64,000 bases of DNA from Squalus acanthias. Taxonomy: Eukaryota. Shown piece after piece: positions 1-64,000 of the stretch. Every line of letters starts with the position of its first letter. The stretch's first letter is position 1. A program made the position numbers and the translations under genes. The notes below the pieces were generated by a model, which was given only the letters and a program-made list of their open reading frames with translations, made no database searches and was not told where the DNA came from. The stretch is from positions 33,852,001 through 33,916,000 of the forward strand of contig CM059434.1 of NCBI GenBank assembly GCA_030390025.1, written 5' to 3'.

Positions 1-2325
1 ACCCTCCTTGTTACCTCCTCAAAAATTCAATCAAGTTAGTAAGACATGACCTTCCCTTAACAAATCCATGATGACTGTCCTTGATTATTCCGTGCCTTTC
101 TAAATGACGATTAATACGGTCCCTCAGAGTTTTTTACCCACCACCGAGGTTAGGCTGACTGGCCTGTAATTACTCGGGCTATCCCTTTCTCCCTTCTTAA
201 ACAATGGTACAACGTTAGCAGTCCTCCAGTCCTCCGGTACCACACCTGTAGCCAGAGAGGATTGGAAAATGATGGTCAAAGCCTCCGCTATTTCCTCCCT
301 TGCTTCTCTTAATAGCTTGGGATACATTTCATCTGGGCCTGGCGCTTTATCTACTTTCAAAGATGCTAAACCCCTTAATATTTCCTCTCTCACTATGTTT
401 ATCTCATCTAATATTTCACACTCCTCCTCCTTAACTATGTCTGCATCGTCCCCATATTTTGTGAAGAGAGACACAATGGCTGCGATTTTGCCGGCGCTCA
501 GAGTGCGGGTTCGGAGGCGGGTCCACTGTCAAAATCGAACTGATTGATAGCGGGTTGGGAACCTACTCCAAACCCGCCTTCACGTAAGTTTCCAAAGTGT
601 CGAGTCTGCGATTTCAGAACAGACCCGACACCAAGCGGCGGGGGAGACATTTAAGATAGCTAAATGCTTGTTAAATGCTGGTTAACTACTATTTTGCCAG
701 CCCATTTCTATTTTCCCACTTTTTTAACGGGGTTCACATCGTTCGGAGATCACGTCAGGTAAGTAGGTCAGGTTCTCTATGTCTCCCCATTGCTGTGAAT
801 AGGTGACAGCTGCAAAAGTGCTATGAAAGCTACCATTTCACAGCTGTTCATTTTCCAATGTCAGAAGCTTGAGCCTTCAGGACTTGGAAGACACTTTTGA
901 GCTGAATGCAGTTTGGAAGTGTTTGGAGTAAACTCTTTATCCACTGTCACCTCCTTGGAGCAAGCTTCTGTCATCTCAACTTCAGCTGCCATCTATTCCA
1001 GCAACATCGGTACCCTTGAAAAAATCTCACATTGGTCCTCTGAATCCCTCCAACGATCAGCCCCAACACCAACATCACCAGGCACACCAACATCACCAAC
1101 AACAATACCAACTTTCTCCGCAATCACCTGATTCTGCACAGGACACAGGGCATCAGCACCTGACCACATTGCTGCCCAGGAGGCCAGCGATGGCATCACC
1201 ATGGCCAGATTTACTTCACTTAACGCTGTACACCCTGGCTGCCGCATAATGCGCCTGGTTGACACCACCCCACACCAGCACCATAAAGCATCCCTACAAT
1301 GTCCAAGCCATTCCTTTCACACTCATCACAATTGGGGTGGGGAAGTTATGTCTCAACATTCATTGGAACTCACTAAGACATTTCCAAAGGTGAGCACAGA
1401 TCTGTCCAATAAGGTAAGGTGTTGAAAATAAAGATTTCAATGTTTGACAACATATTAACAGAAACTTCACATGAACATTGGCTAAACCACCCAGGTGCCT
1501 ACCCTTGTGTGTTGTTAGTTCGTATGCTTGCAGTAGGTTAAGGGTGAGTGTGAGGGGTGGCTAGTGAGATGGGGAAGTGATAATGTAGATAGAGAGGGAT
1601 GGGTGGAGGTGCAAGGTAAGTAGGTGTGAGTAAAGATATGCAGGAGTAGAGTAGGGAAGGCAGAGTGATGGGGATGTGATGAGTGGCATAGCAGGATGTG
1701 GTTGAGTGTGGCTTGGCAGTAAGGTTTCGTGATCTGCTCAGATCATTGAAAGGTTTGTGCCACAGCAGCCTGGTCCTCCTGACAATATCCCTGCTTCTGC
1801 CCTCCTGTGCAATGTGCAACCAGGCTGCGTTGATCTCCTGGGGAGGTCTCTTCCACCCATGGGAAGAGAAGAGAACCTCCCTGCGAGCTGTGACTTGGTG
1901 GGAGAGCCTGGGTGCTGTCGTGCACATTTGTGCAGTGCTTGTCAGTGTTTGCAGCACCTCAATGCTGTAGAAGATTGACCCCAGAACTGTCAAGATCAAT
2001 TTGGACATGACCCCTTTAAGGAAACCGGCTGATGATGCGTCATCAAATGACGTAATCAGACCCACTTCCTATTAATTGGCCGGGAACCTTGCAGAGCGGG
2101 CTTAACAAGCCCCAGCAACAGAAAATCACTTGGAGAGTGCGGGCTGCAGTATGCAGTGGGCTGGGACCGCGACACTAACCCCAGTCGCCCTGGACCCGCC
2201 TCGGTCGGCGAAATCGCGGCCAATGTATTCATTAAGAATCATACCCACATCTTCCTTAGTTACCCTCTTGCTCTTTATGTATTTATAAAACATCTTTGGG
2301 TTTTCCTTGATTTTAGTTGCTAGTT
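1..2325 (-). mobile_element. CR1-clade LINE fragment (ORF2, region before the RT), split by a Harbinger-derived insertion at 478-2221
   Basis: ORF 124-474 reads KVDKAPGPDEMYPKLLRE...VPEDWRTANVVPLFKKG...NYRPVSLTSVVGK, typical CR1 ORF2. The LINE resumes at 2222: gacac-aat-gtattca matches the uninterrupted CR1 near 58710. Confidence 0.85.
478..2221 (-). mobile_element. Non-autonomous PIF/Harbinger element (family A, copy 1) with a decayed Myb/SANT-like coding region
   Basis: Imperfect TIRs GGCTGCGATTTTGCCG / CGGCGAAATCGCGGCC. 3-bp TSD AAT at 475-477 and 2222-2224. ORF 1538-2065 contains APRLSH...VLF...W.HIA...RRT...KPFNDL, resembling Harbinger Myb/SANT proteins. Confidence 0.8.
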
Positions 2326-3634
2326 AGGGAGAGGAAATGTGGCCACTGTTCTGGCTGGAAGTCCGCGTTGTGGATGTAAGGTATAATTTTCTGACTGTAC
2401 AAATGCTCTGACCATTAATCTAAATGATCAAAAATCGTGCAGTGTGCACCCAAATTTCCGATATGCACTCCCAGCAGATGAGGTTCAACGACAGAAGTGC
2501 AAAGTTCCAAAATTATCCCTGTAAGGCGAGGATAGGATCGGGCCTGCCTCTGATGCTAGCTCCCCCTATTTCTGAAGTTGAATAACTTTCCCACACTCAC
2601 TGTCTTGGCTCAAAGATGAATAATGCTATTGGACAGAATACTAAAGTGGCCTGCGCTGTGGGCCATACCCCAACAAGAAATTAAGAAGATTTTGCGAGAG
2701 CGGGACATTTGTGGCGTGCTCTGTTAGTGAGATTTGTTGATGCATTTTGCCAACAAGTTGCTGGGAGTGTGAGCTGATAACGGCACGGCAAGGGCTACAG
2801 GGCCTCTGAGACTTTGGAGAACAACAGGACAAACATTGTATCTCCTTAACCAATGAGATTAAAGGATTCAGAAATAAACAGAGGAAGGACTGTGAAGGAG
2901 GGTGAATTAAAGGGGGTGAATTCAATGTCAAATCAGGTAAAAAAGAGAAATAAAGAGGGAAAGAAAGATTGGATTAAAAGAGAGAGAATAAAAAGGGACA
3001 GAAAGGAAAAGAAGACATTTTTTTTTAATTTGACATTTTTAAAATCTCCTCAGCCAATTCACAACCAAAAGGAATGAAACTCCACACTTATAATTGTTTA
3101 CTTTCTGGGCAAGAGAGATTGATTGGCAGTCATTAACAATTATCACATCGTTAAAAGGATGCTTACACTGTTAATTACTAGGCTTAACTTTCTGTGGCAC
3201 ATTTAATGGCCAATTAATGGGTAAATGCAGCAACTTCACAAAAATCACAGGGAGGTTAAGCATGAGATGTGAAGCTAACGGCAGAACGTCGCAAATTGTC
3301 CAGCAACTTGTGGCGATTCTCAACTCACGGGGTATCTCTTCCTCGTTTCAAGTTGCTGGCCGGTTTGCGCATTAATAACAGCGAGCCTCGGTCACACGCC
3401 CTTATTTTTTCAGCAAAACCTGCCCCACTACCTCGAGGGGAGAACAGAAAATTGATGGAGAAAAAGGGCGATTTTGTATTGAAATATTAATGCATTGTAT
3501 CCCCCAGTTATGAAACTCTGATCACATCACTGGTCTTTAATTGCTTTTGCATGAACATTCCAAACTTACTGTGAAATGGTTACCAGTTAACCCAGGTAGC
3601 TAAAAGGTAAGCTGACTAATTATGCTAAAATATG

Positions 3635-4285
3635 AGGCGAGAAATTCAACTCATGGTTGCCCATTTTGTGCTGTAAAACGTGTAGCCAGCAGTTAATCAG
3701 TGGGGAGGGAGGGTGGGGGGTGGGGGAGGGCACCTTGGCCACCTCTTCGACGTCCAAGGCCCGGCTGATGCAATATTCAAGTGGGCCTTTAAATGGGCGA
3801 GCAGCCCCCACACTTGCAACAGTTGTATGGCTACTTAAATATGCAAATAGAGGTCCTACGCTAGTGCTAGGACCCCAACTGCCAAGTTTGGCAACAAATG
3901 GGTGGAGCATGCGCCATGCACAATTTACCGAGATGTACCAGGCATTGAGCAGCACAACCTGTGGTCCTTAAAGGGATCGCTGGTGGCTGCTCCAAAACCG
4001 GGCAGGGAAATTTAGAGTTTTTGTGTTTTGGGGTCCAGGAGAAGTAAGAGTGCTCTTCCTAGATCCACAGAAAAACACTGACCTGTTCAAGGCTCCCTCT
4101 GCCCCCCTCCCTCACGATCGCCTCCTTTCCCAAACCCGGCTGCTGGGTCAGTGTAGGATCCGGCCGATTACCTGCCCTACCAGATCCAGCGAGCGGCAAC
4201 AGGGTGCCTGCCGCACAAACCGTTGAGCAGAGCGGTGGTCTGCAGACTTCACACCGGTTTTAGGCGGAAGTCAAATTTCTCAGCC
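3635..4285. mobile_element. Harbinger-type MITE
   Basis: Imperfect TIRs AGGCGAGAAATTC / AAATTTCTCAGCC with ATG on both sides (3-bp TSD). No coding capacity. Confidence 0.5.
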
Positions 4286-5378
4286 ATGAAGAATGAAATG
4301 TTGATCATTACCTGACAATTTAGTCAACAGGTAAATTGTAATAAAGCTGAATAAAAACAACTAGAAAGTGTTGTAAATTATAAATTGCACACAACCAAAT
4401 GTTTAAAAGCTTTAAATCTTTATTTTTTTTTAAAAAGCAGAACAAAAGTTGTCAAAACACATTTGCAATAAGCAGAATTATCACAATGTAGACTAATGCA
4501 TTTGGCTGCTTAACATCTTGGTGTAACCTTTAAGCAAATAGAGTCCATCATGATTAAATACAAATCTCAACAATCAATATTGCAAACTGGTTTAGGCCTG
4601 GCTCATTAAAAGCACTAAGCTTTTTTAATATCAAAGTTTGCTTCATATGCAGGTAAAATACTGAAAATGCAATAGGTGATAGTAAAATTCAATATTACAA
4701 TACAAAAGCATCCAATCACTGTGAACCTTTCTAAGCACTATAATATTGGAAGTAAACAATTCTGCAAAACTGATTTTAGTTCCATATATGACTAATAAAA
4801 ATGGCCATCAATGCATAACAGTCTATTATTTTAACAAAAGTAAGGATTACATTTATTATAAAATGCAAACTCGTTTGCCATCTTTTAAAAGAACTCAAGC
4901 ATTTGCCCCATCCTGTACTCGTTATACTTGTACTTGAGTTAAGCACAATTAAAATCTGCTATGCTAACATGCACTAATGTAAATTTGGCACTTCATTAAT
5001 CATACTTCCTTTTGTCTGTCAACAGACACAACAACTTTAGCTTGCATGCCATAATCAGATTTTGGAATAATGCAATTCCTTTTTTTTATTTATTCAAGGG
5101 GTATGTGCGTTGCAGGCAAGGCCAGCATTTATTGCCCATCCCTAATTGCCCTTGAGAAGGTGGTGGTGAGCCTTTATTGTGTCTCTGTTGAAAACTATGA
5201 ATAAAAGTACATCTCAGCTTTCAATAACCAGAAATGATGTAACAGAAGCAAAAGGTATTGTTTACCATTTTAAAAAAAAACACTGTGGCCCCATAATGGC
5301 TAAGCTAATGTCACAATGCAATAGCCACATAAAATATGAGAAAATTATAAAATTAAAGGCATAGTTTCCACCAGCACC

Positions 5379-5397
5379 TATATATATATATATATAT
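5379..5397. repeat. (TA)n microsatellite
   Basis: Run of tatatatata visible in the sequence. Confidence 0.8.
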
Positions 5398-7134
5398 GTC
5401 GATAATACTAGCAGATCTGCTATGAGGTTGCTCATACACTAAAGTGTGTATCTGAACTTGACGGCTAAACTGTGACAAGAACAAAGTGTGATAAATACAG
5501 AAAGTGAATGATAAATGCAAAACTTTTAATATATTATAGAACTAAGGGGTAAAAATTTGTTTCAGGCCATTTTCGGGCCCAGGCTCAGCACTGTGGAGGT
5601 AGCACACGCCCGAAGCAAGAGGCCCAAGAATCGAAAGAAATTGGTCCTCAGGCCTCGTCTGAATAATGGTGGTGATCTGCTGGGGTTGGTCGTGCCTCCA
5701 CAGGCAGCTCGCCCGACAGGAGACATCAATTTCGAGCCGCCTGCTTTGGCAGCAGTGGCAGTCAGATAAGTCCTGGGAGGAAGGTTGGAGCAGGGTACAG
5801 AGAGGGGGAGGGACTCCTAAGGAGTCGAGGGAACACTCCTGCTTCTCCTAGATCCACAGGAAGATGTTTCTTTTAAGAACAAAATTTTTTAATGTGTACC
5901 TTTGGTTGCCAGATGCAAGGGGCCGCTGAAACAGGGCAGGTTCTGCTAGTAATGTATATAGATAAAAGTTTTATGGTGTGTTAGTTACATTTTAGGTGTC
6001 ACCAAAGTCACAATTCTGCATCACACTTTCAAAAAAATATAAAAAGAGAGAAAGAGCATATAAAAAGAGAGAAAACTAACGATCACCGATGTACAGAGAA
6101 TCTTCCCTACCAACAGACATATCTTGTCATTGATTTCAGGAACTAAGCTTTAAAAAAATATAAAAATACAAAGGAAGCCACTCTGACTACGAATTGACCT
6201 GAGGATCTGTCGAAGAACAATTGGTAATTGACCGAGGAAGGCACAGCAACTGTACCTCATCGCCTTAAAAGAACACACTAAGTTATACACAGCTGCCCTT
6301 TCTCAGCAGGATATGGTACGTTGCATGCCTTACATGGTAGTATTCTCCTGCCCTTATAAAACAGTAAGTCTTCTGTCCTGACTTAATGAGCACCACAGGC
6401 GATCCACTAGTAACTCTAAACAAATCAAGTCAAATTAATTGATGACTTAGGAGCTTAGTGACCTATTCCAAATTGCTTAAAAAAATCTTATTTCTGTGAA
6501 ACAGCACAGTAATCACTTACTCCCATTTATCTTCCATTCCCATTGTAAAAATAATCACAAATAAGTATAATATTAAGCATTTTTACATTATTTGCCAAAA
6601 CAAATCAATAATTGGCTGGATAAGAATACAGAAAAACACAGCAAAGCACCACAATTGATATTGTGATGTGAATCAACTGGTAATGAGAATCATCACCATC
6701 TCCCTTCTATCAATAAACCTGCCATTGTGAATTCTGCATTCAGAAAATATTATCCACTCCTTCATCTGACAAAATGGCCTGTTATTTAACATGTTATTAT
6801 CTTCCCCACTTTTCTTTCACATCTAAGCAAAGAATCTAACCAACATTCTTGCTTTCTGTGAATATCTAACATGGTCCAAACAAGATAGAAAGGTTCAATC
6901 ACTTGTGAGCGCTTTCTATTCTGGCTGCAGTTGACACATATATGTATCAACTGAGCCTGTCCAACACTACACTGACCACATTCCCTTGATAATACAGTTG
7001 GGACTTTTTCACCAACGCCAACTCTGCTTACCAAGCTTGGCCATGATAAGCCCAACTGCCTACACAGCACAGACTGTTCACAGTCTCCTGTGGTTAAAGA
7101 TACTTAGAACCAATTTCAGCTCCAATAACTCAGC

Positions 7135-10100
7135 TTAAAAATTAATGGAATCATCTTCAGGTATTGTGTTATCTTGGCTGATTACTTCAGGTGGTACAGA
7201 TGCACACTTTTCATGTTTTAATGCATTGTGTGCGTCCATGAACCTCTGTAAATATTTTGAAGTGTACAACCAGTGATGCTTCAAAATGTCTTCCAGCTCA
7301 TAGCTTTTGGACTGCCTTGCATTCATCTTCCTGAAACGCCGAAAAAGCTTGTTGCCTGATTCATTCCCTTCACTTGCCCACGCGCCTATAGAGCCATCTC
7401 TTTCAATGATCTCAGGGACATGAGCCAAAGTCTTATGTAGGTAGTTGGTGATCTTCCCTTCATATCTGTGCTTGAACTCTGTACGGAGCAGTTCTCCAAA
7501 TCTCTGGGAATTAAAGCTGTACTGGCAAAGAAGATCTGGGCATTCTGTAGCTGGAAATGTGGAACGCCACACTGGTTTCATAAGAATGTAAAGGTGCATT
7601 AACTCCCTGAGAATTGCTCGCCTTTCTTCAGATGGAATCAATTCACACACAGCTTCTACAGTCTCTTTGGTCATCAGCTTTCTTGCAAAGTTTCCATTCA
7701 ACCTCATGACAGGTTTCAAGTTTATCCTTTTTCTTAAGTGTTGATCGAGCATTGCATTCCACCTTTTCCTTTCCATCTTAGATGGATTGGATTTTTTGTA
7801 CAGTTCCCCAATCTCATCCTGGAAGAGTTTGTAGAATTCTGTTGCATTTCCAATGTCACAATGCAAGGCATCTATAGAGGGCTGAGTTTCAATAAATGGT
7901 TTTGCTGACACCCCCTTCACTCTATCACGTAACTCTTCAGCTGTCTCCTGATATGGATTTGAACGCCAAATTTCATAGCGTTCTAAGTTCTCTTCGTGGC
8001 TTCTTGTTATGGAATGAAGGACCAAATTCTGTGAAGCCTCACTTCGAGTGGCATCACATAATGTGCATACATAGACAGAGCCTGAGGCTTCGAGGCCTTC
8101 AACTTCACGTACAAGCTTCTCATCATACCCTGTGCCTCTAAAGACAAACTGAAATGATCTGGGCAAATCTCCAATTTCAAGGATTAAATCACTAGTCTTC
8201 ATGGCTTTTCTTTCAGTGATTAGTGGGCCCAGTATTGCTGTCAATGTTTCATGGTCAGATTCATCTGCTAGCATTAGGCAAAGTGGTTTGCAGCTCAACT
8301 CAGAATTTGGCTTTAACTCTTCGAATACTTTCACTTCTTCCTTGTTTTCATTCATCACACTTACACTCATGATTGTAAAGGAATACCTCACTGCCTTTTC
8401 TGGAACAGGTGGACCACATCCATGTTTTTCACTGACATCCCCCATTCCATCACAGGATTCCTTGATTACAACAGTAAATGGTCCACTCACAAACTCATCT
8501 ATTTTTTGACATTTTAAACCTTCTAAAATATCGTCCTCAAGATCCTTCACAGCTGAAACAAGTGCCACATCATACCTAAATCGTCTTGAAATTGTCTCCA
8601 TTGGGTAATCATCAACACATTGTGGCGAACCACTCGTACCATCTATTATTCCCACTTCAGTGTTTGTAGAGACATTTGCTAGAGGAGGCTGCCATTCGAA
8701 TGGATAATAACCTGGCAACAATGTTTTCTCTGTATTTCGGAGTGCATGCAATGGCTGGAAGATCTGCTTCCCAGTAGTTGCTTTGACTGTCCTATACATT
8801 TTATGGTACTGACTGCAACTCAGAAATGTATTAACTCTAATGGCAAGACAGACTGCTGGCTTCAATCCTGATCCTCGTCCCTGCATTACAGCCTCCAGCT
8901 CATCTGCTTGCCTGTGCTCATTTCCAGCTCTCAGTGCCAGCAAAAACAGAGTAAGACAAACTGACTTTACATCGCCACCTTCTTCTTTGTCTGCAAAAGC
9001 CTTCACCTGAAGTTTGAGATCTCGCAGGCGATGTTTTTGAGCTCTTCGGGTTAAAGACAGCAAATGTTGCCTCGGACGGCCACCCTTGTTTATTGGTGAG
9101 TAAGCATGCTTCATTCTTGTTTCTTTGTGATTTTGGGCATGGTCAGGATATTCACCTAGTCTTACCTCCGCCTCACAGTCTGTCACTGGACATTTTAGAA
9201 CTAGTAAATTGAGAACATTCATGAATGATTTAACTGGGCTTATGAACTCTGTAGGACTACAAGGAAACCTACAAACTGGACAATACTTGCCCAGGACTGC
9301 AGTACATTTGAGAATACATGTTCTGCAGAAAAGGTGCTTGCATGGTGTTTGCACAGGGTCAGCCAGTAAGTGCTCACATACCTGACATGACACTGACTGG
9401 ATAAAGTTATTGGGATAATCAAGTACAAGGAGTTTCGAACTTAGGTGGATCTTCTTGCAGTTGACAATCTTTTTAGCCAACAAAATACTTGTACTATTAA
9501 TTTGATCTTTTCTTTTAGTAACTCTTGGTCTGCTTGGAGCATCAACTGCTACTTTGGGCTTCTTTGTGACTGGTGGACTTCGTTTGAGACCTTTTCGTTT
9601 GCGAGTCCCATTTGAAAAGTTGCAAATGCTGCAAAGATTGGAATGTGGCTTCCACTGAACAATTGTGCTGATAGGAAAGAATGCATCTTCATTAGTTGTG
9701 TTGTTGATTGTCTGAATGACAATCCGCCAGCAGTTGTAGCAGAAGTGGGTGGGATATCTGGCTTCGGTATCTGTCTTGACATCTATCCTAAATGTGTTAT
9801 GAATGAGTTTTGGCCAAAAACTGTCTCCGTATCCCATTTTCCTGAGAACCTCTTGTGTGACATCATCAACAGGTCCACTAACCGGGTATTTCATGTCATA
9901 ACTGTTGGTGTTAAAGGAAGCTCCACAAATGCGACAGAGATTTTGTAATCGTAATATATGATCTTCCAAAGATTTTGTTTCCATTTGGCTAAAGTCACAG
10001 AACTTGGTTTTTGGTGGGTTGACCTCTAAAGGCATGTGTTCCAGGGACTTATCTTCCAAAGTCTTCTTGTCCAAAGGCAATGTTTCCAAAGGCATAGTTC

Positions 10101-10185
10101 CCACTGGCTTCATTTGAGAGAATGAGGATTGCCACAGTAGGCCATGAACTGGCATAACAGTCTCTGTCTCAAAAGGCTTTGCCAT
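7135..10185 (-). CDS. RAG1: V(D)J recombination-activating protein 1, 1016-aa uninterrupted ORF; true N-terminus uncertain
   Basis: N-terminal CRIC...FCYNC region, C3HC4 RING (CQVC...CKHLFCRTC...CPVC), zinc finger A (CPVTDC...H...H), nonamer-binding [14 protein letters not shown] triad ([22 protein letters not shown]), zinc ligands CTLC and YLHKTLAH, acidic tail. No introns in the CDS. Confidence 0.98.
9960..10110 (-). repeat. Degenerate 15-nt (5-aa) tandem repeat in the RAG1 N-terminus
   Basis: Peptide [30 protein letters not shown]...ETKSL-ED; TCCAAAG-like motifs recur at 15-nt spacing on the + strand. Confidence 0.6.
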
Positions 10186-10211
10186 TGAAACCGGGGCTTC
10201 CTTTTGGACAT

Positions 10212-10280
10212 TTATGAAGGCCTTGTTTCTGAATGCCTAAAATCTTCAGGTATTATTTGCAGAGGCATCTCCATTTCCAT
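10212..10280 (-). other. Short 22-aa [25 protein letters not shown] at the expected RAG1 start, out of frame with the main ORF
   Basis: ATG lies 13 nt after the acceptor ctctgttag|GTACC (exon starts at 10293). TAA at 10214-10212. The frame differs from the ORF starting at 10185. Confidence 0.75.
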
Positions 10281-10525
10281 TAGACATCGGTACCTAACAG
10301 AGATATAAAAAGTGATTATTGATTAAAACAGGATTACAGTTCAACAGCTTCAGGAGCAACACAGTCAGCTTTATATTCAGTGTTAATTTACAACTCCTAC
10401 ATTTTAATCTTTCATTATTCAGATTGCTGCAGTTCACAATGTTAGGTCTGTGCTAAAATTGGGTTTTTGATTCGGTCTGGTCTGTAAAAGACCATCAATA
10501 AAAGACCATCACACCCAATACGAGG

Positions 10526-10684
10526 AGGGTAATGTTAACATAACACGCCTGGCGGGAATCTGGCAGGGTCGGGTAAGCCGCTCATTTTACACTCAATGAA
10601 GTGTAAATTCGGGCAGGGTGTAAAACGGGCAGCCGACCCCATCCTCTTCATTTCCCGCTGGGCGGGTTAGGTTAAAGTTACGCC
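10526..10684. mobile_element. Small palindromic MITE in the RAG1 intron
   Basis: Ends GGGTAATGTTAACATAACACGCCTGGCGGGAA and TTCCCGCTGGGCGGGTTAGGTTAAAGTTACGCC form an imperfect inverted repeat of about 30 bp. Confidence 0.6.
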
Positions 10685-12608
10685 GAAGATCTTTTGATGA
10701 TGAAAGACATATAATTTGAAAAAAATATAGAAAAAATTATCAGTTAGTACAAGAGTTTTATTTTGTACATTTAAAATTCTCAGGGCAGATTTCATAGGCC
10801 AAAGCTCACTTTTGCTTCTTTATAAATACACAGGAATACATAAAAGTGACAACGCGAAAACAGACCCAACCAGTCGGGGTTTACCCTCCACACAGCTAAA
10901 TAGCTCTACTCACATTTACCCGCCATGTTCCCATATCCCTTCAACTTAAGATAATTTCCTTAGGTTAGAATACAAAACAGAATTGACTAAAAAGCAATCA
11001 CATAACGCAAACGGGCCTCGCTGCTGCCTGCTAATTGGCTATAGAAGATAGGAGCAGGAGTAGGCCATTCAGCCCCTCGAGCCTGCTCCTTTTATCAGTG
11101 GTATCTGCCATCAATATACACAAAAGATGCTACTGCTGACTTGAGTGTTTAACAAAGGACAGAAAACCAAAGGTTTGTGGAAATAAGTTTTAAATTGTCA
11201 CAAAATTAATAACAACTGCAATTGTCAGACTGTGGTAAAATATTTTCCCTTAGGTTAGAGTGACTCAAATCTGTAAAAATGATCTCAGTCTTAAGATTCA
11301 CTCATTACCCCGAAGATCTTTTAATGATGAAACACACAAAATCGCATTTTGTGCAATGAGATTAACACACTTTCAGTTATTGATGTAGTCCTCAGGGGTA
11401 ATATTTTGATTTCTATTCCATGGCTACAGACACGCAGTAATGTTGTATCATCTGCAATGTATCAAGCCGTTTTTGCACTGGGAATTTATGTCTATTGGAA
11501 GTACTGTAGATATAGGACTGCACTGAAGGGAATATTGCTTGAGATTCATAACAGCCATCAGTAGTATGTTGCACTCTGCACAGATCGTAGCCTGGATTTC
11601 AACTAGCTTGCTGGAAGGGAAAGGCTACAAGATGATACAGTTGCACCACCTGGCCTGTAAAACCAGTACAGCACATCTTAAGTTTTTACAATATTTTTCA
11701 TGTCATTTTACACAACTAACCAAAGAACACAGTTAGTGTAAGAAGTCTGCAGTGATCATTTTTGAAATTGGTACAATACAACATATTTGGCATGTCCCAA
11801 ACTCCAGTGCTACCATGCCAGAGAGTCACTGGTAACAGAAAATATTGGCTTCCATTGACAACTACACATTCAAAAGCTTCACAACCTAATCAAGCCCACT
11901 TTCATAGAGATTAACGGGGATGGGTTTGGACTTTTTAAAAACTTGATACACCAAAGATAAGCATACTGTAACCTTGTACTACACTTTGTGTGGGATATAT
12001 TTTACAGATGTTAATACTAAAGTACAGTTTAAACTATGGTATAAGGACTTTCCGTAGAAGCAGGCAACAAACTGAATGGAAGAATAGTTCTGCCTACTTT
12101 CTCAAAAATTAGTAATCTGTGGTATATTTTAAAGAAATTAGACCCCACCATTTCATAAAAAATGATCTATTTCTGCATCTTCCATGCCATCTCTCCTCAC
12201 TTTTCTTAGAGCTCCTTCTAATGTAAAATGTAATGAAACTGCAGTATACTCGGCTGTCCAGTGCATGAGTTAGGAAAGCAGCAGTCAATTGAAAAACAGA
12301 AACATATTCTTTTTGATGCACATTCCTTTACTATGTCTTACTTTAAAATACTCAAAAAAGCATCTAAATATAAAATCAATTGAACCAACCATGTGATGTT
12401 TCAACTCCTTACATCCCTACCTACTAGTCTATATTATACTTATTCCACATAATAATAAACAAGTATAAGGTATATATGCCATGGCAGGAATCTTCAGTAA
12501 CCTTTAGCGATACAGCTTAGGAAAGATAAACTTACAGCAACATGGCTCTAAACTAAGTTAAATCAGTTGTTGCACAAGTACTGATAGCGGTGCCATTCTC
12601 TACATTAC

Positions 12609-12715
12609 CTTTCTCTCACAGAATGTGTTTTTCAGAGAGGGCTCCCATCTGGTCCATGTCATGAAGTAAACTCTGAAATAACAGGAACTCTCTCTACCTC
12701 TTCTAGTTTGTTCTG
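12609..12715 (-). other. RAG1: Probable RAG1 first (5'UTR) exon
   Basis: Donor GAGAAAG|GTAATG at 12609/12608, with an alternative GCT|GTAAGT at 12536/12535. It lies directly downstream of a lymphoid-type motif cluster and 2.3 kb from the acceptor at 10293. The 5' end is an estimate. Confidence 0.55.
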
Positions 12716-12790
12716 TGGCAGCTGATGTGGTGGCCTGCCTCTTAACCATGTCACTCCTAAACTAACGGTCACACTTAACCACAATCCTAA
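12716..12790 (-). promoter_or_regulatory. Putative RAG1 proximal promoter: E-box, two RUNX sites, one MYB site
   Basis: CAGCTG 12719-12724, TGTGGT 12726-12731, TAACGG 12763-12768, AACCACA 12777-12783; a second E-box CATCTG at 12646-12651. E proteins, RUNX and MYB are known RAG-locus regulators. Confidence 0.6.
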
Positions 12791-13354
12791 ACTGTGAATG
12801 TTACTTTGTCTATCATTTTCTCCATTATTAAATCAATTGATGCTTTATGTAGCTTTTGAAGTCTTGATTTTTATTTTATATTTTAATCTTATTTAAGTTG
12901 TTTATTTTTCTTTATACTTTTCATTAAATCTTGTATTATATGTATAATCTAAATAGTTATCTTATCTTTATTGTTCGACTTTTATGATCCTGTTATTTAT
13001 TTCTCACTGTTATTTCTTAATGTATTCCCTCACCCCCCAGCAAACGTTACTCTATTTACGGCGATACTGTACCTCCTTTGGTTGTATAAATGTAAAATGC
13101 TGCCATCTTGTGGATTGATTTAGCTTCACAGTGTTTCTCCGGAACTCGGTTCTCAAAACATTGGTGCATTTACAGTAAAACCTAATTAAACGATGAGTGC
13201 ATATTTCTGCTGAATGAATAACGATGGAAAATTTCTTTGTGTAGTCACTGCCCTCCCGATCTAAAAAAAATACTTTAGCTGTACATTCTTGATAAATAGA
13301 CTGGCGTTTATTTTGTTTAAGTTTCTTAACAAAGGATGCACAGAACAACACTTT

Positions 13355-15109
13355 GGCTGTGATTTTGCATCCCGAGGCGGGCTAAGTGCGGCCAAGGTAG
13401 GTGGCGGACGGCGCCCCGCTCCCGATTCCATCCCGCTTTGTGAGAAGAATTTTCCATTGATTGGGCTTGTTAAGCCCGCCCTGCGCGTTTCCCAGCCAAT
13501 TGAAGGAAGCGGGTCTGATGACATCACTTGATGACGCGTCATCAGCCGGTGTCCTTAAAGGGACCATTCGCAAATTTATTTTGATAGTTGTGCTATCTAC
13601 AGCATTGAGGTGCTGCAAACACTGACAAGCACTGCACAAAGGTGCACGGCTGCACCCAGGCTCTCCCATGACACCCTCCATATGCTTATGGAGGGAGTCA
13701 CAGCATGCAGGGAGGTTCTCTTCCCTTCCCATGGGAAGAAGAGACCTCCCCAGGAGACCAACACAACCTGGTTGCACATTGCACAGAAGGGCACAAGCAG
13801 GGATGTGGTCAGGAGGACCTGGGTGCAGTGGCGCAAACCTTTCAATGATCTCAGTAAATGACGAAACATTACTGCAAAGCCACACTCAACCTCATCTGGT
13901 GTGCCTCTCATCACATCCCCATTACTCTGCCTTCCCTACCCTACTCCTGCACATCCTTACTCACATCAACTTACCTTGCACCTCCACCCATCCCTCTCTA
14001 TCTACATTATCAGTTCCCCATCTCACTAGCCACCCCTCACACTCACCCTCATCCTAGTCCAATCATACCAACTAACAACACACAAGGGTGCTTTAGCCAA
14101 TGTTCATGTAAAGTTTCTGTTAATGTGGTGTCAAACTTTGAAATCTTTATTTTCAGCACTTTGCGTTCTTGGACAGATTTGTGCTCACCTTTGGAAGTGG
14201 CTTAGTGAGTTGCAGTGAATGGTGAGACATAGCGGTACCCCCGCAATGGTGATGAGTGTGAAAGGAATGGCTTGGACATTGTAGGCATGCTTTATGGTGT
14301 TGGTGTGGGGTGGTGCCAACCTGGCGCATCATGTGGCAGCCAGGGTGTACAGCATCAAGTGCAGTAAATCTGGCCATGGTGAGGTCATCCTGGGCCTCCC
14401 AGGCAGCAATGTGGTTGGGAACTGATGCCCTGTGTCCTGTGCAGCATCAGTTGATTGCGGGGAAGTTTGGTGTTGTTGTTGGTGCTGCTGGTGCTCCTGG
14501 TGTTGGGGCTGATCATGGTGGGATTCTGAGGACCAAGGTGAAATAGTTTCAAGGGCACCGATGCTGATGGAATAGATGACAGGTGAGGTTGAGATGACAG
14601 AAGCGATCTGTCAATGGTGAGAGAGGTTGTTCCATTGAGGTGACACTGGATAGAGAGTTTGCTCCAAACACTTGCACGCTGCATAAAGCTCAATCTGTCT
14701 TCCAAATGCAGTAAGCAACAGCTTCTGACCTTGGAAAGTGAACAGCTGTGAGATGGGAGCTTTTATAGCACATTTGCAGTTGTCAAGTAAAGAAACGATA
14801 TCATGGTGAGACAACTCCCGACCTGCTTGCCTGATGTGATCCCCGAGCAGCGGGGAACCCATGGGCGACCTCGTAAAATTTAAAGGTGAGCTCAAAATAG
14901 TTTTTAAGTGTCTGTTAACAAGTTCGTAATCATCTAAATTGCCTCCCACGCCACTTGGTGTCGGGTCTGTTCAGTGATGACAGAGCTGACATCTGCGAAA
15001 CTAGCGTGGCGGCGGGTTGACAGCGGGTTCCTTGTCAGCTGTCAAAAAAAAATGTTCCCACCCGACCCGCCACCAAACATGCCCACTGACCCTCCGAAAA
15101 ATTCCCCCC
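13355..15109 (+). mobile_element. Non-autonomous Harbinger family A, copy 2 (inverted relative to copy 1)
   Basis: Colinear with the reverse complement of 478-2221. Starts GGCTGTGATTTTGC. ORF 13610-13861 carries the Myb/SANT-like APRLSHDTLHML...RRTWVQWRKPFNDL. Confidence 0.8.
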
Positions 15110-15329
15110 AAGGTGTCTGCAGACTTATTCTCGCGCCTTGGCCTGGCTTTTGCTTCATATCTGCCCATCTCTTCTTAGTCCCCTGCCTCAACAGCCTTCG
15201 CTAATAGGTTAAGTGGCCTTCTGAAGGCTTTCAGAATTTTGTGACCCTCGATTGTGATGCTATATTTGACTTACACCATGTTGCTCTCTAGATTTGCTCT
15301 TCAGAGGAAAATTGTGTGTAAACAGCCTA

Positions 15330-16910
15330 TTCCATGGGCAGACAAGTGGCAGATGGAATTTAATACAGAGAAGTGTGAGGTGATGCCTTTTGGCACAAGG
15401 AACAGGGAGAGGCAATATACCCTTAATGGCACAGTTTTAAAGAATGTGCAGGGACAGAGGGACCTGGGAATTAATGTGCATAGGTCCCTGAAGGTGGCGG
15501 GACATATTGAGAGAGTGGTTAGCAAAGCATATGGGGGGAAAAATTGGGCCGTGCCCCCTTTGGGGTGCTAACTTCACCAGGGTGCTACTTTTAGCGCCCC
15601 GAAGAAATTAGCACCCCCGCGCCCGAAATTCACTGGTAGCGCCCCAAGAGGGAGGCAGGGCGCTACTGGAAGTGCCCCGCCTCCCTCTTGGGGCGCTACC
15701 AGTAAATATCACGGCGCTATGAGCTGCGGCACGTCGCGCCACGGTACTGCAGGCCTTCCTCCCCTTATTAAAGGGGAGGGGCCTTGCGCAGCGCGACCCA
15801 GGGCCCAGCTGGGCCACCAGGGATCAGAGTGCCGGCAAAAGAGCCCGGCACTCAAGAGAAGTACCGGGCTCATGGAACGCAGCCGGCACTCTGCAGGGGG
15901 GGCTGCTCAGGAGGCCGGGGATGGCAATGGGGGCAGGTACTGGCAGGCGGCCAGCAACAAAAATGGCTGCCCGGTACCGCCCCTTTAATTTGCGCCGCCC
16001 CGGCCACAGGTAAGCCCCCCTGACCCTGTCGGATATAGTGTCCAGCAGTAAGTCAGGGGGCGCTACCGAAGATCACGGCCGGGGCGCAAGCAGGGCGCTG
16101 CGCATGGCGATGACGTCATCGCCAGCGGCGGGGCGCTAACGGTTACTGCCACCACTAACCTCCTGCTGAATTTCACGGGAGGCGTTGGTGGCGCCAGGCC
16201 CGGGCGCTAGTTGCTTTGCGCCCCGTTAGCTAACGGGAGACGCAAATCAACCGAATTTTTCCCCCATGGGATCTTGGGCTTCATAAATAGAGGTATTGAG
16301 TACAAAAGTAGAGAAGTTATGCTGAACCTTTATAAAGCACTGGTTAGGCCACAACTGGAGTATTGCATCCAGTTCTGGTCACCACACTTTAGGAAGGATG
16401 TGAAGGCCCTTGAGAGGGTGCAGAGGAGATTTACCAGAATGGTTCCCGGGGATGGGGGATCTTAGTTACAAGGACAGGTTGGAGAAGCTGGATTTGTTTT
16501 CATTAGAGCAAAGGAGGTTGAGGGGTGATTTGATAGAGGTGTACAAGACTATGACGGGTTTGGATAGGCTAGACGGGGAAAGGCTGTTCCCACTAGTTGA
16601 CGGTACAAGGACTAGGGGACACAGATTGAAGGTTTTGGGCAAGAGATACAGAGGGGATGTGAGGAAAAAACAATTTACGCAGCGAGTGGTGAGGACCTGG
16701 AACTCGCTGCCGACAGAAGTGGTGGAAGCAGAGACACTCAATGTTTTCAAGGGGAGACTGGATAGGCACTTGAGGGAAATAAACTTGCAGGGCTACGGGG
16801 ATAGAGCGGGGGAATGGGACTGACTGGATTGCTCTGCAGAGAGCCGGCACGGACTCGATGAGCCGAATGGCCTCCTTCTGTGCCGTTATGGCTCTATGAC
16901 TCTATGACTC
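15330..16910 (+). mobile_element. CR1 LINE 3' portion, interrupted by a MITE at 15534-16265
   Basis: WADKWQMEFNTEKCEV...KAYG|ILGFINRGIEYKSREVML...LEQRRLRGDLIEVYK...TRGH; ends in the ATGACTCTATGACTC tail. Confidence 0.9.
15534..16265. mobile_element. GC-rich Harbinger-type MITE (family B termini)
   Basis: TIRs GGGGGAAAAATT / AATTTTTCCCCC, TSD ATG. Removing it restores the LINE codons AAA GCA TAT GGG ATC. Many TAGCGCC/GGCGCTA motifs. Confidence 0.85.
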
Positions 16911-17414
16911 CACTTCAGTGGAGCTGAAACTCCATGGCCCTTCTGGTGTACGTCAGCAGGAGTGGGTTGGAAGAGCTGGAGATTAGGCTGGAACCTGGAT
17001 ATGCTGGGTTCCAGCCTAATGTCAGGATTTTGCAGGCCTTGTAAGGGGCAGAGCCTCCACCTTCTCCTTACAAGGTCAGTAGCAGGGCAGTGTCAGGGCT
17101 GGAGACTCTCAATGTCAGGAGTTCCCACGCCTCTGCCTATCAAAGGGTCCCAGCGCAGGATCAGCAGTAGTACATACCATGCTGTCAGACAGTGGAAGTG
17201 GGCCCCATCTGGGGCTTTAGGTCATGATCATGGCCTTGACCCCTGAAGCAAAAGGGATTTAAAAAAATATATTTTAAAGCAGCCCCTTTACAAATGCAGT
17301 TACTAAGGGCACTTTTAAGCTATTTCTGGAGGACACGCGGCACTCCCCTCCCAGAACCAGCAAGTTGCCCTGGACTTTCTGCATGTTGAGGTGGGCGGGT
17401 GCCCTAGGGTTAGA

Positions 17415-17810
17415 TTGTGAGGAGAGATTACATAAACTAGGCTTCCATTTGCTGGAATATAGAAGGTTAAGGGGTGATTTGATTGAGGTGTTTTAGGATT
17501 TTGAAAGGAATTAATAGGGTGGATAGAAAGAAACTTTATCCGCTGGTGGGAGAGTCTAGGACAAGGGGACATAACCTCAAAATCAGCGCCAGGCCATTCA
17601 GGAGAGTAGTTAGGAATCGCTTCTTCGCGCAAAGAGAGGTAGAAGTGTGGAACTCTCGCCCCAAAAATCTGAGATCGATAGATTTTTGCCAGCCAAGGGT
17701 ATAAAAAGGATATGGAGCCAAGGCAGGTGGATGGAGCTAAGATACAGATCTCATTGAAGGCGGAACAGGTTCAAGGGGATGAATGGCTGACTCCTGTTCC
17801 TATGTTCCTA
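17415..17810 (+). mobile_element. CR1 LINE 3' fragment inside an older MITE-like repeat
   Basis: LKGINRVDRKKLYPLVGESRTRGHNLKI; 3' UTR ends CCTATGTTCCT. Confidence 0.8.
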
Positions 17811-17934
17811 GATGTGCCCGTAGTGGCATAGCCATCTTTCCCTGACCCCACCAACTTTGGGCGGGATTTACTCCCTCCGTGAATTTTCAGCCCCAGTGCG
17901 TCTAAAACCCACCAATAGCCATTCTGGCAGTCAT

Positions 17935-18960
17935 TGGCCGTGAAGTTCGGCACCTTGGCACCGGTTGTTAAGGCCGGTTTTGAAAAAAAAATGACGTCCA
18001 CCTCGCTTCCGCCCACTCCCTACGCCGCCCGCGCTGCTTGTCATCTTGGTGAGGGCGATAGCATGGGCGGTACACGAATGCGCCAGCAGTATGCAGAGTA
18101 GGCCGATCGTGATGGCAGTCAGCGTGTAACGCTGATTTGACACACGACCCGCCATTTTGGACATCGCTCCATTCAAAGCCTTCTCCTAAACACGCACAGC
18201 TGAACGTGTGTTCATCTGCACGAGAGACCCCCCACCAGCACTATTCAAAAGGAACCATTCAACTTGCTGGAAAGTTGGTTATTTCTGTTGCTCTGGCTCT
18301 TGCAGAGTTTGTAGGTGTACTGGGTTGCTGGAAGGCATTTCAAAAGTTGTTAAAGTGTGCAGGGAGTGACGCTGGACATTGGGAAGCCGTTGGCTGCTAC
18401 TGGAAGGCCTGTGAGTACACCACCTGCTCCCAGTCATGGGGGTCTAGTTCCAGTCCCCCTCGCGCTGCAACAGGACAGGGAGATGGAGCAGAGGTAGCAA
18501 AGATGACAAGCTGCTGGCAGAGGGAGGAGGAGGAGGGGGAGGAGGGCTCTCAGCAGGAGGCCGAGGGGAGGAGGGCTCTCAGCAGGAGGCCTTACCCACC
18601 TAGGGTCTTCAGGGAGCACTTCTCCAACCTGCGCCTAAGCCAGGATCAGTGTATTCGGAGGCTCTGCTTCACCAAGGAGGCGGTCACAGAACTTTGCCAC
18701 CTTTTGGAACCAGACCTGCAGCCTCAGAGCAGGGCGACGACGGCGCTGCCAGTGGCCTCATGGTGACCGTGGCCCTGAATTTTTTTGTCAGCAGATTCTT
18801 CCAGGGTGGAACAGGCGACATAGCAAACATCTCACAGTTCGCCATCCATCACTGCATCCGGGAGGTCACAGAGGCAGGAGGAGCGCGCACATGGCTTTGC
18901 CAAGATATTGGGCTTCCCCATGGTGCAGGGCCCCGTCGACTGCACACACGTGGCTGCAAA
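17935..18960 (+). mobile_element. Truncated Harbinger transposon with a frameshifted HARBI1-like transposase N-terminal half
   Basis: RRPYPPRVFR...QCIRRLCFTKEAVTELCHLL...ALPV and VTVALNFF...FQGGTGDIANISQ...CIREVTEA; homologous to 28550-29500 on the minus strand. Confidence 0.75.
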
Positions 18961-20645
18961 AGGAAAGGCAAAAGCATTTGCAACCATCCTCAGAAATAAG
19001 TAGCGAGTAGATGATCCTTCTCTGCCTCCTGCTAAGGTCCCAACCGTAATAGATGCCAATCTTCAGCGAAATTGATTCACGCCACGTGACATCAAGAAAC
19101 AGCTGAGTGCCTTGGATACAGCTATGGGCCAAACGACTTCCTGGCTGTAGTCCTGAAAACTTGTGCTCCAGAACTAGCCATACCCCTAGCTGTTCCAGTA
19201 CAGTGACAACACTGGCATTTACCTGGCAATGTGGAAAATTGCCCAGGTATGTCCTTTCCACAAAAAGCAGGACAAATCCAACCCGTCTAATTTTAGTTTC
19301 ATTCCACCAGGGCCGTCTAATTACCGCTCCATCAGCCTACTCCCATTCATTATCAAAGTGAAGGAAGGAAACGCCACGAGCATTATCAAGCAGCACTTAC
19401 TCACCTATAACCAGCTCACCGATGCTCAGTTTCACTTCACCAGGGCCACTCAGCTCCAGACCTCATTAAAGCCTTTGTCCAAACATGGACACGAGAGTTG
19501 AATTCCAGAGGTGAGGTGAAAATGACTGCCCTTGACATCAAGGCAGCATTCGACCAAGTGTAGTACCAAGGAGCCCCATTAAAATTGAAGTCAATGGGGA
19601 TCAGGGGGAAAACTCTCCAGTGGCTAGAGTCTTAACTGGCTCAAAGGAAGATGCTTGTGGTTATTGGAAGCCAATCATCTCAGCCCTAGGACATTGCTGC
19701 AGGAGTTCCTCAGGGCAGCATCCTAGGCCCAATCTTCACCTGTTTCATCAATAGGTCAGAAATGAGGATGTTCGCTGATGACTGCACAGTGTTCAGCTCC
19801 ATGCACAACTCCTCAGATAATGATGCCGTCCATCCCCGCATGCAGCAAGACCTGGACAACATTCAGGCTTGGGCTGATAAGTGGCAAGTAACATTTGCAC
19901 CATATAAGTGTCAGGGAATAATCATCTCAAACAAGAAAGAGCTTAACTACATCCCCTTGACATTCAATGGCATTACCATCGATGAGTCCCCCACCATTAA
20001 TGGGTCACCATTGACCAGAAACTCAATTGGGGTAGCCACATATATGCTGTCCCTACTAGAGCAGGTCAGAGGCTGGGTATTCTGTGGAGAGTGGCTCACC
20101 TCCTAACTCCCAAAGCCTCTCCACCCACAAGGCACAAGTCAGGAGTGTGATGGAATACTCTCCATTTGCCTGGATGGGTGCAGCTGCAACAACATTCAGG
20201 AAGCTCGACACCATCTAGGACGAAGCAGTCTGCTTGATTGGCACCCCAACACAGGCTTAAATATCCATTCCCTCCATCACCAGCATAGCACGGCTTGCAG
20301 TGTGTACTAGCTACAAGATGCACAGCAACAAGTCACCAAGGCTTCTTCAGCAGCACCTCCCAAATCCATGACCTCCACCACCTAGAAGGTCAAGGGCAGC
20401 AGGTGCATGGGAGCACCATCACCTCCAAGTTCCCCTCCAAGTCACACACCATCCTGACTTGGACATATAAAAGCGTTCTTTCTTGTCACTGTGTCAAAAT
20501 CCTAGAGCTTCCTACCTAACAGCACTATGGGAGTACCTTCACCACATGGACTGCAGCAGTTCAAGAAAAAGGCGCACCATCACCTTCTCAAGGACAACTA
20601 GGGATGGGCAATAAATGCCGCCCTTGCTAGCAATGCCCACATCAG
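18960..20645 (+). mobile_element. Second LINE family (CR1/L2-like clade), decayed RT and 3' end
   Basis: ALDIKAAFD, GVPQGSILGP, MFADDCTVF, WADKWQVTFAP. 3' end GCAATAAATGCC...GCCCACATC. Related pieces at 5085-5170, 44745-45205 and 52690-53470. Confidence 0.8.
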
Positions 20646-20744
20646 AAAAAAATCTAAAATAAAACATGTCCATCACATTTCAGGTGTGTCACATTTTATA
20701 GATATATATGTAGCTATATATAGATATATAGATAGATAGGATTT

Positions 20745-22690
20745 GGGAGTAAAAATACACAAATCATTAAAGTAGCGGCGCACGTTAATAAGGCCATTAA
20801 AAACACAAACCAAGCACTGGGGTTTATTTCTAGTGGGATAGAATTGAAAAGTAGAGAAGTTATGATAAACTTGTATCGAACCTTAGTTAGACCACACTTG
20901 GAGTACTGCATACAGTTCTGGTTGGCATATTATAAAAAGGGTATAGAGGCACTGGAGAGGGTACAAAAACGATTTACAAGGATGATACCAGAACTGCAAG
21001 GTTATACCAATCAGGAAAGAATGAACAAGCTGGGTCTCTTTTCTCTTGAAAAAAGAAGGCTGAGGGGTGACCTAATAGAGGTCTTTAAAATTATGAAAGG
21101 TTTTGATAGAGTAGATACAGAGAGATTGGCTGCAATTTCTCCTAACTCAGCGGGTTTGGTGCGGCCGGGGTCGGTGGCGGGGTGCGACCTGCTGCTGGCT
21201 TCAGCCCGCTCTGTGAAATGATTTTACGCTGATTGGGCTTGTTAAGCCCGCCCAGCGTGTTTCCCGGCCAATTGAAGGAAGCGGGTCTGATGACATCATC
21301 AGCCAGTTTCCTTAAAGGGACCATGCGCAAATTGATTTTGACAGTTGTGCTGTCAGTGTTCTACAGCACTGAGGTACTGCAAACACTGACAAGCACTTCA
21401 CAGAGGTTCACGGCTGCACCCAGGCTCTCCCATGACTCCCTCCATATGCTTATGGAGGGAGTCACAGCATGCAGGGAGGTCCTCTTCCCTTCCCATGGCC
21501 AGAAGAGACCTCCCCAGGAGATCAACGCAGCCTGGTTGCACATTGAACAGGAGGACACAAGCAGGGATGTCGTTAGGAGGACCAGGCTGCAGTGGCGCAA
21601 ACCTTTCAATGATCTCAGCAGATCACGAAACGTTACTGCAAAGCCACACTCAGCCTCATCCTCCTGTGCCACTCATCACATCCCCATCACTCTGCCTTCC
21701 CTACCCTTCTCCTGTACATCCTTACTCACACCAACTTACTGTTGCACCTCCACCCATCCCTCTCTATCTACATTATCAGTTTCCCATCTCATTAGCCACC
21801 CCTCACACTCACCCTCATACTTGCCCAATCATACCAAGTAACAACACACAAGGGTAAGCACTTGGGTGTTTTAGCCATTGTTCATGTGAAGTTTCTGTTA
21901 ATGTGCTGTCAAACATTGAAATCTTTATTTTCAGCATTTTGCGTTCTTGGACAGATTTGTGTACCCACTGCAATGGCAATGAGTGTGAAAATAATGGCTT
22001 GGACATTGTAGGGATGCTTTATGGTGTTGGTGTGGGGTGGTGCCAACCTGGCACATCATGTGGCAGCCAAGGTGTACAGCTTCAAGTGAAGTAAATCCGG
22101 CTATGGTGAGGCCACCTCTGGCATCCTGGGCAGCAATGTAGTTGGGTGCTGATGCCCTGTGTCCTGTGCAGCATCAGTTGATTGCGGAGAAGGTTGGTCT
22201 TGTTGTTGGTGCTGCTGGTGTGCCTGGTGCTATTGGTGTTGGGGCTGATCGTGGTGGGATTCTGAGGACCAAGGTGAGATAGTTTCAAGGGCACTAATGC
22301 TGATGGAATAGATGGCAGGTGAAGTTGAGCTGACAGAAGTGATCTGTCAATAGTGAGAGAGGTTGTTCCAATGAAGCGACACTGGATAGAGAGTTTGCTC
22401 CAAACACTTGTAAGCTGCATAAAGCTCAATCTGTCTTCCAAATGCAGTAAGCAACAGCTTCTAACCTTGGAAAGTGAACAGCTATGAAATGGGAGCTTTT
22501 ATAGAAAGTTTGCAGCTGTCAAGTTAAGAAATCATCCCATGCTGACACTAGCATATGAGGGAGAAGGGAATAGAGGATAATGCTGAAATAGTTAGATGAG
22601 GAAGGATTGGAGGAGGCTCGCATGGAGCATAAACGCTGACATGGGCTGTTTGGGCCAAAAGGCCTGTTTCTGTGCTGTATATTCTATTTA
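20745..22690 (+). mobile_element. CR1 3' fragment (20745-21127, 22549-22690) containing truncated Harbinger family A copy 3 (21128-22547)
   Basis: ORF 20844 reads KSREVMINLYRTLVRPHLEYC...KGFDRVDTER, then the GGCTGCAATTTC terminus and sequence colinear with copy 2. The CR1 3' UTR resumes near 22549. Confidence 0.8.
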
Positions 22691-22850
22691 ATTCTATGTA
22701 ATATAGATGCATAGATAGATAAATAATTACACAGAAAGGCAAACCAATAGCTATAGATAGATTTTTTATAGATTTTGAACTCCTGTACATAGACTCCACA
22801 GAGCATTTACAATGTTTTTTACAACATTAAACAGCACGTATGAGATCCTA

Positions 22851-22856
22851 TTTATT
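22851..22856 (-). terminator. Candidate ELF5 polyadenylation signal AATAAA
   Basis: TTTATT on the + strand, about 230 nt past the ELF5 stop and before TE DNA begins. Confidence 0.45.
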
Positions 22857-23082
22857 ACCAGTTTGTTGAATATTTTGGCCTTATTATGCTATATTTTCAC
22901 AAAAGAAATCCAACAAGGTGAAGGCAAAGATTTAATTTTGAATAGAAAAGTGATCACATAGCCTAGTTGAGCTGACTACTGACTGAGGATGGTGTATCGT
23001 CTGAAGATGGTGCCGGCTCATGCTAGCACAGTCCCTTATCTTCAATCAATCCAGGTTAAAGTTGACTGGTAAATGAAGACTT

Positions 23083-23167
23083 TTATCTCCAGCCATACGC
23101 TCTCCTTCCAAACTTGTACATTAACCTTCTATCCACGCGATCCAGAATCCCAGATCTGTAATAATGT
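23083..23167 (-). CDS. ELF5: ELF5 last coding exon ([27 protein letters not shown])
   Basis: Acceptor ttttcag|A, phase 2, completes the ETS domain, TAA at 23085-23083. Confidence 0.92.
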
Positions 23168-26100
23168 CTGAAAAGCAAAATAAAATGAAGTGACCTCTTG
23201 ACCATTGTAACATTTAGTTCCCTCTCTGAAACGTGCCAATCAAGTATTAATGGCATTATTTAGCTACCAGCACTTAACATAGACTTTCTGCTGTTGTGCC
23301 GCCATAGCTGCATCAAAAGTGTGGCGGAAACCCCCTTTACCCCTTTACCCACCACACTTCCAGTACAGTTACGATGGCGGAGCAAGAGTAGCTCCAAGGA
23401 AATTCCAGGCATTTGTCTTTTCTTTTGCAATGTATTGATTTATCTTCCCTGTTCAGTCTCTGCAACATGTGCCATCCACAGCCACAAAGAGGATGGACAG
23501 GCAGCCTGTTCCCAGACTTCTGCCAATGCCATTCTGTACCCAGCCTCTGACCTGTGAAAATGGTTACCGGTGACTCTCGTGCTGATGTTCATTAATCCTG
23601 GTGGGAAGTTCCTACCACCTCGCCAACCAAATTTATTGTTAAGTTTATTGTGTATATCTACTCATCAAGGTGAGGTGTTTTGGGGCTAGAGAATGGAACA
23701 TGTCACTTTTGTTGACTCTGTCCTAGTTCTACTGCACCAATAAATAGTTTCAGGAGAGCTTAGAGTCCTCCTTTTAACTTGTTACCATTTTTAAAAGTTA
23801 ATTCAGTTGTGATTTGTGCAGGAACATCTCTCTAACAATGTTAACTGAACAGCGTCCTGAAACCCCCCCCCTCCCAATCAAAATGAAAATGCACCTAATC
23901 ATAACCTTCTGACTCTTGAGGCAAGAATACTACCAACCAAGCCAAATTGACAATCACCATTCTTTTCTATTTTGAAGTGCAGCTAAACATGCTATGCTTG
24001 TTGGAGAAGCACATTATTACCTCAGTGCCCTGCTAAGTTTCTCATAGGTCATACGGTCATTCTTTTTTCTTTGACCCCACAGTTTTGCCAGAGAATCAGA
24101 CTTTACAACTCTGAAAATTCCTTCATTTCTGTCTTCCCATTCCAAAACGCCGTTATTTTCTTCAGGAGTCAGGAGAAGATCTCGAACAAATTCCCAAAGA
24201 TGCTGACTTTGCAAACCTTAGGGAGAAAGCAGAAATAAGAATCTTGTTTTCCAGGATATCTTATTAGGTCTTGGAAAATACAAATATTCTCTCTTCTACA
24301 TCCAATGTAGATAATAGGTTGGCCAACAGCAATGTCAGTTTCATGCCTAAATGGTTAGTTGCACTGTGTTCTGAAACAAATGACTTAATTGAATTAATCT
24401 CAGTTTGGGTTTTGTGGAATATTTTTACTATTTAAAACTTTAAATGCCAATCACCTCTAACTCGCTGTATTCAAAATATGTGGCTTTATTATTCAAATAA
24501 ATTACACAGCCAAGGGAAATGCATGGTGAGTTATTATCCTGGAACAATAAAACAATAAGGGGTAGAAATTAGGTCGCGCCCCATTTGGGGCGCAAATATC
24601 GTCCGGACGCAAATATTAGCGCCTGGCGCTAATTATCGGCACTGACGGGAAACTTCACTTTTACCGCCCTGGGAGGTGAGTGGAGCGCTAAAGCAGGCGC
24701 TGCACACCTCTCTTAAGGCGCAAAGGCCGAGCAGTGAGGCGCTAACTCGGAGCGCTGGCGAAGCTCATGTAATGTCAGTCAGCAATGGAACACACACACA
24801 ATGGCACGGGCCAGTTCTTAAAGGGGATGGTTAATCTTGCTTTCCATCCACATCCTGTTCATTGCTGCCTTGAATCTCGGCCTGGAGAGACTTGCACATC
24901 AAATGTGCTGGAAAGAACAATGGAGAGCACCAGGCAAAGAGCTCAGAGTGCAGCTCCCACGGTCTCTGCTAAATCGATACAAGGAATGGCAAATCAAAAT
25001 GAACCTGCAAAGTGCTGCTCAGTACCCAAAACTCCTTCACACAACGTTGAATCTCTCCAGAAGTCTCTCCCTCTCTCTCTCAGAATGCGTAGTTCAAAAA
25101 TGCCACCAACAATAAAAGACAGGAAGAGGCCCCCTTTAAATAGCGCCCCCCCCCCAGCCCCACAGCGATTGATAGCGTTCCAGTCTTCTGGTCATTGGAA
25201 GCGCCAGGCGGTAAGGCAGGGGGCGCCACTCAATTTCCGCTACGGGGCGCCCCAAGGGCGTTGCACCATGGAATGACGTCACAATCTGCACGCGCAGGTG
25301 GTCGCAGCGGTAAGTTTTAGCGCCGCCGCACAATCTCAAGTTAAGTTCTCGAGCGGCGCAAACATCGCTGCGCCCGGGCATTAGCGACTTTGCGCCCCAT
25401 TAGCGCCCTCTTAAGGCGCTAACGGGTGGCGCAACCAAGTGAATTTTTACCCCAAAGTATTTTATTAGTTTAGAGCAACAGAACAAACAGGCTAATAAAC
25501 CAACGAATGCAGAAAAAATAAAGAGTGCAGAATTCTCAGGACACTATGCCCATGTTGTGTGTTCAGTCCCAGATAGATTGAAATCTGATGAGGTCATGAA
25601 CCCCTAGGATTCCCTTACAGACCACCTAGGAGCTGCGGACCCCTTTATGGAAACCTATATTGTAGAGAGATGAAGAGAAAAACATAAAGTAATGTTTTAT
25701 AAGCAGACAGAATATAAAAGCCACTGGGGCTAAATTCGCTCGCCCCTGGAAACAGGCACGGGGATCACGATGCGTGATTAACCCGCGCCCGTTGATTGCA
25801 ATGTAGGCAGCACGCCAACTTCGTGCTGCCTGCTCATTTGAATGATTTCAGTGTGCAGCCAGCGCTAACCGTGCTGTTCATTGGCTGCACGCATCAGCAG
25901 TGGATCCAAAATCGTAACTTCCTAGCACAACTTAAAGCTAGCCTGCACTGCTTAAAGCTAGCCTGCACCTCTTAAAGGTGAGGTGCATTGTGGCTGGAGC
26001 AGGTGCTGGCAGTTGTTTAGGAAGTGAATCTGACCTGGGAAACAATGAAGAATGGCACAACATGGGAGAGAGTGCCAGGAGGCCATCCAGACACACACAC

Positions 26101-29100
26101 TCAGAAGGCAGTGGGACCAGATAGCCGTGGAGGTCAATGCCAGGAGTCAACCCCCGAGGACCAGGATCCAGTGCTGCAAGAAATTCAATTACCTCACATG
26201 AGTGGTCAAAGTCAGTGAATGCATCTTCAAATGCCATATCCTACCAACTGCGCCACTAGCCTCAGCTACTGCTCAATTCATCACATCCCCAGCACTCACT
26301 TATCAACAATCTCTATCAATCAGGCTTCATACCTAACATTCATATGCTTCACCTCGCCCTCACACACTTAGCACTGCTACAAGCCTCACACACACATTTC
26401 ACAGCTTGCACACACTGCCAGCTATTCAACCTTGACAGGCACATCACCTAAACTCATTGCACCACACTCACTGACACACTTCCCTCTCTCTTGCAGGACA
26501 AGGTGGTGCACAATCGGAGGCAGCAGGAGCTAACTGGTGGGGGTCAGGTGCGCCTGCATGTTCTAACCCCCATGGAGGAGACGGTGCTGGCCATTATTGG
26601 AACGGCTGTTGCTAAGGACATGGCCAATGGCGGGGCTGAAACCATTGAAGATGACAGTATCTTCATACATAATACCTAATACTCTCTCTCTCACATCCCA
26701 CTTCCCCCTCGTCCAACAATCTCTTATGATTTACAAGCTGCAGATGATGTAATAATGCCCCCCTCCCCTCACCACAACCGTACCCTTGTGCCTTTTTCCT
26801 TTCAGATACCCAAGAACAACAACCTGCCCAGGCAGTGGTGGAAGAGCAAGAAGACAGTGATGATGAAGACAAACTGTCACTCGATTTCACACTCGCAGCC
26901 ACCCGCTCAGGTATTCACACTGCGCGTAATTTAGAGGACAGTATAGAGGCAGAGCGGCAGTGGTGGCACACGGAAGACAGGCACTTAGGGGGATGCACAG
27001 GGTGATTAGTTTACATTTGTATACAATATGGCATGCTTTGATTTGTAAATTTGGTTTGGAATGTTTATTTTGTGCTGGCTGTTATTTTTGCATTGTGGCC
27101 AAGCGGACGCTGTGATGGTCAGTGATAGAGGGAAGGTAAGGTGTGAGACTGTTGGTGAATGGGGAATTGGGATTGGGGTTACTAGTATCGCACTCGGGTG
27201 AGTTCTTCACGCACACCCCGGGCNNNNNNNNNNNNNNNNNNNNNNNNNNNNNNNNNNNNNNNNNNNNNNNNNNNNNNNNNNNNNNNNNNNNNNNNNNNNN
27301 NNNNNNNNNNNNNNNNNNNNNNNNNNNNNNNNNNNNNNNNNNNNNNNNNNNNNNNNNNNNNNNNNNNNNNNNNNNNNNNNNNNNNNNNNNNNNNNNNNNN
27401 NNNNNNNNNNNNNNNNNNNNNNNNNNNNNNNNNNNNNNNNNNNNNNNNNNNNNNNNNNNNNNNNNNNNNNNNNNNNNNNNNNNNNNNNNNNNNNNNNNNN
27501 NNNNNNNNNNNNNNNNNNNNNNNNNNNNNNNNNNNNNNNNNNNNNNNNNNNNNNNNNNNNNNNNNNNNNNNNNNNNNNNNNNNNNNNNATAGCTGGTGGC
27601 AAGAGCTGGGCCCTCATGATGGCGAGGTTGCGCAGCGTGCCGCAGACCACTACGAATCTTGACACCCGCTCTGCCGAGTACTGCAGGGCTCCTCCAGAGC
27701 GGTCCAGACAGCACAAGCGTTGTTTCAGCACGCCAATGGTCTGCTTTATCACATTGCGTGTGGCAGCATGGCTTTCATTGTATGCATGCTGTGCACGTGT
27801 GCATGGGTTGTGCAGTGGAGTCATGAGCCGTGTCATCGGCACGAAGCCCTTGTCGCCCAGTAGACATCCTTTGGTTTGTCTTGGTGGCTCAAATGTATAT
27901 GGTACAGCGGACTGCCACAGAATAAAAGCATTATGACTGCTGCCAAGATACATAGAAACATAGAACATAGAAACATAGAAAAATAGGAGCAGGAGTAGGC
28001 CATTCGGCCCTTCGAGCCTGCTCCACCATTCGATATGATCATGGCTGATCCTCTATCTCAATACCATATTCCCGCTCTCTCCCCATACCCCTTGATGCCT
28101 TTTGCATCTAGAAATCTATCTATCTCCTTCTTAATTATATTCAGTGACTTGGCTGCCACAGCCTTCTGTGGTAGAGAATTCCACAGGTTCACCACCCTCT
28201 GAGTGAAGAAATTTCTCCTCATCTCAGTCCTAAATGTCCTACCCTGTATCCTGAGACTGTGACCCCTCGTTCTAGACCCCCCAGCCAGGGGAAACATCCT
28301 CCCTGCAGCCAGTCTGTCTAGCCCTGTCAGAATTTTATACGTTTCAATGAGATCCCTTCTCATTCTTCTAAACTCTAGTGAATACAGGCCTAGTCGACCC
28401 AATCTCTCCTGTGATATAATACTGGGCATTGACCTGCATGATATGGTGCCTATATTTGCACACCAGCTGGAAGTTGAAGGAGTGGAATACCTTTCGGTTG
28501 CGGTACATCTCAGAGTTGACATGTGGTGCCGGCAAAGCGATGTGCATGCAGTCAATGGCACCCTGCACCATGGGTAGGCCTGCAATCCTAGCAAAGGCGC
28601 ATGCCCGCTCTACCTGCTGGTCTCTGGCAAGAGAGAATGAAGTGTAGTCGGCTCTCTTTCAATAGAGAGCCTCAGTGGCCTCCCTTACGCAACAGTGGAT
28701 GGCAAATTGCGAGGTGTTGCAAATACCTCCAGCTCCAGCCCGGAAGGAGCCAGACATATAAAAGTTCAGTGACACGGTCACCTTCACAGCCATTGGCAAT
28801 GCGGTCCTTGCCCTGCTCTGAGGTTGCAGTTGTGGCTGCAGCAGGTGGCAGATTTCAGTGAGGCCGTCCTTACTCAAGTGTAGACGTCTTGCACATTGTT
28901 CCTCGCTGAGGTTCAGGTAGGAGAACTGTTACCTGAACACCCTGGGAGGATATGACCTCCTGCTGAGAGCCCTTCTCCCCCTCCTCCTTCTTCTAGCAGC
29001 TTGACCTGCCCTGCGTGGCCTCTGTTCATTCTCCAGCCATGCTGTATTCCAAGGGGAATTCCTACTAGTGCACCCATGTCTGGCAGCAAGTGGTTTGTGC

Positions 29101-32100
29101 AGGAGCCTTGAAGTCAACAAAACGTCTTTCAGCACCTGCCACACCATGCCCTGCAGACTTTTGCAACTTGAAACAACTATAGAAATCACCAAACACTTGT
29201 GGAATCATGCCAACAGCCAGAAGAAATCAACCAGCAACTAACCTGTATGTGGTTGATGATCCCTTTAAATAGCGTTCGTGGGGGGGCCCTTTTATACTGC
29301 TGAGTGCGTGTTCATCTGTGCGAGGTTAGTTGGAGCATTGAGCTTCAAAATGGCACCACTGACGTCCAATCAGAGTTGCACCCTGATTGACGTCATGAAC
29401 TGCCAGCTCTGCATACTTCCGGTGAGCGTTCATTGCACGCGTTCTAACGCCATCACCAATATGGCGTCCGGCGCAATTTTCCTCACAGGTGTGCATATGC
29501 ACCACAGACGCCATATTGGAGCCCTAATGGCACTTGTAGCGCCCAAAAAATGGGCACTAACGATCCCAATTTTGCGCCGACTATGTCCTGGAATGAGTTA
29601 AATTGGTCTGAGTTCTTTTTTGATTTGGATTAATTTCATCACAGCAGTGTGATCAGTCATCTATATGTTAATAAGAACTATGGGGCAAGAAATTGGGCAT
29701 CTTCGCGCCTCAGTTACCGAAGATCGTCTCCCGCTATATTCGGCGGGAGGTTTGCGGCGGCGGTATGGCGTTGTGCCCCGATCTCCTTCGCCTGGAGATC
29801 ATGACGTCATCGCCGTGCGCATCGCCCCAGTCGCGCCCCGGACCCGGACTTCGGTTCCACCCCCTGCAGCATCGCCGGGCGAAAACACTGGCAGCTGCAG
29901 GAGGCGTTCATCGGGAGGCCGAGCACTTCGAGGGGCGATACTTAAAGGCGAGGTGAAAAAAATTCTGAAATGCTGTTTCTCATTTTTTTTCCTCTGCTGC
30001 AGTGCATCGGGCTGATCGGGCCGGATCGCGGCTGCCGTCGGGGACCAGGTAAGTTTTGCCCTTGCAGAGCCTGCAGCGATGACCCTTCCCTACCGCCCCG
30101 CCTGCTGCCTGTTGCGCTCCAGGAAGGAAGTGGAACGCTTGATTTAGCTCTCCACCTCCTTCCTGGAGCACAAACCCCGAATTTTTTAAAAGTTGAAAGA
30201 CATTTGCGCCTGGCGCTAGTCCTTTCAACTTTTAAAAGTTAGCGCCCCAAACGGGGTGATACCGAATTTTTTCCCCCAGGGGCTTTTGTGTGAGGAAAGA
30301 TCTTGTTTGCTTTTAGCAACAAAGTACAATTGTTCTGGTAACATGTCATTATGAGGACATCATCACCTCAGTAATCCAACAGACAATTTAATAATTACAG
30401 CCCACCAATTGTAATTAACATAATAAATTCCTCTTTAAAAAAACTACCTAATCTTGAGAAGGTAGCCTAACCTGTCGAACAGGTTTTCCTCACACAAATT
30501 CGTCTGAAAGGGTAACGTGTTGGAAAGATGCCAACATCTACACCAGCCTGTTCAGTTCAGTGGGAGTTATAAACAATTGCATATCAGAAATGCCCCACTG
30601 TCTGAGTATGTCTTTATTAGGTTTCAGTTACAGGTATTAAAGCATTATTAGTAATTAGATTATTTATTTGATGTTGTGATTAATTAGCCAGAACCCTAGT
30701 TCCCAAAAGGGATCCTCATTCATAAAACACTGCTCCCAGAATTTGCTTCATGCAATTCATCTACAACAACAAATTTATGTTGATATAGTGACTTTAACAT
30801 AGGAAAATGTCCTATGGTGTTATGGAGAAGAGCAAACACAGAGTATAAATGCTAGAAGTTAGAAGAGGTGACCAAAGATAAAGTCAAATGGGTAAGTTTT
30901 GTAAAGGCACTTAAAGGCAGGGAAGAGGAAGCTAGGTAGAGGGTTGTAGAGAGGGAGTTCCAAAGTGTGGGGCTGAAACAGCTGACAGCTCTTCCACCGA
31001 CCGAGGGAGCGGGATACACAGGAGACCAAAGGTGGGGAACAAAGGGCTCTGTTCGGACATGAGGATGGCGGAGATCCGTGAAGGGATTATATACAAGGAG
31101 GAGGAGGAGGATTTTGAAATTGATTCACTGGGGGATGGGGAGCCATTGTAGGTTAACAAGGATTAGATTGATCAGCAAACAGGATTTTGTGTTGGACAGG
31201 ACTCAGCTGGAAGAGTTTTGGATGATTTAGAGTTTGTGTAGTGTGATGCTCAAGAGGCAGATGGGGATTGGTGCCCCAGCGATGACCATATGAGGTAGGA
31301 GAAGCCATTGCTGGAAATGTACTGGCTGCATTGGGACAAATAAGAGTGGAACCACACAAGGGAAGTCCCATGGAGAAGGGATATTTGAGAAATCAAGTCT
31401 GGAGCGAATGAAAGCATGGATAAGGTTTCAGCTGCGAGGTACAAGATAGTAGTGAAGGCAAATGATGTTGCAAAAATGTAAGAAAGCAGTCTTTGATAGT
31501 GGCTAGAGTATGAGGTTCAGCTCTGGGTTATGCAGGACACAGAAGTTACACACAGTCTGGTGCAGCCAGTTGGGAGAGGAGATGAAGTCAATGATGAGGG
31601 TACAGAGTTTTTAACATGAGGCAAATACAAAACAATATTCTGACTCAACCGCACCTCGGTGTTAGAAAGGCAGCCAGACAGGACAGATATACTCTGGAAC
31701 AGGAGACTGGCGAGAAGGGCCTTAGAGAAATTGAGTCTGGAGGTAAGAAAATTATGGACGAGGATATCAGCAGTGGTGGTGGTGAGATAAGGATAGCGGA
31801 GGGCAATCGTGTGAAGTGAAAATAAATGGTCTTGCTAAGGAACTTGAAGATCAGCTTAGTTTCAATGCGCATCTAACAACTGTACAGAGTTCTTAGTCTG
31901 GCATCAGTCTTACCCATGTTTAATTGGAGGAAGTTCTGGCTTATTTGTGACTTGATGTTGGACAAGCAGTCGAACAACACAGAAACAATAATGACTAAAA
32001 GGTAAAAGTGGAAAGGTAGGGCTGGGTGTCATCTGCATGCCTATAGAAACCAACCCTACACCTACAATTAATGTCACTACGTGACAACATGTAAATGAGG

Positions 32101-35100
32101 TTTGGGGTGAAATCTTGAGGTACACCAGAGATGACAGGGCCAGGAGGAGAAACCACTGCTGGAAATGTGTTGACTGCTTTAGGACAAGTAGGAATGGCAC
32201 CATGCAAGGGCAGTCCCATGAAGGTAAATCATTGAGAAGAGTGACATGATCAACTATGTGAAAGATCACGAATAAGTGAAGGAGAACAAAGAGGGATAAT
32301 GCATTGCAGTCACAAAGAGTATCATTGGTGACTTTGGTGAGGGTTGTATCAGTGCTCTGGATGGGGAGGAATGCCACGGAAGTGATTCCAATAGAGCTGT
32401 GAGAGAGGTGAACACCAAATTGGGAGACAATGACACATTCAAGGACTTTGGAGAGGAAGGAGATGTTGGAAATGTGATAGTAATTGGAGTGGACATAGGA
32501 ATTGAGGGTGGGAGTTCTGGGGAGGAAGCTGATGACAACAGGTTTGAAGGAGAGGAGGAAGATGCTTGAGCAACAAAAAAAATAGAATTCCAATGTCATG
32601 AGAATAGGAAAGGTAATTGGGTAGCCAAAGGTTGGGTGGGAAGAGGATCGAGGGAATAGGAGGCGAGTCACAGAAGAGATGATCTTGGAGAAGCCGGATA
32701 GGGAGAAGGAAGAAAAAGTATAGGATAATACAGTGCTTTGGGGATGGATGAGTGCGGGTTTGAGGTTGGGTTACACATAGGGGTGAGGAGAGAAGGAGGT
32801 GACAGCAGAAACAGTTGTGTAGATGATCTCAATTTTGGAGGCAAGGCAGCCCATGAGTTCCTCACACTTAGTATTTGTGGTACGAGTGGAAGGACCAGGG
32901 GAGTAGGGTCAGAGAAGGCCGCTTGCCTTGAGAAAACGAATCTGAGATTGTCCGTACCCTCCAGGGTGATCCTGGAATGCTAACTCACCAACTTCTGTTT
33001 TTGCAGAACTATGGCATCCTCGGCTTCTTTTGTAAACTTGTGACTTTTGCCCAGAGCTTGAAGTGCCTTAAAATGGAATATACAGATTAGTGAAACATTT
33101 ATTGCGTTTAAAAAAAATTATTTTTACACTTTTTATTTTTTCTTCTTTTATGCAATTCCTCCCATTCCAAGTAGCTTTCACTGGCCTCCCCTGAGCCACA
33201 GCTTTGGACAAGGAGAAAGAGAGTGCCTGACCTCATCAATGGCATTCCATTGACCAACCAACATGAGGCGTGCTTGCTTTCTGTCCTCAAGTACTGCAGC
33301 CAGGCACTTAGCTTCTCCCCAGGTGAGAATACCACCAAATAATGACTGATTCCATCCTTAATTAGTTTACTCATATATTTTAAAAAGCTTACAACATATA
33401 GGTCACAAATTACTTCTTAGATATTTCCCCTGCTCTTGCTACAATGCAGTACACTTAATGTCTCATCCAATGGGCTGGATTTTCAATGACCCATGGAGTC
33501 GGGTTTGGAGGCGTGTGGGGGGGTTAAAGTTGCAGATTCAGGGGTCCCGACCCCATCCCGACTCCATTCCGCCTCCACGCAATTTTGACAAAATCAGTCA
33601 CGGGGTTCCCGACTCCGTCCCGCCTCCAAGAGGTGGGAGAGGCCATTAAAGCCCTTAACAAGCCCTAAATTGGCTCTGTAATGCCATTTTGAAACGTTTT
33701 AGCTAGTTTAACCCTTTTCCGACGTGAAGTACGCCGATGTGAAACACGCCAGTGAAACCTGGCGGGAGCACAAGTGGATAGCTGACTATCAGCTGCAGGT
33801 CCACTATTACAACGGAGATGTGATGAAGGTAGTAGTAGTATTGTGATGAAGGTGTGTGTCTGTCTCTGTCTCTGTCTCTGTCTCTCCTCTCACACCAAAA
33901 GCCAGGCAGTCAGTCTCTGACCTGCAATGATGACATCATCAGAGGCGACTTTAACATGCTGGAACTCAATTACCCAATTAAGTGAAAATTGCATCATTCA
34001 TCCAGCCCAATATGTCTGGCATTTACATTTCTAACATTTACATTTCTTGGGATATTTTATGGAACATTTTTCCATTTGAACATTCAAGCTTAAATTTTCC
34101 AATCAGCACTGCCTGTTTTACTGGTATAAATTGGGCGGGCAGGATTGGAAAATGGGCCAAAGCCTCATTCTGCCTGAGCCCCACTCACTTTAGTGCCCAT
34201 TCAATTTCCCACCAACATTTCCGGTGGCAAGGGAAATGCCTACTTCAGGCAGCAGCTTCATTTGAATAATAATTATGGGGCATGTGTGTCCTGTACCCTA
34301 CTTCTCAACATTCTGTCAGGCAGGACATTGATTATCCCCATATTGAGCTGGGTTTCCAGGGTTTCTAGGTAATAGTAAATATATGGAAGTTCATTTACTC
34401 TCATCTGTGACGTGCTTTGGGACATCCTGAAGACTTGAAGGAAGTTATATACATGCAAGTTTTTTTTAGCCTGCCAATCATCCCAGCTGAAGGACAGCAC
34501 CGCATTGGAATATCAGCCTCGATTAGCATTTAACAAGAACAACTTGCATTTATATAGGATAGCAAAATACTGCGGATGCTGGAAATCTGAAATAACAACA
34601 GAAAACGCTGGAAAAACTCAGCAGGCCAGGCAGCATCCGTGGAGAGAGAAAGAGAGTTAACGTTTCAGGTCGATGACCTTTCGTCAGAACCTGACGAAAG
34701 GTCATCGACCTGAAACGTTAACTCTCTTTCTCTCTCCACGGATGCTGCCTGGCCTGCTGAGTTTTTCCAGCGTTTTCTGTTGTTATTTTGCATTTATATA
34801 GCACCTGCATCCCAAAACATTTCACAGAAGCATAAGGAAAATATATGGATGCCAAGCCAAAGAGGGAGTAATTAAAATGGGTGACCAAAAGCTTGGTCAA
34901 AGAGGTGTGCTTTAAGGAGGTTTTTAAAGAAGGAGAGGGAGATGGAGGGGTTCAGGGAGGAGATTCCAGGAACTAGGCAGGTGAAGGCACTTAGTTTCTC
35001 CCCAGGTGAGTTTACCACCAAATAATATGACTGATTCCATCCTGAATTAGTTTGCTCATATGTTTACACAAGAGGACAGTCAGGAATGGAGAGTGTGGGA

Positions 35101-38100
35101 GAGAGAGGCTGTAGGCTGGAGGAAGTTACAGAGGCAGGGAGAGACATGGCCATGTAGTGATTTAATCATGAGAATAAGAATTTTTAATTTGAGGCGTTGA
35201 GTAACCAAAAGCCAATGTAGGTCAGCGAGGGCAAGAGTGATGGGCCAGCAGGACGTGGTGCAAGATAGGATGCTGGCGGCAGAGTTTTGGATAAGTTGAG
35301 CTTTATGGAGGCGGGAAGATGGTAGGCCAGCCAGAACGCTGAGTAATCGAGTCTGGAGGTGAGAAAGGCAGGTGAAGATTTAGCAGCGAATGTGCTGAGG
35401 TAGGGGTAGCTTTTCAGCTCTGATACGTGGCTCAAATCAACAACCTTCCGACCTAGAGGTGGGAGCCAAATAATGGTGCAAAGTTCAGGGAGATATGAAA
35501 AAAGGGAAGAGAGGAATTACAAAATAATTCACCAAACAAAGAAAACAATTAGTTAAGAATTATATATAGAGATCACAACTGTGCAATCAGTGCTAAACAG
35601 ACCATGCTTTACTTACTTTCATCAATATGATGCTCTTTGTCCACAGAATTACTCACTTGAGACACCTCTGTTAAAGGAAGTAATGCAACAAATGTAATAT
35701 ATGTTTTCTAATTACTTTTTTGTGTGAATTTTATGCTCATCGAGGTTAGGGATGTTAGTGCTGGAGATTGGAATAGTTTCTATTTTGAGCATCCAGTGTT
35801 AGCTTCAAGCATTCCCACATCAGATCTAGTATAGTTAGATGAGAGTAAAGCTCTCTCTGCTTGGCTCCAACCATGTGCCTCAGCCGCAACTTCACAACAG
35901 AAACCAAACCGCACCAGTATTCGTTTACCATTCCCCACAACGGCTGTCCTGCAGTGCTCAGACTGTAATTGGCAATTTAATGCGAATTAATGGAAAATTG
36001 GGGCACTTTGGATTACAACCCAGGTGCCAGAGGTAATAGACCAGTGTTTTAATTAAAGCTTTAGGTAGTAAATGTCTTTATAGCTCCAGTATCCCGTAAT
36101 TAAATACTTTTGATCAATCACAAATTACTAATGGTAACATTGTAACCTTTTTTGTTGATAGTTTAATCATATATTTTTATTTAAATTGCAGAATGGACAA
36201 ACTGGACACATTCCCGCACTCAGCAATACGACAACACATTTGCATACAATTGACAGTGAAAGTTTAGTACTTTCAACAAAGTAATTAATCTGTCAGTTTG
36301 AAGTGTTCTCATGAGAATTTGATCTGAGTCATGATACAATGATGCGAGGACCAGAGGAATGCATCTTGCACAAAAAGCCATTGTCTGCAGATTACATGGC
36401 ATTGACAACAAGTCCTGAAAATATCTTTGCCCTTGCTGCTGAAGTGGCAAACACAAGGCTTGAAGAGTGACTCCCATTTGTACTGCAATAGGCACAGAAA
36501 TCAGTAAACGTTACCAAGAAGCAGTGACCTAAAAAAAAATTGGCAGCATGGTACAGAAATTTTTTTAATGTGAAATTTGAATGTCAGATGTTATGGGGAA
36601 CCTTCTGTTGTATCGATGCGAGCAGAAGCATTGTGTATATCTCCCGCTTTGCCTGATATATGTTGTGGTTTTCCTGTGGTAACCTTCCAGGTGACTGGGT
36701 CAAACAGCGAAGAATCGTTTTTCTCCAAGTTTCTCCCCAACCTGCTAAAATATTGCTGCTAAAAGATTGCTGGCGTACAAGGGCACAGCAATTTTTCAGT
36801 GCTTCAACTTGGTGGCCTTTCTTCAAGTGCGACTCTACATGGTGAGGCTCAGCTGACTGCTCAACCATGCTGGGGCGGGGATGGGGCATCACAGCTGAGC
36901 TCACTTCTGTCCTCACTTGGCATCCACACAAGCACACTTCCCAGCAGGGCCACTGTATAGTGATCGGAATCAGGAACCTGAGCTTGTTTTTCTCCTGACG
37001 TGCCAGGGATCATTAAGGTCAATTGTAGTTCCCCACCATCACCGTGGTTATGATCAGCTAATGTAGCATAAACCAAGGATTGAAGCTCTGACATTCTGGT
37101 CTGCATAGCTCAGTATCACACCCGGCAGTGTACTTGCCCACTGAGTTACTGAACGAGCCAAGAGAGCAAGCTTTTTCCCATTTCTTTTGTCATGGCTGTC
37201 AATTTTGTTTTTTTACTAACTGTCGAACTTCATGTAAATCAAAGGCGAAAGCTCTAACCTCGGCCTTTTATTTGGTGCAGAATATTGTGAAGGATCTCTC
37301 CATAATTCCCAGCTGCGCTGAAAAACTGCTGTTGAGTCATGTTGCAAAGCTGACTGCCATTAATATTGAACTCAGCGAAGGAAATGAAGTTTGCATCTAG
37401 TTTATACTGATCACAGCAGAACTGTAGCCATTCCCAAACCTGCCAATTACTCCACTGTTCAGGAACACTTGAGGTCCAGGATACATCAGAAACTGAAACA
37501 AATCACAGCTTTATCTTAACACATATCAGTTAAATGCAAATATACCAAAATCCTACTTAGAGGCATTCTTAACCATCATCATTTACACAGAGTACCAAAA
37601 ACACTGTTTTACTTGCCCCTCCCCCCACTGGTAACTACAAAAATCATGAAATAATGGCCCAGAAATTGGAGTTCGATGGTTGCCGCGGGGGTAAGGATCC
37701 CCCGCGATATCGCACTCCGCGCCTACCTTTATGGTTTTGGCCCACACGAACTTCAGTTCCTGGGCCTCTCCCTGGTGCCGGCGCGCAGTGTGTGCGTGTC
37801 CCAGAGGCGCAGTTAGTTCGATGCGACCTCTGGGATCACGTGGGTCAGTTAGAGCCAATGGCAGCACACCATCTTTCATTCATAGTTTTGACAGGAAGAG
37901 CTGTCAAAACTATGAATACAACAAGCCCCCAAAAGAACAGCTAAACCTCAATTAAATTTTATAAAAAAAGCCATCACATTAATAAAATAACTATAGTTAA
38001 ATAAACTAACCACTTTAAACAAAAATTAACATTTTTGAAAAAATTTAAATTCTTTTTAAAAGTTATAAAAATAAACTTACCTTGCTTTAAAGTCTCTAAA

Positions 38101-38764
38101 AAAGATAAACCTGTTGAAAAAAATTTAAAATAATACTTAATTAACTACTGACCTTGTTAAAAGGGGGTCTTACGCCTGCTTTCTTTATGTGTAAAATCTT
38201 CAACACTTACCTGCGCGTTCAAACCTGAAAAAAAAACTAAGTGCGCTGCGTGCGCACAACCTGTAGCGCGCACGTGGTTCACTTAGGAACCGCCCCCTTC
38301 GCAATACCCGAAGTGCCGGTTTCCCGCGCATGCGCAGTGCATGCAGGAAACCGGCACTTCGGGACCTAATACACGAGAGTACACAGTGCGTACTCTCCCG
38401 TATTAGGTCTAATTTTCGGGCCAATATATATAATTTTGTCCCAATCTGCTACTTAGTTATTGTTTAGGCTTAGGGTAAAAATTAAAATTAGATAGATGAA
38501 GTAGAATTTTGGAGAGCTTGTCTTCTCCTACAGGTTAATTGGAATCTACTTTCCCTCCAGATAATCCTCTTTTACACATTTAGGTAACATCTGTAAAAGG
38601 TTGGCCTGACAATCGTCTAAACATTAAAAAAGGACTAAATTGATCTTACTTCCATGGTCCTCTTGGTAGGAGAATTCCAAATGTCCATAAAGAAATGGTG
38701 AGGCCAAAGGGCTGAAAAGAGTTAGGTCTGTTGAATAGCTGTAGTAACCAAAATAGTCTAACAT
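23083..38764 (-). CDS. ELF5: ETS transcription factor ELF5 (ESE-2), six coding exons, 252 aa: 38764-38650, 37492-37259, 35667-35617, 33066-32989, 24216-24021, 23167-23083
   Basis: All junctions are GT-AG and phase-consistent (115+234+51+78+196+85 = 759 nt). Starts MLD. PNT domain [24 protein letters not shown] domain [20 protein letters not shown]...[28 protein letters not shown]...YKFG. Both match ELF5 rather than EHF or ELF3. Confidence 0.93.
24021..24216 (-). CDS. ELF5: ELF5 ETS-domain exon
   Basis: ORF track 24017-24214; acceptor ctccctaag|, donor AG|gtaat. Confidence 0.95.
24559..25453 (+). mobile_element. Internal-deletion derivative related to the Harbinger at 58826-62244 (family B)
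   Basis: TIRs GGGGTAGAAATT / AATTTTTACCCC. 24650-24930 resembles 58860-59140 and 25040-25453 resembles 61830-62244; both genes are lost. Confidence 0.8.
27224..27588. other. Assembly gap (365 N)
   Basis: Run of N. Confidence 1.
27951..28419 (-). mobile_element. 5'-truncated CR1 inserted into the Harbinger transposase
   Basis: [22 protein letters not shown]...; (CATAGAAA)n tail at 27951. Very similar to the copy at 56151-57297. Splits ...VNAQY from LGSSH. Confidence 0.88.
29682..30277. mobile_element. CpG-rich Harbinger-type MITE
   Basis: TIR-like GGGGCAAGAAATT / AATTTTTTCCCCC. Shares ATGACGTCATCGCC and TAGCGCCCC motifs with 15534-16265. Confidence 0.6.
30770..32980 (-). mobile_element. Old L2-clade LINE remnants
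   Basis: ORF 31910-32671 has [24 protein letters not shown] and VDH; nearby GVPQ and HADDTQ. Many frameshifts. Confidence 0.7.
32989..33066 (-). CDS. ELF5: ELF5 linker exon (78 nt, [25 protein letters not shown])
   Basis: ttttaag| and |gtgagt, phase 1-1, in frame; retains the CHS motif seen before the ELF5 ETS domain. Confidence 0.75.
34558..34788. mobile_element. Penelope-like pseudo-LTR-derived hairpin insertion
   Basis: Perfect 98-bp inverted repeat (34590-34687 / 34691-34788) with a 3-nt loop. Flanking 14-bp direct repeat TTGCATTTATATAG (34544-34557, 34788-34801). Same sequence family as the ends of the element at 50230-51720. Confidence 0.8.
34655..34691 (-). ncRNA. Candidate minimal type I hammerhead ribozyme motif (Penelope-associated)
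   Basis: Minus strand reads GGUU-CUGACGA-A-AGGUC-AUC-GACCU-GAAAC-GUU-AACU: both core boxes, a 5-bp stem II, a palindromic helix III and a short stem I. Confidence 0.5.
35617..35667 (-). CDS. ELF5: ELF5 small exon (51 nt, [16 protein letters not shown])
   Basis: ctttaacag| and |gtaagt, phase 1-1, open in frame between the PNT and linker exons. Confidence 0.7.
37259..37492 (-). CDS. ELF5: ELF5 Pointed (SAM_PNT) domain exon (234 nt)
   Basis: [77 protein letters not shown]; tttcag| and |gttag. Missed by the ORF track. Confidence 0.93.
37656..38422. mobile_element. Harbinger-type MITE (family C) in an ELF5 intron
   Basis: TIRs GGCCCAGAAATT / AATTTTCGGGCC, TSD AAT. Close inverted copy at 53991-54756. 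Confidence 0.85.
38650..38764 (-). CDS. ELF5: ELF5 first coding exon ([38 protein letters not shown])
   Basis: Acceptor ttttacag|CATC-ATG TTA GAC; donor A|gtaaga, phase 1, fits the PNT exon. Confidence 0.8.
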
Positions 38765-39357
38765 GATGCTGTAAAATGTAATTAAACAGGTTAATTTCTG
38801 TACACCAAATAGTTTTTCTTTACCGAAAAGATATAAAAGCCAAGAAATTATTGTAGGCAATGGCAGCAGACAATGCTTAACCCATTTATATAACATTCCA
38901 CTGTCCACTATTTTAGTGGGGTAACTCATTTAAGATAAATCGCTTCATGCCTGCTTTAAAAGAACAGTGAAATATCATACAAATATGTTAAGCGTTGATC
39001 TGGTAATAACAGCCCCTCCCTCTCCCAATCATATCCCACCTCTCTTAATCACCCCATCCCCCCCAATCCCAATCGCCCCCTTCCCTCTCCTGATCGCCTC
39101 CCTCCCCCGATCGCCCCCCTCCTCCCGATCGCTGCCCCCACCTCTCCCAGAGTCTAAATGAGAATTGAAATCATATTTGCTGGCGAGCTGCCTTGGAGAG
39201 CCCAGCAGGCGTCTGCAGCTCGCTGGTCTCATGTAAATGTGGCCCAATATTGGGTGTGCTTCGCCGCTACCCGTTCCAGGCAGGGATCGTTCCCTGCACC
39301 TAGTTCGTACCAGTAGTCCGATGCAAACCAATTTTTAGGTCATAATGTGTTCTATGA

Positions 39358-40078
39358 CAGTGTTTCTCAAAATGGGGTCCTGGGGGTCCGTAGAGACTTT
39401 CCAGGGGGTCCGCGACGAAGGCAGCCGGAGGTAATTTCAAGCCTGCTCCTCTTTACAAAAGCCGACACTGATTCAGCGCTTGCGAATTATTCTCAACGCC
39501 TGGGCCCGCCTCCTCACAGAGGCCCACAGCTCTCACTCACTTTGCAACGAGCGCTCCCTGCCGGTCGAGCCGATTCCTCTCCCTGGCACCGCGACCCTGT
39601 GCCATCCTCCCGACACGTGATCAGAGCGCCTGCGGGGGGCCCGTCAAACACGTGCCTGAACGTGTTCACGCAAACGCATACAATCCCACGGTGCAGCTGT
39701 TACAGAACATGCCAATGGGACGGTATGGCGGTGAATCATGCTTCCAGCAGCATCCCAGCGTGTGCATGGGTGCTTGTACCCTCACTCACCTTGGCCAGCC
39801 TGCTGACGGCTTTAAAAATTGTCCAGCACTAAGTGGCTAATAGTGGCCATCTGTTGCTGCGGTGTACCCAGAATTGGTGTGAGAAGCAGGCTTGAAATCG
39901 TCTCACTGATATCTGTAAGTAAATACCTGCTTTCTTAAAAGCATTAGTTAAACACTCTTTACATGCAGCACTTTCATATTATGAGTATTATATAATATTA
40001 TAATTTAGATGGGGGAATCCATGATTACTAATCAATTTGAAAAGGGGTCCTTCAACCAAAAAAGTTTGAGAAGCACTG
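39358..40078. mobile_element. hAT (Charlie-type) non-autonomous element
   Basis: TIRs CAGTGTTTCTCAAA / TTTGAGAAGCACTG. Near-8-bp TSD TTCTATGA / TTCTTATGA. Confidence 0.75.
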
Positions 40079-40244
40079 TTCTTATGACATTACTTTCTAC
40101 ACTGTTTTAATACATGCCTTAATCCACTTACTTTAAATGAGTTAAACCGCCTGCTAAAACAGCAGGCAAAGGGATCATAGGCAAACCAAATTCTGATGGT
40201 GCCTCTGGAAAGGCAGGAATCCGCTTTGTTCTGGAATCCTCTCA

Positions 40245-40600
40245 AACTAGACAGAGTAGACAGAGAGAAACTGTTCCCATTGGCGGAAGGGTCGAGAACC
40301 AGGGGACACAGATTTAAGGTGATTGGCAGAAGAACCAAAGGCGACATGAGGAAAAAGAATTTTACTCAGCGAGTGGTTATGATCTGGAATGTACTGCCTG
40401 AAAGGGTGGTGGAGGCAGACTCAATCACGGCTTTCAAAAGGGAATTGGATAAGTACCTGAAAGAAAAAAATTCAGGGCTACGGGGAAAGGGCGGGGGGAG
40501 CGGGACTAGCCAAAGTGCTCTTGCAGAGAGCTAGCACGGGCTCGACGGGCCAAATGGCCTCCTTCTGTGCTGTAACCATTCGATGAGTCTATGATTCTAT
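40245..40600 (+). mobile_element. CR1 LINE 3' fragment
   Basis: LDRVDREKLFPLAEGSRTRGHRFKVIG...; tail CTATGATTCTAT. Confidence 0.85.
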
Positions 40601-41062
40601 TGTCTAGGCTCAAGTCTCAGAGCTAGTCAGCTTTTGTTACATTCCTACACTAGAAACAATATATTTATAAAAAAACAATCTACTCACTCATAACCGAATA
40701 TACATCCAGAATAGGCAGCAACTCCACACAGACTTATAGAATAGTAATGTCTCACAGCAAGATAAGAATTGTGTTGCTGAATTTTTGATCATTATATATA
40801 TAAAACAAACACGCCCTCTTTGAGGTCACAGAGTAATCTGTTATTATGTAAATTACTTCATGGAAAAATTCCACAGAACTGGAGTGACAGTCTCTCCTGT
40901 GTTCTGCCATTATAATGCCTCAGAGGTGTAATTTAATATCTGTGTCTGTGGAACGCAAATGTATAGAGAAATTCTAAGGTACATTCCATTAATTACTTCA
41001 ATAATTTGTTCACTCTCCCAATTATACTACAGTTGTACCCAATGTAAGAGCTATAAGCGATG

Positions 41063-41545
41063 TGTCAGCTGTGGCTCAGTTGGTAGCACACTTGCTTCTG
41101 AGTCAGAAGGTTGTGGGTTCAAGTCTCAAGTCCCACGCCAGGGACTTGAGCACATAAAGCTCAGCTGACACTCCATTCCAGTGCAGTACTGAGGGAGTGC
41201 TTCACTGTCAGAGGTGCCGTCTTTCAGATGAGATGTTAAACCGAGGCCCCGTCTGCTCTCTCAGGAGGATGTAAAAGATTCCATGGCATGATTTCGAAGA
41301 AGAGTTAGGGGAGTTATCCCTGGTGTCACTAGCCAATGTTTAACCCTCAATCAACATAACAAAAACAGTTTATCTGGTCATTATCACATTGCTGTTTGTG
41401 GGAGCTTGCTGTGTGCAAATTGGCTGCTGCGTTTCCCACATTACAACCGTGACTACACTTCAAAAGTATTTCATTGGCTGTAAAGCGCTTTGAGATGTCC
41501 AGTGGTTGTGAAAGGTGCTATATAAATGTATGTCTTTCTTTATTT
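41063..41545 (+). mobile_element. tRNA-derived Deu-domain SINE (SacSINE1-like), near full length
   Basis: A box TGGCTCAGTTGG, B box GGTTCAAGTC, central GCAAATTGGCTGCTGCGTTTCC...CATTGGCTGTAAAGCGCTTTG, 3' GAAAGGTGCTATATAAATG tail. Minus-strand fragments at about 48755-48980. Confidence 0.75.
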
Positions 41546-42079
41546 TCTTTTACATTAGCTAGTGGTGGTCAACAGTGCTGTGAGAGAGATCATAATTGGG
41601 GTTGACTGAAGACACACATCACTAAAGTGACAATTACAGTCAGTCTTATAATAGAGATATAAAAACAGAAAATTCTGGAAATACTCAGCCGGTCAGGCAG
41701 CATCTGTGGAGACAGAAACAAAGTTAATGGGGGTAATTTTAACCTAAAAAAATGGTGGGTTGGGGTGTGGGAGTAGTTCAAGTATTAAAAATCAGAATCC
41801 CAACCCCCAACCCGCCTCCAAACAGCCCACTTGCAGTTTTAACAGAAGCTGGATGGGAGGTGGGATGGGGGCAGGCAGCCAGCCTGCTGCCAGGAGGCGG
41901 GCAGTCTATTTAAGTATTATAATGGGGCTGGAAGCCTCTTCTTTAACCTCTATTTTGTCTTTAAGTGTAGCTGGTTGGGTTTTTTACACCTCGTAAAACC
42001 CACCAGCTACAGCAAGGTGAGGACTGCTGCATCCAGGAGGTAAGTGCTTTTACACATCCTGGATACAACGTCCTTGGCT

Positions 42080-42430
42080 AACCCCCCCCCCCGCAATCGG
42101 ACAACCCCCTCACGAGGCCTCCAATCACCCCAGGCCTCCCCACTAACCAGGCCTCCGATCCCCCCACGAGGCCTCCTCGCCCCCAGGTCTCTGACCCACC
42201 ACAAGGCTTCCTCCCACAAGCCTCCGATCCCTCACGACCCCACCCCCCCCAGGCCTCCGATCCCCCACGAAGCCTCCCCCCCACCAGGCCTGCCCCCCAC
42301 CAGGCCTCCCATCCCCCATCCCCTCCGGCCCTCCCCATGCGGCTCCTCCGGCCCCCGATCCTCTTTGGACACCCCCCCCATCCTTCCTCCGGCCCCCGAT
42401 CTTCTTGCCACTCTGGCCCAACCCCTCGAT
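42080..42430. repeat. C-rich degenerate minisatellite (GGCCTCCGATCCCCC-like units) inside a MITE-like repeat
   Basis: Recurrent aggcctcc(g/c)atcccc units of about 20-25 bp. Confidence 0.65.
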
Positions 42431-43485
42431 CAGCAACAAATTTAATGATCTCACAAGAAGTGCCAAGGTAAGGCACCCCTTCACATCTTTCTGCACAGCC
42501 CTGCAGGACCCTACCTTTGCCTCAGCACTATCAGTCCTCCCCTTTCCCCACTTACCATGGCTGTTCATAAGTCAGCAGGGAAGTTTTCAATGCACCTCCT
42601 TTCTGCTGCTACTGCCCTCAAAACTACTTCTTGAAATTGATGAATATATATAGAACTATGGGAAGAGAGTGGGGCAAAGGAATAGTTTTGGATTGCTCTA
42701 GCAAAGAGTCAGAGCCTAACACACTGAGCCAAATTACCTCCTCCTACGCGGTAAAGTTCTATCATTTTATTGGGGTGAATTTCCATAGGGGTTCTCCTGG
42801 CCGTCTGCCCTAACTTCAGTGGAAGAGCCATGGAAATCTTGGAAAACCAGCGTGCGCTGTTTCCAGGGATTTGGTGGCTCTTCTGCTGAAATTGCTGTGG
42901 ACGAGCGTTTAAATGTACTGATTATGGTCAACCACAGTGAATGGATGTTCTATCTGTAACACAACCTGCTCCCCCACCTTTCTGTGGGGGAAATCTAACC
43001 CAGACCATCACCACCATTCACTCTCTCCGTAATTAGTTCCCATTCACTGGCTAGCACCTTAAACCAGGAAGTAAATTTACATTGAATTTATGATCCAATG
43101 CTTCCTCTTCTTTGCTCTTTCAATTTAAAATTGTGCCTAGGTCAATAGACCCTGCAGCAAATAAGTGAAGGTGTTATTTCAATTATTTTTTGTTTTAATC
43201 TCTCTAGTGAGTTAGCTAATATATTTAAAGAAATAATAATTTTTAAAATGGCTCCAAAGTCCAATCCTTTTATCCAATTATGATTAGATTATAACTCTGT
43301 CATGTAGGAGTGGTAACAGTATTTTTTTTTACAGTTGGTTGTTTGTGGATATTGGTATATTTTTCATAGTGGCTTAGTGAACTCAAAAATAGTAAGGTCT
43401 TTGTTTTCAAAAGATAGGTTGATTGCGTCAGTCAGAGATATCAGTTAATATGCAGCAAAGGTTACATTTTGCCAAATGGTTGCCT

Positions 43486-43625
43486 CAGTGTTGCTGATAC
43501 ACTGCATGAGGTAGTACTGAGTCATACAGATCAGTAGGTAAATACACTGCACGGTATATTATTGAGCCATACAGACCAGTGGGTAATACACTGCAAGGTG
43601 TAGTACTGAGCCATACAGCCCAGTG
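43486..43625 (+). repeat. Three tandem units of about 45 bp
   Basis: CAGT...ATACACTGCA...TACTGAGCCATACAG repeated at 43486, 43532 and 43577. Confidence 0.7.
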
Positions 43626-43629
43626 GATA

Positions 43630-44600
43630 TAATTGGTTAAATTTGCAGATGATACCAAATTAGGATACCAAGTGGAATTGAAGGAGGCAGCCAAAAACTA
43701 TAGAATGAGCTGAACAAAATATGAGAGTGGCCTAAACAATGGCAGAAGAAATCTAATGGAGCCAAGTTTAAAGTACTGCACACAGGAAGGAAACATTGCC
43801 AACATACATACTTCATAAATAGTTATGAAATAGGTCAGGATGAAGTTGTAGAGATCTAGGAGTCCAAGTAGGCTCAATGCTCAACATGTCCAACCAATAC
43901 AGAGCCAGAATCAACAAAGCCTATAGAATGTTGAACTTCATAGCCAAAGCAGTAGAATACAAGTCAGAGGAAGTCATAATCAAACTGTACAGTATTCTGG
44001 TCAAACCACACCTTGAGTACTGTATCCAGTAATGGTCACCAAGAACGTCTGGAGACAATGTAGAGAGGAGTCATGAAGCTAATCCCTTGTGTTAGTGGTC
44101 TGTGTTATGAGGAAAGAATGAACAGACTTGGGTTTTTCAGCCTGGAAGTTTGAGTTGGAGAGGTGATATTATAGAGGAAAATAAGATAGTAAATGGTATG
44201 GAAAAGGTTAATCCGGAATTCTGCTTTAAATTAAAGTATGTATGTTGGCAATGTTTCCTTCCTGTGTGCAGTACTTTACACTTGGCTCCATTAATTTTCC
44301 TCTGCCATTGTTGGGCAAGTCTAGACAAGCCTGGGCACAGGCTCAACTAGTAAAAGGTAACTTTAGGGCATATATCAGTAGGTTATTCTCCTCACAGAAA
44401 TGATCAACACTTGGAATGGACTTCGAGGCAGAATGGTGGAAGCAAAAACCCCAGACTCATTTCAGCAACAACTAAATGCAGCAATGGTGGGGGAGCAAGG
44501 GGTGGGGTGGGGTGGATGGGTGGTGTAGGGTTGTACTGGATGGATGCATTAAGATTGGATGAATTAAGATTCGCTGAATGGTTTTCCTCATCTATAAGCA
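43630..44600 (+). mobile_element. Old, degraded CR1 3' fragment
   Basis: KFADDTKLG, VEYKSEEVIIKLYSILVKPHLEYC; frameshifted. Confidence 0.7.
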
Positions 44601-44744
44601 TTTTATACTCTTGAAAGTCAAACCCCTCAACAATGACAGGGGTTATAATCTCTTCCAGAAGCCTTGGCAGGTAGTTGCTTGTTTCCTGTCATTGTCTCAG
44701 TCCTTTTGGCATTAGCATTCCCTGTACTTTAAAAAAATATATAT

Positions 44745-47700
44745 TCATTCATGGGATGTGGCTGTCGTTGGCAAGCCCAGCATTTATTGCCCACCCCTAA
44801 TTGCCCTTGAGAAGGTAGTGGTGAGCCGCCTTCTTGAACCGCTGCAGTCCGTGTGGTGTTGGGATGGAGTTCCAGGATTTTGACCCAGCGATGATAAAGG
44901 AACAACAATATATTTCCAAATCAGGATGGTGTGTGACTTGGAAGGGAACTTGCAGGTGGTGGTGTTCCCATGTGCCTGCTGCTCTTGTCCATCTAGGTGG
45001 TAGAGATCATGGTCTTGGAAGGTGTTGTTGAGTTGCTGCAGTGCATCTTGCAAATGGTACACACTGCAGCCACGGTACGCCGGTAGTGGAGGGAGTTAAT
45101 GTTTCAAGTGGTGGATGGGGTGCCAATCAAGCAGGCTGCTTTGTCCTGGATGGTGTCGAGCTTCTTGAGTGTTGTTGGAGCTGCACTCATCCAGGCAAGA
45201 GGAGAGTCATAGAGTCATACAGCACAGAAAGAGGCCCTTCGGCCCATCGTGTCTGCACCAGCCATCAAGCCCTGTCTATTCTAATCCCATTTTCCAGCAC
45301 TTGGTCCATAGCCTTGTATGCTATGGCATTTCAAGTGCTCATCTAAATGCTTCTTGAATGTTGTGAGGGTTCCTGCCTCTACCACCCTTTCAGGCAGTGA
45401 GTTCCAGATTCCAACCACCCTCTGGGTGAAAAAGTTTTTCCTCAAATCCCCTCTAAACCTCCTGCCCCTTACCTTGAAACTATGCCCCCTGGTTATTGAC
45501 CCCTCTACTAAGGGGAAAAGTTCCTTTCTATCTACCCTATCTATGCCCCTCATAATTTTGTACACCTCAATCAGGTCTCCCCTCAGCCATCCCTGTAAGG
45601 GTTTTTGTCTCTCAGCCTGTGAGATTCGTGTGGCTCTGTGCAGCCCGGGTGCTAGTGCGGGTTTAGGCCTTGTTGCCTGTTCTGGTCTCCAGCCAGTCTG
45701 GGAGCACTAGACACACCTGTGAGTGGTTCGACCCACTCGCCCTTACGGTTCTAGACACTGGACTTAGATGCGAGAGCAGTAATGGAGATGAAACTCAGGT
45801 AGACTCGGTTGAATGGTACGAAATGGAAAATCTTTATTGCATAATATTTAAGATTACGAAATACATGTCATAAGCACAGATTAATGACAGTACAATCTTA
45901 CACGCAGTTATGTAATTAATTTCAGGGAAACGAGGAACGAACGACACATCGTAAATGGGGGCACACATTACAATTATCCTTAATACTTAAAACCCTCCCC
46001 TATCAATATCTGTCCTAAGCTAGATTCGTAGGATTCGAGACTCATGCTCACCACTCGTGATAACTCGGAGAATTCCGAAAACTCTGATCGGATGTTTTTC
46101 ACCGCAGCGCCCACGTGTCGATCAGGGGGTCTCCTGGCCCCACTTGTTTACTCGTTTCTGCTCCGGCTAGCAGGCTGGAACGTCTGCTGTCATGAAGATC
46201 TGTGTTGTCCTCGGAGTTCTGACACTGCTCAAAGAAGAGTCTTCCTGTGCCCTCACACCGGTTCGATAAAATTCGAAAAATAGTCTTCCTGTGCCAGTTC
46301 TGTAGAACTCAAAGAAGTCTTCCTGGCAAGGAAAATGTCTATTCGACCTACAGGCGCGGTCGGAGCTTACTGACCGTGGCGATAAGTATGGTCTTCTTCT
46401 CTTCTCATCTCATCTCATCTCATCTCATCTCATCTCGGGCCTTCGGTTCCAACACCGTTTACCGACTTATCGGGATGGTGCGCCCGCTTCAAGGATTCAG
46501 AGCCCAGTTCGTCAAACAGGAACAAGACGGCGAGTCAAGAGCAGCCACGAGGATAAGAGTCAAGAGTCAAGAGCCAAGAATAAGAGTCAACCGAATAAGA
46601 GAGAGATGGACGGTTTGGAGCTTGCAATTATAGTACAAAATCTTCCGTTTCCCGCCCAACCTTAATGTCTTTTCTTTTGTTAGGGTTTGGCGCTCAAATG
46701 TCTTGTATAGGGTGATCTTCGTTTTAATGGGTTTCGGGGATACTCGTAATTGTCTGAGTACCTGTTAATATTTCTACCATTGTTTAATCGGTCGGTGTTC
46801 TCCCTGGAGGGGTTTTGGGGCTTCCAAGTGTTTTCTGTAACTACCCGCTAATGGCTCTCTCATCGTAGAGTCGTTGGGATTTTACATATTAATGTCTTTG
46901 GATGGGTTCTTGATTACTTGGTACAATAGCTCTTATTCGCACCTGGGAGACCGATTTCAGTATTTATGTGTAGACTGTAAACCCATGATGTCTCGTGTAT
47001 TATCTTAGATGTGCTGAGTCTTAATCGATCTTGCACAAATGTTTATTGGAACGCCATCTTGTCTGCCTGTCGAAAAGTCTAGAATGTTCTGTCACGAGGT
47101 GCGGCGGCCATTTTACAAGCTGCTTGTGTCCACTTTGAAAACCTGACAGCATTCTGCTGAAATAAAAGCTGTTTGAACGAAACTCTGTGTTTTTCTCCTT
47201 ATTAATAAAATCGCGATATATTGCGAATTCTACAAAGGAAAACAACCCCAGCCTGTCCAGTCTCTCTTCATAGCTGAAGCGCTCCAGCCCAGGTAACATC
47301 CTGGTGAATCTCCTCTGCACCCTGTCCAATGCAATCACATCCTTCCTATAGTGTGGCGACCAGAACTGCACACAGTATTCCAGCTGTGGCCTAACTAGCG
47401 TTTTGTACAGCTCCATCATAACCTCCCTGCTCTTATAGTCTATGCCTCGGCTAATGAAGGCAAATATCCCATATGCCTTTTTAACCACCTTATCTACCTG
47501 TCCTGCTGCCTTCAGGGATCTATGTACAGGCACACCAAGGTCCCTCTGATCCTCTGTCCTTCCTAGGGTCCTACCATTCATTGTGTAGTCCCTTGCCTTG
47601 TTAGTCCTCCCAAAATGCATCACCTCACACTTTTCAGGGTTAAATTCCATTTGCCACTGTTCTGCCCATCTGACCAACCCGTCTATATCGTCCTGTAGCC

Positions 47701-47900
47701 TGAGGCTTCCCTCCTCGTTATTTACCACTCCACCAATTTTCGTGTCATCTGCGAACTTACTGATCATACCTCCTACATTCATATCTAAATCATTAATGTA
47801 CACTACAAACAGTATTCCATCGCACTCCTGACTTATGGTGGAAAGGCTTTGGAGAGTCAGGAGGTGAGTCACTCGCCACAGAATACCCAGCCTCTGACTG
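44745..47900 (-). mobile_element. Nested cluster: second-family LINE (44745-45205, 47810-47900) > CR1 (45206-47810) > LTR (45594-47234)
   Basis: ORF 47021-47872 (YINDLDMNVGGMISKFADDTKIG...) and ORF 45281-45565 (YKIMRGIDRVDRKELFPL) are two parts of one CR1; its tail AGTCATAGAGTCAT is at 45206. Confidence 0.8.
45594..47234 (-). mobile_element. Probable solo LTR (about 1.64 kb), ERV- or Gypsy-type
   Basis: TGTA...TACA termini. Minus-strand TATAAT near 46630 and AATAAA near 45835. A homolog with the same TGTAAGGG end starts at 63355. No coding sequence. Confidence 0.65.
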
Positions 47901-48184
47901 TACTAATTTAGCAGGTTCTCCTTTACTTTCTGGCTCTCCTTTGCTTTGTTAGCTGTGTTTTTTGCTTTTACCGGTGCCATTGTTCTCCACTATAAATCAA
48001 ACCAGTCAAACTAGTTGCATTCCTAATCTGATGAATCTGTCTTGAGTGATGATCTCCACCTCCTCAATGTGTCTGATATATCTCTCTCTCTGGATCTTGT
48101 GCAATGTATATCTCTCTATCTGGATCTTGTATGTAATTTGAGTGTGTACAAACCCTGGTTCTATACAAATAATTCATCACTAAA

Positions 48185-48380
48185 ACAAAAGCAAAATACT
48201 GCGAATGCTGGAAATCTGAAATATAAACAGAAAATGCAGGAAATACTCAGCAGGTCAGGCAGCATCTGTGGAGAGAAAAACAGGGTTAACGTTTCAGGTC
48301 GATGACCTTTCGTCTGCTGAGTATTTCCAGCATTTTCTGTTATTATTTGAGATTTCCAGCATCCGCAGTATTTTGCTTTT
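48185..48380. mobile_element. Penelope pLTR-derived imperfect hairpin
   Basis: AAAAGCAAAATACTGCGAATGCTGGAAATC...GATTTCCAGCATCCGCAGTATTTTGCTTTT; centre partly deleted. Confidence 0.7.
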
Positions 48381-50229
48381 GTAACATTTCATGTCATTGA
48401 TCTTTTGTCAGAATGTGTTAGCTGTGAGAATTTGTATAATAGCTCTTTAACACCTCATTCCTCAGCAGACACAAAACAACCAGATGCAGGATGTTTATGG
48501 CAACTGTCTTTTTGCTGTCAATCTGAGTTAATTGTTGGCAGAAAGCCTGAATCAAATAGAACACAAGTGAAAAGCATATGTAATATTGGTGGAAAGTACT
48601 AACAAACTATTGAAGAGCATTTGGATTCTTTATTGCACTAAAAATGGCTGAAGGAACATTGGCAAAAAGTGATTACAACGTCTTTTTTCTGTTTAAGATT
48701 TGGTTCGGGTCATTAATGATGAACTTGTGCAACATTCCGTAAAGAAATTACGCAAAGACTTGCATTTATATAGCGTCTTTCACGTCCCAAAGCGCTTTAC
48801 AGACAATGAAGTACTTTTTCAAGTGCAGTCACTGTTGTAATGTAGGAAACGTGGCAGCCAATTTTGCGCTCAGCCAACTCCCACAAACAGCAATGTGATA
48901 ATGACCAGATAATCTGGGTTGTTTTGTTATGTTGATTGAGGGATAAATATTGGCCAGGACACCGGGGTAACTCTCCTGTTGCATGGTCAAATTCAAAAAG
49001 TAAGTATTTTATTCCAGGTCAGATCGAGCTTTATTGCATTTATGACAGGAAAGACTTGCCATTATGTAGCACGTTATCACTTCTCTCAGAAACACGTCAA
49101 AACATTTCACATAGAAAATAATTTTCATTAAATAGCACCTTTCACGTTCTTAGGACTTCCCAACGTGCTTCACAGAAAATGAATTAAGTGTCGTCACTGC
49201 TGTTTTATAGGCAAAAGTAGCCAATTTACACACAAGGCTCTTCAACAAGTGCCGTGGGATCTTTTGCGTGTACCTGACAGGGCTCCACTTTAACATCTCA
49301 TTTGAAGGATGGCATCTCCGGCACAGCGGCAAGGTGACACTTTCATACAATGAATTGCTTTGAACTGTTATGCAGGAAAGTGCGTCACTGCACAGCAAGA
49401 TCCCACAACTAGCAACAAGATTAATGTCCAGTTTGTCTGTTGATTGAGGGATGAATATTGACCAGGGCACTGGAAGAACTCCCTGATGTTCTTCTCACTA
49501 TCTCATTGTTCTGTTCCCAAGCCATCTATAGACAGTTGATGATCTGAAATCTGATAAATGGCCCCATTCTAGCAGATTCCTGCATGATTAATTTCACAGC
49601 TCTGTCAGCATGAAAGAAACAGTATGTCTGCAGAATGGAACAAATAAGCAGTCTTTTCAATCTGTTAACTGTTTTCACACCACTGCCAGAGGATTAAATA
49701 GGCAGTTTTCTGATAAAGAGACAGAACAAAGCAACTAATCAATCCAAAAACCTTTTTTACACAAGAAAACTCTCAGCAGATCAGCACTCCACAAAGAAAC
49801 CTGATTTACAAAGTTTTCAATTAAAAAGTCTCGCATTAAACTAGTCTAGATAAGCAATTTCAAACATTGAAATAAACTTCTACTTTGATTAAAGGTCTGA
49901 AACATCGACTGACTGACTTCTGTTTTTTCCACAGGTTCTGCCTGACCTGCTGAGTATTTCCAGCTTTTCTGTTTTCTGTATTCAGAGGAATAGCGTGTTG
50001 GGGAGCCGGTAATGCAGAGGGTTCCGATTGCAGAGATAGGGCGAATAGGGTAGACGATAACATGTTGACTAATACTAATATAAATCACTTAATACTAACC
50101 TGTTTCCCTATTATTACTATTTAATTTCTTTTCAACTTGGGGCCAGACAGGTAGACCACAATAGACTTTTCAAGTTCTGTATATTCCGATGTTCTTATGT
50201 TAATCCAGTTAGAATAAATAGTACAAAAG

Positions 50230-51720
50230 GAAACTACTGCAGATGTTGGAAATCTGAAATAAAAACAGAATATGCTGGAAACACTCAGCAGGTCAGGCAG
50301 CATCTGTGGAGAGAGAAACAAGAGTTAATGTTTCAGGTCGATGATCGTTTTCTGCTCTCGCCCCGAACTGGAAAATGTCAGCAATTTTGCTTCTAATTGT
50401 CACCCCTCCCTTCACATGGTCTATCTCCGACTCTTCCCTTCCCTTCCTTGACTTCACTATCTCCATTTCTGGGGATAGGCTGTCCCCCAATATCTACTAT
50501 AAGCCCACCGACTCCCACAGCTACCTTGATTTCACTTCCTCCCACCATGCTTCCTGTAAGGACTCTATTCTATTTTCCTAGTATCTCCGTCTCCGTCGCA
50601 CCTGTTCCGACGATGCCACCTTCCACCCCAATGCTTCAGATATGTCTCCCATTTTCTTCAACGGAGGATTCCTCTCCACTGTAGTTGACAGGGCCCTCAA
50701 CTGTGTCCGTCCCATTTCCTGGACTTCTGCCCTCACTCCTTCTCCTCCCTTCCAGAACCATGATAGGGCCCCTTCCAGAACCATGATAAGCCCCTTCCAG
50801 AACCATGATAGGGCCCCATCCTCGCCTTCCCCCACACCAGCCTCAACATTCAACGGATCACCCACCACCGCCTGCGCAATGCCACCACCAAACACATCTG
50901 CCCCATCCCTTTCAGGATTCCAAATGGACCGTTCCCTCCGCGACACCCTGGTCCACTCTTCCATCACCCCCAACACTCGCTCCCCTTCCCACGGCACCAT
51001 CCCATGCAAGCGCAGAAGATGCAACACTTGGCTTCCCACCGCCTCACTTCCCACCATCCAGGGCCCCAAAACACTCCTTGCAGGTAAAACAACAATTTAC
51101 TTGTACTTCTTTTAATTTAGTATACTGTATTCGCTGCTCACGATGTGGTCTCCTCTACATTGTGGAGACCAAACGTAGATTGGGTGATCGCTTTGCTGAA
51201 CGCCTCCATTCAGTCCGCATGCGTGATCCTGAGCTTCCGACCGCTTGCCATTTTCATTCTCCGTCCCACTCCTACACTGTTCTAATGAAGCTCAACGGAA
51301 AGCTCAAGGAATAGCACCCCTGTCTTTCACTTAGGCACTTTACATCCTTCCGGACTCAACAGTGAATTCAACAACTTCAGATCATAACTATTGCTTCCAT
51401 TTTTTCGGACAGCAGGTGCTAGTAATTGTTCTGCTGTTGCCATTTACAACTCCTCTAGACCCAGCTTTTGTTTCTTTACTAGACCCATTACTACCCCTTT
51501 TGTCATTTAATGAGTCCTGCCCTCCACATAAACCTTCCCTTTTGTTCTTTCCTCCCCTCCTCCTTCACCCCTTCTTCTTTCCGTGGCTCTGTGCTTGCTT
51601 ATAAACGGTTAAATCTCTAACTTCTTCCAATTCTGATGAAAGGTCATTGACCTGAAATGTTAACTCTGCTTCTCTCCACAGATTGCTGCCTGACCTGCTG
51701 AGTATTTCCAGCATTTTCTG
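50230..51720 (+). mobile_element. 5'-truncated Penelope-like retroelement (RT thumb + GIY-YIG remnants) with an inverted 5' pLTR
   Basis: FTWSISDSSLPFLD...YYKPTDSHSYL; FTCTSFNLVYCIRCSRCGLLYIVETKRRLGDRF. 50230-50345 is inverted relative to 51630-51720. Confidence 0.85.
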
Positions 51721-52084
51721 TTAGAATAAATAGTGATTCATCCCACTTATTCTGAAGGGTCTCCATTCTTCCCCTTTTCAGATGCTGGCAATGCTGTGCA
51801 CTTCCAGCATTTGGTTTCTATTCCAGAATACATGTTTCTGAAAGCTGTAGAATCTCTTCAGACATTAGATTGACCCGAGACTTTTGCTGATCCACAATCT
51901 TTGCTCATATCTTGTAATTTTCTCCTGGTTTCTGTTTATTTTTCTCTTGGCTTCACACAATACCATGGCTGAGGGACCAGCAAGCAACCTGTACCAGGTG
52001 TCTATCAATGCTGCTGTGTGATGGGGCACTGGGAGGTGTGCCTCAGCAGTCCCGAGCAACTCTACAGCTGAATTCCCTCCAATG

Positions 52085-52510
52085 TCGGTGGCATAGTGGT
52101 TAGCACTGCTGCCTCACAGCGCCAGAGACCCGGGTTCGAATCTGACCTTGGGTGACTGTCTGTGTGGAGTTTGCACATTCTCCCCGTGTCTGCGTGGGTT
52201 TCCTCCGGGTGCTCCGGTTTCCTCCCACAGTCCAAAAATGTGCGGGTTAGGTTGATTTGGCTATGATAAATTGACCCTTAGTGTTAGGGGGGATTAAATA
52301 TGTGGGGTTATGGGGATAGGATGGGATATGTTAGGGGGAATTAAATACGTGGGGTTACGGGGGTAGGGTGGGATATGTGTACTGTGGGGATTAAAGCAGG
52401 GACAGGGTACTGGATTTGGATGATCAGCCATGATCGTATTGAATGGTGGAGCAGGCTCGACGGGCCGAATGGCCTACTCCTGCTTCTAGATTCTATGTTT
52501 CTATGTTTCT
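52085..52510 (+). mobile_element. V-SINE (HE1-like) with a CR1-derived 3' tail
   Basis: tRNA head GGCATAGTGGTTAGCACTGCTGCCTCACAGC...GGGTTCGAATC; V domain CTGTGTGGAGTTTGCACATTCTCCCCGTGTCTGCGTGGGTTTCCTCCGGGTGCTCCGGTTTCCTCCCAC; tail GGCCGAATGGCCTACTCCTG...(CTATGTTT)n. Confidence 0.8.
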
Positions 52511-52689
52511 AATGTCATTATCTGAGAACTGGGACACACCATCTGGGTAATCTCAGACATGAACCCGTGTCCTAGCATTCCATAATAAAATATCTTTGCG
52601 CTCCAGCCAACATTCTACTATACAGTCGCCAGATTTCCTTATTTTAAAACCGTTGAGTTGGAATGATCTGTATCGATTTTCAATTTGTC

Positions 52690-53470
52690 CATTCACAGTT
52701 CCTCAGATAAGAAGCAGTCAATGCCAGCATGCAGCAAGACCTGGATAACATCCAGGCTGGGGCTGATAAGTGGCAAGTAACATTCGTGCCACACAAGTGC
52801 CGGGCAATGGCCATCTCCAACAAGAGAAGCCTAACCACCTCCACTAGACCTTCAATGTCATTACCATCGATAAGCCCCTGGCATCAACATCCTGGGGAAT
52901 CACCATTGGCCAGAAACTAAATGGGACAGCCACATAAATGCTGTGGCTACTAGACCAGGTCAGAGGCTGGGTCACCTCCTGACACCGCAAAGCTTCTCCA
53001 CCACTTACAAGGCACAAGTCAGGAGTGTGATAGAGTACTCTCCACTTGCCTGGACAGGGGCAGTTGCAACAACATTCAAGACGTTCGACATGATTCAGGA
53101 CACCGCTTGAAATGCATCCAATCCACTGGCTAAAACATCCACTCCCTCCACCACCGGACTACCGTGGCTGCAGTGTGTACTATCTACAGGATGCACTGCA
53201 GCAAATCGGCAAGATTCTTCGGCAGCACCTCCCAAACCCGCGACCTCCACCGCCTAGAAGGGCAAGGGCAGCAGGTGCATGGGAACACCACCACCTCCAA
53301 GTTCGCCTCCATCCCAACTTGGATCTATATCGCTAACCCTTCATCGGCACTGGGTCAAAATTCTGGAACTCCCTACCCAACAGCATTGTGGGAGTACCTT
53401 CACCACATGGACAGCAGCAGTTTAAGAAGGAGGCCCACCACCAACTTCTCAAGCGCAACTAGGCAATAAA
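52690..53470 (+). mobile_element. Second-family LINE 3' fragment
   Basis: MQQDLDNIQAGADKWQVTFVPHKC; homologous to 19840-20645. Confidence 0.8.
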
Positions 53471-53582
53471 TGCCAGCAACAACAAAAAGCCCAAAAATGA
53501 TTTTTTTTAAATGTATCAGGAAATAACAAACTATTGTATGATATGAGAAGTTTAATACATTTTTACAATGACATGTCATATT

Positions 53583-55081
53583 GGCCCAGATTTTCCAGGG
53601 CCTATGGCCGGAAGTGCCCCGCAAGTTCCAGGTTTCCTCAAAAACCCGGAACTTGCGATCCGTCAAGAATCTTCTTGACAGTTCATCCGCATCCCCAGGA
53701 AATGGACATTCGCTGGTGGAGAGTTGGGCTATTTGTCCAACTACTGCCCAGCGAATGCCCATGAAACTCTTACGCCTGGTAAAAGCAGGCGTAAGGCCTT
53801 CTTTTACCAGTGTAAGGGTTTAAATAAATATTAAAATAAACATTTTAAAATCAGTTTAACATTCAAAAACCTGTAAAATAAGTTTAGGATATTTTTGGCT
53901 GCTTGAAAAATGTTTAAATTTATTTTTCAAAAAATTAAATTTCTGTTTTAAATGGTTAATTAAATGGTATTTCAATTATTTTTAAACATTGGCCCAGAAA
54001 TTCGTCCGAATACGGGAGAGTACGCACTGTGTACTCACCCATATTCGGTCCCGAAGTGCCGGTTTCCTGCATGCACTGCGCATGCGCGGGAAACCGGCAC
54101 TTCCGATATTGCGAAGGGGACGGTTCCTAAGTGAACCGCGTGCGCACTACAGGCTGTGCGCACGCAGCACACTTAGTTTTTTTTTCAGGTTTGAACGCGA
54201 AGGTAAGTGTTGAAGATTTTACACATAAAGAAAGCAGGCGTAGGACCCCCTTTTAACAGGGTAAGTAGTTAATTAAGTATTATTTTTAAAAAATTTCAAC
54301 AGGTTTATCTTTTTTAGAGACTTTAAAGAAAGGTAAGTTTATTTTTATAACTTTTAAAAAGAATTTAAATTTTTTCAAAAATTTTAATTTTTGTTTAAAG
54401 TGGTTAATTTATTTAACTATAGTTATTTTATTAATGTGATGGTTTTTGAAAAAAAATTAATTGAGGTTTAGCTGTTCTTTTGGGGGCAAGTTGTATTCAT
54501 AGCTTTGACAGCTCTTCCTGTCAAAACTATGAATGAAAGATGGTGTGCTGCCATTGGCTCTAACTGGCCCACGTGATCCCAGAGGTCGCATCGAACTAAC
54601 TGCGCCTCTGGGACACGCACACACTGCGCGCCGGCATCAGGGAGAGGCCCGGGACCCGAAGTTCGTGTGGGCCAAAACCATAAAGGCAGGCGCGGAGTGC
54701 GATATCGCGGGGGATCCTTACCCCCGCGGCAACCATCGAAGTCCAATTTCTGGGCCGTAATGATTTATTTTTATTTCAGTGTTGTGTACATGTATTTTTT
54801 GGGGTGATTCCTATTAAACTTACGTGGATTCCGTATGCAAATGAAATCCCCATAAGCATAATGGGAATCCCCTTTCTGATTGGTTGGGCTGGCCCACGTG
54901 ATCCCAGAGGCGCTTGCAAACCACATGCACCCCTGGGAAACGTGGGCCTCTACCCAGGCCTACACATAGAGGCCCAGGAACGCGAGTCTCTGTGGAACCA
55001 GGACCATCAGGTAGGTGCATAGATTTATTCCGGTTTGAAGGCATCCGCCCGCGGGAAGCCTCCGACCGCAAATTCAGGCCC
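53583..55081. mobile_element. Family C-related MITE containing a nested family C MITE (53991-54756)
   Basis: Outer TIRs GGCCCAGATTTT / AAATTCAGGCCC with TSD ATT. Inner TIRs GGCCCAGAAATT / AATTTCTGGGCC. Confidence 0.75.
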
Positions 55082-55930
55082 ATTATTGTTGTTAGTGAAG
55101 TAGTGCATGGCAATTAAGTATACATCAGCATTTTATTATTTAAACTTTCCCCCACTTTTTGATGTGAACAATTGCACGAGTCAGGGTTAGAATCATAGAA
55201 ACGTACAGCACAGAAGGAGGCCATTCGGCCTGTCGTGCCTGTGCTGGCTCTTTGAAAGCGCGGTTGTGCTTAGTCCCATATCCCCGCTTTTTGCCTGTAA
55301 CTCTGTCAGTTCCTCATCCTCAAGTACCTTTCCAACTCCCTTTTAAAATTATTTATGGAATCAGCTTCCACCACCTTTTCAGGTAGAGCGTTCCAGATCC
55401 CAACAACTCTGAATGAAAAAAATGTCCTTATCTCCCCTCTAGATCTTTTGCCAATGATTTTGAATCTATGACCTCTGGTTATTGACCCACTCACCAGAGG
55501 GAATAGGTTTTCTCTCTCTACTCTATCATCATCTTGAAAACCTCTATTAAGTCACCTCTTAACCTTCTCAGTTCCAAGGAGAACAGTCCTAACTTTTCTA
55601 ACCTCTCCTCATAACTGAAGTCCCTCATCCCTGGTAACAACCTGGTAAACCTCCTCTGTACCCTTTCTAAGGCCTTTACATCTTTCCTGAAGTGTGGTGC
55701 CCAAAATTGCCCACAATACTTCAGCTGAGGCCTAACCAGTGATTTATAAAGTTCTAGCATGTTCTCTTTGCTTTTGTACTCTATTCCTCTATTTATAAAC
55801 CCAAGTAATCCATATGCTTTATTAACCACCTTATCAACTTGCCCTGCCACCTTTAAGGATTTGAGTATCTGGACACCAAGGTCTCTCTGCTCATCTACAC
55901 TTTTCAAAATCATGCCATTTATAGTATAAT

Positions 55931-57795
55931 GGACCGTATTTTTAGATCCCTACGGGTGTGTATGAGGTGTGTACACACCCGTAGGGACATCGGAAATGTC
56001 GATTTCAGGCATGCGAAGTGCATGCGCTTAAAACCAGCATTTCCGATGTCAAGAATCCTCTTGACAGATCAGATGCCTGCCCTGGAGAAGGGCCTCCGCG
56101 GGTGGAGAGTTCCACTTTCTGCAGAACCTCCGCCCGCTGAAATCACTTAAAACATAGAAAAATAGGAGTAGGCCATTCGGCCCTTCGAGCCTGCTCCGCC
56201 ATTCAATATGATCATGGCTGATCCTCTATCTCAATACCATATTCCCGCTCTCTCTCCATACCCCTTGACGCCTTTTGCGTCTAGAAATCTATCTATCTCC
56301 TTCTTAAATATATTCAGTAACTTGGCCGCCACAGCCTTCTGTGGTAGAGAATTCCATAGGTTCACCACCCTCTGAGTGAAGAAATTTCTCCTCATCTCAG
56401 TCCTAAATATCCTACCCCGTATCCTGAGACTGTGACCCCTCGTTCTAGAGCCCCCAGCCAGTGGAAACATCCTCCCTGCATCCAGTCTGTCTAGCCCTGT
56501 CAGAATTTTATACGTTTCAATGAAATCCCCTCTCATTCTTCTAAACTCTAGTGAATACAGGCCTAGTCGACCCAATCACTCCTCATAGGACAGTCCTGCC
56601 ATCCCAGGAATCAGTCTGGTGAACCTTCGCTGCACTCCCTCTATGGCAAGTATAACCTTTCTTAGGTAAGGAGACCAAAACTGCGCACAGTACTCCAGGT
56701 GTGGTCTCACCAAGGCCCTGTATAACTGTAGTAAGACATCCTTGCTCCTGTACTCAAATCCTCTTGCAATGAAGGACAACGTACCATTTGCCTTCCTAAC
56801 TGCTTGCTGCACCTGCATGTTTGCTTTCAGTGACTGGTGACACCCAGGTCCCTTTGTACATCAACATTTCCCAATCTATCACCATTTAAATAATACTCTG
56901 CCTTTCTGTTTTTCCTACCGAAGTGGATCACTTCACATTTATCCACGTTATACTGCATCTGCCATGTATTTGCCCACTCACTCAACTTGTCGAAATCGCC
57001 TTGAAGCCTCTTTGCATCCTCTTCACAACTCTCAATCCCACCTAGTTTCGTAACGTCAGCAAACTTGGAAATATTACATTTGGTTCCCTCATCCAACTCA
57101 TTGATATATATTGTGAATAGCTGGGGCCAAAGCACTGATCCCTGCGGTACCCCACTAGTCACCGCCGGCCACCCTGAAAAAGACCCATCTATTCCTACTA
57201 TCTGTTTCCTGTCTGTTAACCAATTTTCAATCCATGCCAGTATATTACCCCCAATCCCATGTGCTTTAATTTTGCACACTAACCTCTTATGTGGGACTTT
57301 AAGGCCTGCTTTTACCAGCATAAGAGTTTTAAAAAGTTTTTTTTTTTAATTTCACTCATTTATAATTTTAAAATACTTAAAAAAAAAGTTTATTTTTAGC
57401 CCTGTAAAAAACTAATTTTTTTCTCAATATTAAATTTGTTTAAAATATTTAATTTAATGTAATTTTAACTCATTTTAAAAACGTGATTTAAAAAAAATGT
57501 ATTTAATGTTTTATTGTCTTTTTTCAGTGATCCCCATTCAGATATTTGACAGGTCTACCTGTCAAATGTTTGAAGGGAGATTCCCTTCTCCCATTGGCTT
57601 GCCTGGCCCACGTGATCCCAGGGACGCTTGCGAACCGCCTGTGCCCCTGGGATACCTGGGCCCTGCGTATTTCGACTGTGGAGAGGCCCAGCATCGGAAG
57701 TGGCCGGACCTCGGGAGCCCTCAGGTAAGGGCGTAGATTTTTTCCCGATAGGAGGCATCCGCACGCAGGAAGCCTCCTATCGGAAATTACGGGCC
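55931..57795. mobile_element. Family C-related MITE containing a younger CR1 (56151-57297, minus strand)
   Basis: TIRs GGACCGTATTT / AAATTACGGGCC. Inner ORFs 56231-57321 are CR1 RT and C-terminal sequence (GVPQG, SKFAD, RPHLEYC). Confidence 0.75.
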
Positions 57796-59128
57796 ATTGT
57801 CTTTCCATATTAGTCCTCCCAAAGTATATCACCTCACACTTCACCGCATTGAACTCCATCTGCCATGTTTCTGCCCATTCACCATCCTGTCTACGTCATC
57901 CTGAAGCCTATAACTATACTCATCACTATGTACTACTCTGCCAATTTTCGTATCATCTGCAAACTTTATAATGCTGCTCCCTACACCAGAGTCTAGGGTC
58001 ATTCATAAAAATTGACAGACCTAGAACTGGCCCTTGGGGAACACCACCTCCCAGTCTGAAAAACATCCATCCACCACCATCCTTTGCTTCCAGTCACTGA
58101 GCCAATTTTGTATCCATACCGCCACTTACCCCTTAATTCCATGGGCTTCCATCTTCTTAATATATCTCCTGTGTGACACTTTGTCGAATGCCTTCCGAAA
58201 GTCCATATATACACACACAACATCTACTTGATCAACCTTCTCTGTTACCTCATCAAAAATTCAATCAAGGTAGTCAGACATGATTTGCCTTTAACAAATC
58301 CAAGCTGGCTCTCCTTGATTAACCCATGCCTTTCCAAATGAAAGTTTATTTTGTCCCTGATAATGGCTTCCAATAACTTCCCCACCACCGATGTTAGGCG
58401 AACTGCCTGCAGTTTCCTGGTTTTTCCCACTCCCCTTTCTTGAATAATGGTATAACATTAGCAAACCTCCACTCCTCCAGCACTACACCTGTATCCAATG
58501 AGGATTGAAAGATTGTGATCACTGCCTCTGCTATTTCTACCTTTGCTTCTTTCAGCAACCTCAGATGCATTCCATCTGGACCAGGTCACTTATCAACTTT
58601 CAGTAATGCTAATCTTTTTAGTACATCTTCTCTATCTATTACTATCCTGTCCATAACTTCCCTCTCCTCTTTTAGTGTAACCTTCATATCATCTGTGTCC
58701 TTTGTGAAGACAGATGCAAAGTACTCATTTAATACTTTTGCCATGTCCTCTGACTCTAGATGAAGATTTCCCTTTGGGCCCTTAATAGGCCCAACTTTTT
58801 CCCCAGCTAACCACTTACGCTTTATGGGGGAAAAATTCAGCTAATTATCACCACTGATTGGAAACTTCACTTTTAACGCCCCGGGAGGTGATTGGAGTGC
58901 TAAATCAGGCGCTGCACACCTGTCTTAAGGCGCAAAGGCCGAGGAGTGAGGCGTTAACTCAGAGCGCGAGCGCAGCGCAGGTGCTGCCAGTTAGCGAGGG
59001 AACACAGACACACTGGCGCCGGCCAGTTCTTAAAGGGGGGGGGCGATCTTGCTCCCCAGCCACACCCTGCTCATTGCAGCCTTGAATCTCGGCCTGGAGA
59101 GACCTGTGACTACATTTTCCAGCCAAGG

Positions 59129-60918
59129 ATGGAGAGGGTGAGAGAACGAGCTGAGCGCTTCACCGAGCGGGCCTTGGATGCTCTGGTTGGCGCGGTGGAG
59201 CGCCGAAGACCAATACTGTACCCAGAGAGTGGCAGGAGGCCTTTGCCGCGTGACTACAGAAGAGTGTGGAGGGAGGTGGCTCAGCGCGTCTCCTCCAGGA
59301 GCATGGTGGCCAGGACCCATGTCCAATGCCGGAAAAAGTTCAACGACCTCACTCGGGTCGTCAGGGTGAGTGGCTTTTTTGCAATACCTCTCCATCCCTC
59401 CATCTCAACCTCACTCTATGGCCAGAGGGTCTTAAAACCACAATTAACAACACTCATCCAACACCTATGGCCCTTTCATGAAGCACACACACACATTCCA
59501 TACTTTGCATACAGTAAGGGCTATTCACCTATGGGAGGCACATCAGGCAAGACCATGGCTGTATACAGTAAGGGCTATTCACCTATGGGAGGCACATCAG
59601 GCAAGACCATGGCTGTATATTTACTCAGACGCCGTCCTTTTTCTTGCAGGCCAAGCTGGCGCATAATAGGAGACAGCAGCAACGGACGGGTGGAGGGCGG
59701 CCTCAGCTGCAACCCCTCAGCGATCTTGAGGAGCGCGTCCACAGGATTGTGGCAAGCCGGGTGATCGGTCCCGTCGCCACTGGAGACGCCGACCCCGTTC
59801 TGGACAGCAATGGTAAGGTCATCACCTTTTTGTCCTCTGTCCTTCCACTTGTCCCTCACAACACCAGCCTTTGACACTTTCAATCCAACTTACTAACTCG
59901 CTGCACTTATTCCTCCCTTACTGCCACCCTGTCCTCACGCTAAAGCCACTCTTGCACCTCCCTGCTTTCAGATGGTGATTCACCAGCTGAGGAGACGGGC
60001 CCTGAAGCTGCCAGTGGGAGTGAAGCTGCAGCCGAGGAGGAAGAGGAAGCCGGAGCATCAGTGCCACCCTCTCCCGAGGAAGCCCATACCGACACTGGGA
60101 ACACGCCTTCCCTGGAGGGGAGCAGGGGGGAAGGGTCTGATGAGGGTGAAGCTCCAGGACCCAGCGGGCTGCAGCAACGCGATGGGGGTAGGGAAGCTCG
60201 GGGGCCTTCTCCCCGGAGGGAGAGTATGCCAGCGAGTCCTGCTGCACTGGACGCAGAGGAGGAGCGGCTGATCGCGGAAATGAACACCCAGGCGGTGGGC
60301 ATGCACACTGAGCTCATGGCTGCAGTGGGTAGGGTGCCCGAATGCATTGAAGCACTGGCAAGGAGTGTGGAGCACTTCGCTGCAGCGCAGGCGGATGCGA
60401 CACTGAAGCTCAGTGCTGCAATTCAATCTCAGACTGCTCTCATGCAGACTCAGATTGAGGTCACGCGAGCACTGTCTGCTGCCATCCTCGCTGGTTCGTT
60501 CACATTTCCCCGGGGCTCTCACCGCGCCGCAGCAGGCCAGCAATCTGTGCTCCAGCAGATTGCTCCGGATGCTGAGGTGCTGCCCCGTGGGAGTGCCAGT
60601 GTGCCGGTCGAGCAGGGAGTTGCTGTCCTCGCTCAAGATGACAGCATTCCTGCTGCCACCACTGTCACTTCTCCACTGCAGTTGCCACCGCCTGTAGGAC
60701 AGACTGCTGCCGCCCATGCAGAGTTGGTGCAGTCTGCAGCCGGGCCCTCCAGGCCCAGAACTGGTCGAGGCCGTCCCTCAAGGGCATCTGCATTGTCAGG
60801 GCCTGACAGTCAGCAGCCTTCCACCAGCCTTGCTGCAGCCACTGAGGTCCCATTGCGGAGGAGCAGTAGGGTAAGAAGGGGGGAAGGGCGCACGGGAAGG
60901 AGTTCACCCTCGATGTAG
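59129..60918 (+). CDS. Harbinger Myb/SANT-like DNA-binding protein, three exons (59129-59365, 59650-59812, 59972-60918), 448 aa, apparently intact
   Basis: RAERFTERALDALV...W.EVA...RTHVQCRKKFNDL. GT-AG junctions in phase (237+163+947 = 1347 nt). RRQQQRTGGG motif, then an acidic, low-complexity C-terminus. Confidence 0.8.
59510..59617 (+). repeat. Perfect 54-bp tandem duplication in intron 1 of the Myb gene
   Basis: TACAGTAAGGGCTATTCACCTATGGGAGGCACATCAGGCAAGACCATGGCTGTA twice (59510-59563, 59564-59617). Confidence 0.9.
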
Positions 60919-61229
60919 GAGGTGTGACAAAATGCTGGTCATTTTTTTATTAAAGGCCGAGGTTCGTGGTCAAACTTTTGTTGAGTGTTTTGCACATGAT
61001 CTCCAGGTTGTGAGAACCAGTTATGGTAATGACTGTTTTTTTGTGTTTATTTGTATGAGTTTGTCATGAAGAAATGACACACACAGAGTTTGTAAAATAA
61101 ATAAGTTTTGGTACTCAAAATATACATGTTTGGTGTTTGGAATCATTGGTGCCTTGGCCGGCTTAGGGGTTGCGTGTTGGGTTCATTCATGCTGTTCTCA
61201 ATGGCAGAAGCCATTTCCACAGCAGGGGC

Positions 61230-61328
61230 CTAGAAGCGGCTTGCTATCAGCCGCTGACGGACGGCCCTTGCAGTTTCACCATTGTGGGCCGCCCTCACGC
61301 CTTGGTGCTGCTGCTGATCATCCTCCTC

Positions 61329-61359
<31 letters not shown>

Positions 61360-61733
61360 GGTGGTGCTCCAAGGCCTGGTGGCATTGGCTGGGTCCTGAG
61401 GATTGCCATGTTATGCAGCATGCAGCACACAACTACGATGTTGGAAACTCGCTCAGGCGAGTACTGCAGGGCTCCTCCAGAATGGTCGAGACAGCGGAAC
61501 CGTTGCTTGAGCACGCCGATTGTGTGCTCCACGATGTTCCTGGTAGCTTGATGGCTCTCGTTGTACCGCAGCTCAGCAGGGGTGTTGGGCGTACGGAGCG
61601 GTGTCATCAGCCAGGTGCTCAGTGGATACCCCTTGTCCCCGAGAAGCCAACCAACTGGCTGATGCGGTGCCTCGAAAAGTTCTGCCACAGTAGTCTGGAA
61701 CAGGACGACGCCCCCCATCAGTGCAGCCCCCAT
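61230..61733 (-). pseudogene. Harbinger (HARBI1-like) transposase with an in-frame internal deletion, 167 aa
   Basis: [11 protein letters not shown] joined directly to ...[11 protein letters not shown]...[38 protein letters not shown]...CCMLHN. The HTH region and the AIDC.H and GS.HD motifs are missing. Confidence 0.8.
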
Positions 61734-63354
61734 ATCTCTTAGCAAGCAAAGTAATGAAGGCCAGAAACCAAAGTACCAGCGAAGTTAGGATGAGTAGCCA
61801 AAAGTACCTCACACAGCGTTGACTCAATGCAGAAGTCTCTCTTTCTCTCTCTCCGAATCTCTCTCTCTCTCTCAGAACGAGTGGTGCAAAATTGTCAACC
61901 ACAGAGAAAGACAGGAAGAGGCCCCCTTTAAATAGCGCCCCCCCCCAGCCCCACAGCGATTGTTAGCGTTCCACTCTTCCGGTCGTTGGATGCGCCAGGC
62001 GGTAAGGATGGGGGCGCCACTGAAATTCTGCTCCGGGGCGCCACAAGGGCGTTGCACTCTCGTATGACGTCACAATCTGCGCGCGCAGGAGATCGCGGCG
62101 ATAAAGTTTAGCGCCGCCGCAAAATGTCTAGTTAAGTTCGCGAGCGGCGCAAACATCGCTGCGCCCGGGCACTAGCTGCTTTGCGCCTCATTAGCGCCCT
62201 CTTAAGGTGCTAACGGGAGGCGCAACCAACTGAATTTTTCCCCCTATATGTTTATAAAACGTTTTAGGGTTCAATTTAATGTTGCCTGCTAATCTTTTCT
62301 CGTAACCTCTCTTTGCCTCCCATATTAATTTTTTCAATTCCCTCCTGTACTTTCCATAATCTTCCTGGTTATTAACTGAATCTTGCTCCTGACATGTGTC
62401 ATAAGCCTCCTTTTTCTGTTTTATTTTAACTTTTATTTCCTTTGTCATCCAGGGCGCATTAGCTTTGGATGCTCTACCTTTTCCCTTCAAAGGAAAATGC
62501 CTAGTTTGTACCTTGACTATCGCTTCCCTGAATGAGCTCCATTGCTCCGTTACTACTTTACCCTACAATCACCTTTTCCAATCTACCTGTGCTAGGTCCC
62601 TTCTTAAATCACTGAAATTAGCTCTTCCCCAGTTGAGCACTTTTACCTTCGATATTTTCTGGTCTCTTTCCATAATTATTTTAAACCGAATTATGCTGTG
62701 GTCACTGTTAGCTAGATGATCTCGTACTGTAACACACTCCACTTGCCCTTTCCCATTTCCCAGAACCAGATCCAACACTGCTACCTTCCTTGTTGGATTG
62801 GAGACATATTGATCGAGAAAATTCTCCTGTGCACATATCAGAAATTCCTTTCCTTCCCTACTCTTAGCACTGTTTTTCCCAGTTCATATTAGGGTAATTA
62901 AAGTCTCCTAATATTACAACTCTATTTTTGTTACATGCCTTTGAAATTTGCTCATCTATCTCCTTCTCACTGTTTGGAGTTCTATAAAAAAAACTCCCAA
63001 CAATGTAACAGCTCCCCCTCTGTTCCTCAACTCAAGCCAAATAGATTCAATCCTAGAACCATCTATTAAATCCTCTCTATTTAGAACTGTAACATAATCC
63101 TCAATCAATACTGCCACACCCCCTCCTCTTTTTCATTCTCTGTCATTCTCTGAATACGTGGTAACCAGGAATATTAAGAACCCATTCCTGGCCTTATTTG
63201 AGCCATGTCTCTGTTAATGCAACCATGTTATAATCCCATGTAGCAATTTGTTCCTGCAGCTCACCAACCTCATTAGTTACACTACGGACATTAACATACT
63301 TACAATTTAATACCTCCTTCGTCAGTTGTACTATTTTCCTCAATCTGGTCCCTG

Positions 63355-64000
63355 TGTAAGGGGGCGTGTCTCAGACGGTGCTGGTGCGAGGTTAGGCCTT
63401 CGTTGCCTATACTATTGCTTGCTCTGGTCTCCGGCCAGCCTTTTTGCAATAAGCACCTGTGAGTGGTTCGACCCACTCGCCCTTACGGTTCTAACACTGG
63501 ACTTAGGTGCAGGGAGCAGTAATGCAGAGAAAAACTCAAATAGACCCGGTTGAATAGTACGAAATGGAAATCTTTATTGCATGGCGTCTAAAACCATGAA
63601 ATACATGTCATAGGCGCAAATCAATGATAGTACAAGTATACATACATTCATAAAGCTTGGTCTGTGGAAATGGAGAACACACGGCACATCGTAGAAAGGG
63701 GAACACATTAAACCACCCTCCCTTAATAATACCTACACTACGTCTAGATTTGTAGGATCGGAAAACATGCTCACCACTCGTGTTACTTCAGAGATTTTTT
63801 AAAGTGAGGCACTCGGCTCGTTTCGCTGCAGCGCCTGACTGTCACGTGTTTGGAAGGGTCTCTGCACCCCACTTGTTTACTTTCGCTGCTGCGAAAAGCA
63901 GGCCAGACTCCCTGTTGTCATGAAGCAGTCGATGGACCCAAACCGGATCGTGCAGTAATCCGTAGAATTCAAAGATGAGTTCTGTATTTATATTTTCGGG
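63355..64000 (-). mobile_element. LTR related to 45594-47234, cut by the window edge
   Basis: Starts TGTAAGGG and shares CACCTGTGAGTGGTTCGACCCACTCGCCCTTACGGTTCTA, ATCTTTATTGCAT and CATGCTCACCACTCGTG with the other copy. Confidence 0.65.

Follow-up and report, generated by a model that had tools for sequence, protein, structure and literature searches.

The locus of the recombination gene RAG1 is usually drawn with TRAF6 beside it, and one may ask which gene holds that place in a shark. We examined a 64,000-bp stretch of the Squalus acanthias genome (contig CM059434.1, positions 33,852,001 to 33,916,000; hereafter the window), in which the first gene upstream of RAG1 is ELF5, carried on the same strand.

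ELF5 and RAG1 in the window

An earlier note, made from the letters of the window, had described a complete ELF5 ending at 23083 on the strand of RAG1, and this description holds. The gene runs from 38764 to 23083 on the minus strand in six exons, which join to 759 nt and an intact 252-aa product free of internal stops, and its introns are all GT-AG (5/5 donors GT, 5/5 acceptors AG).

38650..38764, minus strand: ELF5 first coding exon, with the ATG at 38764
37259..37492, minus strand: ELF5 exon 2, PNT domain
35617..35667, minus strand: ELF5 exon 3, which aligns with Heptranchias and Pristiophorus ELF5
32989..33066, minus strand: ELF5 exon 4
27224..27588, no strand: assembly gap of 365 bases within ELF5 intron 4
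24021..24216, minus strand: ELF5 exon 5, ETS domain
23083..23167, minus strand: ELF5 exon 6, end of the ETS domain, with the stop at 23083
22851..22936, minus strand: candidate ELF5 polyadenylation signals at 22936 and 22856, predicted by motif scan

The product carries a PNT (SAM) domain (PF02198, E=6e-24) followed by an ETS domain (PF00178, E=1e-21) in Pfam, as vertebrate ELF5 (ESE-2) likewise does. Compared with solved structures, the ETS exon matches human ELF5 best (117.7 bits; ELF3 scores 90.5 and EHF 89.6). Nearly all of the named proteins among the best 120 of 179 matches are called ELF5, and the two called EHF come from sharks and fall in with ELF5. Identity is 86% to Heptranchias XP_067849623.1, 65% to chimaera ELF5, and 56% to both mouse and coelacanth ELF5.

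A tree of 26 rows and 221 columns separates the window protein, together with ELF5, from EHF/ELF3 (81.6/86); its inner support is weak, and a long-branched clade of ELF5-like paralogues stands beside the window protein (71/55). Since these paralogues match mainly in the ETS part, at 70%, identity over the full length favors orthology. No exon of a second ESE gene (EHF) was found within the 64-kb window. The ELF5 model of Pristiophorus has an additional N-terminal part, which matches repeats of the window in the wrong order and was dismissed as mispredicted. In RefSeq, the ELF5 orthologues of sharks, rays, and the recent chimaera records are labeled "ETS homologous factor," a naming that may have masked the adjacency.

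The RAG1 side and the interval between the two genes contain the following features.

7135..10236, minus strand: main RAG1 frame, in which coding begins near 10218, with RING, zinc finger, and core
10218..10280, minus strand: first ~21 codons of RAG1, with the ATG at 10280, in another frame than the main ORF (tblastn with the N-termini of shark and ray RAG1, frame -3)
10293..10295, minus strand: AG splice acceptor before the RAG1 coding exon, read from the sequence and presumably used
12609..12790, minus strand: putative promoter and non-coding first exon of RAG1, proposed from motif matches without a chance control
13377..14812, plus strand: Myb/SANT-bearing transposon fragment, copy 1 (Pfam PF13873)
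14813..21149, no strand: interspersed repeats, among them a reverse-transcriptase fragment (19690-20103), with no host gene found (Pfam, depth)
21150..22548, plus strand: Myb/SANT-bearing transposon fragment, copy 2, oriented as copy 1 (Pfam)

The main RAG1 frame scores 1254.9 bits in Pfam, has the core, RING, zinc finger, and importin-binding domains, and is 93.7% identical to Pristiophorus and 92.3% to Heptranchias RAG1. Its ATG at 10280 does not share the frame of the long ORF, owing to a one-base shift near 10220, which the earlier note had overlooked, and this assembly contains no single open frame from the conserved start codon. Two short-read contigs of organism A, X1 and X5, are each longer by one base somewhere over the 10218-10280 region, and the shift is probably an assembly error, that is, a deletion. 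No RAG2-sized frame was found in window positions 1-7135, and RAG2 would be situated outside the window. Terminal repeats resembling the RSS, looked for around RAG1 with at most three mismatches, gave 0 and 1 matches against 0.89 and 0.75 expected by chance; such repeats are not expected to persist over so great an age.

From the ELF5 stop to the RAG1 ATG is 12,803 bp. The earlier note had put ELF5 about 10 kb from the RAG1 promoter; the promoter end of that measure is a putative one, set by matches to motifs at about 12.6-12.8 kb, namely 12724 and 12651 (E-box-like), 12783 and 12731 (RUNX-like), and 12609 (donor-like). The interval is free of N, the sole N run of the window being the gap in ELF5 intron 4. 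Of 81 stop-to-stop frames of at least 58 aa in 10300-23080, three match Pfam at E<=0.01, two of them being Myb/SANT fragments (presumably Harbinger-type) and one a reverse-transcriptase fragment; none of the 81 matches a TRAF, RING, or MATH family, and Rfam gave no match across the window. The claim that neither gene nor gap separates ELF5 from RAG1 is thus upheld for frames of this size and for Rfam families, only transposon fragments being present.

Read evidence came from the short-read contigs of 4 of 24 runs. Depth over 11.4-13.3 kb is single-copy in all four, whereas the repeats at 14813-21149 reach a summed depth between 6,000 and 3 million, where single-copy DNA has about 8-50. No short-read contig of the four runs spans the repeat-filled 13.4-22.7 kb. 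Joints skipping 13.8-21.7 kb, most of which are at repeat-level depth, were discounted as further copies of the element. Organism A has single-copy pieces of the interval as well, as do two related organisms.

Gene order in other species

Accession order can serve as a proxy for neighborhood, though it gives no coordinate and runs in batches. In Heptranchias, ELF5 (XP_067849623.1) and RAG1 (XP_067849624.1) have consecutive RefSeq numbers on one 76,075,720-bp chromosome; because of the batches, such a pair could hide intervening genes. Callorhinchus ELF5 is XP_007885831.1, with three identical EukProt records. The legend of a preprint labels the RAG2 protein XP_007885835 only as "shark" (10.1101/100735), and we infer from the number range and PMC12730594 that it is chimaera RAG2. 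The chimaera ELF5 and RAG2 would then be 4 accessions apart; the step from RAG1 to RAG2 in the chimaera is 212 numbers, and that from ELF5 to RAG1 in Pristis, where both are on one chromosome, is 268.

Altogether, ELF5 lies within five numbers of a RAG gene in two of the three comparable chondrichthyans versus none of five bony vertebrates, a count that leaves aside Latimeria (different annotation releases) and Pristiophorus (records without accessions). The ELF5-RAG1 gap is 243 in Polyodon, 1325 in Microcaecilia, 2840 in Protopterus, and 12,675 in Sceloporus, and large gaps of this kind prove nothing alone, since the numbering runs in batches. ELF5 and RAG1 share a chromosome in the sharks that could be checked, the ray, the coelacanth, the paddlefish, the caecilian, and the lizards, but not in the lungfish Protopterus, where they are on different chromosome pieces; in Scyliorhinus torazame, EHF and RAG1 lie on one 266,286,206-bp chromosome.

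The ELF5-RAG1 order is therefore likely also that of the sevengill shark and the chimaera, judging by accession order. The suggestion of the earlier note that the arrangement is common to chondrichthyans receives indirect support from the Heptranchias and Callorhinchus numbers. No report of the adjacency was found in the titles and abstract beginnings of the open-licence papers that a literature search listed. Nor did the portions consulted of the supplements to PMC8040251, PMC8302630, PMC5568229, PMC6312339, PMC7269912, and PMC10927551 contain the order of this region in ray-finned fishes, lamprey, or amphioxus.

Whether the 3' neighborhood of ELF5 (CAT, ABTB2) is old is uncertain. In the part of the PMC8040251 supplement that covers it, ABTB2 and LRRC4C are 2.6 Mb apart in gar, 312 Mb in reedfish, 5.0 Mb in Xenopus, and 12.3 Mb in zebra finch, distances that are far out of proportion in reedfish and zebra finch. 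As they vary in this way, the mammalian order on the CAT/ABTB2 side need not be ancestral.

A probable single inversion and its alternatives

In human, ELF5 (minus) is followed by EHF, some ten further genes, TRAF6 (minus), and RAG1 (plus). An end-to-end flip of the block from ELF5 to TRAF6 would bring the tail of ELF5 to the head of RAG1, would need a single breakpoint in the RAG1 5' flank, and would leave the RAG1-RAG2-IFTAP unit untouched; one such inversion would yield exactly the order and strand observed. A rearrangement broken in that flank had been proposed in the earlier note, and ELF5 occupying the flank supports it. We consider it probable that a single ELF5-to-TRAF6 inversion separates cartilaginous fishes from tetrapods and accounts for ELF5 upstream of RAG1 here and, likely, in the sevengill shark and chimaera. 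Inversions of this kind are ordinary, and the genes involved are already known.

As to direction, we lean modestly toward the TRAF6 order being the older, since with RAG taken out of it TRAF6 and IFTAP would stand head to head, the arrangement expected of a bidirectional host promoter. The same inversion run in reverse, a sub-case differing in direction only, is a possible but less favored reading: the shark order would be ancestral for jawed vertebrates, the RAG transposon would have inserted with the 3' end of ELF5 on one side and the 5' end of IFTAP on the other, and TRAF6-RAG1 would stem from a later inversion in the bony lineage, one that provided RAG1 with a new regulatory flank upstream. 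The earlier note had likewise suggested that an order common to chondrichthyans could mark the ancestral landing site, a step for or against which the present evidence does not speak. Chondrichthyan genomes probably rearrange slowly, and the ELF5-RAG1 order, being likely common to holocephalans and squalomorph sharks, would predate their split. Removing RAG from the shark order, however, leaves ELF5 and IFTAP in tandem, and the tetrapod arrangement would seem the better fit to a bidirectional NWC promoter as presented in PMC3439442.

A single flip might also be too simple. The RAG-IFTAP unit or ELF5/EHF may have moved alone, or inversions may be nested, and one could point to the single breakpoint seen and to the differing ABTB2 and LRRC4C positions among bony vertebrates; yet in human ELF5 stands at the far end of the block, its strand is that predicted by one flip, and EHF is still on the RAG1 chromosome in Scyliorhinus, which makes such an origin unlikely. 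We find it rather more doubtful that the change is real but limited to squalomorphs or to this species, with accession closeness elsewhere due to chance or batching. The 268 numbers in Pristis would suit this, as would a toy uniform model in which chance gives 0.02-0.08 for falling within 4 numbers and 0.04-0.10 for consecutive ones, but ELF5, the neighbor found here, is within five numbers of a RAG gene in two independent annotations. Least probable is an assembly misjoin within the repeats at 13.4-22.7 kb, for all that the interval is nearly all repeat, is flanked by two 1.4-kb copies in the same orientation, is crossed by no short-read contig, and sits in an assembly with base errors, as the frameshift in RAG1 shows, and with an N gap lying 4 kb off. 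The two flanking copies (13377-14812 and 21150-22548) are just 84% identical and have no exact 61-mer in common, and a misjoin would leave the accession closeness in two other genomes unexplained.

Known RAG loci and the landing site

If all sharks and chimaeras have ELF5 in this place, one flank of RAG was swapped near the root of the jawed vertebrates, and the DNA beyond roughly 13 kb upstream of RAG1 would be non-homologous between sharks and mammals, which bears on searches for conserved RAG enhancers. Passages of one review describe enhancer conservation as not visible in fishes and amphibians (PMC8199221). The landing-site question would also become two-way, turning on whether IFTAP in lamprey, hagfish, or amphioxus adjoins TRAF6 or an ELF3/5-like gene.

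The mammalian TRAF6-RAG1-RAG2-IFTAP (NWC/C11orf74) locus likewise has a single RAG1 coding exon with RING, zinc finger, and core, but there TRAF6 stands head to head with RAG1 (the human order), whereas in the shark ELF5 stands tail to head. In a locus of the mammalian type, RAG2 also converges on RAG1, and the first exon of IFTAP lies within an intron of RAG2. In the lizard Phrynocephalus, ELF5 and RAG1 are separated, with locus tags 563 and 579 (16 apart), whereas in the shark they are adjacent. We take fugu to have an ACC-synthase-like gene upstream of RAG1; the teleost 5' neighbor would then also be other than TRAF6, but a different gene, and one placed after the teleost genome duplication, and if so the RAG1 5' flank has changed more than once. 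Work by Sniezewski in 2018 reportedly concerns the NWC/IFTAP promoter as a site of RAG integration. That bidirectional promoter, on the RAG2 side, is the integration site proposed in the portion of Laszkiewicz 2012 (PMC3439442) that treats it; it belongs to the flank outside our window, whereas ELF5 marks the opposite flank of the empty site.

ELF5 and RAG1 in the window

The earlier note proposed that a complete ELF5 lies immediately upstream of RAG1 on the same strand, where human and mouse have TRAF6, with neither another gene nor an assembly gap between them. The features concerned are:

7135-10236, minus strand: RAG1 long frame, with Pfam RAG1, importin-binding, RING and zinc-finger matches
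Upstream of RAG1, minus strand: ELF5, six exons with GT-AG introns, joining to an intact 252-aa PNT-plus-ETS protein
27224-27588: N run, the only one in the window, inside ELF5 intron 4

These points stand. The interval from the ELF5 stop (23083) to the RAG1 ATG (10280) measures 12,803 bp, and the N run falls outside it. In a scan of frames of at least 58 aa (10300-23080), 3 of 81 matched Pfam profiles, all of transposon type (two Myb/SANT, one reverse transcriptase), and no other gene was seen among them. Read depth is mostly single-copy up to about 13.3 kb, with repeats breaking in at 10.5-11.4 kb, and is single-copy again from 22.9 kb; every bin between 13.3 and 22.9 kb is at repeat level, and there is therefore little room for a gene. 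The distance of about 10 kb from ELF5 to the RAG1 promoter agrees with a cluster of promoter-like motif matches and a donor-like site at 12.6-12.8 kb, which may mark a putative start.

The nearest solved structure to the ETS exon is human ELF5 (117.7 bits; ELF3 scores 90.5 and EHF 89.6), and the protein is 86% identical to that of Heptranchias, 84% to Pristiophorus, 65% to chimaera ELF5, and 56% each to mouse and coelacanth ELF5. In a 26-row tree, it falls on the ELF5 side, away from EHF and ELF3, with weak inner support. A second, long-branched ELF5-like clade attaches beside it at 71/55, a position that we read as long-branch attraction because its proteins match mainly in the ETS part, at about 70%. 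This fast-evolving ETS gene is present in Mustelus, Hemiscyllium, Callorhinchus (as "ETS translocation variant 1") and the frog Rhinoderma, lies in Hemiscyllium and Callorhinchus on a contig other than that of RAG1 or ELF5, and is possibly a paralogue lost in amniotes. EHF was not found within 25 kb above the ELF5 ATG in the window.

The window RAG1 pairs with Pristiophorus in a 25-row tree, with support (86/81) that is not strong; the sequence is thus probably that of a squalomorph shark. Its conserved first 21 codons are in a different frame from the remainder, through a one-base shift at 10215-10225. Contigs from two runs (X1 and X5) of organism A, whose read contigs are near-identical to the window, each show a one-base excess as the sole gap across this region; the frameshift is therefore probably an assembly error, one that would truncate automatic gene models. 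No RAG2-sized frame was found between the RAG1 stop and the near end of the window (1-7135), and the RAG1-RAG2 spacer therefore exceeds 7.1 kb.

Contiguity and repeats

Four of the 24 listed runs were used, all as short-read contigs, and no contig crossed the interval among the 32 pieces listed of about 681,000. Low-depth pieces among those listed came from organism A (10000-10942, 11063-13455, 15053-15362, 16870-17442, 17781-18071, 18896-19467 and 22675-24300) and from two related organisms (16896-17493, 17747-18499 and 18921-19239); such pieces prove the existence of the sequences but not their linkage. The interval lies between two 1.4-kb repeats in the same orientation, which, however, are 84% identical and share no exact 61-mer. 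At 11-13.4 kb, about 1% of the sequence differs between organism A and the window, and at places all four runs contradict the window; the window therefore carries a divergent haplotype, comes from a sister species or contains consensus errors.

Several repeats were recorded across the window. A Myb/SANT-bearing element occurs in three copies (79-84% identical), and the copy below RAG1 (558-2224) has the opposite orientation to those above it (13377-14812 and 21150-22548). A near-complete transposable element at 58840-62244, which we take to be Harbinger-like, holds a Myb/SANT-like frame (58958-59764) and a transposase-like frame (61230-61784), and two segments of ELF5 intron 4 (24628-24894 and 25052-25453) resemble its ends at 85-87%. 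A 778-bp element occurs twice in inverted orientation (37656-38433 in ELF5 intron 1, and 53980-54756; 94% identity), and an unclassified repeat has two copies, 70% identical, at 45648-46197, followed by a TCTCA microsatellite (46398-46436), and at 63377-63925.

Gene order in other genomes

Proximity was judged by accession order, a proxy for position rather than coordinates. In Heptranchias perlo, the ELF5 orthologue (XP_067849623.1) and RAG1 (XP_067849624.1) are consecutive on one chromosome. Callorhinchus milii ELF5 is XP_007885831.1 (three EukProt records are identical). A preprint legend gives XP_007885835 as shark RAG2 and XP_007886047 as shark RAG1 (10.1101/100735), the latter termed chimera RAG1 in PMC12730594; chimaera SOX6 is XP_007885710 (PMC7217701), so accession numbers follow the scaffold. 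By these numbers, there is room for at most three models between chimaera ELF5 and RAG2. In human, the same stretch holds twelve genes plus RAG1. Pristis ELF5 and RAG1 are 268 numbers apart on a single chromosome. ELF5 thus lies within 5 numbers of a RAG gene in 2 of 3 comparable chondrichthyans versus 0 of 5 bony vertebrates, the chance of each close pair being 0.02-0.10 in a toy model.

Separations in bony vertebrates
Phrynocephalus: 16 locus tags
Polyodon: 243
Microcaecilia: 1325
Protopterus: 2840, on different pieces
Sceloporus: 12,675

Numbering goes in batches, a known weakness of the proxy, since chimaera RAG1 and RAG2 are themselves 212 numbers apart; a large gap therefore says nothing, and genes numbered in another batch may lie within a close pair. 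Positive signs of separation come only from the Phrynocephalus tags (assumed positional) and the lungfish split. Lungfish RAG1 and ELF5 lie on separate pieces of chromosome (2.000 and 1.974 Gb), a hint of a further rearrangement or of a split within the block. Scyliorhinus EHF is on the same chromosome as RAG1.

A published account of ELF5 beside RAG1 was not found in the open-licence literature; subscription papers may mention the pairing. Among passages of PMC8355894, PMC7786948, PMC4939155 and PMC8199221, those of the three papers searched for TRAF6 do not mention it, and PMC11590757 gives a gene list without order. Public annotations probably show the order, with shark ELF5 labelled "ETS homologous factor". 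In sharks, sawfish and chimaera alike, RefSeq gives this name (EHF) to the ELF5 orthologue, while the true Scyliorhinus EHF is labelled "EHF-like".

A probable inversion and its direction

We regard the adjacency as a genuine variant of the RAG neighbourhood, probably general among chondrichthyans, and infer that it arose by an ordinary inversion, of which one breakpoint is visible. We take the human order to be ELF5 (minus) opening a block that TRAF6 (minus) closes, followed by RAG1 (plus). One end-to-end inversion of this block would bring the ELF5 tail to the RAG1 head, as in the window, without disturbing RAG1-RAG2-IFTAP. Upstream of ELF5, the genes from EHF to TRAF6 would then run in reverse, and TRAF6 would lie beside the former flank of the ELF5 3' end, which is CAT if mammals keep an old pairing. 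The age of that pairing is uncertain because in reedfish and zebra finch a long distance separates ABTB2 from LRRC4C (PMC8040251 supplement).

The direction of the inversion is a clearly testable question; the gene order of ray-finned fishes, cyclostomes and amphioxus was not found in the published supplementary data searched. It bears on the earlier suggestion that the ELF5 side may mark the landing site of the RAG transposon. No RSS-like repeats were found above chance level. A published proposal places RAG integration on the RAG2 side, at the NWC/IFTAP promoter, which is bidirectional and lies in a CpG island; in sea urchin, NWC is not linked to RAG (both from PMC3439442). Removing RAG from the tetrapod order would leave TRAF6 and IFTAP head to head, a natural bidirectional pair, whereas removing it from the shark order would leave ELF5 and IFTAP in tandem; for this reason, we lean slightly toward the TRAF6 order as the older of the two.

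Follow-up and report, generated by a model that had tools for sequence, protein, structure and literature searches.

The window (the whole stretch of 64,000 nts analysed here) carries on its minus strand an otherwise ordinary RAG1 gene, coding for 1048 amino acids from ATG 10280, in which one A of a three-A run is missing, most probably because the assembly has an error in its consensus. Homopolymer shortening during sequencing or assembly, and not an event in the animal, would have removed this base. ATG 10280 (or 10274 or 10268) would then be the start in use, and the protein, by analogy with other jawed vertebrates, would act with RAG2 as a V(D)J recombinase.

The 5' end of RAG1 in the window

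Read as given, ATG 10280 (minus strand) is followed by a frame of 22 codons that ends at TAA 10214-10212. The recombinase frame on the same strand has the stops TGA 10248-10246 and TAG 10239-10237 upstream, is open from 10236 to its stop at 7137-7135, and finds its earliest ATG at 10185, which yields 1016 amino acids. An earlier sequence-only reading had described ATG 10280 as out of frame with the recombinase ORF, and the latter as closed upstream with 10185 as its first usable ATG; every coordinate, both stops and the length are borne out in the window. To the ATGs that it listed, two on the minus strand can be added, at 10287 (13 codons, stop at 10248) and at 10211 (33 codons). A splice acceptor preceding the single RAG1 coding exon is predicted at 10294..10313 (minus strand) from a polypyrimidine tract and the AG at 10295-10294, features of the DNA letters only; the putative exon start is G 10293, with ATG 10280 as base 14 of the exon.

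The missing base in independent sequencing runs

Twenty of 23 sequencing runs contain all or part of the stretch as Logan contigs, none of them recorded as RNA. Four of the 23 were aligned on 9300-11000: X1 and X5, which are two samples from two studies of the nearest organism (organism A, 99.7 % alike to the window), and X6 and X9, which come from two relatives (organisms B and D). The other 19, including X2-X4 (same sample as X1), organism C and X21-X23, were left out of this comparison. The sequence-only reading had named as a refuting result an indel that fuses the short peptide to the long ORF in a single frame, and precisely this was found in the contigs of all four runs: one extra A behind position 10216, such that the window has two A at 10217-10218 (site 10216..10218, plus-strand numbering) where the contigs have three. 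The depth carrying the extra A equals the total depth in X1 (13.1/13.1), X5 (22.1/22.1), X6 (16.4/16.4) and X9 (9.13/9.13), each run having a single contig that crosses the site with hundreds of bases on either side and all of the depth there, with the proviso that Logan contigs drop variants and minor alleles and that the four runs represent three organism labels and four studies. The deletion itself, looked for as a frameshift common to other individuals or relatives, is carried by none of the four.

The X1 contig covers 9300-10942 and differs from the window by four substitutions and this gap only; apart from the missing A, no indel specific to the window was seen in the 1.6 kb compared. 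For X1 and X5 the list of differences across the site is complete, while X6 has two unlisted substitutions and X9 many. The whole of 10280-10185 is thus shown to be open in organism A and nearly shown to be so in B, whereas for D the evidence is confined to the frameshift site. Judged from these contigs, the alignment shows a one-base deletion apparently private to the sequence of the window.

Three substitutions, at 9874 (a synonymous change), 10706 and 10710, separate the window from X1 as well as from X5 and show it to be another haplotype, individual or sister taxon. The window also differs from X1 at 10854 and from X5 at 9928 and 10518. At 10710 the window has the base of the relatives, and X1 and X5 share another. 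The distance between window and X1 (four substitutions) is of the same order as that between X1 and X5 (at least three), and such distances, as far as substitution counts can tell, fit polymorphism within a species.

Between 9300 and 10496, the depth of the single contig stays level in both X1 and X5. The X5 contig has GATC inserted behind 9959 (window 9960-9963), an observation made in one of the four runs. We reject it as a second frameshift, since it duplicates a GATC site of the RAG1 coding region in a single run, like a proximity-ligation junction, which it likely is; junctions of the GATC type in contigs are a trap for frame checks. In X9, depth dips at 9927-9983 and 10041-10097, in the region encoding the RAG1 N-terminal part, imply from bin depths gaps of about 6 and about 15 bases, both multiples of three.

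The short peptide is the orthologous N-terminus

Sixteen of 24 chondrichthyan RAG1 records reach the frameshift site, and all of them span it in one frame. In tblastn, the alignment of each of these 16 with the window passes to the next frame after roughly the first 21 residues. Residues 1-31 of the Amblyraja protein, for example, match the frame of the short peptide (E value 7e-8 against the 64-kb window), and from there the similarity runs on collinearly in the following frame. By these alignments, chance is excluded as the source of the similarity between the short peptide and chondrichthyan RAG1 N-termini. The suggestion that the peptide is the orthologous N-terminus was thus correct, rays as well as sharks having it fused to the recombinase.

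RAG1 codons 1-21 accordingly occupy 10218..10280 (minus strand) and run into TAA 10214-10212 in the window, whereas codons 23-32 (10186..10215, minus strand), located upstream of ATG 10185, already share the frame of the recombinase. Residues 1-21 are identical at 19 of 21 positions to both Amblyraja and Leucoraja, and at 16 of 17 to Heptranchias. With 95 of the following 100 residues identical to Heptranchias, residues 1-21 are equally conserved, and ortholog identity gives no sign of decay in these orphaned codons. Residues 22-32 are more variable, with 5/11 to 8/11 identical across 12 full-length orthologs. Within the N-terminus, PEDFRH aligns with PDEIQH of bony vertebrates (armadillo and gar rows), a resemblance that had previously been suggested for the human protein.

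The motif KFSEWKFKLF, whose absence had been noted, is indeed absent from all three frames of 10420-10050. It does not, however, indicate a loss and carries no weight, because [ED]WKFKLF occurs within the first 60 residues of none of the 24 chondrichthyan records (8 of which begin too far downstream to show it) as compared with 33 of 45 from bony vertebrates. From these protein records, the absence of KFSEWKFKLF is a shark trait and not damage.

Eight of the 24 chondrichthyan records start downstream of the site (1021, 986, 986, 962 partial, 955, 951, 951 and 577 amino acids), full-length records having 1028-1077. The two may stand side by side within a genus, as for Mobula hypostoma (955 amino acids) and Mobula birostris (1050). 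Since a third of the records thus begin past the shared N-terminus, public shark and ray RAG1 models are likely often clipped at this end, to judge from their sequences. The nearest named protein, that of Pristiophorus (P0054, 1021 amino acids), begins three residues before the second methionine, but this late start was rejected as proof of a shared truncation: other records start late as well, and the two relatives available at the DNA level keep the base.

The repaired gene

With the extra A, ATG 10280 opens a frame of 1048 codons without internal stop. Codon 22 then specifies Phe, as in Heptranchias, Heterodontus and Rhincodon. As a control, all single-base insertions in 10186-10277 were considered: 101 of them open the frame, and the peptide that scores best against 10 orthologs is that of the contigs, an insertion at 10220 yielding the identical peptide. 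Proteins and contigs therefore independently indicate the same repair. The frame from N-terminus to stop is closed in the window as given and open with the base of the contigs.

The 1016-codon remainder of the gene (7135..10185, minus strand; residues 33-1048 of the repaired protein) was characterized by Pfam and by alignment to a solved structure. Numbered from ATG 10185, it contains RAG1_imp_bd (63-265), RING (267-305), zf-RAG1 (328-356) and the recombinase (362-1005), all above cut-offs, with 1255 bits for the recombinase core PF12940. D579, D688 and E942 in the same numbering align with D600, D708 and E962 of 9jpu_A, a solved RAG1 chain of 1040 amino acids, and this D-D-E triad is invariant in 12 aligned sequences. 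In mouse numbering, D600, D708 and E962 are the catalytic residues of RAG1. The gene thus combines the core and its D-D-E triad with the RAG1_imp_bd, C3HC4 RING and zf-RAG1 domains of a jawed-vertebrate RAG1.

The proteins closest to the long ORF are chondrichthyan RAG1s. A tree of 21 rows places the window beside Pristiophorus (94 % identity), with a support of 91/94 that lies below the starred level, and thus makes a squalomorph shark likely. The repaired protein is identical at 954 of 1019 positions to that of Pristiophorus japonicus, at 964 of 1044 to Heptranchias perlo, at 937 of 1044 to Heterodontus francisci and at 884 of 1032 to Amblyraja radiata. N-terminus, length and domain order are those of chondrichthyan RAG1, from which the window departs only by the one-base gap. 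Self-comparison of the window revealed no duplicate of RAG1. No match to RAG2, the convergent neighbour of RAG1 in jawed vertebrates, was seen in 119 of the 122 N-free stop-to-stop ORFs of at least 95 amino acids, the other three overlapping RAG1, in a window that extends only 7.1 kb past the RAG1 stop.

Three in-frame ATGs lie at the start of the repaired gene, at 10280, 10274 and 10268, the best context being that of 10274. The ATG at 10287 heads an upstream ORF of 13 codons (10246..10287, minus strand) in which the X1 and X5 contigs have no change, and the ORF is therefore real in organism A. Located 7 nts 5' of the true start, this ATG is in another frame than the 1048-amino-acid protein, which its ORF overlaps. 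Its context is weak (C at -3, T at +4) and it could mildly damp RAG1 initiation.

Origin of the gap

The deletion is absent from the independent data of the nearest organism and is located in a run of one base. A consensus error is favoured because what has changed is the length of a base run and because an essential gene can, by inference, be expected to have few frameshift alleles. Homopolymer-length errors are given as the commonest residual error of long-read assemblies in PMC8812927, a statement made there for bacterial genomes. As counterpoints, three bases make a short run for such an error, the comparison with the contigs turned up no second indel peculiar to the window, and the window is distinct from X1 and X5 at three sites. 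Of the two interpretations offered by the sequence-only reading, a consensus indel is supported by the extra A in the contigs of all four runs and agrees with the orthologous N-terminus, whereas a lineage-specific truncation, in which the old start would become a dosage-limiting uORF, is not supported: two samples of organism A and two relatives lack the frameshift.

The same three substitutions, which mark a distinct haplotype, also give some room to the unlikely case of a genuine deletion allele, private or rare and probably heterozygous, that lies on the haplotype retained in the assembly. Contigs drop minor alleles, so that such an allele might escape notice, although none of the four runs carries the deletion. 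Ribosomes would then read 22 codons, stop, and might re-initiate at or leak to ATG 10185, giving less RAG1 without its 32 N-terminal residues but with all recognised domains. As the Pfam domains and the catalytic residues all lie downstream of 10185, selection against this allele could be mild. In people, internal methionines have been reported to rescue 5' RAG1 frameshifts (Santagata 2000, as cited in PMC5977236 and PMC4388548). Such a rescue is not assured, however, in view of the lack of activity described for RAG1 R142* (PMC4388548) and of the lack of detectable protein described for an 86-nt deletion in hamster RAG1 (PMC5977236). Moreover, the shortening of a one-base run is the typical form of an error, and an essential gene should seldom carry a frameshift.

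Highly improbable is a frameshift fixed in a species or population that is sister to organism A, where the ancestral start would have become a uORF and RAG1 would be made from 10185 at a lowered dose. Organism A, although 99.7 % alike, may be another species than that of the window, the base at 10710 is shared with the relatives and not with X1 and X5, and the start of the Pristiophorus model is close to this methionine too. Late starts are nevertheless frequent in automatic gene models, and the window lies no further from X1 than expected within one species. A fixed change would also need a very recent origin, because the base is present in each of organisms A, B and D. The orphaned codons, moreover, are without decay. 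A lineage-wide truncation of RAG1 is refuted. Programmed ribosomal frameshifting, RNA editing and splice bypass are unneeded, and were rejected, because the DNA contigs are already in frame.

Other features of the window

High-copy repeats are found at 10554-10724 and 10896-10952, 300-700 bases upstream of the RAG1 coding exon. Their summed depth rises up to about 600-900 and 6000-8000 in X1, X5 and X6 and is lower in X9, single copy being 9-22. Parts of Harbinger-like transposons are located at 58958-59761 (plus), 61233-61784 (minus) and 13559-13858 (plus), comprising Myb/SANT ORFs and a DDE_Tnp_4 piece that faces a Myb ORF; related Harbinger-like copies, with a similarity of 80-84 %, occupy 558-2126, 13377-15031 and 21150-22548. 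A domain scan of the ORFs also detected RVT_1 reverse-transcriptase fragments at 19690-20103 (plus), 47024-47902 (minus) and 56830-57345 (minus), which are probably decayed LINEs. No host gene besides RAG1 was found among the 119 ORFs scanned. A run of 365 N at 27224-27588 represents a gap or a masked stretch and, for that reason, was discarded as a clue to the assembly method.

Consequences and comparison with known systems

As it stands, the gap matters for annotation only: with this assembly, RAG1 would be modelled with 1016 amino acids or mistaken for a pseudogene, and polishing is called for here. A real and fixed frameshift would provide a natural and viable counterpart of the human 5' RAG1 frameshift alleles, with a re-initiated RAG1 shorter by 32 residues. 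A hypomorphic RAG1 of this kind, occurring naturally in the oldest of the lineages that have V(D)J recombination, would let the dispensability of RAG1 dose and of the extreme N-terminus be tested, but the contigs argue against it. Among the matches listed in a literature search, titles and abstract openings contained no report of a shark in which RAG1 is naturally frameshifted or a pseudogene; a search for RAG1 N-terminal isoforms likewise returned no report.

On paper, the human 5' RAG1 frameshift alleles of Omenn syndrome have the same geometry as the window: an early frameshift, a downstream in-frame ATG and an intact core. In the window this ATG, 10185, lies 26 bases past the stop of the 22-codon uORF. 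The title of the human study (Santagata 2000) links the defect to loss of N-terminal domains, whereas the shark deletion would cost 32 residues and no Pfam domain. Closer to our preferred reading, a consensus error, are the homopolymer frameshifts described for assemblies in PMC8812927 and PMC12007338. These likewise shorten a run by one base, split a conserved gene and are absent from independent contigs, although both papers concern small genomes, unlike the shark window.
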